The notes below the pieces were generated by a model that was not told the origin of the DNA, did not search any database, and saw nothing but the letters and a program-made list of their open reading frames with translations. The translations under genes and the position numbers were made by a program. Source: Sphingomonas sp. (GTDB lineage Bacteria > Pseudomonadota > Alphaproteobacteria > Sphingomonadales > Sphingomonadaceae). Taken from it: a stretch of 64,000 bases of DNA. The stretch covers positions 18,378-82,377 of the forward strand of contig DATLJH010000009.1 of assembly GCA_035538935.1 (NCBI GenBank). The letters are read 5' to 3'. This document shows positions 1 to 64,000 of the stretch, one piece after another; positions within the stretch are counted from its first letter, which is position 1; each line of letters starts with the position of its first letter.

Positions 1-522
1 GGGCAGCAGCCTGACGGCAAGCTCGCCGGCCTTGCGGCCCGCCAGCACCTCGTCCTGCGACGCCAGCGCGACGAGGCCGGGATAGACATCCTTCACGCTG
101 CGCGTGCGCGGGTCGCCGACCAGCGCCGCGACCGCCGCGACGGGCACGTCCGCCTTGTTCGCGCGGCGCACCCAGCCTTCGGCCACCACCGAATCGAGCG
201 GCATGATCGCGATGCCGTCGACATGCTGCGCGATCAGGTCGTCGATGTCGTTGGCCTGTTTCTGCACGCCGCCCTGCGCGTCGAGCACGATCGCCGCCGC
301 GCCCGCTTTGGCCGCCGCCTCGGTGAAGCCCTTGGCGATCGCCGCGGCGAAGGGATAGCTCAGGCCCACCGTCGAGAGGCCGTAGCGCCCGCCGCCGCGA
401 TCCACGGCGGCCGCGACCGTGCCGTTCGCCGCGCGCGCCGCCTGCCGCACGCCGACCAACGATGCGATCGCGACGATCGCGACCACCGCCGTCAGCAGCA
501 GGGGCAGGGGCTTCCAGCGCAT
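1..522 (-). CDS. RbsB/LacI-type sugar-binding protein, truncated by the window edge
   Basis: Not in the ORF track; translated by hand from the ATG at 522: MRWKPLPLLLTAVVAIVAIASLVGVRQ (hydrophobic leader), then SYPFAAAIAKGFTEAA...VLDAQGGVQKQANDIDDLIAQHVDGIAIMPLD, typical of type I periplasmic binding proteins. Starts 2 nt after the MaoC stop. Confidence 0.8.
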   Translation of the reverse strand, partial: MRWKPLPLLLTAVVAIVAIASLVGVRQAARAANGTVAAAVDRGGGRYGLSTVGLSYPFAAAIAKGFTEAAAKAGAAAIVLDAQGGVQKQANDIDDLIAQHVDGIAIMPLDSVVAEGWVRRANKADVPVAAVAALVGDPRTRSVKDVYPGLVALASQDEVLAGRKAGELAVRLLP

Positions 523-524
523 CG

Positions 525-977
525 TCAGGCCGCGCCCTCGCGCCGCTCGACGAGGTAGAGATGCTCGCAGGCGAGCACGGTCTCGCCGCGCTGGTTCTGG
601 ATATCGACCTTCTCGACGACGACGCCGTGCCCGGTGCGCTTGGGATGATCCCGCTTTTCCGTAATTGTGGTAACGGTGTGGATGGTATCGCCGATATGCA
701 CCGGGCGGATGAAGCGCAGCCGGTCATAGCCGTAGGACATGGCGCGCGGGTTGATCGTGGTCGCGGTCAGCCCGATGCCGACGCTGAACACCAAAGTGCC
801 GTGCGCGATGCGCTGGCCGATCTCCTGCGTCGCGCACCAGGCGGCATCGACGTGATGCGGGAAATAATCGCCGGTATGGCCGGCATGGATGACGAAATCG
901 GCCTCGGTGATCGTGCGGCCGAAGCTGCGGCGTTCCGAGCCGATCTCGATATCCTCGAAAAACTGTTCGACGATCAT
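525..977 (-). CDS. MaoC-family (hot-dog fold) dehydratase / (R)-enoyl-CoA hydratase
   Basis: [13 protein letters not shown]...RTITEADF...GDYFPHHVD...RIAHG...[17 protein letters not shown] overlap with the upstream CoA-transferase stop. Confidence 0.88.
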
Positions 978-2170
978 GATAGGTCTCCGTCGATCGCGGC
1001 GCGGTCCGCGCCCAGCCTGGGCGCGGCACGGCCGTTGGCGAGCACTTGCCCGTCGATGCGGATCGGGCAGCGGGTGAGGGTGAGCGTCGCGCCATCGGGC
1101 GCGCGGACCGCCTGCGTCGCATCGAGCGCGGCGAAGGCGGGATCGGCCCGCAATGCCGGCCAGTCGAGCACCGGCGCGGCCCAGATCCCGGCGGGTTCGA
1201 GGATGGCGAGCCAGGCGGCGGTGGTGTCCTGCGCCAGCCGGTCGCGCAGGTGGCGCTTGATCGCGTCGCGGCTGGTGAACCAGTCGTCGCGCGGGAAAGC
1301 CGCAAGCGCGGGGATGCCGAGCAATTCGCCGAGCCGATCGACCGGCGCCATCGCCAGCGCGATATATCCGTCGGCGGTCGGGTAGATGCCGTAGGGCGCG
1401 GCGAGGTAGACGTTGCCGTTGGCAATGTCGCTGCGCGGCGGCATCGCTTCGTCGCGGTTGAGATGGACCGAGAGATGCTCGAACTGGAGGTCGATCGCGG
1501 CCTCGATCAGGCTGACGTCGACGCGGCCGCCGGTGCCGGTGGTGCCGCGACGGACGAGCAACGCGAGCACGCCCTGGCAAAGCTGCGCACCCGCCATCAT
1601 GTCGGTGATCGCGAGGCCGGCGGGAACCGGCGGGCTACCCGCGTCGCCCGACAGCCAGGCGAGGCCGGATCGCGCCTGCACCAGCAGATCCTGCCCCGGC
1701 AGGTCGCGCCATGGCCCCTCCGCGCCGTAGCCGCTGACGCCTGCATAGACGAGGCGCGGGTTGAGCGCGCGCACGTCGTCCCAGCCCAGCCCCAGCCGCT
1801 CCATGATGCCGGGCCGGAAATTGTGGATCAGCACGTCGGCGCGCGCGATCAGGCGCTTGACCGCGGCGAGATCGGCCGCATCCTTGAGGTCGGCGGTGTA
1901 GCTCTGCTTGCCGCGATTGATCGCGTGGAACAGCGCGCTGTCGGAATCGAAGGCCAGATCGGCGAGGAACAGCCCCCGGCAGGCATCGCCGCCGTCGGGC
2001 CGCTCGACCTTGATGACGCGCGCGCCCAGATCGGCGAGCCGCAGCGCACAGGACGGCCCGGCGAGGAACTGGCTGAAATCGAGCACGACGAGCCCGTCGA
2101 GCGGCCGCGCGGGTGTCCCCCGATCCGCCCCCGGCGTGCTGTTCCCCGTCGCCGACAACCGCTCCTCCAA
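974..2170 (-). CDS. CaiB/BaiF class III CoA-transferase
   Basis: [57 protein letters not shown], and the catalytic Asp region [11 protein letters not shown] start. Confidence 0.92.
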
Positions 2171-2270
2171 TTAGTGATTTAATATGATGTATCTTCACAA
2201 ACGCTATGGGCGTGACTAGAGCGAGTCAACAGGTTTCGGGATAGAGCCGAAGAGGCATGAGAGGGCGACG

Positions 2271-3371
2271 ATGCGCGGGATGACGTGGGACCATGCGCGG
2301 GGATACGATCCGCTGGCCGCAGCCGCGCGGTTGTGGGCCGAGCGGACGGGCGTGTCGATCGCCTGGGATCGCCGGTCGCTCCAGGATTTCGAGAGCTATC
2401 CGGTAGAGACGCTGGCGCAAGAGTACGACCTGATCGTCATCGATCATCCGCATGTCGGCGGCGTCGCCGAAAGCGGGTGCCTGGTGCCGTTCGAGGGCGA
2501 CCTCGGCGAGATCGCCGCCGGATCGGTGGGCGGATCGTTCGAGAGCTATTGCTGGCAGGGGCGGCAATGGGCACTGCCGATCGACGCCGCCGCGCAGGTG
2601 CAGGCCTGGGTACCCGGTCGGATCGCGGCGCCGGTGACCGACTGGCGCGCGCTTGCCGCACTGGCGGCAGAGGGGCGGGTGGCGATCCCGCTGCGCGCGC
2701 CGCATTCGCTGATGAGCCTGTTCACCCTGTGCGGGCTCGAAGGTACGGGCCCCGACGTGGATGGCATCGACCTGTTTCCCGCGGGTGCGGTGCAGGCGTG
2801 CGCGCGGCTTGCCGAGCTCGCGGCGGCGGTCGATCCGGCGATGTACGACATGGACCCGATCGCGGTGCTCGAGGCGATGGCCGATCCGGCCGCACGGTTC
2901 GCGGTCGCGCCGCTGACCTACGGTTATGTGAGCTATGCCGTCGCCGGGTTCCGCCCCGTTCGGCTCGCCTTCGCGGACATCCCCGCGCTCGACGCCGGGC
3001 CGGCGGGATCGGCGCTCGGCGGCACGGGAATCGCCGTGTCGGCTTATGGCGGCGATCCCGCCGCCGCCGCCGACTTCGCGCGCTGGGTGGCGAGCGGCGC
3101 GGTGCAGCGCGACCTGTTCGCCGCCAATGGCGGGCAGCCGGCGCACGCGCTTGCCTGGGAAGCGGACGGCATCAACGCCGCGACCGGCGACTTCTATCGG
3201 GCGACACGCGACACGCTCGACCGCGCCTTCCTGCGGCCGCGCCATCATGGCTACATGGCGTATCAGGACGCCGCTTCGCATCGGCTCAACGAAGGACTGC
3301 GCGGCGGGGAAGCGCCTGCGGCGATCGTCGCGGCGCTCAACGCGCTCTATCGCGAAAGCCGCCAGCCGTGA
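2271..3371 (+). CDS. Type II solute-binding-protein-fold protein without a signal peptide
   Basis: MRGMTWDHARGYDPL...YDLIVIDHPHVG...WALPIDAAAQV. In-frame TAG at 2217 with no start codon between it and 2271. Confidence 0.75.
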   Translation: MRGMTWDHARGYDPLAAAARLWAERTGVSIAWDRRSLQDFESYPVETLAQEYDLIVIDHPHVGGVAESGCLVPFEGDLGEIAAGSVGGSFESYCWQGRQWALPIDAAAQVQAWVPGRIAAPVTDWRALAALAAEGRVAIPLRAPHSLMSLFTLCGLEGTGPDVDGIDLFPAGAVQACARLAELAAAVDPAMYDMDPIAVLEAMADPAARFAVAPLTYGYVSYAVAGFRPVRLAFADIPALDAGPAGSALGGTGIAVSAYGGDPAAAADFARWVASGAVQRDLFAANGGQPAHALAWEADGINAATGDFYRATRDTLDRAFLRPRHHGYMAYQDAASHRLNEGLRGGEAPAAIVAALNALYRESRQP

Positions 3372-4507
3372 GCGAAGCGCCGCTCGACGGCCTGCTCGTC
3401 ATCGACATGGCGCAATTCCTGTCGGGGCCGTCGGCGGCGCTGCGGCTCGCCGATCTCGGCGCGCGCGTCATCAAGATCGAGCGGCCGGGCAGCGGCGACA
3501 TCTGCCGGACGCTCTATCTGAGCGACACCGACGTCGAGGGCGATTCGACGCTGTTTCACGCGATCAACCGCAACAAGCAGAGCCTCGCCGCGGACCTGAA
3601 GGACGCGGCCGACCTCGCGCGCGTCAAGCGGCTGCTCGCGCGCGCCGATGTCGTGATCCAGAATTTCCGCCCCGGCGTCGCCGAGCGGCTGGGCCTCGGC
3701 GCCGAGGCGCTGATCGCGGCCAATCCGGGCCTGATCGTCGGCACCATCTCGGGCTATGGCGAGGACGGGCCGTGGGTCGATCTGCCGGGGCAGGATCTGC
3801 TCGCGCAGGCGCTGTCGGGGGTGATGTGGCTGGGCGGCGACGCCGGGGACGGACCGGTGCCGGTGGGGCTGTCGGTTGCCGACATGCTCGCCGGGCACAT
3901 CCTGACCGAAGGCGTGCTCGCCGCGCTCGTCCGGCGCGGGCGGACGGGGAAGGGCGGGCTGGTGCAGACGAGCCTGCTCGAGGCGATCGTCGATTTCCAG
4001 TTCGAGGTGCTGACGACGCACCTCAACGACGGCGGCCGGTTGCCCGCGCGCGCCGCGCGGCGCAACGCCCATGCCTATCTCGGTGCGCCCTACGGCGTCT
4101 ATCGCACGAGCGACGGTTGGTTGGCGCTGGCGATGATGCCGCTGGAAAAGCTGGCGCCGCTGCTCGACCTCGATTTCGGCGCGGCGGAAGCGTTCGCCGA
4201 CCGGGATCGTGTGAAGGCGATGATCGCCGATCGGCTCGCCACGCAACCGACCGACGCGTGGCTCGAGCTGCTGCGCGCGCACGACATCTGGTGCGCGCCG
4301 GTGCTCGACTGGCCGCACTTGCTGGCCTCGGAGGCGTTCCGCCGGCTCGACCTGCTGCAACGCGTGGCGCGCGCCGATGCCGCGATCGCGACGACGCGCG
4401 CGCCGTGGCGGCTCGACGGCGCGCGCCCAGAGAGCGGCACTGGCGCGCCACGCGTGGGCGAGCATAGCGCGCAGATCCGCCGAGAATTCGGATTGGATGA
4501 GGAGTAG
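3368..4507 (+). CDS. CaiB/BaiF class III CoA-transferase (second paralog)
   Basis: GTG at 3368 overlaps the previous stop (GTGA). [65 protein letters not shown]. Confidence 0.92.
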   Translation: MSEAPLDGLLVIDMAQFLSGPSAALRLADLGARVIKIERPGSGDICRTLYLSDTDVEGDSTLFHAINRNKQSLAADLKDAADLARVKRLLARADVVIQNFRPGVAERLGLGAEALIAANPGLIVGTISGYGEDGPWVDLPGQDLLAQALSGVMWLGGDAGDGPVPVGLSVADMLAGHILTEGVLAALVRRGRTGKGGLVQTSLLEAIVDFQFEVLTTHLNDGGRLPARAARRNAHAYLGAPYGVYRTSDGWLALAMMPLEKLAPLLDLDFGAAEAFADRDRVKAMIADRLATQPTDAWLELLRAHDIWCAPVLDWPHLLASEAFRRLDLLQRVARADAAIATTRAPWRLDGARPESGTGAPRVGEHSAQIRREFGLDEE

Positions 4508-4510
4508 GAC

Positions 4511-7500
4511 ATGACGGGTGGGATGAAGCGGCGGTTGGTCGGGGTGGCGCTGGGGGCGCTGGCGCTGGGCGGCGCGGGGGCGGTCGCGCAGGATCGGCCC
4601 GCGATGCCCGATGCCGAGACCTTCCGCACGCCGCCCGCCGAGACGCGGCCCGACACGCTCTATTTCTGGATGAACGGCAACGTCACGCGCGAGGGGCTCG
4701 ACGCCGATCTTGAGGCGATCCGCGACGTCGGGCTGGATGGCGTGATGGTGTTCGACGGCAGCAACGACATCCCCAAGGGGCCGGTCGATTATCTGAGTCC
4801 ACAATGGCTCGATCTGATGACGCACATGATCGGCAAGGCCGACACGCTGGGGCTCAAGGTCGGGATGCACAACGCGCCGGGCTGGTCGTCGAGCGGCGGC
4901 CCGTGGATCACGCCCGCCTTGTCGATGCAGCAGATCGTGTGGACCGAAACCACCGTGGACGGCGGCCGCACGGTGACGCAGACGCTGCCGCGCCCCTATG
5001 CCAAGCACGATTTCTACCGCGATGCCGCGGTGATCGCCTTCCCGGCATCGGCGGGGGACGAGAGCGTCTATCGCGATGCGATCGCGGGGATGACGCTGGG
5101 CGACGCCGAGACGCCGGCCGCCCAATTGACCGACCGCGATCTACATTCGAGCGCCGCGGCGGGGCCGGACGCGCCGCTGGTGATCCGGATGAAGGCGCCC
5201 TTCGCCGCGCAGGCGGTGACGCTTTACGGCGAGAAGGAAACGCCCGCGTTCAACGCGACGATCGAGGCGTCCGACGACGGCCAGCGCTGGCGCCCGGTGA
5301 CCAAGGTCAGCGTGGGGGCGGAGCGCGGCATCGAAAGCCCCGGCACCGCCAATTTCGATGAAACCACCGCGCGTTACTTCCGCGTGACGCCGAACCGCGA
5401 GGTCAAGCTGGCCGAGGCGTTGCTCTATGCCACGCCGCGCATTCCCGACTGGGACGTCAAGGCCGAGCACGATTTCGCGATGGAGGACGTGCCCGAGCAG
5501 GCGCCCGCCGACAAGCTCGCGCGCTACGCGATCGATCCGGCACGCGTGATCGACGTCACCGACAAGGTGGATGCGGCGGGCGTGCTGCGCTGGAAAGCGC
5601 CCGCGGGCCGCTGGACGATCCTGCGCCTGGGCCACACCACGACCGGCAAGGTCAACGTCTCGGCGTCGGAATCGGGGACGGGGCTGGAAGTCGACAAGCT
5701 CGACCGGGATGCGGTCGATTTCCAGTTCGACCACACCGTCGGGCGCGTCGCCAAAGCTGCCGGGGCGCTGACGGGCAAGACCTTCGACAAGATCGAGATC
5801 GACAGTTTCGAGGCGGGTCTCCAGAACTGGACCGTCAAGCTCCCCGCCGATTTCCAGCGGCTGAACAACTATGCGATCACGCCGTGGCTGCCCGCGCTGA
5901 CGGGGCGGATCGTCGGCGATGTCGAGCAATCGAACCGATTCCTGTTCGATTTCCGCCGCACGCTCGCCGAGCTGATGGTCGACAATTATTACGGCCGGAT
6001 GGAGCAGCGCGCCAACGCGGCGGGGCTCGATTTCTACACCGAGGGCTACGGCCCCGGCCCGTTCGACGAGCTCCAGGTGTCGGGCCGCGCCCAGGTGCCG
6101 ATGACCGAATTCTGGACGCGCACGCCCTGGACCGACAACCGCACGGTCAAGATGGTCGCCTCCGCCGCGCACGTCTACGGCAAGCCGGTGGTCGCCGCCG
6201 AGGCCTTTACCGGCGAGGCGGAGACGAGCCGCTGGTCCGATTATCCCTATGCGCTGAAAGCACTCGGCGATCAGATGTTCGCGCAGGGCTTCAACCAGAT
6301 CTTCTTCCACCGCTACGCGCACCAGCCGAACGTCAATCCCGTGCCGGGCATGACGATGGGGCCGTGGGGCATGAACATGGACCGGACCAACACCTGGTTC
6401 GGCGAGGCCAGGCCCTGGCTCGATACGCTGGCGCGCAGCCAATATATGCTGCGGCAGGGCCATTATGTCGCCGACGTGCTCTATTTCGTCGGCGAGAACA
6501 GCCCGAACCAGGCCGAATATGTCCGCCCCGACGTGTCGCCGGACACCAACCCGCTGATCGGGCGGCATTTCGATCCCAGGATGCCGCCTGGCTACAATTA
6601 CGATCTCGTCAACGCCGAGGTGCTGCTGAAGCGCGCGCGGATCGAGGACGGGCGGATCGTACTACCTAACGGCGCCTCGTACCGGATGCTGGCGCTGCCC
6701 TCCGACATTCGTGCGATGACGCCCGAGCTGGCGCACCGGCTGCGCGAGATGGTCGAGCAAGGCATGGTGCTGCTGGGCCCGAAGCCGACCTATTCGTTGA
6801 CGCTGCACGACGACGCGACGTTCGACGCCGATACCGCCGCTTTGTGGGGATCGGGCGAGGCGGCCGGGCCGCGCGCCGTCGGTAAGGGCCGCGTCTATGC
6901 CGATGGCGAGATCGGCGGCGTGCTCGGCGATCTCGGCGTCGGGCCGGACGCGATCTGCCGAACCGCTTCACCCGACGGGCAGGTGGTGTGGCTGCACCGC
7001 GCGCTGACGGGCGGGGATTCCTATTTCGTCGCCAACCGGCAGCGCCGCTACGAAACCGTCACCTGCGACTTCCGCGTCGCGGGCAAGGCGCCCGAATTGT
7101 GGAATCCCGAAACCGGCGGCGTCACCGCGCCCGCGGTCTATGACGTGACGGGCGGGCGCACGCGGGTGTCGTTCACGCTGTCGCCGGTCGGATCGACCTT
7201 CGTGATGTTCGAGCATCCGGCGAGCGATGCCGCGATCAAGTGGGTCGCGCGCGACGGCAAGCGCTTCGTCGATGCCGATGCGGCGGCGCCGGCGAAGGTC
7301 GCGGCGCCCGCGGACAGCTTCACGCTGTCGATCTGGGCCAAGCCCGACATCGACCTGCGCCTGATGCCCGACGAGGGCACGACCGGGCGCATCAACGAGA
7401 CGGGGAAGAACTATCTCGTTCCCGCGCGCTCGGGCCGCGATATGCACGGGGAGGGGACGGCCGTTGCGGGCCTCGCGGTCGGGCGCAACGGCGCGTTCGT

Positions 7501-8554
7501 GATCGAGCGCGCCTCGCCCGACACGGTGCCCGCCGTGCTGGTGAGCCATCGGCCGATCGCGGGCTGGACGCATTTCGCCTTGGTCTACGATCGCGGTACG
7601 CCGACGCTCTATATCGCCGGCAAGAAGGCGAAGACCGGCCTCAAGAGCGGGCGCACCGTCTATGCGGGTGGCAGCGATGCGCCCTCGCCGACGGGGGTCA
7701 CCTATTTCTTCGAAGGCAACAACACGCCGCTTCAGACCTACGGTCGCGTGCTGTCTGCGGCGGAGATCGCCGCGATCGCCGCCAAGGGCCCGCCCGCGCC
7801 GCCGATCAGCGCCGCGCCGGCGCGCGTCACGCTCGGCGAGGGCGGGGCGCTCGACATGCTGGCGTGGCAATCGGGGCGCTACAGCCTCAGCAACGGCAAG
7901 ACGTTCGAGGTGAAGGTGCCCGATCCAATCACCGTGGAGGGGGCGTGGCAGGTCGTCTTCGAGAAGGACCGCGGCGCGCCTGAGGCGATCACGCTGCCGA
8001 AGCTCGAATCGCTCAGCGACAATGATGATCGGCGCGTGAAATATTTCAGCGGCACCGCGACCTACAGCCGCTCGATCGAGGTGTCGGCCCCGGCGTTGCG
8101 TGAGGGGCGGCGCGTCTATCTCGACCTCGGCCGCGTCGAGGTGCTCGCGCGCGTCACCGTCAACGGCAAGGATCTGGGGACGGTATGGAAGGCGCCCTAT
8201 CGCGTCGACGTCACCGATGTTCTCCACGCCGGCGCCAATCAGGTCTCGGTCGCGGTAACCAGCCTGTGGCCCAACCGCCTGATCGGCGACGCGCAACTTC
8301 CCGATCCGGACAGTTATGTCGATGCCGAATGGCCGGTCGGCGAGCGCTTCGCCGCCGACGGCAGCAAGACCGTGCTGATGGCGCAGAAGATGCCCGAGCT
8401 GCCGGCCTGGTATCGCGAAGGCAAGCCCAAGCCCGACGATGGCCGCGTCACCTTCGCGCCGTGGAAATTCTTCCCCGCCGACGAGCCGCTGCTCGATTCG
8501 GGGCTGCTCGGCCCGGTGCGGATCGTCTTCGCCGAGGAGAAGACGCTGCGGTGA
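4511..8554 (+). CDS. GH106-family alpha-L-rhamnosidase-like glycosidase with a discoidin-like region and an inserted LamG-like domain
   Basis: Signal peptide; [61 protein letters not shown]; C-terminal GH2-like sugar-binding domain ([31 protein letters not shown]). Confidence 0.85.
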
Positions 8555-8564
8555 TTGCTGGCGT

Positions 8565-8707
8565 TTAGAGCAACGTGCGTTTAATCTGACCCAACGCCGT
8601 TCGCCCTGAGCTTGTCGAAGGGCCGTTCTTCTTTTCCACGACGAGAAAAGGACGGTGCTTCGACAAGCTCAGCACGAACGATTCTGATTTAAGGCACGTT
8701 GTTTTAA
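8565..8707. repeat. About 143 bp nested palindromic MITE/REP-like element
   Basis: Outer arms TTAGAGCAACGTGC / GCACGTTGTTTTAA enclose the inner hairpin CGTTCGCCCTGAGCTTGTCGAAG / CTTCGACAAGCTCAGCACGAACG. Confidence 0.75.
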
Positions 8708-8714
8708 TTATCTT

Positions 8715-8744
8715 CGTCACCCCGGCCTTCGAGCCGGGGTGACG
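8715..8744. terminator. GC-rich hairpin between convergent genes (bidirectional terminator or REP half)
   Basis: CGTCACCCCGGC-cttcga-GCCGGGGTGACG, a perfect 12 bp stem. Confidence 0.6.
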
Positions 8745-8763
8745 GGATATTGGATGTGCCGGC

Positions 8764-10980
8764 TTATCGATACACCCGGATGAGATAGGTCGTCGTGGCC
8801 GGATTGCCGATCGGCAGTTCCCAGCCGTTTTCCAGCAACCGCCCGTCGATCGTCGGCAGCGGCTTCGCGGCGCCGTCGAGCGGGGTCGCGGTGAGGCCGA
8901 CCACGCCGACCAGATCGTGGAACTGGAGCCAGCCGGTGACGGGCTCGATCAGGCTCGGCGCGGTGCCCCAGTTGCTCGTCACGCTGCGCCGCGCGTTCCA
9001 CGTCATGCCGGTGTTCTGCGCACGGGCGGTGGTGGTCAGCAGCATTTCATTCGAGTGATCGATGGGCTTGCCGTCGAGCGACGACAGCGTGATCACCGCG
9101 AACGGCGTCGAGATGTCGGCGGTGAGGTTCGTGGTGCGCGCACCGGTCTGGCGGACGAAGCCGACCAGCGCCTGGGTGCGCTCGGTATCGATCGTCACCA
9201 CGCCGTTGCTGCCGTCCTCGACCGACCATTCGAGCTCGCCGGTGTCCGACGCGATCGGCATCGTCTCCGCGGGCGCCTCGGCGGCCGTGGGCTTGCAGTC
9301 GAGGCACGCGATCCGCGTTTCGTGAACGAGCGGCAGGCGCTTGGGATAGCCCGGCGTGAAGGCGGGCATTTCCGACATCGGCATCCGCGCCATCTCGGCC
9401 ACCTGGTCGCGCGAATAGCTGCGCGTGATCGTCTCGCGCGCTTTGGCGACGTCGCCACGCAGGAAGATCATCGCGCCGACCGGCAGCTGCGCGATCTTGG
9501 TGGGATGCTGGGTCATGTCAAAATGGTCGCCGATCATGCCCTTCCACTCGCCCTCGAGCTTGGTCTCGAAGGTGTAGAAGAACACGCCGTCCCAATCCTG
9601 CAACGCGGCATAGGCGGCGAGGATCGGAATCTGCTCGGCGTCATATTCGTGCGGGAAGGGCTCGTTGACCTCGCTCACGACGAAGGGCTTGCCGGCCATC
9701 GCGGTGCGCGACAGGCGTTGCAGGATCGATCCCTCGGGGTCGTTGACCATCGGCGTGTTGCGCTTGCCGAAGATCGCCGGGTGCTGCCAGTAGACGTGCG
9801 CATCGACGATGTCGAAATGCTGCGTCGTCTCCAGCAGCGGCTGGCCGGGGATGAAATAGCTGTGATCGGCGGTCGCGACGATCGGCGCCTTCACGCCCAG
9901 CTCGTCGCGCAGGAAAGTGCGCATGTCTTCGAAGAAGGTGCGTTCGGCGTCGACCAGGAAATTGGCCTCGCTGTGGAAGCGCAGTTTGGACGCTGCCTCG
10001 AATTGCTGGCGGCGCATCAGCGGCACCGGCGCGCCGTCCGCCACGCCGGCCTCACGCCGGATATCCGCGATTTCTTTGGCGGAATGGTGTTTCGCGAGCC
10101 ACTCATTGTAGAGGCCGGTGAGGATCGACAGGTAATGCGGGGTGAAGTCGAGCTGGTGGCGCGGGCCGTTCTCGGTCAGCTCGCCGCGGAACCAGTTGCG
10201 CATCCAGAATTCGAGCAGCGAGTTTTCGTTGACGATCTCGACCGTCGAGACCGCGGGATCGTCGGCGTAGCGCAGCCCGGTATAGGGATTGCGATGCCCG
10301 AGCAGCATCCGCGCATAATCCTTCTGCCGCTCGATCAGTTCGGGGCCGATATAGGTCACCGCCTTGGCGACGCCGATCAGCTTGGCGTCGGGAACGCCGT
10401 CACCGGGCTTCCAGGTGTGGCCGACATTGAGATTGAAGTTGGCGTAGATGCCGTTCTTCTTGAGCTGCGCGAAGAAGTAGTCGAGATGGTCGAGCTGGGT
10501 CGGGTTGAAATGGCCCGTATCGTCGCGGCTGCTGTCGATCAGGCCAACGGGGGTGTGGGTCGCGGGCTCGGGATCCCCGGTCGGCCCGCTGCCGCTGCGC
10601 ACGCGCGTCGCATCGGGCATGTCGAGGAAATGCAGGCGGACGCAATTGACGCCGAGGCGCGCCAGCTCGGCGGCGAAGACCTCTGCCTCGTGGTGCGGCG
10701 GGATTTCGGCTGAGCCCGGGGTCCAACCGGTCAGGTTGACGCCCCAGCAGCGCAGACGGGTGCCGTCCTCGAAAGTGAGATGACCGTCGCGCGCCTGGAC
10801 GAAACCGTGCTTGCCCGCGGGCCCGTCGAGCAGGAAGCGCATGTCGGCGCGCGAATCCTGCCGCGCGAAATGATCGATGACGAAAGGAGCCCAGTCGGGT
10901 TGGGTGGGAACCTCCTGCGCCGACAGCGACGTCCCCACAAGCAACGCCGCGCCAATGGCCGATCCGAACGCTTTGCGCAT
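8764..10980 (-). CDS. Secreted clan GH-A (GH5-like) glycoside hydrolase of unknown specificity
   Basis: Signal peptide; RCWGVNL, LARLGVNCVRLHFLD, NPYTGLRYADDPAVSTVEIVNENS (acid/base-type NE), KPFVVSEVNEPFP (nucleophile-type SE). Confidence 0.7.
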   Translation of the reverse strand: MRKAFGSAIGAALLVGTSLSAQEVPTQPDWAPFVIDHFARQDSRADMRFLLDGPAGKHGFVQARDGHLTFEDGTRLRCWGVNLTGWTPGSAEIPPHHEAEVFAAELARLGVNCVRLHFLDMPDATRVRSGSGPTGDPEPATHTPVGLIDSSRDDTGHFNPTQLDHLDYFFAQLKKNGIYANFNLNVGHTWKPGDGVPDAKLIGVAKAVTYIGPELIERQKDYARMLLGHRNPYTGLRYADDPAVSTVEIVNENSLLEFWMRNWFRGELTENGPRHQLDFTPHYLSILTGLYNEWLAKHHSAKEIADIRREAGVADGAPVPLMRRQQFEAASKLRFHSEANFLVDAERTFFEDMRTFLRDELGVKAPIVATADHSYFIPGQPLLETTQHFDIVDAHVYWQHPAIFGKRNTPMVNDPEGSILQRLSRTAMAGKPFVVSEVNEPFPHEYDAEQIPILAAYAALQDWDGVFFYTFETKLEGEWKGMIGDHFDMTQHPTKIAQLPVGAMIFLRGDVAKARETITRSYSRDQVAEMARMPMSEMPAFTPGYPKRLPLVHETRIACLDCKPTAAEAPAETMPIASDTGELEWSVEDGSNGVVTIDTERTQALVGFVRQTGARTTNLTADISTPFAVITLSSLDGKPIDHSNEMLLTTTARAQNTGMTWNARRSVTSNWGTAPSLIEPVTGWLQFHDLVGVVGLTATPLDGAAKPLPTIDGRLLENGWELPIGNPATTTYLIRVYR

Positions 10981-11203
10981 TTCCAGCTCCCCTTTATCAT
11001 CATTTTATATTACGTATTACCTTTCACATTTCCGGCGATCGACGCAAGCCCTGATCGATGCCTGCGTGCCGGGATATCGAGCAAGGCTGGAAGCGGTTCG
11101 ATGCGCGACCGCCCATGCGAGGGCGCAAACGAACGCCGCGGATGATCGGCATCATCCACGGCGCGCGGATCGAGATCCGCCGCTCAGCGGCGGGTGGCGT
11201 CGT

Positions 11204-12187
11204 CTAGAACGACGAGAACAATGCCTTGCGGGCGAGATCGAGCGCCGCCACGGCATCGTGGCGGTCCTGCGCGGCCTGCACCGCCTCGAAATCGAGCTTG
11301 TCGAGCGCCCGTTCGACGGCCTTCAGGAACGAGATCGCGCTGTTGGCGGCGGCCACGCTGTCCTCGCGGAAGGGGAATTGATCGAGCTGCCAGACGCCTT
11401 CCCACTTGTTCTTGCGCAGCGTGTAGAAGAATTCGAACAGCTCGATCGGGTGGACCGAACCCGCGATCATGTCGTCGTCCCAGCCGCGCAGATTGTCGTT
11501 CACGTCCATGCCGAACAGGCGGCCGTGATCGATCGCGAGCTGCGCCGCGTCCGCGGGAGATTCTCCGCCGTAGAGCGAATGGCCGAAATCGAGCAGGATG
11601 CCGATATTGGGCAGCCCGATCTTCTCGATGCCGAGCAATGTGCGCGCGACGCTGTCGTAGCTCATGTGCACGCGCGGCTCGCGCGGCTTGTATTCGATCA
11701 CGAAGTTGAGATCGGGATTCTCCGCCGCCAGCGCGCCGACGCCGTCCATGCTCGCCTGCCACAATTTGCGGTGATCGACCTGGAAGGGATAATCCCAGCC
11801 GTCCTGCCCCGGCCATAGCTTGACGTAGCTCGCGCCGAAGCGGCGGACGACGCCGGCCGCCTCTGTGATCAGCTCGTGCGCGCGGCGCCGAACGCCCGGA
11901 TCGGGATTGGTGAAGGCACCCTTGGCGAATTCGCGGGTGTAGATTTCGGGTGTGATGCCGATGACGCTCAGGCCGTTGCGATCGAGCGCGGTCGCGACCT
12001 GATCGAGCGAGATCGAGGGATCGGCGAAGGGATAGTTGATATCGACCACCGACAGATCATCGACCTGACCGGCGAGATCGATCATCTCGAGCACCGAACG
12101 CGGCGGGCCGTAGCCGTCGGTCGCGTAGCGATCGACATAGGTCGCGAAATGCCAGATCCCCGCGCCGAATTTCTGCGTGCTCGCCAT
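11204..12187 (-). CDS. apsI: D-apiose isomerase (xylose isomerase-like TIM barrel)
   Basis: [83 protein letters not shown] closely resemble, from memory, the Pectobacterium apiose isomerase. Adjacent to a split transketolase and an FGGY kinase. Confidence 0.85.
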
Positions 12188-12208
12188 TATTTTGTTCCTT
12201 TCAGGGTA

Positions 12209-13003
12209 TCAGGCGATGACCAATTCGACGCCCGCGGCGATGAAAGCCTTGCGGTCGGCGTCGGTGATACCGTCGTCGGTGATGAGCGTGTGGATGCGAT
12301 CGAGACCGCAGAGCGTCGAGAAGCTCCGCTGGCCGATCTTGGTCGAATCAGCGACGAGATAAACGCGCTCGGCCGCCTCGATCATCGCGTGCTTGACCGA
12401 GATGTCGGACAAGGCGGGGAAGGTGAGGCCCGCATCGATCGAGACGGCCGCGGTGGCGAGGAACAGTTTGCGCGCGAACAGGCCGTCGAGATAGTCGGCC
12501 GATCGCTCGCCGCTCAGCGACAGCGTCGGCGCCTTGAACAACCCGCCCGTCATGTGGATGTCGAACGAGGGCACCGCACCCAGCATCAACGCAATATTGA
12601 GCGCGTTGGTGATGATCGTCAGATTCTCGTGGTCGCCGAGGTTTGCGGCGACTTCGGTCGTCGTCGAGCCCGAATCGAGGATGATGGTCTCGCCATTCTC
12701 GATCAACGCCGCCGCAGCCCTGCCGATCCGCTTCTTCGCGTCCATGTTGACGAGATGGTGGAGCGCCATCGCGCGCACCTGCTGCGGCAGCGATTTGAGG
12801 AAGGCGCCGCCATGCTCGCGCACGACATGACCTTCGGTTTCGAGCTTTTCCAGATCCTGCCGGACGGTGACTTCGGAAACCGAGAAGGCCTCGGCGAGAT
12901 CGCGCACGCGGGCGCTGCCTTCCTCCTGCAGCCAGGCCAGGATCTTGGCCCGACGCGCTTCACCGAGGAGCCCCGTTGCCGAAAATTTCGCGGCCGTGCC
13001 CAT
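12209..13003 (-). CDS. DeoR/GlpR-family transcriptional regulator
   Basis: RRAKILAWLQEEGSARVRDLAEAFSVSEVTVRQDLEKLE (HTH), IILDSGSTT, VYLVADSTKIG. Confidence 0.93.
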   Translation of the reverse strand: MGTAAKFSATGLLGEARRAKILAWLQEEGSARVRDLAEAFSVSEVTVRQDLEKLETEGHVVREHGGAFLKSLPQQVRAMALHHLVNMDAKKRIGRAAAALIENGETIILDSGSTTTEVAANLGDHENLTIITNALNIALMLGAVPSFDIHMTGGLFKAPTLSLSGERSADYLDGLFARKLFLATAAVSIDAGLTFPALSDISVKHAMIEAAERVYLVADSTKIGQRSFSTLCGLDRIHTLITDDGITDADRKAFIAAGVELVIA

Positions 13004-13196
13004 GTGTCGATCGTCTCCCGCCTCTCGATGACGCGTCGGCGCGCTCTATCCGATGGCGGCCTAGGGCAGCGATCCTATCGTTGTCAAACCTATCGAAGGG
13101 CTGTCTGCTCAAAAACGAAAATAATCGAAAGTACCATCCTTGTGAATTCCGTCATTTCTGATAGGCACGCCGGACAAGCGAAGGAGGCGAGCAGCA

Positions 13197-14027
13197 ATGA
13201 CGGCGGCGGTCGCGCGCGTGCGCGAAAAGGCGAACTGGATACGCCGGAGCGCGATCGAGATGATCTATCACGCACGACAGGGGCATCCGGGCGGCGACAT
13301 GTCCGCCGCCGATATCCTGGCGGCGCTCTATTTCCGCATACTCCGCTATGATCCCGCGCGCCCGTCGGACCCGGCGCGCGACCGCTTCGTGATGAGCAAG
13401 GGCCATTGCACCGGCGCCTTCTATTCGGCGCTCGCGGCCGCGGGCTTCTTTCCGACGAGCGAGCTCGCCACTTATCTGCAGCCCGAATCGCGGCTCAACG
13501 GCCATCCGAACCGCACTTATCTGCCGGGCGTCGAAACCAATACGGGGCCGCTGGGGCACGGGCTGCCGGTCGCGGTCGGCATCGCCATCGCCGGGCAGAT
13601 CGACGGCGCCGATTACCGAGTGTTCGCGCTGACGGGGGACGGCGAGCTGCAGGAAGGCAGCATGTGGGAAGCCGCGATGCTCGCAGGCCACCGCGGGTTG
13701 GGCAATCTCACCGCGATCGTCGATCGCAACGGATTGCAGCAGGGCGCGCCAACCGAGGACACCAACGCGCTCGAGCCGCTGGCGGACAAATGGCGCGCCT
13801 TCGGCTGGGAGGTCGCGGACGTGGACGGGCACGACCATGCGGCGTTGCTCGCGGTGCTGGAAGCGCCCTCGACCCCACGCGACAAGCCGCTCTGCGTCAT
13901 CGCGCATACCCACAAGGGCCAGGGTATCAGCTATATGCGCGATCAGGCGAGCTGGCATCACGGCGTGCCTGACGCCGAGCAATATGCGCAGGCGATGAAG
14001 GAACTCGAATTGGACGTTGAGGCATGA
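13197..14027 (+). CDS. Split transketolase, N-terminal TPP-binding subunit (probable apulose-4-phosphate transketolase subunit)
   Basis: GHPGGDMS, RDRFVMSKGH, LNGHP, TGPLGHGL, and the TPP motif GDGELQEGSMWEA...VDRN. Confidence 0.9.
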   Translation: MTAAVARVREKANWIRRSAIEMIYHARQGHPGGDMSAADILAALYFRILRYDPARPSDPARDRFVMSKGHCTGAFYSALAAAGFFPTSELATYLQPESRLNGHPNRTYLPGVETNTGPLGHGLPVAVGIAIAGQIDGADYRVFALTGDGELQEGSMWEAAMLAGHRGLGNLTAIVDRNGLQQGAPTEDTNALEPLADKWRAFGWEVADVDGHDHAALLAVLEAPSTPRDKPLCVIAHTHKGQGISYMRDQASWHHGVPDAEQYAQAMKELELDVEA

Positions 14028-14983
14028 GCGCGGCGGCAGCAAAGGCCGGATTCGATTGCCGCGAGGCCTATGTGCGCGCGCTCGAGGAGCTGGCGGACGG
14101 CGACGACCGCATCGTCGCGGTGGTCAATGATTCGGTCGGATCGAGCAAGCTCGGCGGCTTCCGCTCGAAATTCCCGCAGCGCCTGATCAATGTCGGGATC
14201 GCCGAGCAGAACATGGTCGGTGTCGGCGCCGGGCTCGCCAATGGCGGCAAGATCCCGTTCGTCAGCGGGGCCGCATGCTTCCTCACCGCGCGCGCGCTCG
14301 AGCAGATCAAGGCCGATTGTGCCTATAGCAACGCCAATGTGAAATTGTGCGGCATCTCGAGCGGCGTCGCTTACGGCGAGCTCGGCGCGACGCACCACAG
14401 CATCGAGGACATCGCCTGGCTGCGCGCGCTGCGCAACCTGACGATCATCGTTCCCTCCGATCCGTGGGAGACGGCCGAAGCAATCCGCGCCGCCGCCGCG
14501 TTCGACGGGCCGGTCTTCGTGCGGATCAGCCGGATGCCGGTGCCGGAGATCGCGCGGCCGCAGGACGCGGCCTTCGCGATCGGCCGCGCCGAGACGCTGC
14601 GCGAGGGCGGCGACATCGCGATCATCGCCAACGGCACGCTCGTCCACCGCGCGCTGGCGGCGGCGGAAACGCTGGCCGCCGAGGGCATCGCCGCGCGCGT
14701 CGTCAACATGTCCACCGTCGCGCCGCTCGACGAGGCGGCGATCGCCGCGGCGGCGGAGACCGGCGCGATCGTCACCGCCGAGGAGGGGCTGTCGCATGGC
14801 GGCCTCGGCGGGGCGGTCGCCGAATATGTCGCCACCCACCGGCCCGTGCCGATGCGCATGATCGGTTTTCCCGGCTTCCTGCCGACCGGATCGGCGCAAT
14901 GGCTGATGGAAAAGTTCGGATTGACCGATACCGGCATCGCCGCGGCGGCGCGCGAGCTGCTCGGATCGCGGCAGGCCGGATGA
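14024..14983 (+). CDS. Split transketolase, C-terminal subunit (probable apulose-4-phosphate transketolase subunit)
   Basis: INVGIAEQNMVG, RALEQIK, GELGATHHSIEDIA, GPVFVRISR. ATGA-coupled to the N-terminal subunit. Confidence 0.9.
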   Translation: MSAAAAKAGFDCREAYVRALEELADGDDRIVAVVNDSVGSSKLGGFRSKFPQRLINVGIAEQNMVGVGAGLANGGKIPFVSGAACFLTARALEQIKADCAYSNANVKLCGISSGVAYGELGATHHSIEDIAWLRALRNLTIIVPSDPWETAEAIRAAAAFDGPVFVRISRMPVPEIARPQDAAFAIGRAETLREGGDIAIIANGTLVHRALAAAETLAAEGIAARVVNMSTVAPLDEAAIAAAAETGAIVTAEEGLSHGGLGGAVAEYVATHRPVPMRMIGFPGFLPTGSAQWLMEKFGLTDTGIAAAARELLGSRQAG

Positions 14984-16443
14984 CCGGCCAGGCCGTTCTC
15001 GCCGTCGATCAGGGGACGAGCAACACCAAGGCCGTGCTTGTCGGCCGCGACGGGGCGATCCTGGCGCGCGCGTCGCGGCCGATGGCGGTCGCGCATCCGC
15101 GGCCCGGCTGGGCCGAGCAATCGGCTGCCGCTCTGTGGGAAAGCGTCGCCGGCGTGATCGGCGACCTCGTCGCGGCGGCGCCCGAGGTCGAGGTCGCGGC
15201 GGTCGGCATCTCGAACCAGCGCGAGACGGCGGTGTTGTGGGACGCGGCGACCGGCGAGCCGGTCGCGCCCGCGATCCTGTGGCAATGCCGCCGCACCGCG
15301 CCCCGCTGCGAGGAATTGCGCGCGGCCGGCTATGCGGCGGCGGTGGTCGAGCGCAGCGGGCTGGGGCTCGATCCGCTGTTCCCGGCCGCCAAGATCGCCT
15401 GGCTGCTCGATACGATTCCCGAAGGACGCGCCCGCGCGGACCGCGGCGAATTGCGCGCCGGCACCGTCGACAGTTGGCTGCTGTGGAAGCTGACCGGCGG
15501 TGCGGTCCATGCGACCGATCTCAGCAACGCCTCGCGCACGCAATTGCTCAATCTCGAATCGCTCGCCTGGGATGCGGAACTGGCGCGGATTTTCGGCGTG
15601 CCGCTCGCGTTGATGCCGGAGGTCCGGGCGTCGGACAGCCGCTTCGGAACCCTCGCGGACGGGGCGACGGCGCTCCCTGCGGGCGTGCCGATATGCGCGA
15701 TGATGGGGGATTCTCACGCCGCGCTCTACGCCCACGGCGCGCGCTCGCCCGGTGAGGCGAAGGTCACCTGCGGCACCGGCTCGTCGCTGATGGTGCTCAC
15801 CCAACAGCGCGCACACTCCGCGCATGGGCTGTCGAGCACGATCGCCTGGGCCGAGGGCGGACACGTTTTCCACGCGCTCGAAGGCAACATCACCACCTCG
15901 GGTGCGGCGGCGGCCTTCGCCACGCAATTGCTGGGATTGGCCGACGAAGCGGCGCTCACGGCGCTCGCCGAGACAGTGGGGACGAGCGATGGCGTCTGTT
16001 TCGTTCCCGCGCTCGCGGGGCTGGGCGCGCCGCACTGGAACAGCGACGCGCGCGGGATGATCTCGGGCATGTCACTTGGCACGCGGCCGGCGCACGTCGC
16101 GCGCGCTGCGCTCGAAGGCATCGCGCATCAGATCGCGGACGTATTCGAGGCCGCCGAGGCGGATCTGGGGCACGCGCTGCCAACGATCGTTGCCGATGGC
16201 GGCGCGGCGAAGAACGTCGTGCTGATGCATCTCCTCGCCGACCTGCTCGGCCGCGCCGTGGTTCGGCCGGAGAATGAGGAAGCGAGCGTCAAGGGCGTCG
16301 CGCGGATGGCCGCCAAGGCGCTCGGCTGGGAAAATCAGACGGCGGCACCCGCCACGACCTTCCAGCCGCGTGCGAGCGACGAACGAGAGGCGATGCGCGC
16401 AGAATGGAAAGCCGCGATCGCGCGCGCCTCCTTCGCGGGTTGA
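14980..16443 (+). CDS. aplK: FGGY-family carbohydrate kinase (probable apulose kinase)
   Basis: ATG at 14980 overlaps the previous stop. LAVDQGTSNTKA, GISNQRET, ILWQCRRT, TDLSNASRT, GDSHAAL, VPALAGLGAPHW, DGGAAKN. Glycerol kinase-like; specificity inferred from context. Confidence 0.75.
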   Translation: MTGQAVLAVDQGTSNTKAVLVGRDGAILARASRPMAVAHPRPGWAEQSAAALWESVAGVIGDLVAAAPEVEVAAVGISNQRETAVLWDAATGEPVAPAILWQCRRTAPRCEELRAAGYAAAVVERSGLGLDPLFPAAKIAWLLDTIPEGRARADRGELRAGTVDSWLLWKLTGGAVHATDLSNASRTQLLNLESLAWDAELARIFGVPLALMPEVRASDSRFGTLADGATALPAGVPICAMMGDSHAALYAHGARSPGEAKVTCGTGSSLMVLTQQRAHSAHGLSSTIAWAEGGHVFHALEGNITTSGAAAAFATQLLGLADEAALTALAETVGTSDGVCFVPALAGLGAPHWNSDARGMISGMSLGTRPAHVARAALEGIAHQIADVFEAAEADLGHALPTIVADGGAAKNVVLMHLLADLLGRAVVRPENEEASVKGVARMAAKALGWENQTAAPATTFQPRASDEREAMRAEWKAAIARASFAG

Positions 16444-16447
16444 ACGC

Positions 16448-19400
16448 TCAGCCTGCGAATCGGTAGCTGCCCGAACCGACCTCGAACCGCAGAACCGCGT
16501 CCTCGTGGCGGAAATTGCGGACGTCGGGGTGACTGTCGAGCGTATGTCCGTCCTCGCGCCAGTCGCGGCCCGCCGGCAGCTCGACTTCGGCGATGGCGTT
16601 TGCCGGGACGGTGAGCGTGAGCAGTGACAGCCCGTCCTCGTCGCCGTCCACCTCGGTCGCGATCGTGCCCATGCACGACTCGTAGCGCGCGGCGACCTTG
16701 CCGATCGCAGGCAGGAAGACCGGGCGCACCGCGATGCGGCGGAAGCCGGGCGCGGCGGGCGCGATGCCTGCCAGCCGCCGGTAGAAGAAGCCGACCACCG
16801 CGCCGAAGGCATAGTGGTTGTAGCTGTTCATCGAGAGATCGCCGACATCGCCGTTCCAGCGCTCCCAGATCGTCGTCGCGCCGACCGAGGGCATGTAGCC
16901 CCACGAGGGATAACCGGTCTGGAGCAGCAGGGCGGTCACTTCCTCCCATCGCCCCGCATCGGCGAGCACGTCGAGCAGATAGGGCGTGCCGAGGAACCCG
17001 GTCGAGAGCTTCATGCCGCGCCGCCGGATGTCGTCGGCGAGGATTTGCGCGGCCGCGGCGCGCCGATCGTCCGGGACGAGCCCCATATGGAGCGCGAGCA
17101 CCTGGCTCGCCTGGCTGCCGTTGCCTGCGGTGCCGTCGGCCGCGAGCAGCTCGCGCGCGAAGGCCTCGCCGATCGCCGCGCGCAGGTCGCGATAGCGTGC
17201 CGCCGCCGTCACACGGCCGGTCGCCTCGGCCATTTCCGCCATCAATTGCGCCGAGAACGCCCAGTAAGCGGTAGCGCAGAGCACGCGCGGGGTTGTCTCG
17301 TCGTCGGGCTGGATCGCATCGACCGACAGCCAGTCGCCGAGATCGAGTTCGCGGTCGTTCCGCCAGATATGATCGGGGTTGGTGCGCGCGACGAACGTCA
17401 TCCAGCGTTCCATCGCGTCCCAATTCTCGTCGATCGCCGCGGTGTCGCCGTAGCGCTGCCACAGGCCGTGCGGCAGGATGATGCCCGCCTCGCTCCAGCC
17501 CGCGGTGACGACGTCGGGGAAGGAGAGCGGCTGGGGCACGACGATCGGATAGCCGCCGTCGGGCCGCTGGGCCGCGCGCATCTCGAGCAGGAAGCGGCGG
17601 ATGAAGGCGTCGACGTCCATGTTGAACGCCGCGGCATCGAGGAACACCTGGATGTCGCCCGACCAGCCCATGCGCTCGTCGCGCTGCGGGCAATCGGTGG
17701 GCACGGCAAAGAAGTTGGAGCGCTGGCTCCACAAGGTGTTGTTCCAGATTTGCTGCAACAGGGGATGATCGAAGCACATGTCGCCGGTGACGGCGCAATC
17801 GCTGTGGACGACGATTCCCTCGATGTCGTCGGGCGTCGGCGTGCCCGGATAGCCTTCCACCTCGACATAGCGGAAGCCGTGATAGGTGAAGCGTGGTTCG
17901 ACCGTCTCGCCCACGGCATCGCCACGCAGGATGAAGCGATCGGTCGCCTCGGCGAGCCGCAGGTTGGCCTGATCGGCGAGGCCGTCGGCGTCGAGCAGTT
18001 CGGCGAAGCGCAGCGTGATCGCCGTGCCCGCCGGCCCGGTCGCGCGCAGCCGCGCCCAGCCGGCGAAATTCTGCCCGAAATCGAAGACGAAGCGACCCGG
18101 CCGGGGCTCGGAGATCGTGGCGGCGCGCAGCACCTTCTGCGGGCGCAGCGCCGGCGATGTCTGCGCGACCAGCCGCGCGGGAGGGGCAGCGCCGACGCGG
18201 GCGGGGCGCCAGCCGCCGTCGTCGTGGCCGGGCGCGTCCCAGCCGTCGCGATCGAGGCGCGCGTCATGCGTCTCGCCGCCATAGATATCGGCCGCGGTCA
18301 CCGGCGAGCGTGCGATGCGCCAATCGGGGCCGGTCGCCACCCAGTCGTGGCTGCCGTCGGCATAATCGAGGCGGAGCTGGGCAAGCAGCCGGCGCGGCGC
18401 GGGGCCGAAGCCGTAGCGCTCCATCCGCCAGCCGAAAGCGCCCGCATAGAAGCCGTCGGCAACGGTGAAGCCGAGCGCGTTCGTGCCCTCGGCGATCAGA
18501 TTGGTCACGTCATAGCTCTGGTAGAGCACATGCTCGCGTGCGACGCTGATCTCGGGCGCCAGCGCGGCATCCGATACTGCGCGCCCGTTGATGCGCGCCT
18601 CGTAGACGCCGAGTGCGGTGGCGTAGAGCCGGGCGGCGACCACCGGCGCGCGCGGCGCGAATTCGGTGCGCAACAGCATCGCGGGCTCGGCCGGGCGCGG
18701 GTCGCCAGCGGCGCGCGATCCCGAGGGCTGCGCGGCCTGCCAGCCCGACGCATCGAAGCCGGGCACGGTCCAGTCGGCGGGGGGATCGGCCATGATGCGC
18801 CAATCGGGGCCGCTGACGAGGCGCTCGATCGTGCCGTCGCGGCGGTGCAGGCGCACCAGCGCGGCCATCGCGCCGCCGTCGACGGGGAAGAAGCCCTCGG
18901 TTTCGGCCGACACGGCGACGCACAGGCTGTTGCGTCCGGGCTTCACTGTCGCGCCGCCCACGGGGAGCAGCGTGCCCCAATAGACGAGCCGCGGCAGCGT
19001 CGCAGGCGCGCCGTTCACCCAGGCGCTGAGCAGCTCGTCCTTGCCGGCGATGAGAATTTCGGCGTCGATCACGTCGTCGGGCGCGTCGAAATCGAGGCGG
19101 AAGCCGTGCGGGCGAGGATCGAGCGGGTCGGCGCTCCAGATCCACGCCAGCCCCGCCGCGCGATCCGCGGCGGCCGCGTCGTCCTCGGCCTCGATCCATT
19201 GCGCGTGCCAATCGCCGGCCGAGAGCAGTCCCGCTTCGAACCATGCCGGTTGCGACCGGGCGGTGCGCCCGCGATCGTCGGCGATCTCGACGTTCCACCA
19301 CAGGCGCTGCATCGCGGCAGGGGCGGGGCCACCATAGGGAACGCTGCTGTCGGCGGAGTCGATCTCGCCGCTGTCCCACAGCAAGGCGTCAGGATCGTCG

Positions 19401-19591
19401 AGCGTGTCCGGGCGCGCGGCGGCACGGATGCGGTAGCGCGTCTGGGTGACACCGCGCTCGGTCGCATCGATTCGCCAGGACAGGATCGGCCGCATGACTT
19501 CGGTGCCGAGAAGGTCGGCGACGTGCTCGGCGCGCAGGTCGAGAATCGCGAGGCCCGGTGCGCCGGTATCGGCCACGGACAATTTCGGCAT
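16448..19591 (-). CDS. GH78 alpha-L-rhamnosidase (no evident signal peptide)
   Basis: FDFGQNFAGW, PRFTYHGFRYVEV, VPTDCPQRDERMGWSGD, LGDWL, LSTGFLGTPYLL, ATTIWERWN, MNSYNHYAFGAV. Confidence 0.92.
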   Translation of the reverse strand: MPKLSVADTGAPGLAILDLRAEHVADLLGTEVMRPILSWRIDATERGVTQTRYRIRAAARPDTLDDPDALLWDSGEIDSADSSVPYGGPAPAAMQRLWWNVEIADDRGRTARSQPAWFEAGLLSAGDWHAQWIEAEDDAAAADRAAGLAWIWSADPLDPRPHGFRLDFDAPDDVIDAEILIAGKDELLSAWVNGAPATLPRLVYWGTLLPVGGATVKPGRNSLCVAVSAETEGFFPVDGGAMAALVRLHRRDGTIERLVSGPDWRIMADPPADWTVPGFDASGWQAAQPSGSRAAGDPRPAEPAMLLRTEFAPRAPVVAARLYATALGVYEARINGRAVSDAALAPEISVAREHVLYQSYDVTNLIAEGTNALGFTVADGFYAGAFGWRMERYGFGPAPRRLLAQLRLDYADGSHDWVATGPDWRIARSPVTAADIYGGETHDARLDRDGWDAPGHDDGGWRPARVGAAPPARLVAQTSPALRPQKVLRAATISEPRPGRFVFDFGQNFAGWARLRATGPAGTAITLRFAELLDADGLADQANLRLAEATDRFILRGDAVGETVEPRFTYHGFRYVEVEGYPGTPTPDDIEGIVVHSDCAVTGDMCFDHPLLQQIWNNTLWSQRSNFFAVPTDCPQRDERMGWSGDIQVFLDAAAFNMDVDAFIRRFLLEMRAAQRPDGGYPIVVPQPLSFPDVVTAGWSEAGIILPHGLWQRYGDTAAIDENWDAMERWMTFVARTNPDHIWRNDRELDLGDWLSVDAIQPDDETTPRVLCATAYWAFSAQLMAEMAEATGRVTAAARYRDLRAAIGEAFARELLAADGTAGNGSQASQVLALHMGLVPDDRRAAAAQILADDIRRRGMKLSTGFLGTPYLLDVLADAGRWEEVTALLLQTGYPSWGYMPSVGATTIWERWNGDVGDLSMNSYNHYAFGAVVGFFYRRLAGIAPAAPGFRRIAVRPVFLPAIGKVAARYESCMGTIATEVDGDEDGLSLLTLTVPANAIAEVELPAGRDWREDGHTLDSHPDVRNFRHEDAVLRFEVGSGSYRFAG

Positions 19592-19817
19592 TCGGGCTTC
19601 TCCTGTGCGACTGCCACGCGTCTTTCGCTGCACCGACTAGGGTGGTGATCCACTCTTCGTCAATTTTTTCGTTCTGCGAGTCGATCGAAGCGAAACGAAA
19701 GTGATGGGCGTTGCGCTCGCCCCGCTGCATCGGTAAGCCATACGGCAGATCAGGAGCGTTCGCAGCCATTGTGGCGCATCCTTTCGATATTCTTCGACCT
19801 TGCGGGAGGATGGACGA

Positions 19818-21098
19818 ATGGCGACAGGCATCGAGGCGGCGGAACGCCCGGCGGGAGCCGACGACTGGAAGAACACGATCCTCGCCGGCCTCGCCAATTA
19901 TATCGATGCCGGATCGATCGTCGCGGGCTCCGCCGCGCTGGCCTTGTGGGTCGAAGCGTACAAGCTCAACACCGATCTCGTCGGGTTGATCGGTGCGTTC
20001 GGGCCCAATGCGATCTCGGCGGGCGTGGGCGCGCTGATCGGCGGGCGGCTGTGCGACCTGTTCGGGCGCAAGAAGATCTACCAGTACGACATGCTGTTCT
20101 ACGCGTTCGGCATGTTGTGGCTGATCTTCGCGATGAACGCGTGGATGCTGGTGCTCGGCTTCTTCCTGGTCGGCCTCGCGGTCGGCGCGGACATCCCCGC
20201 CTCCTGGTCGCTGATCGCGGAGATGGCGCCCAAGGGCGCGCGCGGCAAGCACAGCGGTGTCGCGCAGGTGCTCTGGTATCTGGGCCCGGTGGTGGTGCTG
20301 CTGATGTTCCTGGTGCTGACCCCGCTCGGCCTGCTCGGCGCGCGCATCGTGTTCGCCCATCTCGCGATCCTGGCGGTCGCGCTCACCTTCCTCAGATCGC
20401 GCATGCACGAATCGCAGCGCTGGGTGGAGGCGCAGGCCGAACGCGCGATCGAGGGCGCGGTGAAAAAGGGCCGCGTGCGCGATCTCTTCACGCGCCAGCA
20501 TATCGGCTCGATGGCGTTCCTCGCGGGCATGTATCTGTTCTGGAACCTGTGGGCGGGCACCAACGGCTTCTTCTTCCCCTATATCCTGCGCACCGTCGGC
20601 GATCAGAGCCAGGCGGTGTCGGTCGCCGTCCAGGCGTTCTCGTTCCTGCTCGGCATGGGCTCGATCTTCTTCATCTTCATGAAGCTGTCGGATCGCGTGA
20701 ACCAGCGGCTGCTGTTCGGGCTGTCGGCGATCGTCCAGGTGATCGGCATGTCGCTGCTGGCGATATTCCCGCTGACGCTGCCGATCGCGCTGATCCACGT
20801 TTTCCTGATGGCCACCGGCCAGGGCTTCGGCGCGCAGTGCTTCTTCCAGCTGTGGAGCTCGGAGATGTTCCCGACGCTGCTGCGCAGCACCGCGCAGGGG
20901 GTGATGTTCGCGGTGGTGCGGATCACGCTCGGCATCTTCAGCTTCTTCGTGCCGGCGCTGACGGCGACCGGCTTCCACACGCTGGCGTGGATTCTCGTCG
21001 GCTTCCTCGTCGTGAGCGGGCTGATCGGCTTCATCTGGGCGCCGCGCAACGAGGGCAAGTCGCTCGAGGAACTGGAAGCGCAACGCGCCGCGGCGTGA
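19818..21098 (+). CDS. MFS sugar transporter
   Basis: About 12 hydrophobic helices; GGRLCDLFGRKK loop motif, SLIAEMAPKGARG, SSEMFPTLLRSTAQG. Confidence 0.9.
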   Translation: MATGIEAAERPAGADDWKNTILAGLANYIDAGSIVAGSAALALWVEAYKLNTDLVGLIGAFGPNAISAGVGALIGGRLCDLFGRKKIYQYDMLFYAFGMLWLIFAMNAWMLVLGFFLVGLAVGADIPASWSLIAEMAPKGARGKHSGVAQVLWYLGPVVVLLMFLVLTPLGLLGARIVFAHLAILAVALTFLRSRMHESQRWVEAQAERAIEGAVKKGRVRDLFTRQHIGSMAFLAGMYLFWNLWAGTNGFFFPYILRTVGDQSQAVSVAVQAFSFLLGMGSIFFIFMKLSDRVNQRLLFGLSAIVQVIGMSLLAIFPLTLPIALIHVFLMATGQGFGAQCFFQLWSSEMFPTLLRSTAQGVMFAVVRITLGIFSFFVPALTATGFHTLAWILVGFLVVSGLIGFIWAPRNEGKSLEELEAQRAAA

Positions 21099-21118
21099 CC
21101 TGAACAGAGGAGAGAGCC

Positions 21119-22699
21119 GTGGTTTCGAGACGGGACATGATCAAGGGGACGATCGCGCTGGGAACGGCGGTGGGCGCCCCGGCGATCGCCGCGCGCGCCG
21201 CGCCGCCGGGCAAGGTCGAGCGCTGGGGCGTGTACGAGATCGCGCTCGACGGGCCGAGCGACGGCAATCCGTTCGACGACGTGACGCTGGCGGCGGTGTT
21301 CACAAACGGCGGCAGGCAGGTGCGCGTGCCCGGCTTCTACGACGGCGACGGCGTCTATCGCATCCGTTTCAGCCCGCCCGAGCTCGGCCGCTGGGAATGG
21401 CGCGTGACGAGCAGCGCGCCCACGATGGAGGGCCAGGCCGGCGGTTTCGACTGCACGCCGCCGTCTCCCGGCAATCACGGCCCCGTCCGCGTGACCAAGG
21501 ACGGCTATCATTTCGCTTATGCCGACGGCACGCCCTATCGGCAGATCGGCACCACCTGCTATTCCTGGGCGCTGCAATCCGACGCCAAATGCGCCGAAAC
21601 GCTGGCGACGCTGAAGGCCGCGCCGTTCAACAAGATGCGCATGCTGGTCTTCCCCAATGTCGACTCGGTGGCGACCAATCCGTTCGTCCGCACCGGCGAC
21701 GGTCCGCGTGATTGGGATTCGACGCGCTTCGACCCCGCCTATTTCCGCCGCTACGAGGATCGCATCGCCAAGCTCGGCGCGTTGGGGATCGAGGCCGACA
21801 TCATCCTCTTCCACCCCTATGACGAGAAGCGCGGCTATAACGACATGACGCGCGCCGACGACGAGCGCTACGTGCGCTATGCCGCCGCGCGCTGGGGCGC
21901 CTACGCCCACGTCTGGTGGTCGATGGCGAACGAATATGATGCGGTGAAGACCAAGACGATGGAGGATTGGGACCATCTGTTCCAGGTGCTCGTCGCCGCC
22001 GATCCGCACGATCGGCTGCGCTCGATCCACCAGATCCACATCTATTACGACGCGCGCAAACCCTGGATCACGCATGCCAGCATCCAGAACGGCAGCGCGG
22101 TGCTCGACGAGGTACGCGCCGAACTGCACCGCTCGTTCGCGCTCAAGCCCGTGGTGTTCGACGAGGTGCGCTACGAGGGCAATTCCAAACTGCGCTGGGG
22201 GGATCTCTCCGGCGAGGAAATGGTCGAGCGCTTCTGGTGGGGCACCGTCGGCGGCACTTATGTGGGCCATAGCGAGACCTTCGATCCCAATCGCAACGCC
22301 GATTATTCGTGGCTGGGGCAGGGCGGCAAGCTCCAGGGCACCAGCCCGCCGCGGCTCGGTTTCCTGCGCAAGATCATGGAGGAGGGGCCCGCGCCCGGCA
22401 TCGATCCGATCGACGTGTGGTGGGGCAGTCACATCGCGGGCAAGCCGTTCGAATATTATCTCCGTTATTTCGGTGCCGACACGCCGGCCGAATGGGAGAT
22501 GGCGCTGCCGGGACGCAAGGACGACCCGCGCAACACCTATCGCGCCGACATCATCGATACCTGGAACATGACGGTCACGCCGGTGGACGGCGTGTTCCGC
22601 ATGGCGAAGCGCGACGATTACACCTTCCACGATCCCGCCCGGCCGACGGTGAAGCTGCCCGGCAAGCCGTGGATCGCGGTGCGACTGGTCAAGGTATGA
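21119..22699 (+). CDS. Tat-exported DUF5060/DUF4038-type protein, GH140 apiosidase-like
   Basis: Tat motif SRRDMIK; GNPFDDVTLAAVF...PGFYDGDGVYRIRFSP (DUF5060-like); HFAYADGTPYRQIGTTCYSW, WWSMANEYD, KPVVFDEVRYEG (DUF4038-like). Confidence 0.72.
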   Translation: MVSRRDMIKGTIALGTAVGAPAIAARAAPPGKVERWGVYEIALDGPSDGNPFDDVTLAAVFTNGGRQVRVPGFYDGDGVYRIRFSPPELGRWEWRVTSSAPTMEGQAGGFDCTPPSPGNHGPVRVTKDGYHFAYADGTPYRQIGTTCYSWALQSDAKCAETLATLKAAPFNKMRMLVFPNVDSVATNPFVRTGDGPRDWDSTRFDPAYFRRYEDRIAKLGALGIEADIILFHPYDEKRGYNDMTRADDERYVRYAAARWGAYAHVWWSMANEYDAVKTKTMEDWDHLFQVLVAADPHDRLRSIHQIHIYYDARKPWITHASIQNGSAVLDEVRAELHRSFALKPVVFDEVRYEGNSKLRWGDLSGEEMVERFWWGTVGGTYVGHSETFDPNRNADYSWLGQGGKLQGTSPPRLGFLRKIMEEGPAPGIDPIDVWWGSHIAGKPFEYYLRYFGADTPAEWEMALPGRKDDPRNTYRADIIDTWNMTVTPVDGVFRMAKRDDYTFHDPARPTVKLPGKPWIAVRLVKV

Positions 22700-23811
22700 G
22701 GGCCGCGCTCCGCCGGCTGCACGTCGCGCTCGTCCCGGCCGCGCTGCTGCTCGGCGCGGCGGGGCCCGTCGCGGCGGACCCGTCGCCGGTCGTCGCGCGC
22801 GAGTTCATATACGAGTCCGCGCCCTATCCGCAGGCGCACGCCTCGACGATCGTCGAGACCAGCGCGGGCACGCTCGCCGCGGCATGGTTCGGCGGTACGC
22901 GTGAGAGCAACCCCGATGTCAGCATCTATGTCGCGCGGCATGAGAAGGGCGCGTGGCAACGGCCGGTGAAGGTCGCCGACGGGGTGCAGGGGGACGGCAC
23001 GCGCTATCCCACGTGGAACCCGGTGCTGTTCCAGGCGCCGGACGGGCCGCTGTTGCTCTTCTACAAGGTGGGGCCGAGCCCGACCAAATGGTGGGGCATG
23101 GTGACGCGCTCCACCGACGACGGCCGCTCGTGGAGCACGCCGCAGCGGCTACCCGACGGCATCCTGGGGCCGATCAAGAACAAGCCGGTCGTTCTTGCCG
23201 ATGGGTCATGGCTGGCGCCGTCGAGCGTCGAGACCGAAGACGGGCGCTGGACGCTCCATTTCGAGCGGAGCACCGATCGCGGCAAGAGTTGGATCGCATC
23301 GCCTGCGGTCGCCTCACCCGAGCATATCGACGCGATCCAGCCGAGCATCCTCTTCCACGAGGACGGATCGCTCGAGGCGATCGCGCGCACGCGGCAGGGC
23401 GCGCTCGCGATGACCTGGTCGAAGGACGGCGGCAAGAGCTGGTCGCCGCTCGCCGCGATCGATTTGCCCAACCCCAATTCGGGCACCGATGCGGTGACGC
23501 TCGCGGACGGGCGCCAGCTTCTCGTCTACAATCACAGCGCGCACAGCCCGGACAGGCCCGGCAAGGGGCCGCGCTATCCGCTCAACGTCGCGCTGTCGGA
23601 CGACGGCATCCGCTGGCGCCCGGTGCTGACTCTGGAATGCAAACCGCTGCCCGCCGGTTATGCCTATCCCGCCGTCATCCAGACGCGCGACGGGCTTGTC
23701 CACATCACCTACACCTATGATCGCCGCCGTATCGGGCACATCGTGCTCGAACCGGAACGGCTCGGCGGAATAGTCGATCCTAGCCGATGCGGTACAGACG
23801 CGCCGCATTAG
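22696..23811 (+). CDS. BNR-repeat sialidase-like (GH33-like) secreted protein
   Basis: Signal peptide; HASTIVET...AAWFGG, Asp-boxes STDDGRSW, STDRGKSW, SKDGGKSW, SDDGIRW, and YAYPAVIQ. ATGA-coupled to the upstream gene. Confidence 0.82.
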   Translation: MRAALRRLHVALVPAALLLGAAGPVAADPSPVVAREFIYESAPYPQAHASTIVETSAGTLAAAWFGGTRESNPDVSIYVARHEKGAWQRPVKVADGVQGDGTRYPTWNPVLFQAPDGPLLLFYKVGPSPTKWWGMVTRSTDDGRSWSTPQRLPDGILGPIKNKPVVLADGSWLAPSSVETEDGRWTLHFERSTDRGKSWIASPAVASPEHIDAIQPSILFHEDGSLEAIARTRQGALAMTWSKDGGKSWSPLAAIDLPNPNSGTDAVTLADGRQLLVYNHSAHSPDRPGKGPRYPLNVALSDDGIRWRPVLTLECKPLPAGYAYPAVIQTRDGLVHITYTYDRRRIGHIVLEPERLGGIVDPSRCGTDAPH

Positions 23812-24676
23812 CGGCGAACAGCGCGTCGCGTTCGCCGGCGCTGAAATCGGCGGTGATGTCCGAATAAGCCTGGAGGTGTCGATCGAACGGGCCGAACAAT
23901 TTGTCGGTGGGAAAATCGCTCGCGACCATGCAACGATCGGTGCCGAATTGGTCGATGGCGTGGAGGATCAGCGGGCGGATGCGCTCGACGGTCCAGCCGT
24001 GATCGACGATGCCGAAGCCTGATAGTTTAATGGCTACATGAGGCAACGCGGCGAGTGCGGCGAGCCCGTCGCGCCATTCGGCCTCGCCGCCGTCATCGAC
24101 GAGCATGCCGGTATGGTTGATCATCACCGGCACGTCGGGGTGCTGCGCCGCGAGCGCGGCCGCCGCCTTCATCTGCCCCGGATAGAGCTGGAGATCGAAG
24201 CTCAGCCCGTATTTGCCGAGCAGCGCATAGCCCGCGTGCCATTGCGGGTCGTCTAGCAGGTTGGCGGGGGTGTAGGTCTTGCCCGGATCGGGGTGCCAAT
24301 TGGCGATGTGGCGGATGCCGCGGACGTTGGGAAAGCTCGCCTGCGCTTCGAGAATCGCCTCGACCTTGGGATCGTCGAGCGGCGCGAAGCCGACGATCGC
24401 GTTGGGCATTCCCCGCGTATCGGCCATCGCCTGGAGCCAGCGCGTCTCGTCGAGCGCGGCGGCGGGATCGGCGCCGGCATCGATATGGACGATCCCCGTG
24501 ACGTTCCATCCCGCCGCATCGGCGAGATAATCGTCGAGCAGATAGGTCTTCGCGATCGGCTCGACGCTGCCCATCACGCCGTCGTCGGAAAAAGGCGGCG
24601 TCAGCCACGAATAGGCGATGTGCGACAGATCCCACAGATGGACGTGCGCGTCGACGAAGCGGGCCGGGCGCGTCAT
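23780..24676 (-). CDS. Amidohydrolase-family lactonase (probable L-rhamnono-1,4-lactonase, LRA2)
   Basis: VDAHVHLWD, VRGIRH, MINHTG, IKLSG, FGTDRCMVASDFP; last gene of the rhamnose oxidation operon. Confidence 0.8.
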   Translation of the reverse strand: MTRPARFVDAHVHLWDLSHIAYSWLTPPFSDDGVMGSVEPIAKTYLLDDYLADAAGWNVTGIVHIDAGADPAAALDETRWLQAMADTRGMPNAIVGFAPLDDPKVEAILEAQASFPNVRGIRHIANWHPDPGKTYTPANLLDDPQWHAGYALLGKYGLSFDLQLYPGQMKAAAALAAQHPDVPVMINHTGMLVDDGGEAEWRDGLAALAALPHVAIKLSGFGIVDHGWTVERIRPLILHAIDQFGTDRCMVASDFPTDKLFGPFDRHLQAYSDITADFSAGERDALFAANAARLYRIG

Positions 24677-25425
24677 CAGAAGGTCGTTCTGCCGCCCGAC
24701 GTGTCGAAGGTGGACGCGGTGGTGAACGAGCATTCCTCGCTCGCCATGAAGCACACCATCGCGGCGGATTCGGCAACCTCGCCGAGACGGCCCATCGGGA
24801 TCTTGGAGCGCATGTAATCGACCTGGCTCTGGGGAAGCTGGGCGAGGATCGGGCTCTCGAAGGTGGCGGGGGTGAGCGCGTTGACGATCACGCCTCTGGT
24901 CGCGAGCTCCTTGCCCATCGACTTGGTGAGCCCGATCACGCCCGCCTTGGAGGCGGAATAGGCCGAGGCGTTGGGATTGCCTTCCTTGCCCGCAACCGAG
25001 GCGACGTTGACGATGCGGCCGTAGCCACGCTCGGCCATGTGTGCGCCGACCGCACGGCAGCAATAGAACAGGCCATTGAGGTTGATCGCCATCACCTGAA
25101 GCCAGCTGTCGATCGGGTAATCGGTGACGGGCGCGGTCGCGCCGGTGATCCCGGCGGCGTTGACGAGGATGTCGACATGGCCGAGCGCGGCGATCGTCTC
25201 GCGCGCGGCGACCTCGACCGCCGCATTGTCCGACACGTCGAGCGCGGCCGTGTGCGCCACCCCGTCCTCTGCCGAAAGCGCGGCGAGGCTGTCACGATTG
25301 ACGTCCCACAAGGCGACCCGGCCGCCCTCGGCGACGATGCGCCGGGCGGCGGCGAGCGCGAGCCCCGAGGCGCCGCCGGTGAGGATCGCGGTGCGGCCTT
25401 CGAAGCGTCCCTGATAGACGCTCAT
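24676..25425 (-). CDS. SDR oxidoreductase (probable 2-keto-3-deoxy-L-rhamnonate 4-dehydrogenase, LRA5-like)
   Basis: TGGASGLALA, VNAAGI, NVASVAGKEGNPNASAYSASKAG (YxxxK), SGGR. Confidence 0.78.
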   Translation of the reverse strand: MSVYQGRFEGRTAILTGGASGLALAAARRIVAEGGRVALWDVNRDSLAALSAEDGVAHTAALDVSDNAAVEVAARETIAALGHVDILVNAAGITGATAPVTDYPIDSWLQVMAINLNGLFYCCRAVGAHMAERGYGRIVNVASVAGKEGNPNASAYSASKAGVIGLTKSMGKELATRGVIVNALTPATFESPILAQLPQSQVDYMRSKIPMGRLGEVAESAAMVCFMASEECSFTTASTFDTSGGRTTF

Positions 25426-26279
25426 GCGCGGGCTTCCCAGGCGACGAACGTCTGGCGCTGGGTGCCGAGCTTCTCGATACCCAATTCCACCACGTCGCCC
25501 GCCTTGAGATACCAGGGTTCGGGCTTCTGGCCGAGGCCGACGCCCGGCGGGGTGCCGGTGGTGATGATGTCGCCAGGCTCGAGCACCATGAATTGCGAGC
25601 AATAGGCGACGATCTCGGCGACGGTGAAGATCATGGTCGCGGACGAGCCGTCCTGCATGCGCTTGCCGTTGACGTCGAGCCACATCGAAAGGTTCTGCGG
25701 ATCGCCCACCTCGTCGGCGGTGACCAGCCAGGGGCCGACCGGGCCGAAGGTCGGGAAGCCCTTGCCCTTGTCCCAGGTGGGGCCGCGCTCGACCTGCCAG
25801 TGGCGCTCCGAGACGTCGTTGACCACGCAATAGCCCGCGACATGCGCGAGCGCGTCTTCCTTGGAGACGTAGTTCGCCCGCGTGCCGATGACGACGCCCA
25901 GTTCGACTTCCCAGTCGGTCTTGGCCGAATCGCGCGGGATGACGACATCGTCGTTCGGCCCCTGGAGGCAGTTCACCCATTTGTTGAACACGACCGGCTC
26001 TTCGGGGATCGGCAGGTTCGATTCGGCGGCATGATCGGCATAGTTGAGGCCGATCGCGATGAACTTGCCCGTGCCCGCTACCGGCACGCCGTAGCGCGGA
26101 TCGCCCTCGACCAGCGGCAGCGACGCGGGATCGATCGCGGCAAGCTCGGCCAGCGTCGCGGGCGCGAGCGCGTCGCTCGACAGATCGGCGACGACGCCCG
26201 AAAGGTCGCGGATGCGGCCCTCGGCATCGATCAGGCCGGGCTTCTCGGCGCCGACGGCACCAAAACGGCAAAGTTTCAT
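25422..26279 (-). CDS. Fumarylacetoacetate hydrolase-family protein (probable 2,4-diketo-3-deoxy-L-rhamnonate hydrolase, LRA6-like)
   Basis: IGLNYADHAAE, DWEVELGVVIG, NDVSER, WDKGKGFPTFGPVGP, GDIITTGTPPGVG. Confidence 0.82.
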   Translation of the reverse strand: MKLCRFGAVGAEKPGLIDAEGRIRDLSGVVADLSSDALAPATLAELAAIDPASLPLVEGDPRYGVPVAGTGKFIAIGLNYADHAAESNLPIPEEPVVFNKWVNCLQGPNDDVVIPRDSAKTDWEVELGVVIGTRANYVSKEDALAHVAGYCVVNDVSERHWQVERGPTWDKGKGFPTFGPVGPWLVTADEVGDPQNLSMWLDVNGKRMQDGSSATMIFTVAEIVAYCSQFMVLEPGDIITTGTPPGVGLGQKPEPWYLKAGDVVELGIEKLGTQRQTFVAWEARA

Positions 26280-26291
26280 GGGGCAGAGTCC

Positions 26292-27479
26292 TCAGTGCGT
26301 ATAGGGGCGGTGGAGCGGGATATCGCGATTCAGCTCCACGCCGAAACCCGGCTTGTCGAGCTTCGAGACGTGGATGCGCCCGTTCTCGGGCACCGGCTCG
26401 CCGATCAGCTGCGGCGCGAACATCGGCACCACTTCGTCCGCCTTGGGCGCCATCATCAGGAACTCCGAGAACGGGCTGTTATGGCGGGTGATCACGAAGT
26501 GATAGCTGTAGACGCTCGATCCGTGCGGCACGACGAGCTTGCCTCGGGAATCCGCGAGCGTCGCGATTTTGACCAGCTCGGTCAGCCCGCCACACCAGCC
26601 GACGTCGGGCTGGAGAATGTCGCAGCATTCCATTTCGAGCAGCATGCGGAAGCCCCAGCGCGTCGCCTCATGCTCGCCGGTGGTGACCAGCATGCCGCGG
26701 GGCACGTTGCGCCGGAGATCGGCATAGCCCCAATAATCGTCGGGGCTGAGCGCTTCCTCGATCCATTTGAGCCCCGACTCGTTCCACGCGCGCGTCGCGA
26801 ACCGGGTGGCGTAATCGAGATCGAGCGACATCCAGCAATCGACCATCAGCCAGAAATCGTCGCCGACGCGGCTGCGCATTTCGGCGAGTTCGGCGAGGTT
26901 GCGCGCGAGCCCCTCGTCGCCCTCGGCCGGGCCGTGATGGAGCGGCAGCTTGCCGCCGACGAACCCCATCTGCCTGGCGAGGTCCGGCCGCGCGCCGGTG
27001 GCGTAGAAGCTGATTTCGTCGCGCACCGCGCCGCCGAGCAGGCGATAGACCGGCTCGCCGCGCAACTTGCCGAGCAGATCCCACAGCGCCAGATCGACGC
27101 CCGAGATCGCGTTCACCACCAGCCCCTTGCGCCCGTAATATTGGGTCGCGAAGTACATCTGATCCCAGATCGTCTCGATATCGGCCGGATCACGCCCCTC
27201 GAGGAAACGCGCGAGATGCTTCTCGACGATGTAGGCCGCGGGCTCGCCGCCGGTCGTCACCGCGAAGCCGATCGTGCCGTCCGCCGCCTCGATCTCCACC
27301 ACCAGCGTGCCGAGCACGTTGATCCCGAAGCTGCGCCGGCTCTCCCGATATTCGGGATAGCGCGCCATCGGGGTCGCGATGTGATCGTCGATCCAGTGCC
27401 CGTCGCCCTGATCGTGGTAATCCGCGCCGCCGCCGCGCACCACGGATGCTCGGACCGCTCGTATCTTCGGTAGGCTCAC
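26292..27479 (-). CDS. rhmD: L-rhamnonate dehydratase (enolase superfamily)
   Basis: [85 protein letters not shown]. Confidence 0.92.
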
Positions 27480-27617
27480 GCTCGATCTAACTCCCTTTTT
27501 AAAAGTATTATATGACGATTGAGCTTGCGGTCAACGACATTTGGCGGATCGGCGGGTCGATTCGCGCGCGCTCGGACGCCGCCCGGGCTCGTGTCGTCGG
27601 GCCCGGGCGGCGCCATG

Positions 27618-28382
27618 CTATTGCAGGTTCACGAACATGCCGCCGTCGACCAGCAGCGAAGCGCCCGTGACGTAGCGTGCGAGATCGGAGGCGAGGAACA
27701 CCGTCGGCCCCACGAGATCATCGGGATCGCCCAGCCGCCCCAGCGGGATGCGCTTTTCCATGTACGTCCGCTTTTCGGTATCGGCGAGATCGTCCTTGTT
27801 GATGTCGGTCAGGATGGTGCCGGGGAGCAGTGCGTTGCAGCGGATGCCGTGCTTGCCGAGCGCGATCGCGCACGATTGCATCAGCGAGAGCACGCCCGCC
27901 TTGGTGGGCGTATAGTGCGTCTGATATTCGCCGCCGACCAGCGCCGAGATCGACGACATGGCGATGATCGACCCGCCGTCGCCCTGCTTCACCATCTGGT
28001 TCGCGGCGGCCTGCACCATGAAATAGGCGCCGTGCATGTTGACCCGCATCGTCCGCTCGAACGTCTCGACGGGCATGTCGAGAAAGGCGTGGAAGGGGCA
28101 GATGCCGGCATTGTTGACGAACACGTCGACCCGGCCCAGCGCCGCTACCGCGCCCTCGACGAAGCGGGTCGCGCTTTCGGGCTCGGCGACGTCGCCCTGA
28201 ATCGCGACGGCCTTGCGCCCCAGCGCCTCGATCGCCGCGACCGCGCCTTCGGCGCCGGCGGAATCGCGGCCGAAATTGAGCGCGACGTCTGCGCCGTGCC
28301 GGGCGCAGCCGATCGCCACCGCGCGGCCGATGCCCGCCGACGCGCCGGTGACGAGGACGGTTTTTCCTTCGAGCAGCATCAT
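27618..28382 (-). CDS. SDR L-rhamnose 1-dehydrogenase (LRA1-like)
   Basis: TGASAGIG, NNAGICPFH, SSISALVGGEYQTHYTPTKAG, LLVDGGMFVNLQ. Confidence 0.85.
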   Translation of the reverse strand: MMLLEGKTVLVTGASAGIGRAVAIGCARHGADVALNFGRDSAGAEGAVAAIEALGRKAVAIQGDVAEPESATRFVEGAVAALGRVDVFVNNAGICPFHAFLDMPVETFERTMRVNMHGAYFMVQAAANQMVKQGDGGSIIAMSSISALVGGEYQTHYTPTKAGVLSLMQSCAIALGKHGIRCNALLPGTILTDINKDDLADTEKRTYMEKRIPLGRLGDPDDLVGPTVFLASDLARYVTGASLLVDGGMFVNLQ

Positions 28383-28411
28383 TGATCCTTTTTTCGATTG
28401 ATGGACCGCTC

Positions 28412-29800
28412 TCACCTGATCACCGAGAGCGGCTGGCCATTGACGCGCACGTCCGATACGCGGAGGCCGCGGACGCCTTTGGCCAACAACGCCGCTCGAT
28501 CGCGATCGGTGACCGTCACGTCAATCCTCCTGAGCGTGACGTCGGAGACCCTGGTCAGTTTCGTCGTCGTCAGATCGCCGAAGCCGCGGGTAGTGCCGGT
28601 GACGTCCTCGATCACCAGATCGCGGATCACATGTGCCGGCGGCGAGGGCGGCACCTTGATGCCATGATCGGGCTCGACCGTGACGATCAGGCCCTCGACC
28701 GGCCCGTCGCCCTGATCGGGGCCGAGTGGCGGCGGCGCGCCGTAGAAGATCTCCCCGCCGTGCCAGATGCCCTGCGGGCGTTCGTGGAGGCGCACGCCCT
28801 TGACGCGGATGCGCTCGTAAAGCTGGCCCGGCGTGTCCGGCCGCAGCTTGAAGCGGACCAGCGGTTGGTCGCCCGAGCAATCGCAATTCTCGACGCGGAT
28901 GTCGCGGACGGTGGTGGCGTTGGTGCCGAAGACGATCGCGCCGAGCCCGGCCTCGAAGGTGCAGTCGTGCACGTGGACGCGTTCGACCGGCGGCGCCTCG
29001 GTGAAGGCGCGGGCATGGCGGCCCTGGGTGCCCTTGAACACGATCGAATCGTCGTCGACCGAATAATGGCAGCGGCGGATGGTGACGTCCTGGCAGCTGT
29101 CGAGATCGGTGCCGTCGCTGCTCGGCGCGCGAATCTTGTGGGGCACGTCGAACCGGCAATCCTCGACCAGCACCTTGCGGCAGCGGTAGAAATGGACGTT
29201 CCAGAAGGCCGGATCGCGGAAGTGCACGCCGGCGATCGCGACATCATCGCAATCCTGGATGAAGCAGAGTTGGGGCAAATGGTATTTGACCTCGGTGCCG
29301 GCGTAGAATTCGGGCTTCATCTCGAAGAAGCGGTGCCAGAAGGGCGAGCCGCTGCCGTCGATCATGCCCGGGCCGGTGATGCGCAAGCCGTGCGCGCCGC
29401 GCGCGTTGATCAGCGCCCAGCGCAGCGCCTCGGGCTGCACCTCGACGAAGCGGCGCAGCGTCAGCGGATAATCGGCGAGGTCGGTCGATCCCTTGAGCAC
29501 CGCATCCTTGCGCAGCGCGAGGTGGACGCCGGGCTTGAGGAACAGCGAGCCGCTGACGAACACGCCCGCGGGAATGACGATCGTGCCGCCGCCGGCAGCG
29601 GCGCAGGCGTCGATCGCGCGCTGGATCGCGCGGGTGTTGACCGTGGCGCCGTCGCCCACCGCGCCGTGATCGGTAATGAGCACTTCGCGGGGCGCGCGTG
29701 CCAGCAGCGGCGCACCCATGACCGCGCATGTCATTCCAGTTGCCGCCGTGCGCAGGATGGCACGCCGGGACGGAGCGATCGGCTGGGCGATGTCGAACAT
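28412..29800 (-). CDS. GH28 pectin-active glycoside hydrolase, Tat-exported
   Basis: SRRAIL Tat motif; GAVGDGATVNTRAIQRAIDAC, IPAGVFVSGSLFLK, PSSDGTDL, DDSIVFKG, RFK. Confidence 0.85.
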   Translation of the reverse strand: MFDIAQPIAPSRRAILRTAATGMTCAVMGAPLLARAPREVLITDHGAVGDGATVNTRAIQRAIDACAAAGGGTIVIPAGVFVSGSLFLKPGVHLALRKDAVLKGSTDLADYPLTLRRFVEVQPEALRWALINARGAHGLRITGPGMIDGSGSPFWHRFFEMKPEFYAGTEVKYHLPQLCFIQDCDDVAIAGVHFRDPAFWNVHFYRCRKVLVEDCRFDVPHKIRAPSSDGTDLDSCQDVTIRRCHYSVDDDSIVFKGTQGRHARAFTEAPPVERVHVHDCTFEAGLGAIVFGTNATTVRDIRVENCDCSGDQPLVRFKLRPDTPGQLYERIRVKGVRLHERPQGIWHGGEIFYGAPPPLGPDQGDGPVEGLIVTVEPDHGIKVPPSPPAHVIRDLVIEDVTGTTRGFGDLTTTKLTRVSDVTLRRIDVTVTDRDRAALLAKGVRGLRVSDVRVNGQPLSVIR

Positions 29801-29912
29801 GGTTGCGGCCTCCCCTGATTCTTCAATTCCTCATACTGATATATCAGTGGACGATGCAAGCCATCTGACCTATATGATCGCGGAAACCCGAAGATTCCGG
29901 AATTACGCGAAG

Positions 29913-31424
29913 ATGTCTGATATCTCGTCGGCGGCTGCGCCCGCCATTCTGCGCGTCGATCCGCGCGATCATGTCGCGACCGCCTTGCGCGATCTCGTGG
30001 TGGGCGAAACCGTGCGCGCGGGCGATGTCGCGGTTGAAGTAGTCGATCCCGTCCCCACTGGCCACAAGATCGCGCTCCAGCCGATCGCGGCGGGGGCGCC
30101 GATCGTCAAGCTCGGCTGGCCCTTCGCGCGGGCCGAGCGCGCGATCGCGCCCGGCGAGCACGTCCATACCCACAATGCGCGCACGCTGCTCGAGGGCAAG
30201 GAAGCGTATCGCTACGCGCCCGCGGCGGCCGAGCCCGCCGACGCGCGGGCTGCCGACCGCACCTTCATGGGCTATCGCCGCGCGTCGGGCGCGGCCGGTA
30301 CGCGCAACGAGATCTGGATCCTGTGTACCGTCGGTTGCGTCGGCGGCACCGCGCGGCGGCTCGCGGAGCGGGCGACCGCGCGCTTCGCCGGGCGCGTCGA
30401 CGGCATCCACGCCTTCCCGCACCCGTTCGGCTGCTCGCAGCTCGGCGACGATCTCGCGCACACGCGCCAGATGCTCGCAAGCCTCGCGCAGCATCCCAAT
30501 GCGGGCGGCGTGCTGATCGTCGGGCTGGGGTGCGAGAACAACCAGCTCGACGCGCTGCTCGCCGCCGCGCCTGGGCTCGATGCGACCCGCATGCGCTCAT
30601 TCACGACGCAGATGGTGGCGGATGAATACGAAACCGGGCTCGATCTGATCGAGGAACTGGTCGCGATCGCCGAGCAGGACGTGCGCGTGCCGGTGCCGCT
30701 GTCGGAGCTGGTGCTGGGCCTCAAATGCGGCGGCTCGGACGGCTTTTCGGGGGTTTCGTCCAATCCGGTCGTGGGGCGCGTCGCCGATGCGGTAGCGGGC
30801 GCGGGCGGCACGCCGATCCTCACCGAAATTCCCGAAATCTTCGGCGCCGAACGCCTGCTGATGGCGCGCGCGCGCGACGAACAGGTCTTCGAAAAGATCG
30901 TCGGCGTAGTCGATGATTTCAAACAATATTTCCTCGATCACGGCCAGCCGATCTACGAAAATCCGTCGCCCGGCAACAAGGCGGGCGGGATCACCACGCT
31001 CGACGAGAAATCGCTGGGCGCGGTGCAGAAGGCGGGGCGAGCGCCCGTGGTCGACGTGCTGCGCTATGGCGAGCGCGTGCATGGCCATGGGCTGGCGCTG
31101 CTCGAAGCGCCGGGCAACGACGCCGTGTCCTCGACCGCGCTGACGGCGGCGGGGGCGACGCTGATCCTGTTCACCACCGGGCGCGGCACGCCGATGGGCT
31201 TTCCGGCGCCGACGCTCAAGATTTCGTCCAACAGCACGATCGCCGCACGCAAGCCCGGCTGGATCGATTTCGACGCGGGCACGGTGCTCGCCGGCGAACC
31301 GATCGACGCCGCCGCCGATCGGCTGCTAGACCTCGTGATCGAGGCCGCCTCAGGCGCGCCGACGCGCGCCGAGATCAACGGCGAGCGCGAGATCGCGCTG
31401 TGGAAGCAGGGCGTGACGGTTTAG
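29913..31424 (+). CDS. uxaA: Altronate dehydratase (UxaA/GarD family)
   Basis: N-terminal SAF domain (DHVATAL, GHKIAL, HVHTHN), HPFGCSQLG, GLGCENN, LKCGGSDG, NPSPGNKAGGITT, FTTGRGTP. Confidence 0.88.
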   Translation: MSDISSAAAPAILRVDPRDHVATALRDLVVGETVRAGDVAVEVVDPVPTGHKIALQPIAAGAPIVKLGWPFARAERAIAPGEHVHTHNARTLLEGKEAYRYAPAAAEPADARAADRTFMGYRRASGAAGTRNEIWILCTVGCVGGTARRLAERATARFAGRVDGIHAFPHPFGCSQLGDDLAHTRQMLASLAQHPNAGGVLIVGLGCENNQLDALLAAAPGLDATRMRSFTTQMVADEYETGLDLIEELVAIAEQDVRVPVPLSELVLGLKCGGSDGFSGVSSNPVVGRVADAVAGAGGTPILTEIPEIFGAERLLMARARDEQVFEKIVGVVDDFKQYFLDHGQPIYENPSPGNKAGGITTLDEKSLGAVQKAGRAPVVDVLRYGERVHGHGLALLEAPGNDAVSSTALTAAGATLILFTTGRGTPMGFPAPTLKISSNSTIAARKPGWIDFDAGTVLAGEPIDAAADRLLDLVIEAASGAPTRAEINGEREIALWKQGVTV

Positions 31425-31512
31425 GTTCTGTTTCAGCGTTGCTGAAACGGTTGCGGCACTGGCCAGCATTGGGTCGGTGCCGTGCCAGCGACGCTGAGAA
31501 CATCTTCCGCGC

Positions 31513-32289
31513 TCAGGTCGCGCGGCCGTGCCAGCCGAGCCCTGTCGAAATCTGCTGCGCCGCGCGGCCCGCGAGAGCCTGGGCGGCGTCGATCGGCACA
31601 GGGTGAGATCCGTCGATGCGTTCGAGGAAGGGGATGGTGAGCGCGGCGGCGATGCGGCCGTCGAAGCCGAAGACCGGAAAGCTGATGTCGATCACGCCGT
31701 AGGTCATCGGGCTGGCGCGCCGTTCGTGGCCGCGCGCGCGGATGGCGGCGAGCGTCGCGCCGAGCGACGCGATGTCGGCGGGCGTGCCGTCCGCGTCGAG
31801 CGGCAGGATCGCGGGCAGGCGCTCCTCTTCGGCGAAGGCGATCAGCACGTTGCCCGAGCAGCTCCTGAGCAGGTCCACGCGCGCGCCGAGCCGTACACCG
31901 AAGCTCGTCGGCCCCGGATTTTCCTGCCGCGCGACGACGAGGCCGCTCCCTTCGCTGGCGACGACCAGATGGCACGATTGCGCGGCGGCATGCGCGAGCG
32001 TGAACAGGATCGGCGCGGCAACGTGCGTCAGGTTCTGCACAGGCGTCGCGCGATAGGCGATGTCGAGCACCTTGTAGGCGACGCTGTAGCGATCCGAATC
32101 GGGATCCTTGCGCAGATAGCCGCGCCGTTCCATCACGATGATCAGGCGGAACAGCTCGTTGATCGTGCGATCGAGCCGGGTCGCGATCTCCGAGATAGTG
32201 AGCCCCTCGGGCGCGTCGGCGAGCAGCTCGAAGACGTCGAATGCCTTTTCGAGCGCGGGCGCGGCATAGGTGGTCTTGCGCTTCTCCAT
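31513..32289 (-). CDS. IclR-family transcriptional regulator
   Basis: YAAPALEKAFDVFELLA HTH, SCSGNVLIAF, GVIDISFPVF. Confidence 0.9.
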   Translation of the reverse strand: MEKRKTTYAAPALEKAFDVFELLADAPEGLTISEIATRLDRTINELFRLIIVMERRGYLRKDPDSDRYSVAYKVLDIAYRATPVQNLTHVAAPILFTLAHAAAQSCHLVVASEGSGLVVARQENPGPTSFGVRLGARVDLLRSCSGNVLIAFAEEERLPAILPLDADGTPADIASLGATLAAIRARGHERRASPMTYGVIDISFPVFGFDGRIAAALTIPFLERIDGSHPVPIDAAQALAGRAAQQISTGLGWHGRAT

Positions 32290-32296
32290 GGCCCTC

Positions 32297-33640
32297 TCAA
32301 TGCAGCGGCGAGGCAGCGGGACCGGGGTCGATCCGCAGCCGCTCGACGCGATGCGTGCGCTGCGCATAGAGCGCCACCACGACGAAGCACAGCCCCGGCA
32401 GCAGCATCGCATGCTGGATGTGTCCGGTCACCTGCGAGGCGAGCCCCATCAGCGGCGGGAATACCGCGCCGCCGATGATCGCCATGATGATCAGCGGCGC
32501 GCCCAGCATCGCGCGATCGCCCAGGTCTTTCACGCCCAGCGAGAAGATCGTCGGGAACATGATCGACATGAAGAAGCTGGTCAGCGTCAGCGCGCCGACC
32601 GCGACCATCCCGCCCGCGAACGCGGCGATCACCGCGAGCGCGACGTTGATGACCGCGAACACCGTCAGCAGCCGCGTGGCCGCGATCCGCTGCATCAACG
32701 CGGTGCCGATGAAGCGGCCCGACATGAACAGGATCAGGCTCAAGGAGAGTAGGAATGCGGCGGTGCGCTCGGGCGTTTCGGGGGTCAGTTCCTTCACGAA
32801 ATCGATGAAGAAGCTCCACACGCCGACCTGCGCGCCGACATAGAAGAATTGCGCGATCACCGCGCCCGCGAGCGCCGGCTCGCCCAGCACCGAGGCCAGC
32901 CCCGAAACGGTGCCGGTGGGCGAGCGATCGTGGCTGATCTTCGGCAGCTTGACGAGCGCGACCGCGATGCCGACGCAGATCACGATTCCCGCGAGCGTCA
33001 GATAGGGGGCCTGCACCATCTGCGCTTCGGACGCGCGCCAGGCGGCAAGCTGCGCGGGCGTCATCGCGGCGAGATCGGCCGCGCTGTGCTCGATCCCGGA
33101 GAAAATGAAGACGCCGCCGATGATCGGGGCAAGAAATCCGCCGAAGCCGTTGAACGCCTGAGCGAAATTGAGCCGTTGCGAGGCGCGGCCCGGATCGCCG
33201 AACGCGACGATATAGGGGTTGGCGGCGGTCTCCAGGAACGCCGCGCCAGAGGCGATCACGAACAGCGCCGCCAGGAATACGCCGTAGACGCGAATTTCGG
33301 CCGCCGGGTAGAAGAGCAGCGCGCCCGCCGCATAGAGGCCGAGCCCGCACAAGATGCCCGCGCGATAGCCGAAGCGGCGCATCAGCATTCCCGCGGGCAG
33401 CGCCATCAGGAAATAGCCGAGATAGAAGACGAACTGGATGAACCCCGCTTCGGCGCGGTTGAGATCGAGCGCCTTCTGGAACTGGCGGATCAGGATATCA
33501 TTGAAATTGTTAGCGATAGCCCAGAGGAAGAACAGGCTCGTCACCAGCGCGAAGCCGAGCGCATAGCCCTGGGTGATGAAGCGGCCGGTCGCGGGCTGGC
33601 TGGTCTCGGCGCCGTCGATCGGCGCGGCGGTGATTCCCAT
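32297..33640 (-). CDS. fucP: FucP-family sugar:H+ symporter
   Basis: LFFLWAIANNFNDILI, FYLGYF, LETAANPY, QRLNFAQAFNG, QFFYVGAQVGVWSF, SIMFPTIFSLG. Substrate may not be fucose. Confidence 0.88.
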   Translation of the reverse strand: MGITAAPIDGAETSQPATGRFITQGYALGFALVTSLFFLWAIANNFNDILIRQFQKALDLNRAEAGFIQFVFYLGYFLMALPAGMLMRRFGYRAGILCGLGLYAAGALLFYPAAEIRVYGVFLAALFVIASGAAFLETAANPYIVAFGDPGRASQRLNFAQAFNGFGGFLAPIIGGVFIFSGIEHSAADLAAMTPAQLAAWRASEAQMVQAPYLTLAGIVICVGIAVALVKLPKISHDRSPTGTVSGLASVLGEPALAGAVIAQFFYVGAQVGVWSFFIDFVKELTPETPERTAAFLLSLSLILFMSGRFIGTALMQRIAATRLLTVFAVINVALAVIAAFAGGMVAVGALTLTSFFMSIMFPTIFSLGVKDLGDRAMLGAPLIIMAIIGGAVFPPLMGLASQVTGHIQHAMLLPGLCFVVVALYAQRTHRVERLRIDPGPAASPLH

Positions 33641-33675
33641 CATCCTCTCCTTCGGTGCCCTCATGGAGCACATTC

Positions 33676-33752
33676 GCATTCCTGCGAAAGCAGGAATCCA
33701 GGGCCGCACGCGATGCGTCGAGACTTCCAGGCTCCTGCTTTCGCAGAAGCGC
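33676..33752. repeat. REP-like palindromic doublet
   Basis: GCATTCCTGCGAAAGCAGGAATCCA ... CAGGCTCCTGCTTTCGCAGAAGCGC, an alphaproteobacterial REP-type pair. Confidence 0.7.
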
Positions 33753-33762
33753 GGCCCCGTTT

Positions 33763-34773
33763 CTACACCGTAACGATCGCTTTCAGCACCGCGCCCTGGT
33801 TCGCGATCAGCTCGGGCACGCGCGCGGGCGCCTCGGCGAGCGGGAAGGCGTGGGTGCGGATCGCCTGCGTCGGGATGTCGCCCGCGCGGATCGCCTCGAT
33901 CACGGCGCGGAAATCCTCGTGCGTGGCGTTGCGACTGCCGATCAGGCGCATCTCGCGCTTGTGGAATTCGGGGTCGGCGAAGGTGATGTCCTGCTTGACC
34001 ACGCTCACCAGCACGTAGGAGCCGCCATGCGCGACCCAGGCGAACCCCTTTTCCATCGCGCGCGCATTGCCGGTGGCGTCGAAGACGAGATCGAAGAACT
34101 CGCCGTCGGTCCTGGCGTCGAGCGCCGCGTCGATGCCGTCGTCGACGAGGATCGTGTCGGGAAGAAGAATCGCGTCGCGCGCATAAGCGAGCCGCGCCGC
34201 GCTGGTATCGGCGATCGTCACCTCGGCGCCCGCGCGGCGCGCGAACAGCGCGACCGCGACGCCGATCGGCCCCGCGCCGACGACGAGCACGCGATCGCCC
34301 GCTTTGGTCTCGCCGCGCCGCACCGCATGCGCGCCGACCGACAGGAATTCGACCATCGCCGCCTGGTCGAGATCGAGATCGCCGACCGGGATCGCCGCCG
34401 CCTCCGGCACCGCGAGCAGTTCGCACATCCCGCCGTCGGCATGGACGCCGAGCACCGAGACAGAGACGCAGCAATTGGGCTTGCCCTTGCGACAGGCGAT
34501 GCACGTCCCGCAGGGCAGATAGGGGTTCACCGTCACGCGATCACCGGGCCGCAACGCGCTGTCCGGATCGGCCTCGGCGACGTCGCCTGCGAGTTCGTGG
34601 CCCATCACGCGCGGATAGGCGAGATAGGGCTGGTTGCCCGCGACGATGTGATAATCGGTGCCGCACAGCCCGATCCGCCGGATGCGGAGCAGCAATTCAC
34701 CCGGCCGCCGCGCAGGCGCGGATCGCTCCGCCAGCTCCAGCACGCCCGGACGCTCGCACACCACCGCTTTCAT
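33763..34773 (-). CDS. Zn-dependent MDR dehydrogenase, YjjN/LgoD-like (probable L-galactonate 5-dehydrogenase)
   Basis: GLCGTDYH, YPRVMGHE, PYLPCGTCIACRKGKPNCC, GVHADGGM, EFLSVGAHAVRR, GAGPIG, FHKREMRLIGSRNAT. Confidence 0.75.
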   Translation of the reverse strand: MKAVVCERPGVLELAERSAPARRPGELLLRIRRIGLCGTDYHIVAGNQPYLAYPRVMGHELAGDVAEADPDSALRPGDRVTVNPYLPCGTCIACRKGKPNCCVSVSVLGVHADGGMCELLAVPEAAAIPVGDLDLDQAAMVEFLSVGAHAVRRGETKAGDRVLVVGAGPIGVAVALFARRAGAEVTIADTSAARLAYARDAILLPDTILVDDGIDAALDARTDGEFFDLVFDATGNARAMEKGFAWVAHGGSYVLVSVVKQDITFADPEFHKREMRLIGSRNATHEDFRAVIEAIRAGDIPTQAIRTHAFPLAEAPARVPELIANQGAVLKAIVTV

Positions 34774-34791
34774 CGCCGTCCCTTCGCTTCC

Positions 34792-34818
34792 AGATATGAA
34801 AGGAGTTTTTTCATATCT
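34792..34818. promoter_or_regulatory. Palindromic candidate operator with TTTCATAT half-sites
   Basis: AGATATGAAA-N7-TTTCATATCT directly upstream of the dehydrogenase start. Confidence 0.5.
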
Positions 34819-34846
34819 CGCCGCCAAGGGCAAGCGAGTTATCTGA

Positions 34847-37189
34847 TTACTTGAAGTCGCGGGGGCCGAGTGTGATCGTGTCTCCCGGCGCGCAGCGGAC
34901 GCGCATCCGGCCGGCAGGGCTCGCCACCTCGACATCGAGCGGCTGTTCGGGATGGAGCGTCGCCGTCTCCACCGCGCCGCCGCGCCACGCGAGATCGACC
35001 ACGCACCCGCCGCGCACGCGCACGCCGTTGACCGCGCCGTCGCGCCAGCCTGGTGGCAGCGCGGGAAGCAGGTCGATCCGCGTGCCGTCGCTCTGCACCA
35101 GCATTTCGAGGATCCCCGCCGCGCCGCCGAAATTGCCGTCGATCTGGAACGGCGGGTGCGCGTCGAGCATGTCGGGATAGGTGCGCCCCGGCGACAGCAG
35201 GTCGATCAGGATGCGATGGGCATGCGCGCCGTCGCGCAGCCGCGCCCACAGGTTGAGCCGCCAGCCCAACCCCCAGCCGGTCGCCTCGTCGCCGCGTGTT
35301 TCGAGCGAGACGCGCGCGGCCGTCGCCAGATCGGGCGTCGCGGCGGGGCTGATCTGCAAGCTCGGATAGAGCGCGTAGAGGTGCGAAACGTGGCGGTGAT
35401 GCGGATCGGGCGCGTCGGCATCCCAATCAGCCTGCCATTCCTGGAGCTGGCCCGCCTTGCCGATCCTGAACGGCGCGAGCCGCGCGCGCATCGCCGCCAT
35501 GTCCTTGCGCAGCCCCGCGTCGCGCCCGAGCAGCGCGGCGGCGCGGCCGGTGCGGTCGAACAGGTCGCGCAGGATCGCCATGTCCATTGTCGGACCCGCG
35601 CACAGCGTGCTGCCGTGGCCGTGCTCGTTCTCGGGCGAGAGCGAGGGGTTGGTGACCATGAAGCCGGTGTGCGGATCGCGCACCAGCGTATCGAGGAAGA
35701 AGCGCGCCGCGCCCGCCATCAGCGGATAGATGCGCGCCAGATACGCGGCGTCGCGATGGAAATCCCAATGATCCCAGAGCTGGCAGGTGAGCCAGGCGCC
35801 GCCGGTGGGCCAGAGCCCCGTCTGCGCGTGATCGATCGGGCCCGAGGCGCGCCACAGATCGGTGTTGTGATGCGCCACCCAGCCGCGTGCCCCGTACATC
35901 TCCTTTGCCGTGCGCGCGCCGGAGACCGCCAGTTCCTCGACCATGCGCACCAGCGGCTCGATGCACTCGGGCAGGTTGGCGGTATCGACCGGCCAATAGT
36001 TCATCTCGGTATTGATGTTGATCGTGTATTTGGAGCCCCAGGGCGGCTGGTTGCTCTCGTTCCAGATACCCTGGAGGTTCGCGGGCTGACAGCCGGGGCG
36101 CGAGCTCGACAGCATCAGATAGCGCGCGAACTGGAAATAAAGCGCGGCGAGCGAGGGATCGTCGGCGTCGGCGGCGTGTTCGAGCCGCTGGTTGGTCGGC
36201 TGATCGGCGCGCTTGCCGCGCGGCAGATCGAGCGAGACGCGACGGAACAGGCGCTGATGCTCGGCGATGTGACGCGTGCGGAGCGCATCGAGAGGGATCG
36301 CCGCCGCGGCGTCGAGCGTGGCGCGCACCTTTTGAGCGGGATCGCCCGACACGTCGGTGGGGCCGCGAAAGCTGGTCGCGGCGGCAAACAGCAAAACGAG
36401 CGAGCGTGCCCCTGCGACGCGCAGCATCGGCCCGTCCGCGGCGATCGTGCCGCCCTCGCTGAGCAGCCGCGCGCGAGCCTCGAAGGTCAACCGCCCTGCG
36501 ATGCCGCGATCCTCGTTGTTGCGACCGCGCATCACCACATCGTGCGCGTGCGCGTGCGCGTCGATTCCGGCGCGCTGGCTCGAGCTGAGCGCGATGTCGG
36601 CCGTGATCGGGCCGCCCTCGGCGCGGATCGACACGACGATTACCTGATCGACCGGCGAGGCGAAGACCTCGCGCGTATAGGTGACGCCGCCCGAGGTGAA
36701 GCGGGTGCGCGCGATCGCGGTGTCGAGATCGAGCTCGCGCGCATAATGCTCGACACTCGTCTCGTTGACGTCGGCGAGGTCGATGTGGAGATCGCCCAGC
36801 GCCTGATACGCCATTTCGCGCATCGGCACCGCCTGCACCTCGGCGTCGGCGAGCGCTTCGGCCTCGGCGTAGCGGCCCGCGAAGATCAGGTTGCGCACCC
36901 TGGGAAGCGCGGCACGCGCTTTCGGGTTGACGTTCGAATAGGGGCCGCCCGACCAAAGCGTGTCCTCGTTGAGCTGCAGCCGCTCGCGCTTGATGCGTCC
37001 GAACACCATCGCGCCCAGCCGGCCGTTGCCGATCGGCAGCGCCTCGGTCCAGACGCTGGCCGGACTCGTATACCAGAGCAGCGAGCGGTGAACGGGCTCC
37101 GCCGCCGCGGTGGATGGCCCCGTTAGCGCGCCGGACGCGACAGGGGCGGCGAGCCCCGCTTGCAGGATTCCGCGTCGCGATAGCCGCAT
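34847..37189 (-). CDS. GH95 alpha-L-fucosidase / alpha-L-galactosidase, Tat-exported
   Basis: SRRGIL Tat motif; ALPIGNGRLGAMVFG, LQLNEDTLWSGG, QFARYLMLSSSRPG..PANLQGIWN, YTININTEMNYW, HRHVSHLYALYP, FQIDGNFGG. Confidence 0.93.
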   Translation of the reverse strand: MRLSRRGILQAGLAAPVASGALTGPSTAAAEPVHRSLLWYTSPASVWTEALPIGNGRLGAMVFGRIKRERLQLNEDTLWSGGPYSNVNPKARAALPRVRNLIFAGRYAEAEALADAEVQAVPMREMAYQALGDLHIDLADVNETSVEHYARELDLDTAIARTRFTSGGVTYTREVFASPVDQVIVVSIRAEGGPITADIALSSSQRAGIDAHAHAHDVVMRGRNNEDRGIAGRLTFEARARLLSEGGTIAADGPMLRVAGARSLVLLFAAATSFRGPTDVSGDPAQKVRATLDAAAAIPLDALRTRHIAEHQRLFRRVSLDLPRGKRADQPTNQRLEHAADADDPSLAALYFQFARYLMLSSSRPGCQPANLQGIWNESNQPPWGSKYTININTEMNYWPVDTANLPECIEPLVRMVEELAVSGARTAKEMYGARGWVAHHNTDLWRASGPIDHAQTGLWPTGGAWLTCQLWDHWDFHRDAAYLARIYPLMAGAARFFLDTLVRDPHTGFMVTNPSLSPENEHGHGSTLCAGPTMDMAILRDLFDRTGRAAALLGRDAGLRKDMAAMRARLAPFRIGKAGQLQEWQADWDADAPDPHHRHVSHLYALYPSLQISPAATPDLATAARVSLETRGDEATGWGLGWRLNLWARLRDGAHAHRILIDLLSPGRTYPDMLDAHPPFQIDGNFGGAAGILEMLVQSDGTRIDLLPALPPGWRDGAVNGVRVRGGCVVDLAWRGGAVETATLHPEQPLDVEVASPAGRMRVRCAPGDTITLGPRDFK

Positions 37190-37317
37190 TGTCCGCTCCC
37201 ATGGTTTTATATCTGATAACAACTTGCCGATTTGACAGCCCAATGCAACCGGCTTCGGCAGCGTGAGGCGGTGACAGGGTCGGGCCGATCAGATATCTCG
37301 CCGTGAAAGGAGACACG

Positions 37318-38076
37318 ATGGCCAGCCAGCCCGCCACCCCCAAACTTTATCAGGCGATCATCGCCGCACTCCAGGCGGATATCACCGCGGGCCGCTATGT
37401 GCCCGGCGACCGCCTGCCGCCCGAACGCGCGCTGGTCGAGCGGTTCGCCGTCAGCCGGCTGACGGTGCGCGAGGCGATGATCGGGATGGAGATCCTGGGG
37501 CTGGTCGAGGCACGGCGCGGCTCGGGCGTCTATGTCACCGAGCGGCCGAGCGGCGGACTTGCGGCGTCCGAGCTCGATGTCGGCGCCTTCGAGCTGATCG
37601 AGGCGCGCCGCCTGATTGAGGGCGAAAGCGCGGCACTGGCTGCCGTCACCGCCGATGAGGCCGCGATCGCCCGCCTGCGCGCGACGCTCGACGCGATGAT
37701 CGAGGAAAACAAGCACGACCTCCAGGACGAGACCGCCGACCGCGCCTTCCACTTCGAGATCGCGCGCGCCACCAACAACGCTGCGATGGTGCTGGTGATC
37801 GAAACCTTGTGGGACGTGCGCCATCGCTCGCCTTTGTGCGAGCGCATGCTCGCCCGCTCGCGCGCCGCGGGGATCAAACCGATGATCGACGATCATCGCG
37901 CGATCCTCGACGCCATCGCTGCGCATGACGGCCCTCGCGCGCGGCAGGCGATGCGCGGCCATCTGGGCCGCGTGATCGACAATCTGCTCGAGGCGACCGA
38001 ACTCGACGGCATCCGTCGCGTCCAGGCCGAGGCCGCCGAGCTGCGCACGCGCGCGGAACGGCTGACGGCGTTCTGA
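37318..38076 (+). CDS. GntR/FadR-family regulator (UxuR/ExuR-like)
   Basis: GDRLPPERALVERFAVSRLTVREAM, RRGSGVYV, FCD domain ADRAFHFEIARATNN. Confidence 0.92.
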   Translation: MASQPATPKLYQAIIAALQADITAGRYVPGDRLPPERALVERFAVSRLTVREAMIGMEILGLVEARRGSGVYVTERPSGGLAASELDVGAFELIEARRLIEGESAALAAVTADEAAIARLRATLDAMIEENKHDLQDETADRAFHFEIARATNNAAMVLVIETLWDVRHRSPLCERMLARSRAAGIKPMIDDHRAILDAIAAHDGPRARQAMRGHLGRVIDNLLEATELDGIRRVQAEAAELRTRAERLTAF

Positions 38077-38106
38077 TCGGCTCTTGCCTGTCAGTAGGCA
38101 TCGTGT

Positions 38107-38123
38107 AATTGGTCAGACAACTT
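38107..38123. promoter_or_regulatory. Candidate FadR-type operator
   Basis: AATTGGTCAGACAACTT matches the TGGTCNGACCA/TTGTCNGACAA pattern of FadR-subfamily sites; lies just upstream of manD. Confidence 0.55.
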
Positions 38124-38142
38124 GAATCGAAAGGATGGATGC

Positions 38143-39390
38143 GTGAACGAAGCTGTGGCGGCGACAGGCGGAAGCGGCGCGATCCGCATTCGCGACGCGC
38201 GGGTGGTCGTCACCTGCCCGGGGCGCAATTTCGTCACGCTGGTGATCGAGACCGATCAGGGCATCACCGGGATCGGCGATGCGACGCTCAACGGCCGCGA
38301 GCTTGCGGTCGCGAGCTACCTCACCGATCACGTCATTCCCAACCTGATCGGCCGCGACGCGCACCGGATCGAGGATATCTGGCAGTTCCTCTATCGTGGC
38401 GCCTATTGGCGGCGCGGTCCGGTGACGATGACCGCGATCGCCGCGGTCGATACCGCTTTGTGGGACATCAAGGCCAAGGCGGCGGGGCTGCCGCTTTATC
38501 AGTTGCTCGGCGGGCGCTCGCGCGAGGGCGTGCTCGTCTACGGCCATGCCAACGGCGCCGATATCGAGGCGACGGTCGACCAGGTCGGCGTCTATCGCGA
38601 GATGGGTTATCGCGCGATCCGCGCGCAGAGCGGCATTCCCGGCGTGAAGGGCGCCTATGGCGTCGGCAAGGGCGACCTTTATTATGAGCCCGCCGACGGG
38701 GCATTGCCGACCGAGACCTTGTGGTCCACGCCCGCCTATCTCGCGCATGCACCCAAGCTCTTCGATCGGCTGCGTCAGGTCCATGGCGGCGAGATCGAAC
38801 TGCTCCACGACGTTCATCACCGTCTGACGCCGATCGAGGCGGGGCGGCTGGGCAAGGCGCTCGAGCCCTATCGCCTGTTCTGGATGGAGGATGCGACCCC
38901 CGCCGAGAATCAGGAGGCGTTCCGGCTGATCCGCCAGCACACGGTGACGCCGCTCGCGGTGGGTGAGATCTTCAACTCGATCTGGGATTGCCGCGAGCTG
39001 ATCCAGAACCAACTCATCGATTACATTCGCACCACCGTCGTCCACGCGGGCGGGATCACGCATCTGCGCCGGATCGCCGATCTCGCGAGCCTCTATCAGG
39101 TGCGCACGGGCAGCCATGGCGCGACAGACCTGTCGCCGGTGTGCATGGGCGCCGCGCTCCATTTCGATACCTGGGTGCCCAATTTCGGCATCCAGGAATA
39201 TATGCGTCACACCCCCGAGACCGACGCGGTGTTCCCGCACGATTATCGCTTCGCGGACGGCTATCTGATCGCGGGCGAGACGCCGGGCCACGGTGTCACG
39301 ATCGACGAGAAACTCGCGGCCAAATACCCTTACGATCCCAAGCAGCTTCCGGTCGCGCGGCTCGCCGACGGCACGATGTGGCACTGGTGA
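38143..39390 (+). CDS. manD: D-mannonate dehydratase (ManD/RspA, enolase superfamily)
   Basis: [68 protein letters not shown]. Confidence 0.9.
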
Positions 39391-39902
39391 GGCGGCTCGG
39401 CCTGGCGCTGCTGCCGGGCGCCGCCATCGCCGAGCGCAGCGACCGGCCGATCGAGGGCGTGGCGATCGACCGTGTTCGACGCGCGTACTGCCGGCAGCGC
39501 CGCCGCGCCGGCGAGTGAGGCAACCGCGCCAGGCCTTCGACGCTGCCGATTGGACGCACGTCGCGGTGTCGCACAATTGGCAGGGCTGTTTGTACGATCG
39601 TCAGGCGCACACAATGACTCGCGCTACGGCGCGTCTGGTGCCGCAAGGCGCGACGATCGAGCCGCCGGCAGTCTGTCGATCTCGGCACTATTTCGATTCG
39701 AATGATCCATCGAGGCGGTGTGGCGACGGTGCAACAGTGCGCGCAATATTTGTCTGATATGTCAATCGCGTGCTGGCTCTGTGAAGTACAACAAGCTTTC
39801 GTGCATGAAAGCGACTTGACTGAGATACCACAATGGTAGATTGATATTCCCATGTTCGGCCGAGAGAAGCGCGGATCACGCGCCGCACGATGGGAGAAGA
39901 AG

Positions 39903-42527
39903 ATGTCTGACAAGGTTTCTCTGCTGGGTTCCGTCGCGATGGCGGCAATGGTGCTGGCGCCGCCCGCCGCGCACGCGCAGGCGGTCAACGCCGCGTCCGC
40001 GGCAGCGCCGGCCGCCGGCGCCGCTCTTCAGGACGAGGGCGCGGCCACGGACGGCGAGATCGTCGTGACGGGCCTGCGCGCGTCGCTTTCGAATGCCGCT
40101 GCGATCAAGCGGACGTCCGGTCAGATCCAGGATTCGATCGTCGCGGAGGATATCGGCAAGCTGCCCGATACCAACATCGCCGAAACGCTCCAGCGCATCC
40201 CGGGCGTGCAAATCTCGCGCAATACCCGCGGCGAGGGCAATTCCTATGTCGTCCATGGCCTGAAGGAGGTGATGACGACGGTGAACGGCCGCCAGCTCTT
40301 CGGCACCACCGATCGTTCCGCGCATCTGCTCGATTTCTCCTCCGACATTCTGTCGGGCGTCGACGTCTACAAGACCGCGACCGCCGATCAGATCGAAGGC
40401 GGGCTCGGCGGGCTCATCAACATCCACACCGCGCATCCGTTCGATTTCGACGGTTTTCATCTCGCCTTGACCGGCGCCGCCACCTACTCCGAATTTCAGG
40501 ATAAGGCGGGGCCGCGCATTTCCGGTGTGGTCTCCAACCGGTGGCAGACGGGCATCGGCGAGATCGGCGTGTTGCTGGGCGGCCAGTTCGAGCGTTATTA
40601 TTCGGGGGGATACCAGACCTCGACGAACGGCTATTCGGACAATGACAGCCTGTTCGACGTGAATGGTGACGGCGCCACGGGCACGGACGCCGATCTGGTT
40701 ACGCTCCCCGGACGGGTGCGTCCGCGCTATGAAATCGGAAACCGCGTTCGTTCCGGATTCTACGGCGCGGTGCAGTGGCGCCCGAGTGACGCGCTCGAAC
40801 TTCATCTCGATACGACCTACACCCATTCGGGCGGACATTCGTATACGCAGCAGCTTTCGGTGGAGACCGACGGCGCGAGCAGCGGGACCGGCACACCGAC
40901 ATTCAAGGACGGATCGACGGTGGCATCGAGCTACTCGATCGCCAATCCGGTGCTGAAATCGGGCGTTGGGCAAGCCGACAATCCATACGACACGATCAAT
41001 GTCGCCTTCGGCGGCAAATACACCGCGGATCGCTTCACGCTGTCGGCCGAGGGTTCCTACGTGCGCAGCCACGGCCCGTTCTACTATCGCAGCGCCACGA
41101 TCACCGCGCGCGCGGACCGCGCGGATTTCAATCTCGACGGCGATACGCCCGATGTCGCGGTCTCGGGTATCGATCTCACCGATCCCGACGCCTACGGCAA
41201 TGTCAGCTATTTCGAATACGGCACTCAGCAAGACGGCCGCGAGCCCTCGTTCCGCGTCGATGCGAGCTACGATCTCGACGCCGGCCCGATCAAGACGCTG
41301 ATGGCCGGTTTCCGCTGGGCGCACCATCGCGCGATCTACGACTTCCTGTCGCAGGGCGGAAACGGGCTGACCCAGCCTTATTCGGCGATCACCGAGCTGA
41401 CGCCCGACGATCTGTTCACCGATCAGGACGTCTCGACCAACCAGTGGGTCGCGATCCGGCATCGCTTCATGAACAATGCGGCGCGCACCCGCGCGCTGTT
41501 CGGCCTGCCGCCGGGTGATCCGGCCGCCGATCCGGGCAGCCACTACGATTATCGCGAGACGACGCTTGCCGGCTATGCCGAGACGCAGTTCGGCTTTGAC
41601 CTCGGATCGCTGCCGGTCGACGGCAATCTCGGCCTGCGTTACGTCCGCACCGACGGCGAGCAGACCGTGCTCGTCGAGGACGAGAATGGCGACTATCAGC
41701 CGCTGACCGGCGGCACGCCCTACGAGAACTGGCTGCCGAGCGCCAATATCCGCTTCCAGTTCACGCCCGATCTGTTCCTGCGCCTCGCTTATTCGAAGGC
41801 GATCACGCGGCCGGAATTCGGAAAGCTTTCGCCGGCGCTGCTGCTCAATCCCGTCAGCATGACGGCGAGCGGCGGGAACCCCGCGCTCAAGCCGACCAGG
41901 GCCGATCAGTATGACGCCAGCCTCGAATATTATTTCGGCAAGTCGAACTATGCTGCAGCGTCGGTCTTCTACAAGGACGTCACCGGATTCGTTCAGGAAT
42001 TCTACGCCGACGAAACGATCAACGGCGAAACCTACCAGGTCAGCCGTCCGCGCAACAGCGGCGACGGCACGATCAAAGGCTTCGAGCTTACCTATCAGCA
42101 ATTTTTCGATTTCCTGCCGGGCGTGCTTTCCGGGCTCGGCATCCAGGGCAACTATACCTATGTGGACAGCGCGCTGGAGATCGTCGGCATCGACCGCAAA
42201 GTGCCTGCCGACCAGCTTTCGAAGAACGCCTACAACGTCACCGGCATTTACGAGAAGGGGCCGGTCTCGCTTCACGTCTCGTACAACTGGCGCTCGCGCA
42301 GCATCCAGAGCAACAATGCCGATCCGCTGCAAAGCGTGTGGAACGCGCCGCAGGAATCGCTCGATGTCTCGGCGACTTACAACGTGACCGACTGGCTCTC
42401 GGTCAAGGCGGACATGGTCAACGCGACTGTCGCCTATCAGAATCAATATTACGGCACCGCGCTCAGGCCGTCGCTGGCGAACCAGCGTGACCGCTCGTAT
42501 CAGCTCGGGTTCCACATCAACTTCTGA
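39903..42527 (+). CDS. TonB-dependent receptor
   Basis: Signal peptide, EIVVTGLRASL, plug DSIVAEDIGKLPDTNIAETLQRIPGVQI, GNPALKP, C-terminal Phe. Confidence 0.93.
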   Translation: MSDKVSLLGSVAMAAMVLAPPAAHAQAVNAASAAAPAAGAALQDEGAATDGEIVVTGLRASLSNAAAIKRTSGQIQDSIVAEDIGKLPDTNIAETLQRIPGVQISRNTRGEGNSYVVHGLKEVMTTVNGRQLFGTTDRSAHLLDFSSDILSGVDVYKTATADQIEGGLGGLINIHTAHPFDFDGFHLALTGAATYSEFQDKAGPRISGVVSNRWQTGIGEIGVLLGGQFERYYSGGYQTSTNGYSDNDSLFDVNGDGATGTDADLVTLPGRVRPRYEIGNRVRSGFYGAVQWRPSDALELHLDTTYTHSGGHSYTQQLSVETDGASSGTGTPTFKDGSTVASSYSIANPVLKSGVGQADNPYDTINVAFGGKYTADRFTLSAEGSYVRSHGPFYYRSATITARADRADFNLDGDTPDVAVSGIDLTDPDAYGNVSYFEYGTQQDGREPSFRVDASYDLDAGPIKTLMAGFRWAHHRAIYDFLSQGGNGLTQPYSAITELTPDDLFTDQDVSTNQWVAIRHRFMNNAARTRALFGLPPGDPAADPGSHYDYRETTLAGYAETQFGFDLGSLPVDGNLGLRYVRTDGEQTVLVEDENGDYQPLTGGTPYENWLPSANIRFQFTPDLFLRLAYSKAITRPEFGKLSPALLLNPVSMTASGGNPALKPTRADQYDASLEYYFGKSNYAAASVFYKDVTGFVQEFYADETINGETYQVSRPRNSGDGTIKGFELTYQQFFDFLPGVLSGLGIQGNYTYVDSALEIVGIDRKVPADQLSKNAYNVTGIYEKGPVSLHVSYNWRSRSIQSNNADPLQSVWNAPQESLDVSATYNVTDWLSVKADMVNATVAYQNQYYGTALRPSLANQRDRSYQLGFHINF

Positions 42528-42565
42528 TCCTTGATCGGAAGCAAAAGGGGGAAGAGGCTGGGCGC

Positions 42566-43840
42566 ATGACTCGTGCATCCAGCCTCTTGTCGTCCGCGGC
42601 CCTCGCGGCATTCGCGCTACTCCTCGCCGTGCCCGCGTCGGCGCAGCTCGACGGCAATTCGGACGAGGCGAAGGTGGGCGCCTATACGCTGCCCGATCCG
42701 CTGGTGATGGCGGACGGCACGCGCGTCACCAGCGCCGAACAATGGACGACCCGCCGCCGGCCCGAGCTGCTCGCGCTCTTCACGCATCATATCTACGGCG
42801 TCGTGCCGCCCGCGCCCGAGCACATGCGGGTCGAGGTGACCGATCTCGATCGCCACGCGCTCGACGGTCGTGCGGTGCGCAAGCAGGTGACGCTCCTTTT
42901 CGACGGCCGCGCGGAGGGGCCGCAGACGTCGCTGCTGCTCTACCTGCCCGCCGGCGCAAAGGGGCCGGTGCCGGTCTTCGTCGGCCTCAATTTCCACGGC
43001 AACCAGGCCGTCGCGGCCGATCCGGCGATCCACATCGCGACCGGCTGGGTCGCGGCGCCGGGCAAGGGCATCGTCAAGCATCGCGCGACCGAGGCCTCGC
43101 GCGGGATCGAGGCCGGCGAATGGCCGATCGCGCAGATCCTCGCGGCGGGCTACGGCGTCGCGACCTTCTTCCCCGGCGACCTCTACCCCGACGGCGACGG
43201 CAAGCGCGCCGACAGCATCCAGCCGCATTATCCGATCAGCCCCTCGGCGCCCGATCATTGGGGTGTGATCGCCACCTGGGCCTGGGGGCTGAGCCGCGCC
43301 TGCGACTATCTCGTGACCGATCCGGACGTGGACGAACACCGCGTCATCGCGATCGGCCATTCGCGCTACGGCAAGGCGGCGCTCTGGGCAGGCGCCGTCG
43401 ATCCGCGCTTCGCGATGGTCGTCTCGAACGACAGCGGGGAGGGCGGGGCCGCGCTCTATCGCCGCGATTTCGGCGAGACGATCCGGGTGATGAACGATTA
43501 CTGGTTCGCGCCCCGCTTCAAGACCTATGCGTCACGCGCGGAGGCGCTGCCGATCGATGCGCACGAGCTGATCGCGCTGATCGCGCCGCGCCCCGTCTAC
43601 GTCGCGAGCGCGACCGAGGATTGGTGGTCGGACCCGAAAGGCGAGTTCCTCGCCGCGCGCGGGGCCGATCGGGTCTATCACCTGTTCGGCTACAAGGGCC
43701 TGGAGACCGACACCATGCCGCGCCCCGATCATCCGATCGGCGGTCGTATCGGCTATCACATCCGCACCGGCCCGCACGAGATCACGCCGGAGGACTGGAC
43801 CAACTACATCGCCTTCGCGGATCGCACCCTGAAACGCTAG
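42566..43840 (+). CDS. CE15 glucuronoyl esterase-family protein
   Basis: Signal peptide; YTLPDPL, LNFHGN, WGVIATWAWGLSR, nucleophile motif GHSRYGK, SGEGGAAL.RR..GET, ELIALIAPRP, GPHEIT. Confidence 0.87.
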   Translation: MTRASSLLSSAALAAFALLLAVPASAQLDGNSDEAKVGAYTLPDPLVMADGTRVTSAEQWTTRRRPELLALFTHHIYGVVPPAPEHMRVEVTDLDRHALDGRAVRKQVTLLFDGRAEGPQTSLLLYLPAGAKGPVPVFVGLNFHGNQAVAADPAIHIATGWVAAPGKGIVKHRATEASRGIEAGEWPIAQILAAGYGVATFFPGDLYPDGDGKRADSIQPHYPISPSAPDHWGVIATWAWGLSRACDYLVTDPDVDEHRVIAIGHSRYGKAALWAGAVDPRFAMVVSNDSGEGGAALYRRDFGETIRVMNDYWFAPRFKTYASRAEALPIDAHELIALIAPRPVYVASATEDWWSDPKGEFLAARGADRVYHLFGYKGLETDTMPRPDHPIGGRIGYHIRTGPHEITPEDWTNYIAFADRTLKR

Positions 43841-43977
43841 AGCGTCGAGCGTTTAACTGATCCGTTCGCTTCGAGCGACGTCGAGAAGCATGTTTGAGGT
43901 GCTGCGCACTGTTTCTCGACTGCGCTCGAAACGAACGGAGTTGGGAGGTGATCCCGATTTTGAGCACGATGCGCTAG
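43837..43977. repeat. About 141 bp CTAG-bounded nested palindromic MITE/REP-like element
   Basis: CTAGAGCGTCGAGCGTTTAA ... GAGCACGATGCGCTAG outer arms; inner hairpin CCGTTCGCTTCGAGC..GTCGAGAA / TTCTCGAC..GCTCGAAACGAACGG. Confidence 0.72.
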
Positions 43978-44049
43978 CGGCACCAGCCAGCATCGGGTGA
44001 ACGGTGTCCCACACCGTTCAGGCCGTGCCGGGGGCACGGCCGACCTGAT

Positions 44050-44104
44050 GCTCCCCCACCCGACCTCCCATAGAATACCCTGTTGGGAGGTCGGGTGGGG
44101 GAGC
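44050..44104. repeat. Perfect 21 bp inverted repeat with a 13 nt loop
   Basis: GCTCCCCCACCCGACCTCCCA-tagaataccctgt-TGGGAGGTCGGGTGGGGGAGC. Confidence 0.85.
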
Positions 44105-44190
44105 GGGCCGGTGCCGATCCGGCGAAGCTGAAAACAGTCGCGCTTGCGACGGCGCCGGTCGGATGGCTCCGCCCGACGCCGCGCCCCCCT

Positions 44191-47082
44191 TTACGGTGTC
44201 CTCAGCCTGAGCGAGATGCCGATGCGGCGATCCTCCTGCAGGTAATCGCGCGGGTGGTTGGGCGTCGCCTGATAGCTCTGCTTCATCTCGCGCGTCAGGT
44301 TGACGCCGTCGAGGCTGACCGAGAAGAACGGCGTGAAATCATAAGAGATGCTGGCGTCGAGCTGGCCGTAGGGGCGGCGATAGATCGGCACCGCGCCGGT
44401 GCCGTTGCCGTTGACGGTGTCCAGATAGTCGTTGCGCCAGTTCCACGCCGCGCGCGCGGTGAAGCCGTATTTCTCGTAGAAGCCGACGAGGTTGTAGCTC
44501 CACCGCGACAGCCCTTGCAGCGGCGTCTGCAACGGGCGGCCGTTGGCGTCGAACGAGACGAGGCTCGGCGCCTTCGAATCGACATAGGTGAGGTTGGCCT
44601 GCGCGCCGAAACCATCGAATGGCGAAGGCAGGAAGCTGAAGAAGGTGTTGCCGCCGACCTCGAAGCCCTTGATCGTGCCGGCGTCGCCGTTGACCTGCGC
44701 CGTCACCTGGAAGGTCTGCGGCCCCTTGCCGGGCACGTCGAAGGTCTGATCGTAGACCGCGGTGCCCTCGAAATTCTTGACCTTCTTGTAGAACAAGGTG
44801 CCGTAAAGCATCGTCGTCGAACTCGGATACCATTCGAGTGCGATGTCGGCCTGGTCGACGGTCAGCGGCTTGAGGTTCGGATTGCCGCCGGTGCCGGTGT
44901 TGTTGACGAATTCGGGCGTGCAGGCCGGATCGGAGGCATCGCCGCCGTCGGGGCACCCCGTGGGCGTGCGGTAATTCTCCGTCAGGTTGAAGATCGCGCG
45001 CATGTCATAGAAGGGCGGGCGCGAGAGCCCACGCGAAGCCGCGAAGCGCGCCTGCAGATTGTCGGTGAGGTGGTAGCGCAGGTTCAGGCTGGGCAGCACC
45101 TCGGTATAATCCTGCGCGCCGCTGAACGGGGTGGTGACGTTGATGTCGGTCGTAGGCGCGTCGGCGTCGCGATAGGTGAGCACGTACTGCCCGACGGCGT
45201 CGTTCTTGGTCTTGATGACGCGCACGCCGATATTGCCGTCGAGCGGCAGGCCCCCGCTGCGCGCGAAATCGAAGCGCAGCATCGCATAGGCGGCGTAGGT
45301 CTTCTCGTGCTGCGTGTTGATGTCGTTGCCGGTGTAGTCGATCAGATTGCGCGGATAGGGGCCCGCGCCGCCCGAAGGCCCGGCGGCTTCCGAAAGATTG
45401 AGGAAGGTCTCGCCGCCGTTGCGCAAGGTCGGCCAATTGAAGAAGGGCACGTTGCCCACCACCCCCGTGCCGTCGCCATAGAAGAAATCGGCGTCGAACG
45501 GGTTCGAGATCGCATAATTGGTGAGCGGCAGCGAATTGCCCGCCCAGGGTGCCGACAGGAACTGCCAGTTGTACGGCGTCGAGCGGTTGATCGCCGAGCG
45601 ATCGGTGTAGCGCACGCCCGCGGTGAAATCCTGGAGCACGCTGCCTTCGTCGAAATCCCATTCGAGGTCGAGCCGGCCGGCATATTCATGCGCGTTGCTG
45701 TCCTCGAGGTGATCCATCAGCGCGATGATGTAGTAATTCGCCGGATCGTCGACGCCCGCGGGGCCGAACTGGATCTGCGGCAGCTTGCCCGACAGATCGA
45801 TCGAGAGCGTGCCGCCGTCGCGTTGCGGGAAGGCGGTGAAGCTGCGGTTCTCGGCGGTGGCGTCGACATATTGGAAGTCGCCGTTGATCTTGAGGTGATC
45901 GCCCGCGTGCCACTTGAACCCGGCCGAATAATCGGTGGTGATCGATCGGTTGCTGGTGAACTGGGTGTTGTTCGCGGTCGCGCCGAAGCCCGAGAAGCTG
46001 CCGCTGACGAATGTCCCGTCCTCGTCGAACGCGAACGGCCCGTTCGGCTGCATCGTGTTGGTCGCGCAATTGACGTCGGTGCCGCAGGTGACGAACGACG
46101 TGTAGTTGGGCGTCTCGATCAGATAATCGGTGCGGAACACCTGGCCGTAGAATTCGAGATCGCTCGACGGCGCCCATTGCACCGCGCCGTAGAAGCCGCG
46201 CCGCTTGCGCTGGCCGAAGGTGATGCCGATCCCCGCACCGTCGGGGACGGAGCGCACCGTGCCTTCGGAACCAGGGATGTCGCTGCGGTCGAAATAGGGC
46301 TCGATCGTGATGTCGTCGGATCGGAACGCGCCCTCGAAGGTGGAGACGTCGACGAGCACGCCGATGTCGCCGATCCCGGTCTTCCAGCGCTTGCTCGCGA
46401 GCAGCGAGGCGTTGAAGCGGCTGTCGTCGATCAGGTCGTAATAGTTGAGCCCGACCGTGCCCGAGAGGAGGAGCTTGTCGTCCGCCTGGTCGAACGGCAT
46501 CCGCGTGCGCAGGTTGACGAGGCCGCCCACGCCGCCCTCGATCATCATCGCCGACGGGTTCTTGTAGACGTCGACGCCGGCGAGCAGCTCCGAGGGCACG
46601 TCCTCGAAGCTCAGCGCACGGCCGGTGTTGCCACGTGTTCCATCACCGAAGCTCGCGCCGAAGACATCGCGGCCGTTGACCTCGGTGCGCACCTGGGTGA
46701 GGCCGCGGATGGCGATGCTCGATCCCTCGCCGCGGTTGCGCGTGATCTGGATGCCCGAGATGCGTTGCAGCGCCTCGGCGACGTTCTTGTCGGGCAGCTT
46801 GCCGATGTCGATCGCGGTGACCGAATCGACGAACTGGCCCGAATTGCGCTTGATCGCCTGCGCGGAGGCGAGCGAGGCGCGCAGGCCGGTGACGACGATC
46901 GTGTCGGCTTCTTGGTCGTCGGGCGGAAGCTGCTGATCGGGCGGCGGCGCATCGGCGGTGGGCTCCGTCGTCGTCTGTGCGCGCGCGGGAACCGCCAGCA
47001 GCGCGAGCGCCGAAGCGCCGACCAGCCAGGCCGTTCGCAGGGCCGCCGTCGCGCTGCCCGTCCGCGTGTCGATCACCGCCAT
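44191..47082 (-). CDS. TonB-dependent receptor
   Basis: Signal peptide, TIVVTGLRASL, DSVTAIDIGKLPDKNVAEALQRISGIQITR, DVPSELLAGVDVYK, GGNPNLKP, YGQLDASISY. Confidence 0.93.
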   Translation of the reverse strand: MAVIDTRTGSATAALRTAWLVGASALALLAVPARAQTTTEPTADAPPPDQQLPPDDQEADTIVVTGLRASLASAQAIKRNSGQFVDSVTAIDIGKLPDKNVAEALQRISGIQITRNRGEGSSIAIRGLTQVRTEVNGRDVFGASFGDGTRGNTGRALSFEDVPSELLAGVDVYKNPSAMMIEGGVGGLVNLRTRMPFDQADDKLLLSGTVGLNYYDLIDDSRFNASLLASKRWKTGIGDIGVLVDVSTFEGAFRSDDITIEPYFDRSDIPGSEGTVRSVPDGAGIGITFGQRKRRGFYGAVQWAPSSDLEFYGQVFRTDYLIETPNYTSFVTCGTDVNCATNTMQPNGPFAFDEDGTFVSGSFSGFGATANNTQFTSNRSITTDYSAGFKWHAGDHLKINGDFQYVDATAENRSFTAFPQRDGGTLSIDLSGKLPQIQFGPAGVDDPANYYIIALMDHLEDSNAHEYAGRLDLEWDFDEGSVLQDFTAGVRYTDRSAINRSTPYNWQFLSAPWAGNSLPLTNYAISNPFDADFFYGDGTGVVGNVPFFNWPTLRNGGETFLNLSEAAGPSGGAGPYPRNLIDYTGNDINTQHEKTYAAYAMLRFDFARSGGLPLDGNIGVRVIKTKNDAVGQYVLTYRDADAPTTDINVTTPFSGAQDYTEVLPSLNLRYHLTDNLQARFAASRGLSRPPFYDMRAIFNLTENYRTPTGCPDGGDASDPACTPEFVNNTGTGGNPNLKPLTVDQADIALEWYPSSTTMLYGTLFYKKVKNFEGTAVYDQTFDVPGKGPQTFQVTAQVNGDAGTIKGFEVGGNTFFSFLPSPFDGFGAQANLTYVDSKAPSLVSFDANGRPLQTPLQGLSRWSYNLVGFYEKYGFTARAAWNWRNDYLDTVNGNGTGAVPIYRRPYGQLDASISYDFTPFFSVSLDGVNLTREMKQSYQATPNHPRDYLQEDRRIGISLRLRTP

Positions 47083-47246
47083 TGTCGCACCCCTCCCAAG
47101 GCCCGCGATTTCGGGTCTTTCTCCCAAGAGAGCACCGCCAACCGGCCCCTCGCGCCGCGCATCGATCGCGGGCCTCTCGCGGGCCCTGTCGGCGGCATGA
47201 CGATAGCGGTATCACTTCGCCCAACTATCGTCTACAAAAAAACAGA

Positions 47247-47259
47247 GCATATATGAAAA
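47247..47259. promoter_or_regulatory. Candidate IclR-type operator
   Basis: The reverse complement TTTTCATATATGC differs by one base from the site upstream of fucD; lies between the divergent TBDR and halogenase genes. Confidence 0.5.
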
Positions 47260-47309
47260 TTGGCGTGCGCGGCGGCGTGCGCTACACGCGCAATGCGGGG
47301 AGAATGAGG

Positions 47310-48896
47310 ATGACCGGGCGGGCGATACGCAGCATCGTGATCGTGGGCGGCGGCACTGCCGGCTGGATGGCGGCCGCGACGATCGGGCGCGCGCTCGCCG
47401 ATCGCGACGTGACCGTTACCGTGGTCGAATCGGACGCGATCGGCACGGTCGGGGTGGGGGAGGCGACGATCCCGCCGATCCTGCACCTGAACCAGCTTCT
47501 GGGCATCGACGAGAACGACTTCGTCCGCCGCACCAACGCGACCTTCAAGCTGGGGATCGAGTTCGTCGGCTGGGGCAAAGCGGGGGAGCGCTACGTCCAT
47601 CCCTTCGGCCGCTACGGCGCGGACATCGGGGCGCTGCCCTTCCACCAATATTGGCTGCGGGCGCGGGCGGCGGACCCGGCGGCGGCCGGCGCGCTCACCG
47701 ATTACAGCCTGCCGAGCATGGCGGCGCTCGCGGGCAAGTTCTGCCGCCCCTCGCCGGACCCGAAGAACACGCTGTCGAACATCGCCTACGCCTACCAGTT
47801 CGACGCCTCACTCTACGCGAAGATGCTCCGCGAGATCGCCGAGGCGGCGGGCGCGGTACGGCGCGAGGGCCGCGTCGTCGAGGTGGCGATGCACGACAAC
47901 GGCTTCGTGCGCGCCGTGCGGCTGGAAAGCGGCGAGGAGATCGAGGCCGATTTCTTCATCGATTGCTCGGGCTTTCGCGGGCTGCTGATCGAAGGCGCGC
48001 TCAAGACCGGCTACGAGACGTGGACGCATTGGCTGCCGTGCGACCGCGCGATTGCCTTGCCCTGCGCCAAGACGGGCGACCCCGAGCCGCTGACGCGTTG
48101 CACCGCGCATCGGGCAGGCTGGCAATGGCGCATCCCCCTCCAGCACCGCATCGGCAACGGCCACGTCTATTCGAGCGTGCACATGGAGGATGACGAGGCC
48201 GAGGCGATCCTGCGCGCCAACCTGGAAGGCGCGCCGCTCGCCGAGCCCAACAAGCTGCGTTTCACCACCGGGCGGCGGCGGCTCTTCTGGAACCGCAACG
48301 TACTCGCGCTCGGGCTGGCCTCAGGATTCCTCGAACCGCTCGAATCGACCAGCATCCATCTGATCCAGACCGGGCTGTCGAAGCTGCTCAACCTGTTCCC
48401 GGACCGCGATTTTCACCAGCCCGACGTGGATTTCTACAACCGCTCGGCGGCGGTGGAATATGAACGCATCCGCGATTTCATCATCCTGCACTATCGCGTG
48501 AACCAGCGCGTCGGCGAGCCGTTCTGGGATGCCTGCCGCGCGATGTCGCTGCCCGACACGCTCGAGGAGAAGCTCGCGCTGTGGCGGCGGCACGGCCGCG
48601 TCTTCCGCGTCGACGACGAATTGTTCGGCGAATCGAGCTGGGTCGCGGTGCTCGAAGGGCAGGGCTGGCAGCCCGAGCGCTACGATCCGCTGGCCGATGC
48701 CTTGCCCGATGCCAAGCTTGCCAAGCTGCCCGCGATCCGCGCCGCGATCGCGCGCGGGGTGGCGGCCATGCCTGAGCACGCGCGCTTCATCGCCGAACAA
48801 TGCGTGTCTCCATCCGCCGCGCCAAGTCCGGCGGCGCCCGCCGGGTTGGTCACGACCCGCGCCGGCGGCATCGGCCCGGCAGTGGTGCAGCGATAA
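47310..48896 (+). CDS. Flavin-dependent halogenase (tryptophan halogenase family)
   Basis: GGGTAGW FAD motif, IGTVGVGEATIP, TFKLGIEF (catalytic Lys position), WQWRIPL (WxWxIP), FLEPLESTSIH. Confidence 0.9.
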   Translation: MTGRAIRSIVIVGGGTAGWMAAATIGRALADRDVTVTVVESDAIGTVGVGEATIPPILHLNQLLGIDENDFVRRTNATFKLGIEFVGWGKAGERYVHPFGRYGADIGALPFHQYWLRARAADPAAAGALTDYSLPSMAALAGKFCRPSPDPKNTLSNIAYAYQFDASLYAKMLREIAEAAGAVRREGRVVEVAMHDNGFVRAVRLESGEEIEADFFIDCSGFRGLLIEGALKTGYETWTHWLPCDRAIALPCAKTGDPEPLTRCTAHRAGWQWRIPLQHRIGNGHVYSSVHMEDDEAEAILRANLEGAPLAEPNKLRFTTGRRRLFWNRNVLALGLASGFLEPLESTSIHLIQTGLSKLLNLFPDRDFHQPDVDFYNRSAAVEYERIRDFIILHYRVNQRVGEPFWDACRAMSLPDTLEEKLALWRRHGRVFRVDDELFGESSWVAVLEGQGWQPERYDPLADALPDAKLAKLPAIRAAIARGVAAMPEHARFIAEQCVSPSAAPSPAAPAGLVTTRAGGIGPAVVQR

Positions 48897-48941
48897 GATC
48901 ACGAGCGAAGGTGGCGCTCGACGATCCGCCATCCAAAAATC

Positions 48942-49024
48942 CGTCACCCCAGCGAAAGCTGGGGTCTCTATGTGGCGAGTGCGTCGTTCGACGTTGAAAG
49001 ACCCCAGCTTTCGCTGGGGTGACG
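48942..49024. repeat. REP-like palindromic doublet
   Basis: CGTCACCCCAGCGAAAGCTGGGGTCT ... AGACCCCAGCTTTCGCTGGGGTGACG, a long perfect inverted pair. Confidence 0.8.
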
Positions 49025-49075
49025 ATATTTCGGATTTCTCGTCTCCGCGCCCTTCGGAAGAGAGGTCGGCCGCGT

Positions 49076-50377
49076 TTATCCCGTCGCCCGGCGCGCGCCC
49101 GCCGGGCGTGGCCACGCATAATCGGCGAGCGTCTCCGGCTTCATCTCGATCGAGAAACCCGGCGCTTGCGGCGCGCGGTATGCCGCGTTCTCGACCACGC
49201 AGGGCTCGACGAAATGCTCGTGCAGATGGTCGATATATTCGGCGACGCGGCCCTCCTTGGTGCCGGCGAAGCACAGATAGTCGATCATCGCGAGGTGCTG
49301 GACATATTCGCACAGGCCGACGCCGCCCGCGTGCGGGCAGACGGGCAGATCGTATTTCGCCGCCATCAGCAGCACCGCCAGCACCTCGTTGACGCCGCCC
49401 AGCCGGCACGCGTCGAGCTGGACGACGTCGATCGCGCCCTCGGCCATGAACTGTTTGAAGAGGATGCGGTTCTGGCACATCTCGCCGGTCGCGACCTTGA
49501 TCGGCGCGACGCCCTCGCGGATGCGGCGGTGGCCGGCGACGTCGTCGGGGCTGGTCGGCTCCTCGATGAACCAGGGCCGCGCGAAGGCGAGCGCGCGGAC
49601 GTGCGCGATCGCGTCGTCGACCTCCCAGATCTGGTTGGCGTCGATCAGCAGCTTGCGGTCGGGCCCGATCACCTCGCGCGCGAGGCCGACGCGGCGGATA
49701 TCGTCGTCGAGCGAGCGCCCGACCTTGAGCTTGATGTGGTCGAACCCCTGGTCGATCGCCTCGCGGCATAATCGGGCGAGCTTGTCGTCCGAATAGCCGA
49801 GCCAGCCCGCCGAGGTGGTGTAGCAGGGATAGCCGGTCGCCTCGAGATCGGCGATCCGCGCCGCCTTGCCCTCGGCGCGTTCGGTGAGCAGCGCCAGCGC
49901 CTCGTCGGGGGTGATGCAATCGGTGATGTAGCGGAAGTCGATCAGGCCGACGATCTGTTTGGGTGCCATCTCGCCGATCAGTCGCCACAAAGGCTTGCCC
50001 GCGCGCTTGGCGAGCAGATCCCACACCGCGTTCACCACCGCGCCGGCGGCGAGGTGGATCACACCCTTTTCGGGGCCGATCCAGCGGAGCTGGCTGTCGC
50101 CTGTGACATGCCGCCAGAACCGCGCGCCGTCCTCGGCGATCCAGTCGAGGTCGAGGCCCTCGATCAGCGGCGCGAGCGCCTCGATCGCCGCGCAGCAGAT
50201 GTCGTTGCCGCGGCCGATCGTGAAGGTGAGCCCGTGCCCGGCGAGGCCCGGCGCGTCGGTTTCGAGGATGCAATAAGCCGCCGAATAATCGGGATCGGGG
50301 TTCATCGCGTCCGATCCGTCGAGCTGCATCGAGGTCGGGAAGCGGATGTCGAGGACGCGGAGCCGCGTGATCTTCAT
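49076..50377 (-). CDS. fucD: L-fuconate dehydratase (enolase superfamily, ENOSF1-like)
   Basis: RFPTS..LDGSDAMNPDPDYSAAY, TFTIGRGN, YTTSAGWLGYSDDK, KLKVG, DANQ, FIEEPTSPDD, ATGE, CPHAGGVGLCE, EYIDHLHEHF. Confidence 0.92.
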   Translation of the reverse strand: MKITRLRVLDIRFPTSMQLDGSDAMNPDPDYSAAYCILETDAPGLAGHGLTFTIGRGNDICCAAIEALAPLIEGLDLDWIAEDGARFWRHVTGDSQLRWIGPEKGVIHLAAGAVVNAVWDLLAKRAGKPLWRLIGEMAPKQIVGLIDFRYITDCITPDEALALLTERAEGKAARIADLEATGYPCYTTSAGWLGYSDDKLARLCREAIDQGFDHIKLKVGRSLDDDIRRVGLAREVIGPDRKLLIDANQIWEVDDAIAHVRALAFARPWFIEEPTSPDDVAGHRRIREGVAPIKVATGEMCQNRILFKQFMAEGAIDVVQLDACRLGGVNEVLAVLLMAAKYDLPVCPHAGGVGLCEYVQHLAMIDYLCFAGTKEGRVAEYIDHLHEHFVEPCVVENAAYRAPQAPGFSIEMKPETLADYAWPRPAGARRATG

Positions 50378-50454
50378 CGTGCGCGCCCGAACGCGGTGGC
50401 CGGATTGCGGGTCGAATTGGCCACGTCGCGTCCACCTTTCGTCAATGGATCACG

Positions 50455-50470
50455 TTTTCATATGTGCAAA
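50455..50470. promoter_or_regulatory. Candidate IclR-type operator upstream of fucD
   Basis: TTTTCATATGTGCAAA, an imperfect palindrome in the short gap between the IclR gene and fucD. Confidence 0.5.
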
Positions 50471-50497
50471 GCACATTCGGCGCAAGCGGCCTTTGAC

Positions 50498-51292
50498 TCA
50501 GATGCGGCTGTCGCCTTCGGTCAATTGGGTGGAGAGGCGGTCGGCGGCCGCGCGCACGGCGCTGGCGGTGTCGTCGGGCGTGGCCGAGGGCAGCACCTTC
50601 TTGATGTAGGGCACCGTCAGCGCCGCCGCCGCTGCGCCGCCGCGCATCACCGGCGCGGAGATGTCGGTGATCCCTTCGACGAAGCGGCTGGTCGTCAGCT
50701 CGACCTTGCGCTTGGCGATCGCCCGCGCATGGGCGCGGAACGCCTCCAGCGCGGCCCTGGGCAGCTTGGGGTCGAAGAGCTTTTCCCAGCGCTCCTGGAT
50801 GTCGGCGGGCTGGAAGGCGTAGAGTACCGCACCCGAGGCCGATTCATGCAGCGCGCGGCGATAGCCGACACGCACCGAGAAGCCGAGCTGCTCGCTCGAT
50901 TCCATCCGCGCGATCACCACCATCTGCCCGCGCGTGTGGACCGCGAGGTGGCACGATTGCTCGACCTCGATCGTCAATTGCCGCATGATCGGCAGCGCGA
51001 TCTCGACGAGGTTCTGGATGCGCGGCTGCTGCATGCCGAGCGAGAATAGCCGATCGGTCAGCCGATAGCCGTCGCTGCTGCGATCCTGCTCGATATAGCC
51101 GCGATATTCGAGCACCTGCACCATGCGGAACAGCTCGCCATGCGAGCGTTCGAGGCGGTTGACGATCGCGGTCAGCGTCATCGGCAGCGGCTCGCTGGCG
51201 AGCAGTTCTAGGATGTCGAGCCCCTTGTCGAGCGCGGGTGCGCGATAGCGTTGCGGCGCGCCGCTCGTGGCCTCGTCGTCCTTCTTCGCCAC
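50498..51292 (-). CDS. IclR-family transcriptional regulator
   Basis: YRAPALDKGLDILELLA HTH, ESASGAVLYAF, GITDISAPV. Confidence 0.9.
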   Translation of the reverse strand: MAKKDDEATSGAPQRYRAPALDKGLDILELLASEPLPMTLTAIVNRLERSHGELFRMVQVLEYRGYIEQDRSSDGYRLTDRLFSLGMQQPRIQNLVEIALPIMRQLTIEVEQSCHLAVHTRGQMVVIARMESSEQLGFSVRVGYRRALHESASGAVLYAFQPADIQERWEKLFDPKLPRAALEAFRAHARAIAKRKVELTTSRFVEGITDISAPVMRGGAAAAALTVPYIKKVLPSATPDDTASAVRAAADRLSTQLTEGDSRI

Positions 51293-51353
51293 CGCCGCCT
51301 CCCGCTTGCCTGCGGGGCCGACTGTAGCGCCTCCGCGCCGCGTGTGAAGGCGA

Positions 51354-52685
51354 TTAGGCGGGAACGCCGAACAGGTCGTGCGCGTCGGAATCCTCGATCG
51401 TCACCGCCACGATGTCGCCGATAGCAAGGTGGCCGGCGTCGCGCAGATGGACCTCGCCGTCGATCTCGGGCGCGTCGGCCTTGGAGCGGCCGGTGGCGCC
51501 GCCGCTCGTCGCGTCGACTGCATCGATGATGACGTCGAGCGTGCGGCCGACCTTCGCCGCCAGCTTCTCGGCGGAGATGCGCGCGGTCAGCGCCATCAGG
51601 CGGGCGTAGCGCTCTTCCTTGACTGGCTCGGGGACCGGATCGGGCAGCGCGTTGGCGGCGGCGCCCTCGACGGGCTCGAAGCGGAAGGCGCCGACGCGAT
51701 CGAGCTGCGCTTCCTCGAGCCAGTCCATGAGGTAGCGGAAATCGTCCTCGGTCTCGCCGGGGAAGCCGACGACGAAGGTCGATCGCACCGCGATGTCCGG
51801 GCAGATCGCGCGCCAGCCCTTGATGCGTTCGAGCACCTTGGCCTCGTTGGCGGGGCGGCGCATCGCCTTGAGGACGCTGCGGCTGGCATGCTGGAACGGG
51901 ATGTCGAGATAGGGGAGCACCAGCCCCTCGGCCATCAGCGGGATGACGTGGTCGACGTGCGGATAGGGGTAGACGTAGTGAAGACGGACCCACGGCGCGA
52001 TCCGGCCGAGCTCGCGGGCGAGGTCGGTCATGTGCGCGCGCACCTCACGGCCGTGCCACATCCGCGGATGATGCTTGATGTCGACGCCGTAGGCCGACGT
52101 ATCCTGGCTGATGACCAGCAGTTCCCTGGTGTCCGCCTCGACCAGCTTCTCCGCCTCGCGCAGGATCGCGTCGGGGCGGCGGCTGACGAGATCGCCGCGC
52201 AAGCTTGGAATGATGCAGAAGGCGCAGCGATGGTTGCAGCCCTCGGAGATCTTCAGATAGCTGTAGTGCCGCGGCGTGAGCTTGAGCCCGCTCTCGGGGA
52301 CGAGGTTGAGGAAGGCATTGGGCGGCATCGGCGCCGCGTCGTGGACCGCGCCCACCACCTCTTCATATTGGTGCGCCCCGGTGACGGCGAGCACGTCGGG
52401 GAAGCGTGCGCGGATCGTCTCGGCTTCCTTGCCCATGCAGCCGGTAACGATGACGCGGCCGTTCTCCGCGATCGCCTCGCCGATTGCTTCCAGGCTCTCC
52501 TCCTTGGCGGAATCGAGGAAACCGCAGGTGTTGACGAGCACCACGTCCGCGCCGGCATAATCGGGCGACATCTGATAGCCGTCGGAGCGGAGCTTGGTCA
52601 GGATGCGCTCGGAATCGACGAGATTCTTCGGACAGCCGAGCGACACCATGCCGACTCGCGGCGGGGAGGGGAGTTGCGTTGCCAT
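51354..52685 (-). CDS. rimO: Ribosomal protein S12 methylthiotransferase
   Basis: [21 protein letters not shown], radical SAM motif [17 protein letters not shown]-like motif, TRAM domain DAPEIDG. Confidence 0.96.
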
Positions 52686-52738
52686 GGGAGTGGCGCGCAC
52701 ATAGGCGAAGTTGCGGGGATTTTCCAGATGGAAGCGAT

Positions 52739-53287
52739 GTGCCCACTTACGAGCTGAAACCGCATCCCGATCATCACGGCAGCGCCGTGCGCAGCATCAC
52801 GGTCGATGCCCGGCGCGGTGCCGGCGGCGTGCTGCGGCTCGATTATCTCGTGCGCGGCGCGATCGATGCCGTGCGCTGGCCCGAGCCCGCGCGACACGAA
52901 TTTGCCGACCTGCTCTGGCAGCATAGTTGTTTCGAGGCCTTTGTCGGCGCGCGCGGCGACAAAGGGTATCGCGAATACAATCTCTCGCCGTCGTCGCAAT
53001 TCGCCACTTACGCGTTCGACGATCATCGCGACGGGATGCGCAATGCTGCCGATGCGATTGTGGTCGAGCAGCATTTCTCGCGGACCGCCGAGGAAGCGAG
53101 GATGCGCGCGCTGGTGCAACTCGAGGGGCTTGCCGACGCTCCCTGTTGGGAGATCGGCCTGACGACAGTGATCGAAGAGCTATCGGGCGCCAAATCGCTA
53201 TGGGCGCTGGCGCACCCGGACGGCCCGCCCGATTTCCATGCGCGGGATTGCTTTGTCGCGCGGCTCGCGGCACCTGACGCCTCATGA
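52739..53287 (+). CDS. DOMON/CBM9-like domain protein
   Basis: GTG start; [39 protein letters not shown]...PDFH, recalled as typical of this small family. Confidence 0.6.
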
Positions 53288-54480
53288 AGTTCGGTATCGA
53301 TCGGCTGCTCGCCGACCCCGCTTTGCGCGCGCCGCTGGAGGGCAAGCGCGTCGCGCTGCTCGCGCATCCGGCGTCGGTGACCGCCAACCTGATGCATTCG
53401 CTCGACGCGCTCGTGGCGGCGGGAGTGAACGTAACGGCGGTATTCGGCCCACAGCATGGCGTGCGCGGCGACCTGCAGGACAATATGATGGAGTCGCCGG
53501 ACTTCACCGATCCGACCTACGGGATGCCGGTGTTCAGCCTCTATGGCGAGGTACGGCGGCCGAAGCCCGAGTGGATGGGCACGTTCGATGTCGTGCTGAT
53601 CGACCTCCAGGATCTGGGGTGCCGCATCTACACCTTCATCACGACGCTGCTCTACATGCTCGAAGCGGGCGCCGGGCACGGCAAGAGCGTGTGGGTGCTC
53701 GATCGCCCCAATCCGGCGGGACGGCCGATCGAGGGGCTGGCGCTGCTGCCTGGCTGGGAGAGCTTCGTCGGCGCCGGGCCGATGCCGATGCGGCACGGAC
53801 TGACGATGGGCGAGCTGGGGCGATGGTTCGTCGATCATTTCGGGCTCGATTTGGAGTATCGGGTGATCGAGATGGAAGACTGGGCGCCCGAGGCGGGGCC
53901 GGGGTTCGGCTGGCCGGCGGATCGCATCTGGATCAATCCGAGCCCCAATGCGCCCAACCTCGTCATGGCGCGCGACTATGCGGGGACCGTGATGCTCGAG
54001 GGCACCACGCTTTCCGAAGGGCGGGGGACGACGCGGCCGCTCGAATTGTTCGGCGCGCCCGATATCGAGGCGCGCAAGGTGACGGCCGAGATGGAAGTGC
54101 TCGCGCCGGAATGGCTCTCGGGGTGCCGGTTGCGCGACATCTGGTTCCAGCCAACCTTCCACAAGCATGTCGGCCAGCTCTGCAACGGCGTGCAGATTCA
54201 TGCCGAAGGGCCGGCCTACGATCACCGCGCCTTCAAGCCCTGGCGGCTCCAGGCGCTGGCGTTCAAGGCGATCCGGCGGCTCTGGCCCGACTATCCGTTG
54301 TGGCGCGATTTTCCGTACGAATACGTCTTCGACAAACTCGCGATCGACGTGATCAATGGCGGGCCGGGGTTGCGCGAATGGGTCGATGACGTCGCTGCCG
54401 AGCCGGGCGATCTGGACGGCGCGGCGATGGTGGACGAGACCGCCTGGGCCGAAACGCGCCGCCCGTTCCTGCTCTATTGA
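53284..54480 (+). CDS. namZ: Exo-beta-N-acetylmuramidase (DUF1343 family)
   Basis: FGPQHGVRG, FSLYG..RRP, DLQDLGCRIYTF, LDRPNP.G, MRHGLTMGE, WINPSPN, EGT.LSEGRGT..P.E.FGAP. Confidence 0.88.
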   Translation: MKFGIDRLLADPALRAPLEGKRVALLAHPASVTANLMHSLDALVAAGVNVTAVFGPQHGVRGDLQDNMMESPDFTDPTYGMPVFSLYGEVRRPKPEWMGTFDVVLIDLQDLGCRIYTFITTLLYMLEAGAGHGKSVWVLDRPNPAGRPIEGLALLPGWESFVGAGPMPMRHGLTMGELGRWFVDHFGLDLEYRVIEMEDWAPEAGPGFGWPADRIWINPSPNAPNLVMARDYAGTVMLEGTTLSEGRGTTRPLELFGAPDIEARKVTAEMEVLAPEWLSGCRLRDIWFQPTFHKHVGQLCNGVQIHAEGPAYDHRAFKPWRLQALAFKAIRRLWPDYPLWRDFPYEYVFDKLAIDVINGGPGLREWVDDVAAEPGDLDGAAMVDETAWAETRRPFLLY

Positions 54481-54481
54481 T

Positions 54482-54916
54482 TCAGGATTTCGCCGGCGCT
54501 TTCCTGGCCGCGGGCTTGCGCGCCACGGGCTTCTTCGCCGCGGGCTTTTTTGCCGCCGGCTTTTTCGCGGGCGCCGCCTTCCTGGCAGTCGCCGACTTGG
54601 CGGGCGCCTTCTTGCCCGTCACCTTGGCGCGCACCTTGGGCGAGGCGGCGGCGGCCGCCGCCGCGCCGACCGCCACCGCGGCACCCACGGCCGCCGCGGT
54701 CTTACCCGGATTGGCCTTGGCCGTCTTTTCCGCGGATTTGGCGGTCTTCGACGCCGATTTGGCGAACGATTTCGCCTTTTCGGAGACCTTCCTGGCGGCT
54801 TCCTTCACGGTCTTGCGGGCGCTGTCGGCAGCCTTGCGGGCCTTCGATTTGGGCGTGTCGTCGTTGCTGGGCGCGGCCTTGGCGTGGGGCATGGCTGACT
54901 CCGGAATGTGCGACAT
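54482..54916 (-). CDS. Lys/Ala-rich histone H1-like protein with a central hydrophobic segment
   Basis: Repeated KKPAAK/KAAPAK units at the C-terminus and a central NPGKTAAAVGAAVAVGAAAAAA stretch. The start could be the second Met. Confidence 0.7.
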   Translation of the reverse strand: MSHIPESAMPHAKAAPSNDDTPKSKARKAADSARKTVKEAARKVSEKAKSFAKSASKTAKSAEKTAKANPGKTAAAVGAAVAVGAAAAAAASPKVRAKVTGKKAPAKSATARKAAPAKKPAAKKPAAKKPVARKPAARKAPAKS

Positions 54917-54981
54917 GACTGGGGACTCCTACCTCTCGCGATAACAACCGGAACGGGCGCGCAATGTTCCCTCGCATGCGC

Positions 54982-56160
54982 TCACGCCTTGCGCGTCAGC
55001 TCGCGCATCGCGTCGTCAAGGCCGGCGAGCGTGAGCGGGTACATGCGGTCGGCCATCAGCTCGCGGATCATGCGGACGCTTTGCGAATAGCCCCAATGCG
55101 CCTCGGGCACCGGATTGAGCCAGATCGCCGCGGGGTAGGTATTGGTGAGCCGCTGCATCCACACCGCGCCGGGTTCCTCGTTCATATGCTCGACCGAACC
55201 GCCGGGGTGCGTGATCTCGTAGGGGCTCATCGAGGCGTCGCCGACGAAGATCAGCTTGTAGTCGTGGCCGTATTTGTGGAGCACTTGCCCTGTCGGGGTG
55301 CGCTCGGTGAAGCGCCGCTTGTTGTCCTTCCAGACGCCTTCATAGGGGCAATTGTGGAAGTAGAAGAATTCGAGGTTCTTGAACTCGCTCGTCGCGGCAC
55401 TGAACAGCTCTTCGCAGAGCTTCACGAATGGGTCCATCGAGCCGCCGACATCGAGAAAAAGGAGCAGCTTCACCGCATTGTGGCGTTCGGGGCGCATGCG
55501 GATATCCAGCCAGCCCTGACGCGCGGTGCTACGAATCGTGGCGTCGAGATCGAGCTCGTCGGCGGCGCCTTCACGCGCGAAGCGGCGCAGGCGGCGGAGC
55601 GCCAGCTTGATGTTGCGCGTGCCGAGCTCGCGCGTGCTGTCGAGGTTCTTGAACGCGCGCTGGTCCCACACCTTGAGCGCGCGCTTATGCGTGCTCTCAC
55701 CGCCGATACGGACGCCTTCGGGATTGTAGCCCGCATTGCCGTAGGGCGAGGTGCCGCCGGTGCCGATCCATTTGTTGCCGCCCTGATGGCGGCCCTGCTG
55801 TTCCTCGAGGCGCTGCGCGAGCGTCTCCATGATCTCGTCCCACGAGCCGAGCGATTCGATCGCGGCCATTTCCTCGGGCGTGAGGTATTTCTCGGCGACG
55901 GCGCGCAGCCATTCTTTGGGCACGTCGGCGGTCGCGGTGCCATAGCTGGTCGCGACCCCCTTGAAGACCTTCGCGAAGACCTGATCGAAGCGGTCGAGCA
56001 GGCCTTCGTCCTTCACATAGGTCGCGCGGGCGAGGTAATAGAATTGCTCCGGGCTGCGCTCGACAACCTCGCGGTCGAGCGCTTCCAGCAGGGTGAGATG
56101 CTCCTTGAGGCTGGCCGGGATGCCGGCGGCGCGCAACTCATCGAGAAGGTTCAGGAACAT
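54982..56160 (-). CDS. vWA-domain protein (CoxE-like MoxR partner)
   Basis: MIDAS-like DVGGSMD, HQGGNKWIGTGGTSP, ELDLDATIR, YFHNC, GDASMSPYE. Confidence 0.85.
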   Translation of the reverse strand: MFLNLLDELRAAGIPASLKEHLTLLEALDREVVERSPEQFYYLARATYVKDEGLLDRFDQVFAKVFKGVATSYGTATADVPKEWLRAVAEKYLTPEEMAAIESLGSWDEIMETLAQRLEEQQGRHQGGNKWIGTGGTSPYGNAGYNPEGVRIGGESTHKRALKVWDQRAFKNLDSTRELGTRNIKLALRRLRRFAREGAADELDLDATIRSTARQGWLDIRMRPERHNAVKLLLFLDVGGSMDPFVKLCEELFSAATSEFKNLEFFYFHNCPYEGVWKDNKRRFTERTPTGQVLHKYGHDYKLIFVGDASMSPYEITHPGGSVEHMNEEPGAVWMQRLTNTYPAAIWLNPVPEAHWGYSQSVRMIRELMADRMYPLTLAGLDDAMRELTRKA

Positions 56161-56288
56161 GCCGCCGCGTGCCTGCGAAGTGGAGAAAGTGGAGAGCCTG
56201 GAACGATCTTTTCAATGTCTCCGGAATCGGCCGTTGCCAGCCCTTCTCCGTATACAGGGATTGGACGTTGTAGGACAGCCAGCCCCGA

Positions 56289-56867
56289 TCAATAGCCCGC
56301 CTGGTGAAGCTGATTGCGCCAGAAGGCCAGCGAGCTGGTGGGCGCATTCGGGCGCGGCGCGGCGGGCTTGCCCTCGCGCAGGCGCTTCTTGTCGCGCTCA
56401 GGCGGATCGACGACGCGAACGCGCACCGGAGCGGTGCCCGCGGCGCGGATGCCGAGCTGCTCGGCGGCACCCTTGCTCAAGTCGATGATGCGGCCGCGTG
56501 CGAAGGGGCCGCGATCGTTGATGCGGACGAGAATGGTGCGGCCGGTCTGGAGCGAGGTGACCTCGACATAGGTGGGCAGCGGCAGCGTCTTGTGCGCGGC
56601 GGTGATCGCGCCGGGGCGGAATTTCTCGCCGTTCGCGGTCATGTTGCCCGATTCGCTGCCGTACCAGCTCGCATAGCCGAGCATGTCGTAGCCGGGATCG
56701 GCGGCGGGGACGTAGGTGGTGCCGCGCACGGTATAGGGGCGGCCGATCTTCACGGGCGTGTCGCTGACGGGCTTGTAGCCGCCGGCGCACGCCGCGAGCG
56801 CGGTAAGCGCGAGGAGGGGGAGGAGGCGAGCGAGCCTGGGCGGCAGGAGGGGGAAAGTGCGGCTCAT
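56289..56867 (-). CDS. rlpA: RlpA-family septal ring lytic transglycosylase lipoprotein
   Basis: Lipobox LAAC; GYASWYG, TAAHKTLPLPTYVEVT, RINDRGPF..GRIIDLS. Confidence 0.88.
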   Translation of the reverse strand: MSRTFPLLPPRLARLLPLLALTALAACAGGYKPVSDTPVKIGRPYTVRGTTYVPAADPGYDMLGYASWYGSESGNMTANGEKFRPGAITAAHKTLPLPTYVEVTSLQTGRTILVRINDRGPFARGRIIDLSKGAAEQLGIRAAGTAPVRVRVVDPPERDKKRLREGKPAAPRPNAPTSSLAFWRNQLHQAGY

Positions 56868-58768
56868 GGGACGATCGGGAGCTCGATATAGCTTCCCATC
56901 GCGCCGCCGTGCTGCACGCCGATCGTGGCTTTGCGGTAATCGGCGGGCTGGGCGTCGAAGATGTTGGGGACGAAGGTCTGCGGGTTGCGATCGTAGAGCG
57001 GGAACCAGCTCGACTGGACCTGCACCATGATGCGGTGGCCGGGCAGGAAGACGTGGTTGGCGTTGGGCAGGGCGAATGTGTAGCTCAGCGTCTCGCCCGG
57101 CGGGATCGGTTTGGGATCGGACAGGCTCTCGCGATAACGCCCGCGCAGGATGTCCATCGCGACGGCGAGCTGATAGCCGCCGAGTTCGGGCTTCTCCGCG
57201 ACTTCATCGGGATAGACGTCGATCAGCTTGACGACGAAATCGCCGTCGGTGCCGGTGGTTGAGGCGAACAGATCCGCGACCGCGGCGCCCGAGATCGCGA
57301 CCGGCTTCGTCAACGGTTCGGTCTGGTAGACGAGGACATCGGTGCGATCCGAGAAAGGACGCTGGTCGTCGACCAGCCACTGGCGCCAGGTCGAGCCGCG
57401 CGCGTAGGTCGGGCGGATCGGGCGGACGCGATAGGGGATCGGCTTGGCGGGATCGGAGACGTAGCTGTCCATCCCTTCGGCCGCGGGCGGGGTGAAGGTG
57501 AGCGTGCCGTTGGCGCCGAAATAGAGGCGCTGCATCGGGTACGCGCAGGTCGCAGCGCAGGCGATGGGCCAGTTTTGCAGCTTCTGCCATTCATTGCCGC
57601 CGGTCTGATAGGCGAGAACGGGCGGCAGGTTCGCGGGCGGCGAGCCTGGCTTGAGCTGCGCGTTCAGGAAAGGCAGCAGCACGTTGTGGCGGAACCAATA
57701 AGAGGTGTCCGCGTGGTAATCGAGCGGGCCGAGCGTGCTGCCGTCGCCCGCCCATTGGCCGTGATACCAGGGACCGAGGACGAGGTGGTTCACGCCGTTC
57801 GGGTCGTGCGGCGTCACCGCCTCGAACGCGGCGACGGCGCCGTAAATATCCTCCTGGTCCCATTGGCCGGCGATCCAGAGCGTCGGCACGGTCTGCGGCT
57901 GCTTGGCGAGGATGTCCTCAAGTGCCTGCGCCTTCCAGAAATCGTCATAGGCGGGGTGGTCGTGGAGCTTGCGGACGAAGCCGAGCTGGTCGAGCCCGCG
58001 CGATTTGACGAAGCCCGAGGCGCTGCCGGCGCGCAGGAAGGTGTCGTAATCGTCATAGGCGTCGCGCCACAGGTCGCCGTTCGAGCCCTTGGCGCTGTCC
58101 TGGCTGTAATAATAGTCATAGCCGATCATGCGGAAGGCGCCGCCGTGGAAATCGTCGTCGCCCTTGTAGGTGTTGATCACCGGATTGGCGGGAACGGCGG
58201 CCTTGAGCGCCGGATGCGGATTCACCAGCGCCATCGCCACCATCATGCCGTCGTAGCTGGTGCCGATCATGCCGACGCGGCCGTTCGCCTCTTTCACGTT
58301 CTTCACCAGCCAGTCGATCGTGTCCCAGGCGTCGGTCGAGTGATCGACCCTGGTGGGATTTGCGGGGCCGCGCAGCGGGCGTTCGTTGACGTAGATGCCT
58401 TCGGAGCCGTGCTTGCCGCGGATGTCCTGCCAGACGCGGATGTAGCCCGCATCGAGGAACATCGCGTCGCTGCGCCGGACCATGGAATCGATATGCGCGC
58501 TCGCGCCGAGGCCGGGATCGGCGCCATAGGGCGTGCGCTGGAGCAGCATGGGCGCGTCGTGCGTGCCCTTCTTCATCACGATGACGGTGTGGAGCTTGAC
58601 CCCGTCGCGCATCGGAATCTCGACCGCGCGCTCGACATAGTCGAAGCTGGCGTCGGCCGGCTTGAAATCGGTGTTCATGTCGGTGGGCAAGGATTGCCCG
58701 GCAGCCGGTGCGCCCGCCGCCAGCGCAACCGCGAGCCCGATCGTCAGTGAAATGCCCCAACCCCGCAT
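56864..58768 (-). CDS. CocE/NonD-family hydrolase (alpha-amino acid ester hydrolase-like)
   Basis: Signal peptide; IPMRDGVKLHT, QDIRGKHGSEG, nucleophile GTSYDG, GPWYHG, QVQSSWFPLYDRNPQ. Confidence 0.9.
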   Translation of the reverse strand: MRGWGISLTIGLAVALAAGAPAAGQSLPTDMNTDFKPADASFDYVERAVEIPMRDGVKLHTVIVMKKGTHDAPMLLQRTPYGADPGLGASAHIDSMVRRSDAMFLDAGYIRVWQDIRGKHGSEGIYVNERPLRGPANPTRVDHSTDAWDTIDWLVKNVKEANGRVGMIGTSYDGMMVAMALVNPHPALKAAVPANPVINTYKGDDDFHGGAFRMIGYDYYYSQDSAKGSNGDLWRDAYDDYDTFLRAGSASGFVKSRGLDQLGFVRKLHDHPAYDDFWKAQALEDILAKQPQTVPTLWIAGQWDQEDIYGAVAAFEAVTPHDPNGVNHLVLGPWYHGQWAGDGSTLGPLDYHADTSYWFRHNVLLPFLNAQLKPGSPPANLPPVLAYQTGGNEWQKLQNWPIACAATCAYPMQRLYFGANGTLTFTPPAAEGMDSYVSDPAKPIPYRVRPIRPTYARGSTWRQWLVDDQRPFSDRTDVLVYQTEPLTKPVAISGAAVADLFASTTGTDGDFVVKLIDVYPDEVAEKPELGGYQLAVAMDILRGRYRESLSDPKPIPPGETLSYTFALPNANHVFLPGHRIMVQVQSSWFPLYDRNPQTFVPNIFDAQPADYRKATIGVQHGGAMGSYIELPIVP

Positions 58769-58841
58769 AGATGCCCCGCTTTTCTCGTCGCGCGGAAGCG
58801 GTGCCACAGAGCGCGCGACCCTGCCAAGGATTTTGCGGCGG

Positions 58842-59426
58842 TCAGTTGTGGGCGTAGGCGTCGATGAGCGCGCCAACGAAATCGGGATCGCGACCCGTGA
58901 GGTCGGTCGACGCGTGGGCCTTGTAGACGGTGGCGGGGGCGTCCGCCGCGGGTGTGGGATAGATGAAGCCCGAGACCGGATAGGTCGAGCCGCCGAGGCC
59001 GTCCATGTCGCGATACCAGACGCGGACCCGGCTCCAGTCGTTGCGGGGTGAGACGTCGTAGAGCGTCACGTCCTGCTCGGCATGGCCGCGCTCACCGTCG
59101 ACGCGCGACCAGTTGGCGTGCGTCACCAGCGCGACGCGGGAATCGACGATGCGGCTGATCACCGCGACATGACCGAGGCGGAGCTTGGCGGACTTGGCGA
59201 AAACGATCACCGAACCGACGCGCGGCTCATGCCCGCGCTTGTAGCGGCCCTCGGCCTGGCCCCACCACGTCCAGGCGTCGCCATAGATCTGGATGCCCGA
59301 CGCGGCGCGCGCGAAGGGGACGCATTGGCCGACATAATCGAGCAGCGAGCTGGCCCCGACCGGACGGGTCGGCACCATCATGGCGAGCGCGATCAGGGCA
59401 GGGAGGCGAACCGGGGGGAATCGCAT
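58842..59426 (-). CDS. CHAP-domain peptidoglycan hydrolase
   Basis: Signal peptide; catalytic Cys in QCVPFAR, GDAWTWW, catalytic His in LGHVAV, THANW. Confidence 0.85.
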   Translation of the reverse strand: MRFPPVRLPALIALAMMVPTRPVGASSLLDYVGQCVPFARAASGIQIYGDAWTWWGQAEGRYKRGHEPRVGSVIVFAKSAKLRLGHVAVISRIVDSRVALVTHANWSRVDGERGHAEQDVTLYDVSPRNDWSRVRVWYRDMDGLGGSTYPVSGFIYPTPAADAPATVYKAHASTDLTGRDPDFVGALIDAYAHN

Positions 59427-59475
59427 GGGTACGCACACTGACTCAACCACATGGGGAAACGGTGAGCGGAAATGG

Positions 59476-59490
59476 TTAACAAAAAGTTAA
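59476..59490 (-). promoter_or_regulatory. CtrA-type binding site (TTAA-N7-TTAAC)
   Basis: The minus strand reads TTAA-CTTTTTG-TTAAC, 50 bp upstream of the CHAP start. Confidence 0.65.
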
Positions 59491-59517
59491 TGCCGATTTG
59501 GGGCGGATCGAAACACG

Positions 59518-59601
59518 CGTCATCGCGAGGCGCGTAGCGCCGTGGCAATCCAGCGGCTCCCGTCGGCTGGATCGCCGCGCCCCTTCGGGGCTCGCAATGG
59601 C
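59518..59601. repeat. REP-like palindromic element
   Basis: CGTCATCGCGAG...TGGCAATCCAG ... CTGGATCGCCG...CTCGCAATGGC, with an internal CCCCTTCGGGG hairpin. Confidence 0.6.
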
Positions 59602-59603
59602 AA

Positions 59604-60452
<849 letters not shown>

Positions 60453-60528
60453 GCGGCGATCCCGATCGTTTCGACTATCGGGTATGGCATAGGGGCGATG
60501 GCGCGCGGCGCGCAAGCCGCGCGGCGGA

Positions 60529-61194
60529 TCAGGAACGGTTGCGGGCGGCGGCGCGCGATTCGAGCAGATCCCACAGGCCGCGATGCTGGGCGAGTACCTG
60601 CTCGGCGCCGAACAGGATCGCCCGCTCGACCGCCGGCGTGGTGAAAGCCGATGCGAGCAGCGTGGTGGTGTCGGCCTCGATCGGCAGCGTCTCGGGCGCG
60701 GCGTCGATCCCGAAGCGGTTGGCGGCGATATCGAGCAGCGCACGGATCGACCTCCAGTCGAGCACGAGCGCGACCGCGGCGCCGATCGCGCAGCCGGTGC
60801 GGTCCGATTGCGCGAGCGTATCGAGCGCGTGCGCCTGCGCGACGATCGCGGCTTCCGATTCGGCCTGACCCGGAGTCGAGGGCAGCGGGCCCGCGGCGGC
60901 GACGAGGCGGACGAGATAGGATCGCTCGGCGGCGAAGGCTCGCGCGGCTTCGGTGAGCCAGGCCTCGGCGGATTTGTCGGGGCCGTGCGCGAGCGCGAAA
61001 TCGACGACGCCGGGATGACGGCCATGGAGCATGCACAAAGCGTGGACCGCATCGACCACGTCGCGCAGCGGCGCGGCGGGCGCGAGCAGCGCGCGCCAGG
61101 CGGGATGCGCGCCGGTGCCGTCCGCGGAGACGAGCGCGGGCACCGCCTGCCACGAGGCGCCGGACTGTGCGAACTGGACCGTCTCGATCGTCAT
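60529..61194 (-). CDS. Hypothetical helical protein
   Basis: Natural amino acid composition, co-oriented with its neighbours; LHGRHPGVVD, CAIGAAVALVLDW, QHRGLWDLLE. No family recognised with confidence. Confidence 0.6.
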   Translation of the reverse strand: MTIETVQFAQSGASWQAVPALVSADGTGAHPAWRALLAPAAPLRDVVDAVHALCMLHGRHPGVVDFALAHGPDKSAEAWLTEAARAFAAERSYLVRLVAAAGPLPSTPGQAESEAAIVAQAHALDTLAQSDRTGCAIGAAVALVLDWRSIRALLDIAANRFGIDAAPETLPIEADTTTLLASAFTTPAVERAILFGAEQVLAQHRGLWDLLESRAAARNRS

Positions 61195-61299
61195 CGAATC
61201 CTTCCTGAAGCCGTGCGTGCCCGATACGCTACGGGGCACGCATGCTTCTTCGCCCCGACATCTATACCGAAGCGCGTAAAGACAGGGTTAGCGCGGCAT

Positions 61300-62232
61300 T
61301 CACTCTGTCGGTTCGCCGCCTTCCCGGGGCGATCCGTCGACAAGCATGTAGCGCGCCGAAACCAGGCCGTGCGGCGTATCGGCGCGAGCGAGAGCGAGGG
61401 TGACGGGCACCGGTTCGGCGCCGTGGCGGAGCAGAATGGTGTCGATATGCGCGCGTTGCGCGCGCTCGAAGACCGCATCGATCGCGGCGTTGACGCGGGG
61501 ACGGTCGGCGACGTCGATCAGGCTGGTGAGGCGCACACCGCGCAATTGATCCTCGGGCACGCCCGCCATCTTCGCGAGCGATCCGGCGACGCCCTCGATC
61601 AGCCCGCGCGCGGTGAGACGCCCGGTCGCGACCCGACCGCTCGCCTCGCACAATTCGGATAGGCGATCGGCGCTGGTGCGCGCAGCGGCGAGATCGTCGG
61701 CGAGCGACATATCCTCGAAGAACAAGGCGATGCCGCGATCGAACGGCGTGAATTGCGCCTGGAGCCGCCGGTGCGCGAACAGGCTCGATTCGAAATCGAC
61801 CGCCTCGGCGATGCCGGTATCGCGCACGCGCGCGGCGGCGTCGACGATCAGCGCGCGGCGCGGCTCGGGCACGATGGCTGCAAGCGGGCGGCCGACCGCG
61901 TCGCGGTCGGAAAGGCTGAGATAGGCCCGCGCCGCGGCGTTGATCGCAGTGACGACGAGCTCGGCATCGAGCACGATCATCATCGTGCGCATGTGATCGA
62001 GCGTGATGTCGTGGAGTGCCGCCAGCCGCGCGGCGTGGGTATCGTGATCGGCGTCGTCGGCGAGGCTCGACAGGAGCGGCATCGACATCAGCGCCCAGCG
62101 CGGGCTGCCGTGGTGCAGGATGAAGACGGGACGCTCGTTCGCGACGGTCTGCCAATGGCCGAAGCGGCGGACGAGCTGCGAGGCCGAGACGCGGTCGGCG
62201 GCACGAAGCGCCCGCATGGTTTCGATCGACAT
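61300..62232 (-). CDS. PAS-domain protein with a Phd/YefM-like N-terminus
   Basis: N-terminal VSASQLVRRFG...PVFILHHGSPRWALMS; then MIVLDAELVVTAINAAARAYL...AVGRPLAAIVP (PAS) and a second PAS-like repeat. Confidence 0.65.
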   Translation of the reverse strand: MSIETMRALRAADRVSASQLVRRFGHWQTVANERPVFILHHGSPRWALMSMPLLSSLADDADHDTHAARLAALHDITLDHMRTMMIVLDAELVVTAINAAARAYLSLSDRDAVGRPLAAIVPEPRRALIVDAAARVRDTGIAEAVDFESSLFAHRRLQAQFTPFDRGIALFFEDMSLADDLAAARTSADRLSELCEASGRVATGRLTARGLIEGVAGSLAKMAGVPEDQLRGVRLTSLIDVADRPRVNAAIDAVFERAQRAHIDTILLRHGAEPVPVTLALARADTPHGLVSARYMLVDGSPREGGEPTE

Positions 62233-62677
62233 ACGATTTTTCCTTCCAACAGACGCCGACGAACGGCGCATCGGAAGGGCTAGCGACTCCGTGCGGAACC
62301 GGCGTCGTCGGGTGGCTCCGTTTTCAAGCGATTCGAAAGAGTTGAGTTGCCTTGGCGGGAGAATTTCAGTCCGGAACGGATCAAGTCGCACGCCAAGTGC
62401 GCAACGGGCGCCCGTCGGCGCGGTAATTGCGGGCACGGCACAGGCGATGTTCGGCAGCGCGGCGACGCATTTTGCGTGATTGCCCGAAAATCATGGTTGT
62501 CGCCGCCGTAACCGGCCACTCGACATAACCGATGCATCGTCGAGCCGGGTCGAAGGGTCGAGCGCCCTGATCCGAAAAGCCCGGTTCGGCGAACAAAGAT
62601 TGCAGGCGGTTTCCGTCCCCGCGGGCCGCTTGCAGGGCGCTCTGTTCCGGCTCCATCCACCCGGGAAAGGGCGAATG

Positions 62678-62709
62678 GCCCCGGCAGGAACGATCCTTCC
62701 TGCCGGGGC
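62678..62709 (-). terminator. Hairpin downstream of rpoD
   Basis: GCCCCGGCAGGAA-cgatcc-TTCCTGCCGGGGC, a perfect 13 bp stem; a second 8 bp stem lies at 62729-62749. Confidence 0.55.
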
Positions 62710-62776
62710 TTCATTCATCTCGAACGTCATGCCGGAGCGGTTCCGGCATCCGTCGTTACGCAGGCGCCGCGGCCTA

Positions 62777-64000
<1,224 letters not shown>

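Follow-up and report, generated by a model that had tools for sequence, protein, structure and literature searches.

In the carnitine system, the established CaiB/CaiD logic is that CoA is handed on to the next substrate molecule; we tentatively propose the same cycling for a predicted catabolic cassette. A CoA-dependent route for a sugar acid has been described for deoxyribonate in Klebsiella michiganensis (PMC6365646), and this route provides a precedent for CoA-dependent sugar-acid catabolism by the cassette. Our literature search retrieved no aldonyl-CoA species or intermediates, and we found neither a curated family nor a paper that covers the cassette.

The cassette lies at one end of a 64,000-nucleotide stretch of DNA from Sphingomonas sp. 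(the window; contig DATLJH010000009.1). The features at this end of the window are:

1 to 522, minus strand: RbsB-like (CUT2) periplasmic sugar-binding protein, N-terminal 174 aa (Pfam Peripla_BP_4, E = 7e-18)
525 to 977, minus strand: MaoC, a MaoC-type single hot-dog (R)-specific enoyl-CoA hydratase/dehydratase, 150 aa (Pfam MaoC_dehydratas, E = 2e-20)
974 to 2158, minus strand: CoAT1, class III (CaiB/BaiF) CoA-transferase 1, 394 aa (Pfam CoA_transf_3, E = 2e-99)
2159 to 2270, no strand: divergent intergenic control region (motif conserved across Sphingomonadaceae)
2271 to 3371, plus strand: SBP8_A, a leaderless maltose-binding-protein-fold protein, 366 aa (Pfam SBP_bac_8, E = 2e-11)
3368 to 4507, plus strand: CoAT2, class III CoA-transferase 2, 379 aa (Pfam CoA_transf_3, E = 8e-96)
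4511 to 8554, plus strand: secreted GH106 alpha-L-rhamnosidase, 1347 aa (Pfam Glyco_hydro_106, E = 3e-212)

The genes form two divergent, translationally coupled units, that is, CoAT1/MaoC/RbsB-like on the minus strand and SBP8_A/CoAT2/GH106 on the plus strand; this arrangement, given in a preliminary description of the DNA, was confirmed by Pfam and by the start and stop codons. As read from the sequence, CoAT1 and MaoC overlap by ATGA (974–977) and SBP8_A and CoAT2 by GTGA (3368–3371); the gaps from MaoC to the RbsB-like gene and from CoAT2 to GH106 are 2 and 3 nt, respectively. The start of CoAT1 had been placed at 2170 (398 aa), but the TTG at 2158 (394 aa) is more likely, judging from a GGAGGAG located 5–6 nt upstream; the protein is also annotated as 394 aa in L001, a contig with identical genes. 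The genes assigned to the unit within the window stand, but the unit does not end at the window edge: in L001, the minus-strand operon continues with an ABC ATPase, a permease, a second leaderless SBP-fold protein (SBP8_B), a Gfo/Idh/MocA dehydrogenase (GFO_IDH_MocA; GFO) whose gene is translationally coupled to that of SBP8_B, GH42, and GH29. Positions 1–4507 are best explained as the promoter-proximal portion of two divergent operons that form one conserved catabolic cassette. This cassette, widely conserved and uncharacterized, combines two CoA-transferases and a hydratase with two signal-less binding-fold proteins, a sugar dehydrogenase, and a sugar transporter; the recurrence of its gene set in 80 of 80 fetched loci of other genomes places the arrangement far beyond chance.

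The conserved motif in the control region consists of AATTAGTnnnnTTATATGAT (2169–2188), GCTATG (2203–2208), and GAGTCAAC (2223–2230); in an alignment of 13 sphingomonad loci, GTCAA is invariant and the TTATAT core is nearly invariant. A simple sigma-70 consensus scan of 2159–2270 found nothing, and Rfam gave no match for the region; the motif may be an operator or a promoter.

None of the cassette proteins reaches an NCBIfam equivalog cut-off (the scores are 3- to 6-fold below) and SBP8_A has no solved relative (matches only to MalE and LpqY, E ≥ 0.003), which supports the earlier proposal of an uncharacterized CoA-dependent unit within sugar catabolism. The RbsB-like protein has an N-terminal signal peptide, MRWKPLPLLLTAVVAIVAIASLVG; its gene, cut by the window edge, encodes 335 aa in L001 and heads the ABC transporter genes, which extend past the window. 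Its best NCBIfam matches are RbsB, XylF, and YtfQ (all far below cut-off); in the PDB, ribose- and allose-binding proteins are closest to it (E = 1e-26). MaoC matches the hydratase domain of PaaZ (79 bits) and, in the PDB, 4ffu (a structural-genomics ‘oxidase’; E = 1e-59) and beta-methylmalyl-CoA dehydratase (E = 2e-13); the Asp and His of its GD..P.H motif align with those of 5cpg and PaaZ. Equivalence with RipB/Ich (itaconyl-CoA hydratase) was ruled out by the score (56 bits vs a cut-off of 340). CoAT1 and CoAT2 match the CoA_transf_3 profile at positions 1–365 and 1–366 of 366, and their best NCBIfam matches are succinate-glutarate CoA-transferase (204 bits vs a cut-off of 750) and succinyl-CoA:mesaconate CoA-transferase (188 bits vs a cut-off of 700), respectively; D172 of CoAT2 (the Asp in VADMLAG) aligns with the conserved Asp in ITDMMAG of CoAT1. 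With the Asp/His dyad conserved in MaoC and a common Asp in the full-length transferases, all three enzymes are predicted to be catalytically competent.

Family III also includes racemases, and CoAT2 has matches to AMACR/MCR structures (E = 1e-29); one of the two paralogues, which are 57% identical and both present in most lineages (rhizobia manage with one CoA-transferase and a second MaoC), could thus be an acyl-CoA epimerase/racemase of the MCR/AMACR branch that inverts a stereocenter of a sugar-acid-CoA for a standard pathway. However, for both paralogues the similarity to true transferases (the top PDB matches of CoAT2 are formyl-CoA transferase, YfdE, and a Brucella CaiB/BaiF protein, E = 1e-53 to 1e-47) far exceeds that to racemases, and MaoC would be left unexplained, so we regard this role as very improbable.

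The cassette has SBP8_A, which is paired with CoAT2, as its signature gene. The SBP8_A product is leaderless (cytoplasmic), that is, it begins directly at the first beta-strand with no signal peptide. It has no NCBIfam match; its AF2 model (pLDDT 94) retrieves MalE-like folds in Foldseek (TM 0.75–0.80, 15–17% identity). At E ≤ 1e-30, the family comprises 692 clusters (50% identity), almost all of its members are 365–400 aa in length and align from residue 1–10, and approximately 67 positions are invariant among 120 sequences, including DHPH, YGYxxY, LGGTG, QPxH, and RPR. We conjecture that SBP8_A and SBP8_B are partner or specificity subunits.

Relatives of SBP8_A are found at no fewer than 583 genome loci in Alpha- and Betaproteobacteria. 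Neighborhoods were counted in the best 80 of these at least 583 loci (24 sphingomonad and 56 others), which span Sphingomonadales, Comamonadaceae, Burkholderiaceae, Hyphomicrobiales, Acetobacteraceae, and Azospirillaceae. A CoA-transferase gene (CoA_transf_3, CoAT2) adjoins SBP8_A in 75 of the 80, and MaoC orthologues with at least 60% identity are present in 56; the co-occurrence patterns of MaoC, CoAT1, GFO, and SBP8_B are taxon-specific. The context of the cassette is always that of a sugar or sugar acid: the transporters are CUT2 or CUT1 ABC systems or TRAP, the recurring neighbors are Amidohydro_2, SGL or 7-bladed lactonases, RhaM-like mutarotase, and DUF4432, and the recurring regulators are LacI, IclR, or GntR. 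A CoA_transf_3 gene also adjoins five of eight distant members of the SBP8_A family; the other three have no neighboring CoA-transferase. Two distant clusters (L089 and L093) contain CoA_transf_3, an SBP8_A-like protein, ECH, FAH, Aldedh, and DUF4432; L090 contains an SGL lactonase, an SBP8_A-like protein, CoA_transf_3, ECH, SDR, and a sugar ABC transporter; and L091 contains TRAP, a DHDPS-type aldolase, CoAT, GFO, SBP, an SBP8_A-like protein, a second CoAT, MaoC, and IclR. Judged from these gene contents, a crotonase appears to replace MaoC in the distant members, with the logic otherwise the same. L089, L090, and L093 have no MR_MLE or IlvD-type sugar-acid dehydratase, and the CoAT/hydratase pair occupies the place expected for such an enzyme; the FAH and Aldedh genes downstream have no specific curated assignment.

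The itaconate-type logic that had been noted earlier is reflected in the curated relatives: mesaconate, glutarate, and oxalate CoA-transferases and RipB/Ich match best. Together with the beta-methylmalyl-CoA dehydratase match of MaoC and the minimal units of Variovorax and Skermanella (only TRAP, CoAT1, MaoC, SBP8_A, CoAT2, SDR, and IclR), these matches would be consistent with degradation of a plant or soil acid other than a carbohydrate (itaconate-, mesaconate-, citramalate-, or hydroxy-dicarboxylate-like) by the CoA-transferases, MaoC, and SBP8_A, with the sugar genes merely co-located. We consider this unlikely: all of the scores fall far under the equivalog cut-offs, a citramalyl-CoA or HMG-CoA-type lyase is found at no conserved position, and the fold of SBP8_A is a sugar-binding one. 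Moreover, in sphingomonads and Burkholderiaceae the CUT2 transporter and GFO genes are interleaved with the cassette (stop and start codons overlapping), not just adjacent, and the distant members accompany lactonases, DUF4432, LacI regulators, and sugar ABC transporters.

The surrounding locus in the window is of the rhamnogalacturonan-II (RG-II) type: by Pfam it holds GH106 (with a signal peptide read from the sequence), GH78, GH140, a BNR/GH33-like protein, GH28, and GH95, and it also includes a split transketolase/FGGY apiose-type set. Aceric acid (3-C-carboxy-5-deoxy-L-xylose) from RG-II had been proposed as the substrate. On this reading, GFO would oxidize C1 to give a branched dicarboxylate; a dicarboxylate-type CoA-transferase would activate this product, and MaoC would dehydrate it, in the manner of itaconate or citramalate metabolism. 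Besides the locus, the closest curated CoA-transferases and hydratases, which use branched or dicarboxylic C4–C6 acids, fit this proposal, as does the TRAP acid transporter of Variovorax and Skermanella, which suits an acidic sugar; the secreted, co-transcribed GH106, GH42, and GH29 of sphingomonads fit the linkage types that reportedly surround aceric acid in side chain B, and the literature searched contained no catabolic pathway for it. However, homologous modules occur mostly away from pectin loci: among the best 80 of the at least 583 loci, RG-II-type glycosidases are located within 10 kb in 14 of the 24 sphingomonad loci (absent in 10) and in 0 of the 56 loci of Burkholderiales, Hyphomicrobiales, and others. 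GH106 follows the cassette in 13 of the 24 and in 0 of the 56; it is a lineage-specific accessory, outside the conserved core. GH127, said to be the family that releases aceric acid, is absent from the window genes scanned by Pfam; no HpcH/HMGL-type lyase occupies any conserved position; and, for a sugar that occurs once in each RG-II molecule, a cassette of 8–12 genes conserved across hundreds of genomes (Brucella/Ochrobactrum among them) seems large. Because rare sugars, once free, can be cross-fed to bacteria that have no glycosidases, the missing pectin loci only weaken the proposal.

In rhizobia, the cassette is instead beside or interleaved with an L-fucose-type oxidative cluster (approximately 40 loci). 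The cassette thus shows no specificity for RG-II loci, and these neighbors, the distribution away from pectin loci, and the absence of GH127 from the window genes scanned leave aceric acid without specific support; of the overall interpretation, the uncharacterized CoA-dependent sugar unit is supported and the specific RG-II link is not, and we judge aceric acid to be a quite unlikely substrate. In S. meliloti pSymB and Mesorhizobium, orthologues of GFO (58%) and MaoC (61–71% in Mesorhizobium) are located within this cluster, which also encodes a fuconolactonase-like Amidohydro_2, a RhaM-like mutarotase, an SDR, an FAH hydrolase, and a FucD orthologue. In the rhizobial clusters, MR_MLE enzymes and CoA genes are both present, and a 349-aa MR_MLE is closest to 3,6-anhydro-L-galactonate cycloisomerase, which acts on a derivative of L-galactonate and eliminates an ether at its C3. 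In the window, the region 23780–28382, previously taken for a fuconate route, encodes the L-rhamnose Lra1/rhamnonate dehydratase/hydrolase route; L-fuconate dehydratase (FucD) is encoded by 49076–50377, and with it no second dehydratase is required for plain L-fuconate. The L-fucose-type neighbors, the 349-aa MR_MLE, the separate FucD, and the GH29 fucosidase in the sphingomonad operon would fit removal or bypass of an O-methyl or ether group on a fucose-type sugar, for example, 2-O-methyl-L-fucose of RG-II, rhizobial Nod factors, or LPS (2-O-methyl-L-fucose is given as an RG-II sugar; bioRxiv 10.64898/2026.03.13.711244). The aldonate would be activated with CoA for an elimination that, on the ether-bearing acid, is beyond the metal-dependent MR_MLE/IlvD dehydratases, and the product would rejoin the L-fucose route as 2-keto-3-deoxy-L-fuconate. 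This chemistry is purely conjectural (no enzyme is assigned that would hydrolyze the 2-methoxy-enoyl intermediate), the TRAP-only versions imply that the free acid is the environmental substrate, and the literature search found no support, so we think it rather improbable.

We conclude that the cassette probably handles a sugar acid as its CoA thioester. Several considerations count against the CaiB/CaiD-like cycle that we favor. The closest curated CoA-transferases use dicarboxylates (oxalate, glutarate, mesaconate), so a dicarboxylic or branched acid would fit better than a simple aldonate, and 2-oxoacyl-CoA products are chemically unusual. In addition, a CoA-dependent dehydratase would be redundant unless its substrate differs, because L-rhamnonate and L-fuconate each have an ordinary dehydratase in this genome already, and the rhizobial clusters combine MR_MLE enzymes with the CoA genes. 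Further points against it are that aldonyl-CoA species were missing from the literature searched, that three of the eight distant SBP8_A relatives have no CoA-transferase beside them, and that FAH and Aldedh in the distant clusters lack a specific curated assignment.

The cycle, which we put forward as a plausible reading at somewhat less than even confidence, would operate in this organism as follows. In the periplasm, secreted GH106, GH42, and GH29 would free monosaccharides, one of which would be imported by the RbsB-like CUT2 ABC transporter and oxidized by the Gfo/Idh/MocA dehydrogenase to a lactone or sugar acid; bacteria that would import the acid itself (Variovorax and Skermanella, by TRAP) lack the dehydrogenase. 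A class III CoA-transferase would convert the sugar acid to its CoA thioester, from which MaoC would take the acidic C2 proton and eliminate the C3 hydroxyl or substituent to give a 2-keto-3-deoxy-acyl-CoA; the next substrate molecule would then receive the CoA, by analogy with CaiB/CaiD in the carnitine system, and the 2-keto-3-deoxy acid would proceed to SDR, FAH-hydrolase, or aldolase-type enzymes. Tentatively, the likeliest class of substrate would be a sugar acid of the L-fucose type (6-deoxy-L-hexose or L-galacto-configured) or a derivative refractory to ordinary dehydratases.

The window has a G+C content of ~68%, and third-position G+C sets its real genes apart. In region 1-4507, the two divergent units of the preliminary description are borne out, with all of the proteins where it had placed them. 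The cassette genes in the window and the glycosidase gene that follows them are:

1-522, minus strand: RbsB-like periplasmic binding protein, first 174 codons, with a clear signal peptide
525-977, minus strand: MaoC, hot-dog protein (hydratase) of 150 aa; its ATG overlaps the CoAT1 stop codon (ATGA)
974-2158, minus strand: CoAT1, class III CoA-transferase; alternative TTG start at 2170
2271-3371, plus strand: SBP8_A, SBP_bac_8 protein of 366 aa, with its first beta-strand at the very N-terminus
3368-4507, plus strand: CoAT2, second CoA-transferase; GTGA overlap with SBP8_A
4511-8554, plus strand: GH106, secreted, 1347 aa; starts 3 nt after CoAT2

The minus-strand operon runs past the window edge on a contig with identical genes (L001), where it encodes the complete RbsB-like SBP (335 aa), a double-domain ABC ATPase, a BPD_transp_2 permease, a second SBP_bac_8-type protein (SBP8_B; SBP_bac_8/1, 396 aa), a Gfo/Idh/MocA dehydrogenase (GFO), GH42, and GH29; stop and start codons overlap or abut between all of the genes of this operon, and both GH42 and GH29 carry signal peptides. 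In this organism the cassette contains no regulator gene, although elsewhere it is found with IclR or GntR genes. Rfam gave no match in window 1-9000, and no consensus sigma-70 promoter or terminator was found in window 2100-2350, which covers the divergent intergenic region (2159-2270). The intergenic region itself contains a motif, AATTAGTnnnnTTATATGAT ... GCTATG ... GAGTCAAC, that is conserved across 13 sphingomonad loci and is probably a shared operator/promoter of both units.

CoAT1 and CoAT2 share 57% identity and cover positions 1-365/366 of the Pfam CoA_transf_3 profile (E 1e-96 to 1e-99). In class III CoA-transferases, a catalytic aspartate forms the acyl-anhydride intermediate; a conserved Asp near residue 170 (D172 of CoAT2, in VADMLAG; ITDMMAG in CoAT1) is, by its position, a candidate for this residue, which is D169 in Frc. 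The nearest relatives of both proteins are formyl-CoA transferase, YfdE, SUGCT-like, and mesaconate enzymes; no equivalog that would define a substrate was found, the best NCBIfam scores (188-204 bits) being 3- to 4-fold below the cut-offs (700-750). MaoC (Pfam E 2e-20) retains both catalytic residues of the GDxNPxH motif, Asp and His: its TGDYFPHH aligns with SGDRNPVH of the (R)-hydratase 5cpg and with SGDHFYAH of PaaZ, and the D and H are common to all three. Its closest solved relative, 4ffu, is an unannotated structural-genomics protein. No cassette protein scores above an NCBIfam cut-off, and searching the PDB by sequence with the cassette proteins returned only structural-genomics entries (4ffu 'oxidase' and 4ed9) and generic relatives.

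We used SBP8_A as the probe for the distribution of the cassette because it is the most distinctive cassette gene. It has thousands of relatives, all ~365-390 aa in length; a profile search of 1.8 billion representatives identified 692 clusters (50% identity) at E<=1e-30, and a scan of one genome per species located at least 583 loci. All of the window and L001 proteins were then mapped by tblastn onto the best 80 of these at least 583 loci. A CoAT2 orthologue adjoins SBP8_A in 75 of the 80, and the remainder of the neighborhood varies with the lineage. The sphingomonads (24 loci) and Burkholderiaceae (6 loci) have the full set, that is, CoAT1, MaoC, the CUT2 ABC transporter, SBP8_B, GFO, and usually an SDR. 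In Comamonadaceae (7 loci) and Skermanella, IclR, MaoC, and CoAT1 are divergent from a TRAP transporter, SBP8_A, CoAT2, and an SDR; these loci contain neither GFO nor the ABC system. In Hyphomicrobiales (41 loci), a second MaoC (40% identical) accompanies CoAT2 and SBP8_A, and this unit adjoins, or is located a few kb from, a cluster encoding an Amidohydro_2 lactonase, IclR, a CUT1 ABC transporter, a 349-aa MR_MLE protein, a RhaM-like mutarotase, GFO (~57%), MaoC (~66%), and an SDR. By tblastn mapping, the same cluster on pSymB of S. meliloti 1021 runs on into an FAH hydrolase (63% identical to that of the window) and an orthologue (72%) of the L-fuconate dehydratase (FucD) at window 49076-50377. 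It may be the L-fucose cluster defined by RB-TnSeq, an identification that served as a lead only; its label 'fucose-type' is based on the matches of its genes.

Several features of individual loci deserve mention. An in-frame stop interrupts the GFO orthologue of Mesorhizobium qingshengii Jales19 (L034 18906-19964); the S. meliloti 1021 CoAT2 aligns over 78% of its length only (L084 3313-4224, pSymB 731312-732223), and ~10 kb of unrelated genes lie between it and the fucose-type cluster. These observations suggest that the cassette may be decaying in some rhizobia. The rhizobial 349-aa MR_MLE protein (L034 17452-18498), a neighbor of GFO and the RhaM-like mutarotase, has 3,6-anhydro-L-galactonate cycloisomerase as its closest match (5xd7, E 5e-73); because the cluster also encodes a separate FucD, it may handle two different L-galacto-type acids. 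In Paraburkholderia sp. DHOC27, a gene of the PEP-mutase/isocitrate-lyase family lies directly upstream of SBP8_A (L024 8930-9904, minus strand); it was left out of the cassette as it was found in only 2 loci.

The association of SBP8_A with CoA-transferases extends to more distant relatives: a CoA_transf_3 gene adjoins the SBP8_A relative in five of eight such loci that we inspected (E 1e-80 to 1e-131). Their gene contents are:

L085: CoA_transf_3, with a CUT2 ABC transporter
L089 and L093: DUF4432, CoA-transferase, SBP, crotonase, FAH, and aldehyde dehydrogenase, with a LacI or GntR regulator
L090: CUT1 ABC transporter, crotonase, SDR, SGL lactonase, SBP, and CoA-transferase
L091: TRAP transporter, DHDPS-type aldolase, CoA-transferase, GFO, SBP, SBP8_A-like protein, CoA-transferase, MaoC, and IclR

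In the other three, no transferase is nearby, and the neighbors are glycosidases, dehydrogenases, LacI regulators, or MR_MLE enzymes. A conventional sugar-acid dehydratase is absent from L089, L090, and L093. Read from gene content, the recurring theme of the distant loci would be conversion of a sugar or sugar lactone to the acid, formation of the CoA thioester, (de)hydration, and processing by an SDR, FAH hydrolase, or aldolase. We also considered a Weimberg-like reading (FAH as XylX-like, the aldehyde dehydrogenase as KGSA dehydrogenase); it received no specific NCBIfam support and is a weak analogy only.

The signature protein is itself unusual. SBP8_A and SBP8_B both match Pfam SBP_bac_8 and have the type II periplasmic-binding fold. 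An AF2 model of SBP8_A built from 120 sequences (pLDDT 94; a 13-sequence model with pLDDT 62 was set aside) has a MalE-like fold (TM 0.75-0.80 at 15-17% identity), and Foldseek with this model returned MalE-like binding proteins only and no enzyme; SBP8_B resembles a trehalose/maltose-binding protein (E 1e-27). Despite their likeness to the MalE-like SBPs of CUT1 ABC transporters, SBP8_A and SBP8_B have no signal peptide or lipobox; both open with the first beta-strand, and upstream extension is barred by a neighboring gene or by stop codons. Across the best 150 of the 692 cluster representatives, the alignments start at residue 1-10; because nearly all members align in this way, the SBP8_A family as a whole is leaderless. 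The operon encodes no cognate CUT1 permease pair and ATPase for either protein; its sole transporter (L001) is of the CUT2 type and has its own secreted Peripla_BP_4 protein. Instead, each protein is coupled to a cytoplasmic enzyme in one of two conserved, translationally coupled pairs that mirror one another, SBP8_A with CoAT2 and SBP8_B with GFO (SBP8_B is always coupled to GFO, as at L001 11763-14023 and L091 6576-8875). GFO is only distant kin of DgpA and 1,5-anhydrofructose reductase, and the RhaM-like mutarotase takes the place of SBP8_B in the rhizobial clusters. No fusion of SBP8_A with a CoA-transferase was found among the best 150 of the 692 cluster representatives.

Across the classes of Proteobacteria, SBP8_A has ~67 invariant positions that are rich in His, Arg, Tyr, and Trp (120 sequences); DHPH, YGYxxY, and RPRH are among the invariant residues. 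Its relatives are labeled 'extracellular solute-binding protein' or 'sugar transport system substrate-binding protein'; because the family is leaderless and coupled to a CoA-transferase, this label is almost certainly wrong. SBP folds have been recruited as enzymes (e.g., cyclohexadienyl dehydratase); we know of none recruited together with a CoA-transferase. The cassette is real, coherent, widely conserved, and uncharacterised, and its two cytoplasmic SBP-fold partners are unusual; the earlier claim that it is an undescribed, CoA-dependent system related to sugars stands.

That claim had been tied specifically to rhamnogalacturonan-II (RG-II), with aceric acid as the candidate substrate. The window, from a Stakelama/Sphingomonas-like bacterium, is an RG-II/pectin-type locus: it encodes GH78, a GH140 apiosidase, a BNR/GH33-like protein, GH28, and GH95; an apiose-type set of a split transketolase, an FGGY kinase, a xylose-isomerase-like TIM protein, and a DeoR regulator; and a ManD-type mannonate dehydratase, an altronate/galactarate-type dehydratase, a CE15 esterase, and TonB-dependent receptors. 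A 738-aa secreted protein in the window (8764-10980, minus strand) matches nothing in Pfam or NCBIfam, and its only PDB match, to a GH5 endo-mannanase, is weak (E 5e-4). This protein, conserved beside GH106 in L002, L016, and L077, is a candidate for an unclassified glycosidase of the RG-II-type locus. Elsewhere in the window (42566-48896), the CE15 glucuronoyl-esterase-like gene (42566-43840) is found together with genes for a TonB-dependent receptor (44191-47082) and a tryptophan-halogenase-like flavoprotein (47253-48896).

Among the best 80 of the at least 583 loci, RG-II-type glycosidases are located within 10 kb in 14 (14 of the 24 in sphingomonads, 0 of the 56 others). The modules therefore occur mostly away from pectin loci, the outcome named beforehand as speaking against the tie to RG-II and aceric acid, and the tie gains no support. 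We consider it very unlikely that aceric acid is the substrate; the distribution leaves some room for it because free rare sugars can be cross-fed. The genes at 23780-28382 (minus strand), previously read as a 'fuconate' route, instead encode the L-rhamnose Lra1/Lra2/Lra3/Lra5/Lra6 route (scores: Lra1, 458 bits, cut-off 400; L-rhamnonate dehydratase, 760 bits, cut-off 393; diketo-rhamnonate hydrolase, 486 bits, cut-off 500). The real FucD (49076-50377) matches the X. campestris FucD structures (2hxt, E 3e-165) and is alone with an IclR regulator (49076-51292, minus strand); its neighbors include no fucose dehydrogenase, lactonase, or hydrolase.

Known systems provide partial parallels for the chemistry. 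Family III transferase logic is used by CaiB/CaiD for carnitine and by FldA/FldBC for phenyllactate. In the E. coli carnitine system, a family III CoA-transferase and a hydratase/dehydratase act on a 3-hydroxy acid, and CoA is recycled from product to substrate so that no thiolase or lyase is needed; we propose the same for the cassette, whose distant members use a crotonase, as CaiD is. The two have only this logic in common, however: the cassette CoA-transferases score 64-84 bits against a CaiB equivalog cut-off of 413, the cassette hydratase belongs to the MaoC hot-dog proteins and not to the crotonases, its neighbors serve the uptake and oxidation of sugars rather than betaines, and the cassette includes a pair of transferase paralogues and a pair of SBP-fold partners that lack a leader. 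The itaconate (Ict, Ich (RipB), Ccl) and mesaconate/citramalate pathways also combine a CoA-transferase with a MaoC-type hydratase on a small acid, and their enzymes are the nearest curated HMMs to the cassette proteins. However, MaoC scores 56 bits against 340 for RipB/Ich and the CoA-transferases score 172-188 against 700 for mesaconate transferase, no (S)-citramalyl-CoA lyase (HpcH/HpaI or HMGL-like) is found among the scanned window genes or the annotated conserved neighbor clusters, and the cassette lies amid genes for the transport and oxidation of sugars.

One genetic precedent for the CoA-thioester handling of a sugar acid that we propose is deoxyribonate catabolism in Klebsiella michiganensis, in which the acid is metabolised as its CoA thioester and a lactonase and a CoA-transferase are encoded in the cluster (PMC6365646). 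That route acts on a 2-deoxy acid using a CoA synthetase, a 3-hydroxyacyl-CoA dehydrogenase, and a thiolase (PMC6365646), whereas the cassette has a dehydratase and neither synthetase nor thiolase; the SBP-fold proteins are unique to the cassette. Our literature searches (aceric acid catabolism, CoA-transferase/MaoC sugar-acid routes, SMb21101-21112, and CaiB with fucose) returned nothing else relevant except a Herbaspirillum CUT2 L-fucose transporter, and we found no paper naming aldonyl-CoA intermediates.

The non-phosphorylative L-fucose and L-rhamnose pathways share with the cassette loci a mutarotase, a C1 dehydrogenase, and a lactonase upstream and an SDR and FAH hydrolase downstream; unlike the proposed route, they use no CoA, and an MR_MLE enzyme performs the dehydration. 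In several cassette variants, the CoA-transferase and hydratase replace or supplement a metal-dependent dehydratase. In S. meliloti and Mesorhizobium, FucD, a fuconolactonase-type Amidohydro_2, an SDR, and an FAH hydrolase adjoin the cassette in a physically merged cluster; in the window, FucD is 45 kb from the cassette and the nearby hydrolase set is that for rhamnose. By tblastn mapping, these L-fucose-type neighbors are absent from the Variovorax and Burkholderiaceae cassette loci.

The most economical reading, which we advance tentatively, is a sugar-acid pathway run by family III transferase/hydratase logic. The CoA-transferase would make the CoA thioester of a sugar acid; the hydratase would then catalyze alpha-deprotonation and beta-elimination, reactions not open to the free acid, and the CoA would be handed to the next substrate molecule. 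An aldonate or aldarate would be converted to a 2-keto-3-deoxy acid, exactly the substrate of the cassette-associated SDR, FAH, DHDPS, and aldehyde dehydrogenase enzymes. An L-fucose-type sugar is a candidate substrate, to which the rhizobial context, the GH29 gene in the operon, and the orthology of GFO and MaoC point; the presence of the genome's own FucD suggests a derivative and not L-fucose itself. Acidic sugars, including aceric acid, are kept in play because the nearest transferases are dicarboxylate-like and some variants have TRAP transporters. A bolder and rather unlikely proposal is that SBP8_A and SBP8_B are catalytic or specificity subunits of the CoA-transferase and GFO and, with MaoC, constitute a CoA-dependent route for sugars beyond the reach of conventional dehydratases (in plant and rhizosphere settings, such as 2-O-methyl-L-fucose or aceric acid from RG-II); if so, the catabolism of one such rare sugar would be solved, by an enzyme architecture that has not been described before.

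If the proposed pathway is correct, many soil- and plant-associated Proteobacteria apply CoA thioester chemistry of the CaiB/CaiD type to sugar acids. Such a route would be an alternative to the enolase-superfamily and IlvD-type dehydratases, and one that neither pathway databases nor annotation rules include. The SBP8_A signature family, with its almost certainly wrong label, comprises ~700 clusters (50% identity). Because the cassette is carried by genetically tractable organisms (Sinorhizobium meliloti, Variovorax, and Paraburkholderia), its substrate, and with it the fate of several rare plant-wall sugars, is directly testable.

Follow-up and report, generated by a model that had tools for sequence, protein, structure and literature searches.

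A probable carbohydrate-scavenging island around an apiose catabolic core in a soil sphingomonad

Genes that correspond to the sugars of rhamnogalacturonan II (RG-II) are found in the first 51,292 nt of a 64,000 nt stretch of sphingomonad DNA (the window), and this raises the question of whether they form one system for RG-II or apiogalacturonan, as was proposed in a sequence-only reading. The alphaproteobacterial host named there belongs to the family Sphingomonadaceae. The best match to g15, a glycosidase gene described below, is in an uncultured Stakelama metagenome-assembled genome (MAG) and displays 96% identity; the organism is a Stakelama-like sphingomonad from soil. Genes were called by codon usage and families were assigned by Pfam, NCBIfam and PDB searches. 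The window has 47 tightly packed genes, 35 of them inside positions 1–51292. The enzymes listed earlier are indeed present (GH106, GH78, GH28, GH95, CE15, a BNR sialidase-like protein and two TonB receptors), as are the catabolic modules for apiose, L-rhamnose, L-fuconate and D-mannonate and a UxaA-type dehydratase. The architecture is proteobacterial, again as described, with TonB receptors, Tat export and oxidative sugar routes; no SusD accompanies the receptors, and a transketolase route is present as well. One island thus brings together exported enzymes that trim sugars, importers of the outer membrane, and the catabolism of apiose, rhamnose, fucose and uronic acids. This appears to be a carbohydrate-scavenging island around an apiose core, which most likely feeds on apiose-containing pectin fragments (probability about 0.6) and is best interpreted as a strategy for using RG-II fragments that differs from that of Bacteroides. 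The pectin in question would comprise RG-II side chains and oligosaccharides, and possibly also apiogalacturonan and RG-I oligomers.

The proposed span of about 51 kb stands at its right end and fails at its left end. The right-hand end is an IclR-family regulator gene, g35 (50498–51292, −; from Pfam), and the first gene past it is a radical-SAM MiaB/RimO-type housekeeping gene (51354–52700), so this border is reliable. On the left, the window ends but the locus does not: on contig L001 the operon extends at least 9.6 kb further, and this flank carries the rest of g1, an ATPase, a permease, an SBP-like protein, a Gfo/Idh/MocA protein, a GH42 and a GH29. The part of g1 in the window (1–522, −) encodes the N-terminal part of a sugar ABC-transporter periplasmic binding protein (Peripla_BP_4, 65.5 bits). 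The island is thus larger than 51 kb and is a mosaic, as the 51 kb comprise at least six transcription units and four separate regulators (DeoR, two IclR and GntR). Since each module has its own regulator, the island would be a group of neighbouring regulons and not a single operon in the style of a PUL, and independent induction is implied. It is conceivable, although less likely, that the regulons share no common polymer and that the rhamnose, fucose, apiose and glucuronate modules are merely adjacent. The sugars, free or bound in glycosides, would then derive from many plant materials: oligomers of RG-I, fucose of xyloglucan, esters of glucuronoxylan, arabinogalactan or gum caps, and rhamnosides and apiosides of flavonoids such as apiin. 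The number of regulators and transcription units argues for this explanation, as does a comparison of promoters in which no shared operator-like repeat was found.

The apiose core includes g8 to g12 and g14. The g8 sequence (11204–12187, −) is a xylose-isomerase-like TIM barrel (PF01261; PDB 3KTC, 475 bits) and a candidate ApsI-like D-apiose isomerase. It is followed by the DeoR-family regulator of the core, g9 (12209–13003, −; HTH_DeoR and DeoRC), a split transketolase with an AptA-like N-terminal subunit, g10 (13197–14027, +; PF00456), and an AptB-like C-terminal subunit, g11 (14024–14983, +; PF02779, PF02780), and an FGGY kinase, g12 (14980–16443, +; FGGY_N, FGGY_C), which is a candidate apulose kinase. 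The g10, g11 and g12 sequences show 48, 43 and 43% identity to aptA, aptB and the kinase of the E. coli SE15 apiose cluster, carriers of which grow on D-apiose (PMC13001218). The GH78 alpha-L-rhamnosidase g13 (16448–19591, −; five GH78 Pfam domains; PDB 3W5M, 667 bits) takes the slot that is filled by a TonB receptor in most relatives. Its N-terminus has no signal peptide and the enzyme is probably cytoplasmic. An MFS transporter, g14 (19818–21098, +; MFS_1, Sugar_tr), also belongs to the core.

Conservation of the core was analyzed in 80 loci of related genomes that carry a g15 homologue, with neighbours counted within 10 kb. The isomerase, DeoR regulator, split transketolase, kinase, TonB receptor and MFS transporter form a conserved core with g15. 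The MFS gene is near the g15 homologue in 48 of the 80 loci, the transketolase pair in 38, the kinase in 36, the isomerase in 31, the DeoR gene in 27 and a 1021-aa TonB receptor in 24; chance alone would, as a rough figure, place a single-copy cluster within such a distance in about 0.5% of genomes of 4 Mb. A canonical GH140 (PF13204, 357 bits, with Collagen_bind_2) lies beside the core in 11/80 loci, often in one operon with the MFS gene, and GH78 is present in 13/80. GH95 and a TonB receptor adjoin the core in L040 and L075, and a weak GH141_M protein is encoded directly 3′ of the g15 homologue in these two loci and in L044. The Asticcacaulis locus L041 has GH106, GH42, GH127 and a GH28-like gene around the g15 homologue. 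Across relatives the variable attachments to the core are GH78, GH95, GH141-like, GH127, GH106, GH42 and GH29. Synteny in relatives thus holds for the apiose core but not for the 51 kb as one unit, which is syntenic only with the nearest MAG (L002) and is rearranged even within Stakelama.

Such shuffling of modules from genome to genome is also what merely adjacent regulons would display. However the same small set (GH78, GH95, GH106, GH127 and GH140, and also GH141-like, GH28, GH29, GH42 and g7) joins the apiose core across genera, which argues against chance adjacency. The conserved core and its linkages to GH140, GH78, GH127 and g7 in relatives support an RG-II or apiose-pectin reading.

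The gene first described as GH140-like is g15 (21119–22699, +), and this assignment was not upheld. The g15 protein has a DUF5060, (beta/alpha)8 and DUF5605 architecture (PF16586, PF13204, PF18310) and belongs to the uncharacterised 4N0R (BVU_0362) family. It matches 4N0R with 355 bits and a TM-score of 0.83, whereas TM-scores to GH140 structures are 0.53–0.65 at 14–16% identity, a sequence search gave no match to GH140 structures, and the match to PF13204 is weak and partial (59.8 bits). N271-E272 and E349 are invariant. With the start corrected to 21119, a Tat motif, SRRDMI, predicts Tat export. The next gene, g16 (22696–23811, +), overlaps g15 by 4 bp and encodes an exported BNR_2 "sialidase family" protein (PF13088, 306 bits), which matches GH33 sialidases only at an E-value of about 1e-8. 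The sialidase-like gene is present, but its membership in the locus is not borne out: homologues in the three relatives examined are in housekeeping or unrelated neighbourhoods, and a homologue adjoins g15 only in the nearest MAG.

A second exported protein of interest is the 738-aa product of g7 (8764–10980, −), which has no family match in Pfam or NCBIfam. Its AF2 model (pLDDT 87.7) gives GH5, GH35, GH164 and GH42 as best Foldseek matches at 9–15% identity, and N251-E252 and E437 are invariant. The model predicts that g7 is a glycosidase of clan GH-A with a (beta/alpha)8 fold and that its family is an uncharacterised one. Elsewhere g7 homologues occur with GH29, GH78, a GDSL esterase, GH42, GH127 and a RuBisCO-like protein with a DUF1537 kinase. 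The latter pair is a marker of an alternative D-apionate route (PMC6302742). In S. saccharophila, g7 and GH106 are beside rhamnose genes and the apiose core is absent there. Judged by gene neighbourhoods, g7 and g15 each stand for an uncharacterised family of enzymes with a genetic link to the use of apiose.

The GH106 alpha-L-rhamnosidase g6 (4511–8554, +; PF17132, 708 bits) is a 1347-aa protein with a Sec signal and additional F5/8-C, LamG and GH2_N-like modules. Its best PDB match is the GH106 structure 6Q2F (521 bits), presumably a sphingomonad enzyme characterised with rhamnosides of flavonoids, which would fit a flavonoid source under the adjacent-regulon explanation; the B. thetaiotaomicron structure 5MQM scores 473 bits. 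Upstream are a MaoC-type (R)-hydratase/dehydratase, g2 (525–977, −; PF01575, 73 bits; weak NCBIfam RipB/Ich match), and two family III CoA-transferases with 57% identity to each other, g3 (974–2170, −; PF02515, 333 bits; no NCBIfam equivalog reached) and g5 (3368–4507, +; PF02515, 322 bits). The g2 homologue adjoins a CoA-transferase in S. saccharophila also. Between the transferases is g4 (2271–3371, +; PF13416, 44.5 bits), an SBP_bac_8-like protein that has no signal peptide at its N-terminus and is predicted to be cytoplasmic. The g5 sequence shares 4 bp with g4 and stops 3 bp short of GH106, and g4 is kept together with CoA-transferase and GH106 in L084.

The rhamnose module includes L-rhamnose 1-dehydrogenase (Lra1), g21 (27618–28382, −; NF053807, 458 bits, cut-off 400), and L-rhamnonate dehydratase (LRA3), g20 (26292–27443, −; NF011968, 745 bits, cut-off 393). 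The g19 product (25422–26279, −) is an LRA6-like, FAH-family 2,4-didehydro-3-deoxy-L-rhamnonate hydrolase whose NF053535 score of 485.8 bits is slightly below the cut-off of 500. The SDR g18 (24676–25425, −; adh_short) reached no NCBIfam equivalog and is from its operon position a candidate 2-keto-3-deoxy-L-rhamnonate 4-dehydrogenase (LRA5). The Amidohydro_2 lactonase g17 (23780–24676, −; PF04909, 127 bits), with a weak L-fucono-lactonase match in NCBIfam, is a candidate L-rhamnono-lactonase (LRA2).

On the same strand, 29 bp upstream of Lra1, is g22 (28412–29800, −), an exo-galacturonidase-like GH28 (PF00295, PF12708; PDB 5OLP, 3JUR, 2UVE) with a predicted Tat signal, SRRAIL (start corrected to 29800). 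Its best NCBIfam match is a BT4153-type rhamnogalacturonidase of RG-I type (260 bits, under cut-off), and both this match and its position directly upstream of the rhamnose genes speak for merely adjacent regulons and against the apiose-pectin reading. An exo-type GH28 is also what a system specific for apiogalacturonan, the pectin of duckweed and seagrass, would use, with apiose-linked enzymes stripping apiose or apiobiose from galacturonan and unrelated rhamnose and fucose genes. The core with g15 and MFS agrees with this, and relatives add a TonB receptor and GH140. Such a system is nevertheless improbable, as apiogalacturonan requires neither the GH78 in or beside the core of the window and 13 relatives nor the recurring GH127, GH141-like, GH95 and GH29 genes, and the source is soil and not an aquatic habitat.

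The uronate and fucose genes begin with g23 (29847–31424, +; GD_AH_C, GD_AH_second), a UxaA/GarD-family protein that is probably an altronate dehydratase; homologues are alongside UxaC and a mannitol-dehydrogenase-family reductase in L030–L035. A GarD equivalog was rejected (266 bits vs 731). The GntR/FCD regulator g28 (37303–38076, +; GntR, FCD) is ExuR/UxuR-like, its best NCBIfam matches being these two, under cut-off. It precedes the enolase-superfamily D-mannonate dehydratase ManD, g29 (38143–39390, +; NF043051, 733 bits, cut-off 550). Fucose-related genes are the L-fucose:H+ symporter FucP, g25 (32297–33643, −; TIGR00885, 406 bits, cut-off 280), next to an IclR-family regulator, g24 (31513–32289, −; HTH_IclR, IclR_C), and an L-fuconate dehydratase of the FucD family, g34 (49076–50377, −; 553 bits to 1YEY, 2HXT and 2HNE). 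The probable L-galactonate route found no specific support, and the Zn-dependent alcohol or sugar dehydrogenase g26 (33763–34773, −; ADH_N, ADH_zinc_N) matches no NCBIfam equivalog.

The GH95 protein g27 (34847–37189, −; PF22124, 572 bits), an alpha-L-fucosidase or alpha-L-galactosidase with a Tat motif, SRRGIL, that predicts Tat export, is closest to the Xanthomonas GH95 7KMQ (889 bits; 4UFC, 657 bits), presumably part of a xyloglucan system. This favors xyloglucan as a separate fucose source, but the window has no xyloglucan backbone enzymes (GH5/74/31/35) and none for xylan (GH10/30/67/115/43). The CE15 glucuronoyl esterase g31 (42587–43840, +; PF22244, 113 bits) has a signal peptide, and in our reading glucuronoxylan or esters between lignin and carbohydrate would match CE15 and ManD just as well. 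The rhamnosidases, GH95, CE15 and ManD would also fit turnover of bacterial or algal exopolysaccharides rich in rhamnose, fucose and glucuronate (sphingans, colanic-acid-like or ulvan-like polymers) rather than plant pectin, and the host is itself a sphingomonad, a group that makes rhamnose- and glucuronate-rich sphingans. This is very improbable. The conserved core is for apiose catabolism, yet apiose is not known as a component of such polymers, no polysaccharide lyases or sulfatases were found in the window by Pfam, and the GH140, GH127 and GH28 of relatives point to pectin.

As to RG-II itself, the proposed system gains its link to apiose-containing pectin from the context in relatives, while missing RG-II families and mosaic regulons count against it. 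Pfam finds no canonical GH140, GH127, GH2, GH43, GH105 or pectate lyase in the window and, as observed earlier, none of GH137–139 or GH141–143 is recognisable. The genes of the window are insufficient to complete the 21-linkage RG-II degradation scheme. Among the island genes there is none for an endo-acting lyase or hydrolase, therefore the cell probably relies on partly degraded material. The soil origin agrees with the apiose-pectin reading. A soil Flavobacterium frees apiose and Kdo from RG-II, and other rhizosphere microbes consume both (bioRxiv 10.64898/2026.03.13.711244).

Under the apiose-pectin reading, oligosaccharides would be imported by two TonB-dependent receptors of the Xanthomonas/Caulobacter carbohydrate type, g30 (39903–42527, +; plug and beta-barrel; TIGR01782, 620 bits) and g32 (44191–47082, −; Pfam; TIGR01782, 682 bits). 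In our view these receptors, together with seven exported enzymes, suggest a supply of oligosaccharides and not of free sugars, which speaks against merely adjacent regulons. Sec- or Tat-exported exo-enzymes in the periplasm (GH106, g7, g15, GH28, GH95 and CE15, with GH42 and GH29 from the adjoining flank) may remove rhamnose, fucose or L-galactose and galacturonate, along with methyl or other esters and stubs that bear apiose. Products would enter by MFS g14, FucP g25 and the ABC system, and the signal-less GH78 probably cleaves a rhamnosyl-apiose-type disaccharide in the cytoplasm. Apiose would then pass through the isomerase, kinase and split transketolase, and rhamnose would be converted to pyruvate and lactate by the Lra1/2/3/5/6 enzymes, a non-phosphorylative pathway. 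Fucose may be used via FucD, and uronates via ManD and the UxaA-type dehydratase.

Receptor g32 is adjoined by g33 (47253–48896, +; PF04820, 647 bits), which encodes a tryptophan-halogenase-family flavoprotein.

The sequence-only reading had inferred in positions 1–51292 a system for rhamnogalacturonan II (RG-II) or apiogalacturonan. The observation stands, and the interpretation stands only in part. With a probability of roughly 0.6 the island is an apiose-centred, TonB-receptor-based system for the scavenging of RG-II-type pectic fragments, in which the modules are separately regulated and the scheme is incomplete in comparison with that of Bacteroides.

The window has a G+C content of about 67% and is full of shadow open reading frames, and for this reason genes were called with a codon log-odds model trained on the obvious genes. 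This gives 47 tightly packed genes, 35 of which lie within positions 1–51292. The assignment of the host to the alphaproteobacteria is correct: the homologues of two window proteins are nearly all from Sphingomonadaceae, and the closest genome match is an uncultured Stakelama MAG in which g15, the gene formerly termed GH140-like, is 96% identical and synteny extends across g8–g24. Soil metagenomes also contain this sequence. The right border of the island is sound, since radical-SAM housekeeping and RpoD-side genes come next, but the left border is merely the window edge. On a public contig with the same genes (L001) the minus-strand operon extends past this edge and continues with an ABC ATPase, a permease, a second cytoplasmic SBP-like protein, a Gfo/Idh/MocA protein, an exported GH42 and an exported GH29.

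The apiose block displays the order g8, g9 (a DeoR type regulator) and then the divergent genes g10, g11 and g12, which are translationally coupled. g8 is a PF01261 TIM barrel protein and a candidate ApsI; it gives 475 bits to PDB 3KTC, a 333 amino acid structural-genomics entry labelled only "xylose isomerase" which we take to be a Pectobacterium protein. A transketolase-dependent D-apiose cluster with apsI, aptA/aptB and an FGGY kinase was reportedly described by Carter and co-workers in 2018. The window is alike in its split transketolase and FGGY kinase (g10–g12), its xylose-isomerase-like TIM barrel and its dedicated repressor-type regulator, and the g8–g12 composition would thus represent the transketolase route for D-apiose. 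Apiose catabolism, as claimed earlier, is supported by the match of g10, g11 and g12 to the aptA, aptB and kinase genes of E. coli SE15 (48, 43 and 43% identity, full length). Carriers of the SE15 cluster, from which the names aptA/aptB are taken, grow on apiose, and clusters of Pectobacterium and E. coli ST131 have also been described (PMC13001218). The enterobacterial clusters have an ABC transporter and no glycosidase, whereas the sphingomonad version has an MFS transporter and is joined to the exported glycosidase g15, to a TonB receptor in most relatives and to GH140 in 11 loci.

The GH140-like label of g15 is not upheld. Pfam gives DUF5060, a partial and weak PF13204 match (59.8 bits, which is above the gathering score, at profile positions 2–274 of 320) and DUF5605. 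GH140 has Collagen_bind_2 where g15 has its DUF5060 and DUF5605 flanks; a true GH140 neighbour in relatives shows PF13204 at full length (357.5 bits) together with Collagen_bind_2, as in BT1012. Neither the single g15 sequence (phmmer) nor the family profile (hmmsearch) matches the GH140 structures 5MSY, 3KZS and 8T9W at E-values up to 10. The sole sequence relative in the PDB is 4N0R (38% identity, 355 bits), which is BVU_0362 of Bacteroides vulgatus, a structural-genomics entry titled "putative glycoside hydrolase" with a three-domain architecture identical in kind. No function for the 4N0R family is given in the PDB entry or in the literature searched, and BVU_0362 is not listed among the RG-II-co-regulated loci in the text or supplements searched (bioRxiv 10.64898/2026.03.13.711244).

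The AlphaFold model of g15 (pLDDT 77.7) has a TM-score of 0.83–0.86 on 4N0R (Foldseek). On the three GH140 structures the TM-score is 0.53–0.65 with 14–16% identity, and a GH5 mannanase does about equally well. Predicted strands 4 and 7 are followed by the invariant residues N271-E272 and E349, an arrangement shared with retaining clan GH-A enzymes. g15 therefore resembles GH140 β-D-apiosidase in its (β/α)8 fold of the clan GH-A type with Asn-Glu and a second Glu, in the PF13204 match and in its genetic tie to apiose catabolism. It is GH140-like in fold but not a member of the family, because the sequence misses GH140 and the TM-scores are low.

To place g15 in context, 80 loci with g15 homologues and 10 kb flanks were scored against the window proteins; all open reading frames of these loci were clustered and the recurrent unknowns scanned. 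A core of g8-g9/g10-g11-g12-(receptor)-g14 MFS-g15 recurs across sphingomonad genera, which include Sphingomonas, Sphingobium, Sphingopyxis, Stakelama and Croceibacterium. Near g15 the transketolase pair is found in 38 of the 80 loci, the kinase in 36, the isomerase in 31 and the MFS gene in 48. A 1021 amino acid TonB receptor in 24 loci fills the slot that is occupied by GH78 in the window. Canonical GH140 is present in 11 loci, where it usually shares an operon with the MFS gene and is divergent from g15; a tblastn search of the 64 kb window with the neighbour's GH140 gave no match at E-values up to 1e-3. By these counts the tie to apiose catabolism is much more constant for g15 than for GH140.

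GH140 β-D-apiosidase separates the RG-II backbone from side chains A and B. The joint presence of g15 and GH140 in 11 loci means that g15 does not just stand in for GH140 as its orthologue and need not be an apiosidase. Its target could instead be a different linkage at the apiose junction or one of the β-D-glycosides that Bacteroides cleaves with GH2.

Other window modules are variably attached to the g15 loci, i.e. GH78 (13 loci), GH95 with a receptor, g7, GH28, CE15 and GH106, as is a GH29-GH42-Gfo-ABC-MaoC operon. Asticcacaulis has GH106, GH42, GH127, g15 and a GH28-like gene together. In three loci g15 is directly followed by a protein with a marginal GH141_M match. Also recurrent among the g15 loci are UxaC, a mannitol-dehydrogenase-family reductase, and FMN- and FAD-type lactate dehydrogenases; the window lacks UxaC and the reductase. 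An open reading frame cluster ("unk293") and the N-terminus of a "GH141-like" open reading frame were rejected as shadow-frame artefacts of the ORF caller in high-GC DNA.

Homologues of g15 in Actinobacteria (Microbacterium, Arthrobacter and Promicromonospora; L059–L060, L062, L065–L067, L073–L074) are 60–65% identical to the sphingomonad protein, which suggests cross-phylum transfer. In the two loci scanned (L059 and L060) they stand alone amid housekeeping or maltose genes. A MAG labelled Prosthecochloris vibrioformis (L035) also has an apiose/g15 locus typical of sphingomonads, with 70–87% identity; the contig is probably mis-binned.

g7 is located at positions 8764–10980 and encodes a protein of 738 amino acids; Pfam and NCBIfam searches with its sequence gave no match. 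It has thousands of homologues, which are labelled hypothetical or "GH42 N-terminal domain". The model (pLDDT 87.7) displays a (β/α)8 barrel followed by C-terminal β-sandwich domains and matches GH5 mannanases, GH35, GH164 and GH42 at 9–15% identity, and its invariant residues are N251-E252 and E437. The g7 homologues of Sphingomonas sp. JC676 and Hephaestia caeni, of which there are often two copies, are found with GH29, GH78, a GDSL esterase, GH42 and GH127, and the same loci have a RuBisCO-like protein, a DUF1537-type kinase and glycolate-oxidase-like genes. RuBisCO-like proteins of that kind have 3-oxo-isoapionate-4-phosphate as substrate, in the other apiose route (PMC6302742). Two non-homologous apiose pathways are thus found near g7 homologues, and g7 is therefore linked to apiose use. 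It is also linked to fucose-, rhamnose- and arabinose-type enzymes: GH29, directly upstream, is the most constant neighbour in 80 metagenomic loci, and in S. saccharophila g7 is flanked by the rhamnose genes on one side and the GH106/CoA-transferase block on the other. A Pfam-negative protein of 880 amino acids with a Tat signal (L082, positions 7295–9937) separates the two g7 paralogues of Sphingomonas sp. JC676 and recurs in this place in two metagenomic loci; it may be a further uncharacterised candidate enzyme of this system.

The third lead is a module that spans positions 525–4507 of the window and 8103–14023 of L001. It comprises two paralogous family III CoA-transferases (57% identical, inverted), a MaoC hydratase, two cytoplasmic SBP_bac_8-like proteins and a Gfo/Idh/MocA protein. 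The module is joined in operons to GH106 and to a sugar ABC importer, the block is kept in S. saccharophila, and parts of it adjoin g15 or g7 in other genomes. It is accounted for by no known sugar pathway. It may represent an undescribed catabolism of an acidic or methylated sugar specific to RG-II (aceric acid, Dha, Kdo or 2-O-methyl sugars). The g15 and g7 families and this unexplained module are the most valuable leads from the island.

The remaining enzymes named in the sequence-only reading are confirmed in the window by Pfam. These are GH106 (4511–8554), GH78 (16448–19591), GH28 (28412–29800), GH95 (34847–37189), CE15 (42587–43840), a sialidase-like protein of the BNR_2 family (g16, 22696–23811) and two TonB-dependent receptors (39903–42527 and 44191–47082). 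GH106 matches 5MQM, a B. thetaiotaomicron structure and presumably BT0986, with 473 bits. The CE15 match (PF22244) is over the C-terminal catalytic part, with 112.8 bits against a cut-off of 27. Both receptors fall in TIGR01782, the Xanthomonas/Caulobacter carbohydrate subfamily of NCBIfam. Two starts were corrected, to GTG 21119 for g15 and ATG 29800 for GH28. With these corrections classical twin-arginine motifs are present in g15, GH28 and GH95; the signals of GH106, g7, g16 and CE15 are of the Sec type, and none is found in GH78. Beside the second receptor (g32), and divergent from it, is a tryptophan-halogenase-family flavoprotein (g33, 47253–48896, 647 bits), homologues of which recur close to receptors in related loci (L010, L022).

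Rhamnose, fuconate and hexuronate catabolism, also named earlier, are identified by Lra1, L-rhamnonate dehydratase, g34 and g29. The rhamnose block is of the non-phosphorylative type. Lra1 and L-rhamnonate dehydratase exceed their NCBIfam equivalog cut-offs (458 bits against 400 and 745 bits against 393), the FAH-type diketo-hydrolase is 14 bits under (485.8 against 500), and an amidohydrolase-2 lactonase and an SDR, the candidate KDR 4-dehydrogenase, are matched at superfamily level only. In Sphingomonas this pathway (LRA1, 2, 3, 5 and 6, to pyruvate and L-lactate) is said to have been described by Watanabe and Makino in 2009. The present block is alike in Lra1 and L-rhamnonate dehydratase, with the candidate FAH-type hydrolase, lactonase and SDR in one block. 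It is unlike in that a Tat-exported GH28 precedes it on the same strand and in that it is placed between apiose and fucose modules. g34 is an L-fuconate dehydratase of the FucD type, with 553 bits over full length to 1YEY, 2HXT and 2HNE (the X. campestris FucD is characterised); g25 is FucP and g29 is ManD. g23 belongs to the UxaA/GarD dehydratase family, but galactarate dehydratase (GarD) itself is rejected, the match being 266 bits against an equivalog cut-off of 731. Its homologues in relatives adjoin UxaC and a mannitol-dehydrogenase-family reductase, and for this reason altronate dehydratase of the UxaA type is the likeliest role. The L-galactonate route, previously termed probable, is only a tentative candidate based on one unassigned Zn-dehydrogenase.

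The RG-II degradome and RG-II PULs of B. thetaiotaomicron were reportedly described by Ndeh and co-workers in 2017. The island is similar to them in its GH106, GH78, GH28 and GH95 exo-glycosidases and in the logic of periplasmic exo-trimming. Unlike B. thetaiotaomicron it has no SusC/SusD pair and no hybrid two-component regulator, and a PUL is defined by such a pair with its dedicated sensor; TIGR01782 receptors and several local regulators (DeoR, IclR and GntR types) are found instead, and monosaccharide catabolism including that of apiose is encoded in the island. The window lacks canonical GH140, GH127, GH2, PL1 and recognisable GH137–139 and GH141–143. GH127, GH137, GH138, GH139 and GH141–GH143 had been noted as missing and are indeed not found by Pfam, although Pfam may have no model for some of them; GH127 and a weak GH141_M protein are present in relatives. 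In B. thetaiotaomicron the rhamnose-apiose-galacturonate junction is cut by GH78 (BT1001) and an apiosidase (BT1012) (bioRxiv 10.64898/2026.03.13.711244). Here GH78 is placed within the apiose gene block. CUT loci, which reportedly combine a TonB receptor, CAZymes, an inner-membrane transporter and a regulator in Xanthomonas and Caulobacter (Blanvillain and co-workers, 2007), are alike in TIGR01782-type receptors, adjacent exported CAZymes, MFS/ABC transporters, local regulators and a tryptophan-halogenase-like gene beside the receptor, but the present island is unusually large and composite. In the literature searched, no proteobacterial locus aimed at apiose-containing pectin is described, and neither Sphingomonas nor other Proteobacteria are linked to RG-II degradation.

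The main rival explanation, in which the substrates of the modules are plant glycans and glycosides unrelated to each other, is less likely in our estimate. Several features weaken the RG-II reading. GH95 is most similar to the Xanthomonas GH95 structure 7KMQ, which we take to be part of the Xanthomonas xyloglucan system. GH28 directly precedes the rhamnose genes and shares their strand; the family that it matches best, at a sub-threshold score, is an RG-I enzyme. CE15, ManD and an ExuR-like regulator could point to glucuronoxylan esters as an alternative substrate. No lyase or other endo-enzyme is present in the window. The presence of four regulators argues for separate induction of the modules, and a repeat search of positions 1–52000 for a shared operator found no promoter motif common to them, only the repeats of the CoA-transferase and TonB-receptor paralogues and one intergenic hairpin.

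g16 also counts against RG-II, as its homologues lie among unrelated genes. It gives 306 bits to BNR_2, and GH33 structures reach only E-values of about 1e-8. Among the structures matched at E-values up to 0.01, none bears a Dha or Kdo hydrolase label. In three other genomes the g16 homologues are in housekeeping or unrelated neighbourhoods, and g16 is beside g15 only in the nearest MAG. These neighbourhoods lend no support to a role as Kdo or Dha hydrolase.

On the side of scavenging of RG-II-type fragments is the behaviour of primary degraders. RG-II is often termed the most complex glycan of plants. Detailed knowledge of its degradation comes from gut Bacteroides and, more recently, from soil Flavobacterium and fungi, to which RG-II use has been extended; Flavobacterium RG-II loci contain GH29 (bioRxiv 10.64898/2026.03.13.711244). 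B. thetaiotaomicron secretes RG-II-derived Kdo and methylated sugars, and most Flavobacterium strains secrete apiose and Kdo from RG-II, both of which are consumed by other rhizosphere microbes (bioRxiv 10.64898/2026.03.13.711244). This fits a role of secondary consumer for the present sphingomonad.

A more inclusive proposal is tentative and clearly less probable than scavenging as such. It takes the island as a sphingomonad TonB-receptor-based route for RG-II-type pectin with at least two uncharacterised glycoside hydrolase families and a possible new catabolism by the CoA-transferase module. g15 would then be a glycosidase, different from GH140, that releases apiose or acts at the apiose junction, and g7, from a predicted clan GH-A family, would cleave an RG-II side-chain linkage, which in Bacteroides is done by GH2 or other families. 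A proteobacterial RG-II system would be a second, independently assembled solution, with TonB receptors, Tat export and full apiose, rhamnose and fucose catabolism. It would help to explain which organisms consume the apiose-rich fragments freed by primary degraders in soil, and it would offer candidates for missing or alternative RG-II activities in the families of g15 and g7 and in the CoA-transferase module. These could become tools for obtaining RG-II oligosaccharides of defined structure and for giving an annotation to the thousands of proteins now called "hypothetical" or "DUF5060".

BNR_2 proteins related to g16 are repeatedly beside GDSL/SGNH esterases outside glycan loci (L166, L167), and in a protein of 616 amino acids (P0293) the two are fused. 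This hints at a conserved two-enzyme function apart from the island. A public run (X5), guessed to be RNA and from a named organism rather than a metagenome, has fragmentary contigs 90–99% identical to most of positions 8000–27999, with RNA and DNA inseparable; a related sphingomonad may be associated with that organism.

Positions 51354–64000 are a housekeeping flank with a radical-SAM enzyme of the MiaB/RimO type, the exo-β-N-acetylmuramidase NamZ, a VWA/CoxE protein with a MoxR-type AAA ATPase, DPBB and CHAP wall enzymes, an S15 peptidase, DUF6975, a PAS protein and the 3′ part of rpoD. Two overlapping open reading frames on opposite strands at 54477–54944 are indistinguishable, and one of them encodes a Lys/Ala-rich protein of 136 amino acids. 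Between the convergent genes g33 and g34, at 48931–49035, is a 37 nt inverted repeat (89% complementary, 31 nt spacer) that could represent either a terminator working in both directions or a small element of the REP/MITE type. Each arm of this repeat holds its own small hairpin, CCCCAGC-GAAA-GCTGGGG.

What the first reader, a model, noticed from the sequence alone, without database searches (positions are those of the whole stretch)
2271..3371. Solute-binding-protein fold without a signal peptide or ABC partners
The protein starts directly at RGMTWDH with no hydrophobic leader; the frame is closed upstream at 2217 and no permease or ATPase flanks it. It is translationally coupled to a CoA-transferase. 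Inference: a cytoplasmic SBP-fold protein repurposed as an enzyme, substrate chaperone or CoA-transferase subunit (thiaminase I is a precedent for an SBP-fold enzyme).
Basis: partly seen in the sequence, partly recalled or inferred. Interest (0 to 1): 0.68.

Follow-up and report, generated by a model that had tools for sequence, protein, structure and literature searches.

The report
Cytoplasmic MalE-fold partner of CoA-transferases
A protein built like the exported sugar-catching component of an ABC transporter, but with no export signal, belongs to a large uncharacterised family that always travels with a CoA-transferase and a hydratase in deoxy-sugar breakdown gene clusters, which points to an undescribed cytoplasmic, CoA-dependent step in sugar-acid catabolism.

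Summary
Window 2271-3371 (+) encodes a real 366-aa protein. It has a MalE-type fold (Pfam SBP_bac_8; AlphaFold pLDDT 96.8). It starts at the first strand of the mature fold, and an in-frame stop lies 18 codons upstream.

The whole family lacks a leader: 425 clusters at E<=1e-30, with a median of 9 residues before the conserved Trp.

One part of the observation needs correction. An ABC importer does lie just beyond the window's left edge. It is CUT2-type and has its own exported Peripla_BP_4 protein. In other phyla it is replaced by an MFS or TRAP transporter, or is absent. The nearest CUT1 permease is 125 kb away.

The protein's real partner is the family III CoA-transferase:
- Both occur in the same 16 of 401 Pseudomonadota genomes, always adjacent.
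- Their genes overlap (GTGA).
- They are fused into one polypeptide on two independent soil contigs.

A MaoC or crotonase hydratase is always nearby. A Gfo/Idh/MocA dehydrogenase and a second leaderless SBP-fold protein often are too. The same set recurs in Hymenobacter beside GH106 and GH127.

About 25 cleft residues are near-invariant. I read the protein as a cytoplasmic sugar-acid-handling component of a CaiB/CaiD-like CoA-dependent dehydration module. Whether it catalyses or only binds is unresolved. I found no literature on it.

The parts
2271..3371 (+). SBPL: leaderless 366-aa MalE-fold protein (P0001), the finding itself
   Evidence: Pfam SBP_bac_8, E 2e-11. AlphaFold2 pLDDT 96.8, pTM 0.93. 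Foldseek TM about 0.78 to MalE. Profile search of PDB gives TMBP 1eu8, LpqY and SmoF as nearest. Starts at mature MalE strand 1. Stop at 2217 upstream.
3368..4507 (+). Family III (CaiB/BaiF) CoA-transferase B. Its start overlaps the SBPL stop (GTGA).
   Evidence: Pfam CoA_transf_3, E 8e-96, full length. No NCBIfam equivalog reaches its cut-off; the best is succinyl-CoA:mesaconate CoA-transferase at 188 bits against 700. Orthologues occur only in genomes that hold SBPL, and always adjacent to it. The catalytic-position Asp is kept (VADMLAG).
4511..8554 (+). GH106 alpha-L-rhamnosidase with F5/8-C, LamG and jelly-roll domains. Same strand, no terminator in between.
   Evidence: Pfam Glyco_hydro_106, E 3e-212. 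No terminator-like site in 1900-4700. The order SBPL, CoA-T, GH106 is conserved in sphingomonad loci, and GH106 is also in the Hymenobacter module.
2171..2270 (.). Divergent intergenic region with a conserved AT-rich element (ATTAGTnATTTTATATGATGTATCTTC ... GCTATG ... GAGTCAAC). Presumably shared promoter and operator.
   Evidence: Alignment of 11 sphingomonad loci. No Rfam match. No sigma-70 consensus match.
974..2170 (-). Family III CoA-transferase A, 57% identical to B, divergently transcribed. Probably forms a heteromer with B.
   Evidence: Pfam CoA_transf_3, E 2e-99. Asp kept (ITDMMAG). A and B are fused in tandem in 116 of the 120 best hits to a concatenated query (Hymenobacter, Planctomycetota, Verrucomicrobiota).
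525..977 (-). MaoC-like (R)-specific enoyl-CoA hydratase/dehydratase, 150 aa
   Evidence: Pfam MaoC_dehydratas, E 2e-20. Weak NCBIfam matches to the PaaZ C-terminal domain and to RipB/Ich. A hydratase is present in every related locus, and is replaced by a crotonase in others.
1..522 (-). N-terminal 174 codons of a Peripla_BP_4 sugar-binding protein with a signal peptide (MRWKPLPLLLTAVVAIVAIASLVG...). This is the true binding protein of the CUT2 ABC importer that continues beyond the window edge.
   Evidence: Translation. Pfam Peripla_BP_4, E 5e-46. Hydropathy 3.14. Followed by an ABC ATPase and a BPD_transp_2 permease.

Best explanation
SBPL is a cytoplasmic descendant of a CUT1 (MalE/TMBP-type) sugar-binding protein. 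It no longer serves a transporter. It works as a dedicated component of a soluble catabolic module. The constant core of that module is SBPL, one or two family III CoA-transferases (an A/B heteromer here), and an enoyl-CoA hydratase (MaoC here, crotonase elsewhere). A Gfo/Idh/MocA or SDR sugar dehydrogenase and a second leaderless SBP-fold protein (SBPL2) often join the core.

The module sits in L-fucose, L-rhamnose and rhamnogalacturonan-II-type sugar loci.

Proposed mechanism (inferred, not shown):
1. The imported deoxy-sugar is oxidised to its lactone and then its aldonic acid.
2. SBPL captures, and possibly ring-opens, this acid or lactone in its conserved polar cleft and hands it to the CoA-transferase.
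3. The thioester makes the alpha-proton acidic, so the hydratase can eliminate the beta-hydroxyl.
4. The CoA-transferase passes CoA on to the next substrate molecule.

This would be a CaiB/CaiD-like CoA-cycling dehydration. It would yield a 2-keto-3-deoxy acid for cleavage by LRA5/LRA6-type enzymes or an aldolase.

Shown here: cytoplasmic location by sequence, the fold, the conserved cleft, and obligate genetic coupling to the CoA-transferase, including fusions. Inferred: the substrate, the direction of the pathway, and whether SBPL binds or catalyses.
For: No leader, here or anywhere in the family.

MalE fold with high confidence. Nearest solved relatives are CUT1 sugar binders.

Coupling to the CoA-transferase:
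- In 401 sampled Pseudomonadota genomes, SBPL occurs in 16. CoA-transferase orthologues at E<=1e-105 occur in exactly those 16, always adjacent. The next-best CoA-transferase hit is 1e-81.
- The pair also recurs in Actinoplanes (37% identity), in Hymenobacter and in metagenome loci.
- SBPL is fused N-terminally to the CoA-transferase in P0508 and P0509. The SBPL C-terminus is intact, the linker is 10-15 aa, and the contigs come from two independent short-read assemblies with identical architecture.

Hydratase: one is always within about 5 kb. It is MaoC or crotonase interchangeably, which is the CaiB/CaiD logic.

Surroundings:
- sugar dehydrogenases, lactonases, LRA6-like FAH hydrolases, an AldA-like ALDH;
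- GH29, GH106, GH127 and GH2 glycosidases;
- sugar transporters of four different classes.
No acyl-CoA dehydrogenase, thiolase or CoA ligase was seen.

Conserved cleft: about 25 residues are conserved at 95% or more at 33-40% overall identity. They are W6 H8 R10 W32 D53 D58 H59 P60 Y93 D105 Y219 Y222 G250 G251 G253 Q279 G288 Q289 P290 W296 R322 P323 Q332. R10 aligns with MalE K15. D58-H61 aligns with the MalE W62-R66 ligand loop. D105 lies two residues before the position that aligns to MalE E111.

Precedent: CoA-bound sugar-acid intermediates have been proposed for deoxyribonate (PMC6365646).
Against: No experiment and no complex model supports a physical SBPL-CoA-transferase interaction.

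Fusions are rare. There are 2 credible ones. Two others look like frameshift artefacts (3x-coverage contig, SBPL C-terminus missing).

More distant family members (34-40% identity) keep the same cleft residues but lack an adjacent CoA-transferase. They sit beside conventional dehydratases or aldolases: SGL-SDR-MR_MLE in L020, UxuA/MR_MLE/RraA in L021, DHDPS in L022. So the ligand or chemistry of SBPL is not intrinsically CoA-dependent.

Several loci also carry MR_MLE dehydratases and separate lactonases. This weakens the idea that the module replaces those steps.

In S. meliloti pSymB the annotated pair CoA-transferase - SBPL stands away from sugar genes. A MaoC gene upstream of the pair is inferred only from a 576-bp unannotated gap and from synteny with rhizobial loci.

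Aldonyl-CoA esters with gamma/delta hydroxyls should lactonise readily. That makes the proposed intermediates chemically awkward.
Confidence: 0.55

Rival explanations
1. SBPL is a true enzyme catalysing its own step, not a binding or presenting partner. Possible steps are retro-aldol or lyase cleavage of the 2-keto-3-deoxy acid or hydroxyacyl-CoA, lactone opening or isomerisation, or opening of the sugar or keto-acid hemiketal ring. The His/Asp/Tyr/Arg cluster in the cleft would act as acid-base or metal site.
For: The cleft is unusually invariant for an SBP family.

The constellation H8 / D58-H59 / Y219-Y222 lies at roughly the same sequence positions as the Fe ligands I recall for FbpA (from memory; not tested).

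In gamma-type operons an AldA-like aldehyde dehydrogenase follows SBPL-CoAT-CoAT-ECH (497 bits against a cut-off of 500). This implies that an aldehyde is produced, which neither a CoA-transferase nor a hydratase would make.

Some operons lack any aldolase (L017, L020, the sphingomonad module).

The same residues are kept in members without a CoA-transferase.

SBP-fold dehydratases and other enzymes exist (MqnA, prephenate and cyclohexadienyl dehydratases, DszB, thiaminase I; from established knowledge). L-KDF is bound by its dehydrogenase as a furanosyl hemiketal (PMC11199699 abstract).
Against: There is no homology to any known SBP-fold enzyme family; only SBP_bac_8 and SBP_bac_1 match.

No invariant Cys or Lys nucleophile is present.

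Several loci already contain an aldolase-type gene: DHDPS, RraA or HpcH. In Actinoplanes and L055 an SDR plus FAH pair could do the C-C cleavage.

Confidence: 0.3
2. SBPL is a cytoplasmic ligand sensor, in the manner of AmiC. It would control expression or activity of the module by binding the sugar acid.
For: Cytoplasmic PBP-fold sensors exist (AmiC, effector domains of LysR-type regulators; established knowledge). The sphingomonad locus has no regulator gene between the two operons.
Against: Most other loci carry their own IclR or GntR regulator next to SBPL. SBPL is translationally coupled to enzymes and fused to a CoA-transferase, not to a DNA-binding or signalling domain. Its co-distribution is with the enzyme.
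Confidence: 0.06
3. SBPL is an ordinary ABC-transporter binding protein. Either its start is mis-called, or it is exported by an unrecognised route and serves the neighbouring ABC importer.
For: Databases annotate it as 'extracellular solute-binding protein'. An ABC importer lies in the divergent operon.
Against: A stop lies 18 codons upstream with no start codon in between. The whole family is leaderless. The neighbouring importer is CUT2 and has its own exported PBP. The module occurs with MFS, with TRAP or with no transporter. The nearest CUT1 permease is 125 kb away. SBPL is fused to a cytoplasmic enzyme.
Confidence: 0.03

Closest known systems
CUT1 carbohydrate solute-binding proteins (E. 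coli MalE; T. litoralis trehalose/maltose-binding protein 1eu8; mycobacterial LpqY; SmoF)
   Same: Same type II periplasmic-binding-protein fold. Foldseek TM is about 0.78. They are the best profile-to-PDB matches, E 1e-20 to 1e-15. Family motifs are shared (D..D loop after strand 3, LGG, RP). The ligand-loop positions are occupied by conserved residues.
   Different: SBPL has no signal peptide or lipobox. It has no CUT1 permease or MalK partner. It is genetically coupled to a CoA-transferase and sometimes fused to it. Two positions aligned to Trp residues in TMBP's LGGWH and GWNPG motifs are T252 and G288 here. Its polar cleft residues are near-invariant across the family.
CaiB/CaiD carnitine system of E. 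coli (family III CoA-transferase plus crotonase acting through a CoA cycle)
   Same: A family III CoA-transferase is paired with an enoyl-CoA hydratase, and no beta-oxidation enzymes are present. This suggests net (de)hydration of a free acid through transient thioesterification.
   Different: The Cai system has no SBP-fold component and includes a priming ligase (CaiC). No ligase was seen here. The substrate here is probably a sugar-derived acid, not a betaine. MaoC replaces crotonase in many loci.
DddD (DMSP CoA-transferase/lyase) and SmtAB (succinyl-CoA:malate CoA-transferase)
   Same: Two family III CoA-transferase paralogues work as one enzyme. In DddD they are fused in tandem; in SmtAB they are two subunits. 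Here the A and B paralogues are 57% identical, both keep the Asp, and they are fused in tandem in many phyla.
   Different: There is no close sequence relationship; every NCBIfam equivalog scores far below its cut-off. Neither known system has an SBP-fold partner.
SBP-fold proteins recruited to the cytoplasm as enzymes or sensors (thiaminase I, THI5/NMT1, MqnA, prephenate dehydratase, DszB, AmiC)
   Same: They are precedents for the periplasmic-binding-protein fold working inside the cell without a transporter.
   Different: None is detectably homologous at the sequence level. None is linked to a CoA-transferase. SBPL derives from the CUT1 sugar-binding clade.
Non-phosphorylative L-fucose/L-rhamnose pathway (dehydrogenase, lactonase, enolase-type dehydratase, LRA5/LRA6)
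   Same: The genomic company is the same: GH29 and GH106 glycosidases, sugar dehydrogenases, lactonases, LRA6-like FAH hydrolases and an AldA-like ALDH.
   Different: The known pathway uses no CoA esters and no SBP-fold protein. Within the library available I found no paper describing a CoA-dependent variant.

Membership tests
ABC-transporter solute-binding protein (CUT1, Pfam SBP_bac_1/SBP_bac_8) | Type II periplasmic-binding-protein (MalE-like) two-lobe fold | tested here: met
   Pfam SBP_bac_8, 44.5 bits against a cut-off of 27. AlphaFold2 pLDDT 96.8. Foldseek TM about 0.78 to MalE. Profile hits to TMBP and LpqY.
ABC-transporter solute-binding protein (CUT1, Pfam SBP_bac_1/SBP_bac_8) | N-terminal Sec/Tat signal peptide or lipoprotein signal for export | tested here: not met
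   Stop at 2217 and start at 2271. The protein begins at mature strand 1. The family median is 9 residues before the conserved Trp, and hydropathy is low.
ABC-transporter solute-binding protein (CUT1, Pfam SBP_bac_1/SBP_bac_8) | Genetic linkage to two BPD_transp_1 permeases and a MalK-type ATPase | tested here: not met
   The nearest BPD_transp_1 gene is 125 kb away. The adjacent ABC system is CUT2 with its own Peripla_BP_4. In other taxa the module has MFS, TRAP or no transporter.
ABC-transporter solute-binding protein (CUT1, Pfam SBP_bac_1/SBP_bac_8) | Delivers ligand to a membrane permease | not testable with these tools
   Needs transport assays. The absence of export makes it implausible.
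Known SBP-fold enzymes (thiaminase I, THI5/NMT1, MqnA, prephenate/cyclohexadienyl dehydratase, DszB) | Sequence membership in the corresponding family (Pfam or PDB relatives) | tested here: not met
   Only SBP_bac_8 and SBP_bac_1 match in Pfam, and nothing matches in NCBIfam. PDB sequence and profile searches return only transport-type sugar binders.
Known SBP-fold enzymes (thiaminase I, THI5/NMT1, MqnA, prephenate/cyclohexadienyl dehydratase, DszB) | Conserved catalytic nucleophile (Cys in thiaminase I and DszB) | tested here: not met
   No invariant or near-invariant Cys or Lys among 96 aligned members.
CaiB/CaiD-type CoA-cycling (de)hydratase system (as a model for the module, not for SBPL itself) | Family III CoA-transferase with catalytic Asp | tested here: met
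   CoA_transf_3 matches over its full length in both neighbours. Asp is retained in both.
CaiB/CaiD-type CoA-cycling (de)hydratase system (as a model for the module, not for SBPL itself) | Enoyl-CoA hydratase encoded with the transferase, and no beta-oxidation dehydrogenase or thiolase | tested here: met
   MaoC or crotonase is present in every locus examined. No acyl-CoA dehydrogenase or thiolase appears in the annotated neighbourhoods.
CaiB/CaiD-type CoA-cycling (de)hydratase system (as a model for the module, not for SBPL itself) | Demonstrated CoA transfer to the substrate, followed by hydration or dehydration of the thioester | not testable with these tools
   Requires enzyme assays.
FbpA-type metal-binding SBPs | His/Glu/Tyr/Tyr metal site in the cleft | not tested
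   H8, D58, Y219 and Y222 lie at roughly comparable sequence positions. This rests on recalled FbpA numbering.

The most novel reading that the evidence does not exclude
SBPL would be the first example of a binding-protein-dependent soluble enzyme. A cytoplasmic Venus-flytrap protein, descended from an ABC-transporter receptor, would capture a deoxy-sugar acid or lactone and dock on an A/B family III CoA-transferase (or be fused to it). This would start a previously unrecognised thioester-based dehydration route for aldonic acids from L-fucose, L-rhamnose or the rare RG-II acid sugars such as aceric acid. A second leaderless SBP-fold protein (SBPL2) would do the analogous job for the Gfo/Idh/MocA sugar dehydrogenase.
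Probability: 0.25. Interest if true: 0.88.

Novelty: new variant of a known kind. Interest (0 to 1): 0.72.

Why it matters
Thousands of genes in public databases are labelled 'extracellular solute-binding protein' or 'sugar ABC transporter substrate-binding protein' although they cannot leave the cytoplasm and have no transporter. This family has at least 425 clusters at 50% identity, spans at least three named phyla (Pseudomonadota, Bacteroidota, Actinomycetota) and is carried on 147 plasmid records including S. meliloti pSymB.

If the coupling to CoA-transferases reflects a real partnership, three things follow:
- It would reveal a new way of using the Venus-flytrap fold.
- It would reveal a CoA-dependent branch of oxidative deoxy-sugar catabolism. 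That branch bears on the breakdown of pectin (RG-II), fucoidan and other fucose- or rhamnose-rich glycans.
- It would correct transporter inventories and metabolic reconstructions.

The system is directly testable in laboratory strains such as S. meliloti 1021.

Tried and rejected
- Literature. Nine full-text searches found no paper on a leaderless SBP-fold protein with CoA-transferases, and none on a CoA-dependent fucose, rhamnose or aceric-acid pathway. Two fucose papers were opened and hold nothing relevant.
- PDB. There is no solved member. Foldseek returns only MalE fusion constructs.
- NCBIfam. No model matches SBPL, and no equivalog matches the CoA-transferases, MaoC or Gfo protein.
- S. 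meliloti 1021 locus tags. PLSDB carries no annotation for pSymB, so published omics data could not be tied to the genes.
- Fusions. P0481 and P0510 are rejected as probable frameshift artefacts. The L055 contig has 3x coverage, the SBPL C-terminus is replaced by unrelated residues, and the upstream Gfo gene is truncated.
- RNA elements. No riboswitch or other RNA element, consensus promoter or terminator was found around the start.
- Lactate as substrate. I considered that the module handles L-lactate via lactoyl-CoA and rejected it. A MaoC or crotonase cannot dehydrate a 2-hydroxyacyl-CoA (established chemistry).
- Pocket geometry. It could not be examined because model coordinates are not exposed.
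- Specific sugar. Aceric acid, L-fucose and L-rhamnose all remain possible; none could be assigned.
Full report
**The gene**

Window 2271-3371 (+) is a genuine coding region.
- Third-position GC is 0.84 in a 67% GC genome.
- A GAGAGGG ribosome-binding motif lies 6 nt upstream.
- The protein has 2,911 homologues at E<=1e-3.

The genome is a sphingomonad, probably a Stakelama. The best relative, from an uncultured Stakelama MAG, is 95% identical.

The 366-aa product (P0001, here called SBPL) matches Pfam SBP_bac_8 (44.5 bits against a cut-off of 27) and more weakly SBP_bac_1. No NCBIfam model matches it.

AlphaFold2 with a 96-sequence alignment gives pLDDT 96.8 and pTM 0.93. Foldseek finds MalE with TM about 0.78. 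A family profile searched against PDB sequences ranks T. litoralis trehalose/maltose-binding protein, LpqY, SmoF and MalE3 first, at E 1e-20 to 1e-15. SBPL therefore descends from the CUT1 carbohydrate-binding clade. No member of its own family has been solved.

**No export signal, here or in the family**

- An in-frame TAG lies at 2217, and no ATG, GTG or TTG lies between it and the ATG at 2271.
- Residues 9-134 align with residues 14-138 of mature MalE, so the protein starts at the first beta-strand of the mature fold.
- All 120 closest homologues are 354-389 aa long and cover 95-100% of the query.
- In an exhaustive HMMER search of 1.84 billion cluster representatives, 425 clusters match at E<=1e-30 and 1,129 at E<=1e-10. 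In the best 150, down to 34% identity, query residue 1 aligns to residues 1-11 of nearly all.
- In the 96-sequence alignment the median number of residues before the conserved Trp6 is 9. The ten longest extensions (15-39 residues) are polar or charged.
- The maximum N-terminal hydropathy has a family median of 0.89. Exported binding proteins from the same loci score 1.9-3.8.

**The ABC question**

That is true inside the window, but the window truncates the divergent operon. On the minus strand that operon runs as follows:
1. CoA-transferase A (974-2170).
2. MaoC (525-977).
3. A Peripla_BP_4 protein with a clear signal peptide (window 522 to -485).
4. Beyond the window edge: an RbsA-like double ATPase, a BPD_transp_2 permease, a second leaderless SBP-fold gene and a Gfo/Idh/MocA oxidoreductase.

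So an ABC importer is 0.5-3 kb away, but it is a complete CUT2 system with its own exported receptor.

A MalE-type protein would need two BPD_transp_1 permeases and a MalK-type ATPase. The nearest BPD_transp_1 gene in the 3.4-Mb genome is 125 kb away.

The orthologous module also uses other transporters, or none:
- an MFS transporter in Hymenobacter and in soil contigs;
- an MFS sugar porter in L017;
- a TRAP system in L043 and L047;
- no adjacent transporter in S. meliloti pSymB.

**The real partner**

*Co-distribution.* In 401 evenly sampled Pseudomonadota genomes, SBPL occurs in 16. All 16 top loci have a family III CoA-transferase directly adjacent. Searching the same 401 genomes with the downstream CoA-transferase gives hits at E<=1e-105 in exactly those 16 genomes, all adjacent to SBPL. 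The next-best hit anywhere is 1e-81. The co-distribution is therefore 16/16 against 0/385.

*Gene orders.* The pair recurs in several arrangements:
- SBPL - CoA-T - CoA-T - crotonase - ALDH (L047, L049, L050).
- MaoC - CoA-T - SBPL in rhizobia. On S. meliloti pSymB the table lists CoA-T - SBPL after a 576-bp unannotated gap that would fit a MaoC gene.
- SDR - CoA-T - SBPL - crotonase - FAH in Actinoplanes.
- MFS - SDR - CoA-T - crotonase - SBPL - lactonase in L017.

*Overlap.* In this window the SBPL stop and the CoA-transferase start overlap (GTGA).

*Fusions.* A search with the two proteins concatenated found four SBPL-CoA-transferase fusions.
- Two look like frameshift artefacts: P0481, on a 3x-coverage contig whose upstream Gfo gene is also truncated, and P0510.
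- P0508 and P0509 carry a complete SBPL, a 10-15-residue linker and a complete CoA-transferase.
- These two come from two independent short-read assemblies. On the longer contig (L057) the order is Gfo, the SBPL-CoA-T fusion, SBPL2, MaoC, GH29, MFS, Asp/Glu racemase. The shorter one (L058) holds the fusion, then SBPL2, with cut genes at both ends.
- I take these two as genuine Rosetta-stone evidence.

*Tandem CoA-transferases.* In the same search, 116 of the 120 best hits were tandem CoA-T-CoA-T fusions from Hymenobacter, Planctomycetota, Verrucomicrobiota and others. The two paralogues flanking SBPL here are 57% identical, and both keep the Asp at the catalytic position. They therefore probably form an A/B heteromer, as in SmtAB or DddD.

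**A conserved module across phyla**

Hymenobacter convexus (Bacteroidota) carries this gene order:
- GH2, GH2;
- SBPL (39% identical to the window protein, leaderless);
- CoA-T-CoA-T;
- SBPL2 (45%, leaderless);
- Gfo (47%);
- MaoC (63%);
- MFS, GH106, GH127.

Apart from the transporter, this is the same set as in the window and its left flank.

SBPL2 is a separate family; BLASTP finds no significant similarity to SBPL. It too is uniformly leaderless: 120 of 120 homologues are 384-399 aa with 92-100% coverage. In this genome its ATG overlaps the stop of the ABC permease gene.

The wider neighbourhood here includes the following:
- GH106, GH29, and GH127-like and GH140-like enzymes;
- a RuBisCO-like protein and an Asp/Glu-racemase-like protein;
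- a xylose-isomerase-like protein, a DeoR regulator and a split transketolase.

Together these look like a locus for rhamnogalacturonan-II-type or fucose/rhamnose-rich glycans.

[quoted passage not shown] They also add lactonases, SDRs and MR_MLE dehydratases. No acyl-CoA dehydrogenase, thiolase or CoA ligase was seen.

**The cleft**

Across 96 members sharing 33-40% identity with the query, 12 columns are invariant and about 24 more are conserved at 90% or above. The conserved residues include W6, H8, R10, W32, D53, D58, H59, P60, Y93, D105, Y219, Y222, G250, G251, G253, Q279, G288, Q289, P290, W296, R322, P323 and Q332.

By alignment to MalE:
- R10 corresponds to K15;
- D58-H61 corresponds to the W62-R66 ligand loop;
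- D105 lies two residues before the E111 position on the same strand.

R322 aligns with the Arg of the RP motif of TMBP. Two positions aligned to Trp residues in TMBP's LGGWH and GWNPG motifs are T252 and G288 here.

A polar cleft rich in basic and His residues suits an anionic, hydroxylated ligand. Conservation this tight is more typical of an active site than of a transport receptor.

The same constellation is kept in distant members that lack a CoA-transferase neighbour and sit beside conventional sugar-acid enzymes:
- L020: SGL lactonase, SDR, MR_MLE, then SBPL;
- L021: UxuA, SBPL, MR_MLE, RraA;
- L022: DHDPS.

So what SBPL recognises is probably a sugar acid, lactone or keto-deoxy acid, not CoA itself.

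**Mechanism proposed**

- Shown by sequence evidence: SBPL is cytoplasmic, folds like MalE, has a conserved cleft, and is genetically inseparable from a family III CoA-transferase with which it can be fused.
- Inferred: the module is a CaiB/CaiD-like CoA-cycling (de)hydratase for a deoxy-sugar-derived acid. The steps would be sugar to lactone or acid (Gfo or SDR), thioesterification (CoA-T A/B), then beta-elimination (MaoC or crotonase). CoA then passes to the next substrate, releasing a 2-keto-3-deoxy acid for LRA5/LRA6-type or aldolase cleavage.
- SBPL would capture, and perhaps ring-open, the acid or lactone for the transferase.
- CoA-bound sugar acids have a published precedent in deoxyribonate catabolism (PMC6365646).
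- The main rival is that SBPL is itself an enzyme (lyase or aldolase, lactone or hemiketal opener). The cleft invariance and the aldehyde dehydrogenase that follows the operon in three taxa support this rival. I cannot separate the two readings in silico.
- Sensor and transporter roles are unlikely.

**Novelty**

Within the searchable library I found nothing on this family, and nothing on a CoA-dependent fucose, rhamnose or aceric-acid route.

Notes from other agents of this scan describe the same pairing in other genomes and reach similar readings. They are leads, not independent evidence.

The SBP fold working in the cytoplasm is known (thiaminase I, MqnA, prephenate dehydratase, DszB, AmiC). 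A MalE-clade protein tied to a CoA-transferase is not. I therefore class SBPL as a new variant of a known kind, with a real chance of being something more.

Noticed in passing
outside the window: contig C9 about 14043-15242 (-), i.e. window -4334 to -3136: A second leaderless SBP-fold gene (SBPL2; 396 aa; MTATLRIAVRKF...; SBP_bac_1). Its ATG overlaps the stop of the CUT2 permease gene, and a Gfo/Idh/MocA gene follows it. BLASTP finds no significant similarity to SBPL. It forms its own uniformly leaderless family and co-occurs with SBPL in sphingomonads, in Hymenobacter (L056) and on soil contigs (L043, L055, L057, L058).
   Followed up: partly
window 974-2170 (-) and 3368-4507 (+); proteins P0391-P0507: The two flanking CoA-transferase paralogues are 57% identical and both keep the Asp. 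They are encoded as one tandem-fused polypeptide of about 770-830 aa in 116 of the 120 best hits (Hymenobacter, Planctomycetota, Verrucomicrobiota, Bifidobacteriaceae). This suggests an A/B heteromeric enzyme, as in DddD or SmtAB.
   Followed up: partly
L057 5846-8128 and L058 315-2600: Natural SBPL-CoA-transferase fusion proteins (P0508, P0509) occur on two independent soil-metagenome contigs. On L057 the order is Gfo, fusion, SBPL2, MaoC, GH29, MFS, Asp/Glu racemase. Two further apparent fusions (P0481, P0510) look like frameshift artefacts.
   Followed up: yes
window 2171-2270: The divergent intergenic region carries an AT-rich block (ATTAGTnATTTTATATGATGTATCTTC), then GCTATG and GAGTCAAC. 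These are conserved in 11 sphingomonad loci and are a candidate shared operator or promoter. No regulator gene lies in the immediate module here, whereas most other taxa have IclR or GntR next to SBPL.
   Followed up: partly
window 8764-10980 (-): A 738-aa ORF with strong coding signal (GC3 0.87) has no Pfam match at E<=0.01. It lies between the GH106 gene and the xylose-isomerase-like gene.
   Followed up: no
window 11204-14983: A xylose-isomerase-like TIM barrel, a DeoR regulator and a split transketolase (N and C halves) lie together. Only the Pfam families were checked here.
   Followed up: partly
outside the window: contig C9 376-10919: The upstream flank holds GH127-like, RuBisCO-like (RLP), GH140-like, Asp/Glu-racemase-like and GH29-like genes, identified by eye from translations. 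An Asp/Glu racemase and a GH29 gene are also in the fusion-bearing soil contig L057, so they may belong to the extended module.
   Followed up: no
L053 / NC_003078.1 730783-733585 (S. meliloti pSymB): S. meliloti carries CoA-T - SBPL (57% identity) on pSymB next to traA, away from sugar genes; a 576-bp unannotated gap upstream would fit a MaoC gene. A 36%-identity paralogue lies on a second, smaller Sinorhizobium replicon (probably pSymA, judged by record size). In all, 147 plasmid records hold a homologue. The family is patchy within the window's own genus (3 of 6 genomes). This suggests a mobile accessory module and gives a tractable laboratory host.
   Followed up: partly
L047, L049, L050: A five-gene operon SBPL - CoA-T - CoA-T - crotonase - AldA-like aldehyde dehydrogenase occurs in three distant Pseudomonadota. 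The ALDH implies that the operon's chemistry produces an aldehyde.
   Followed up: partly
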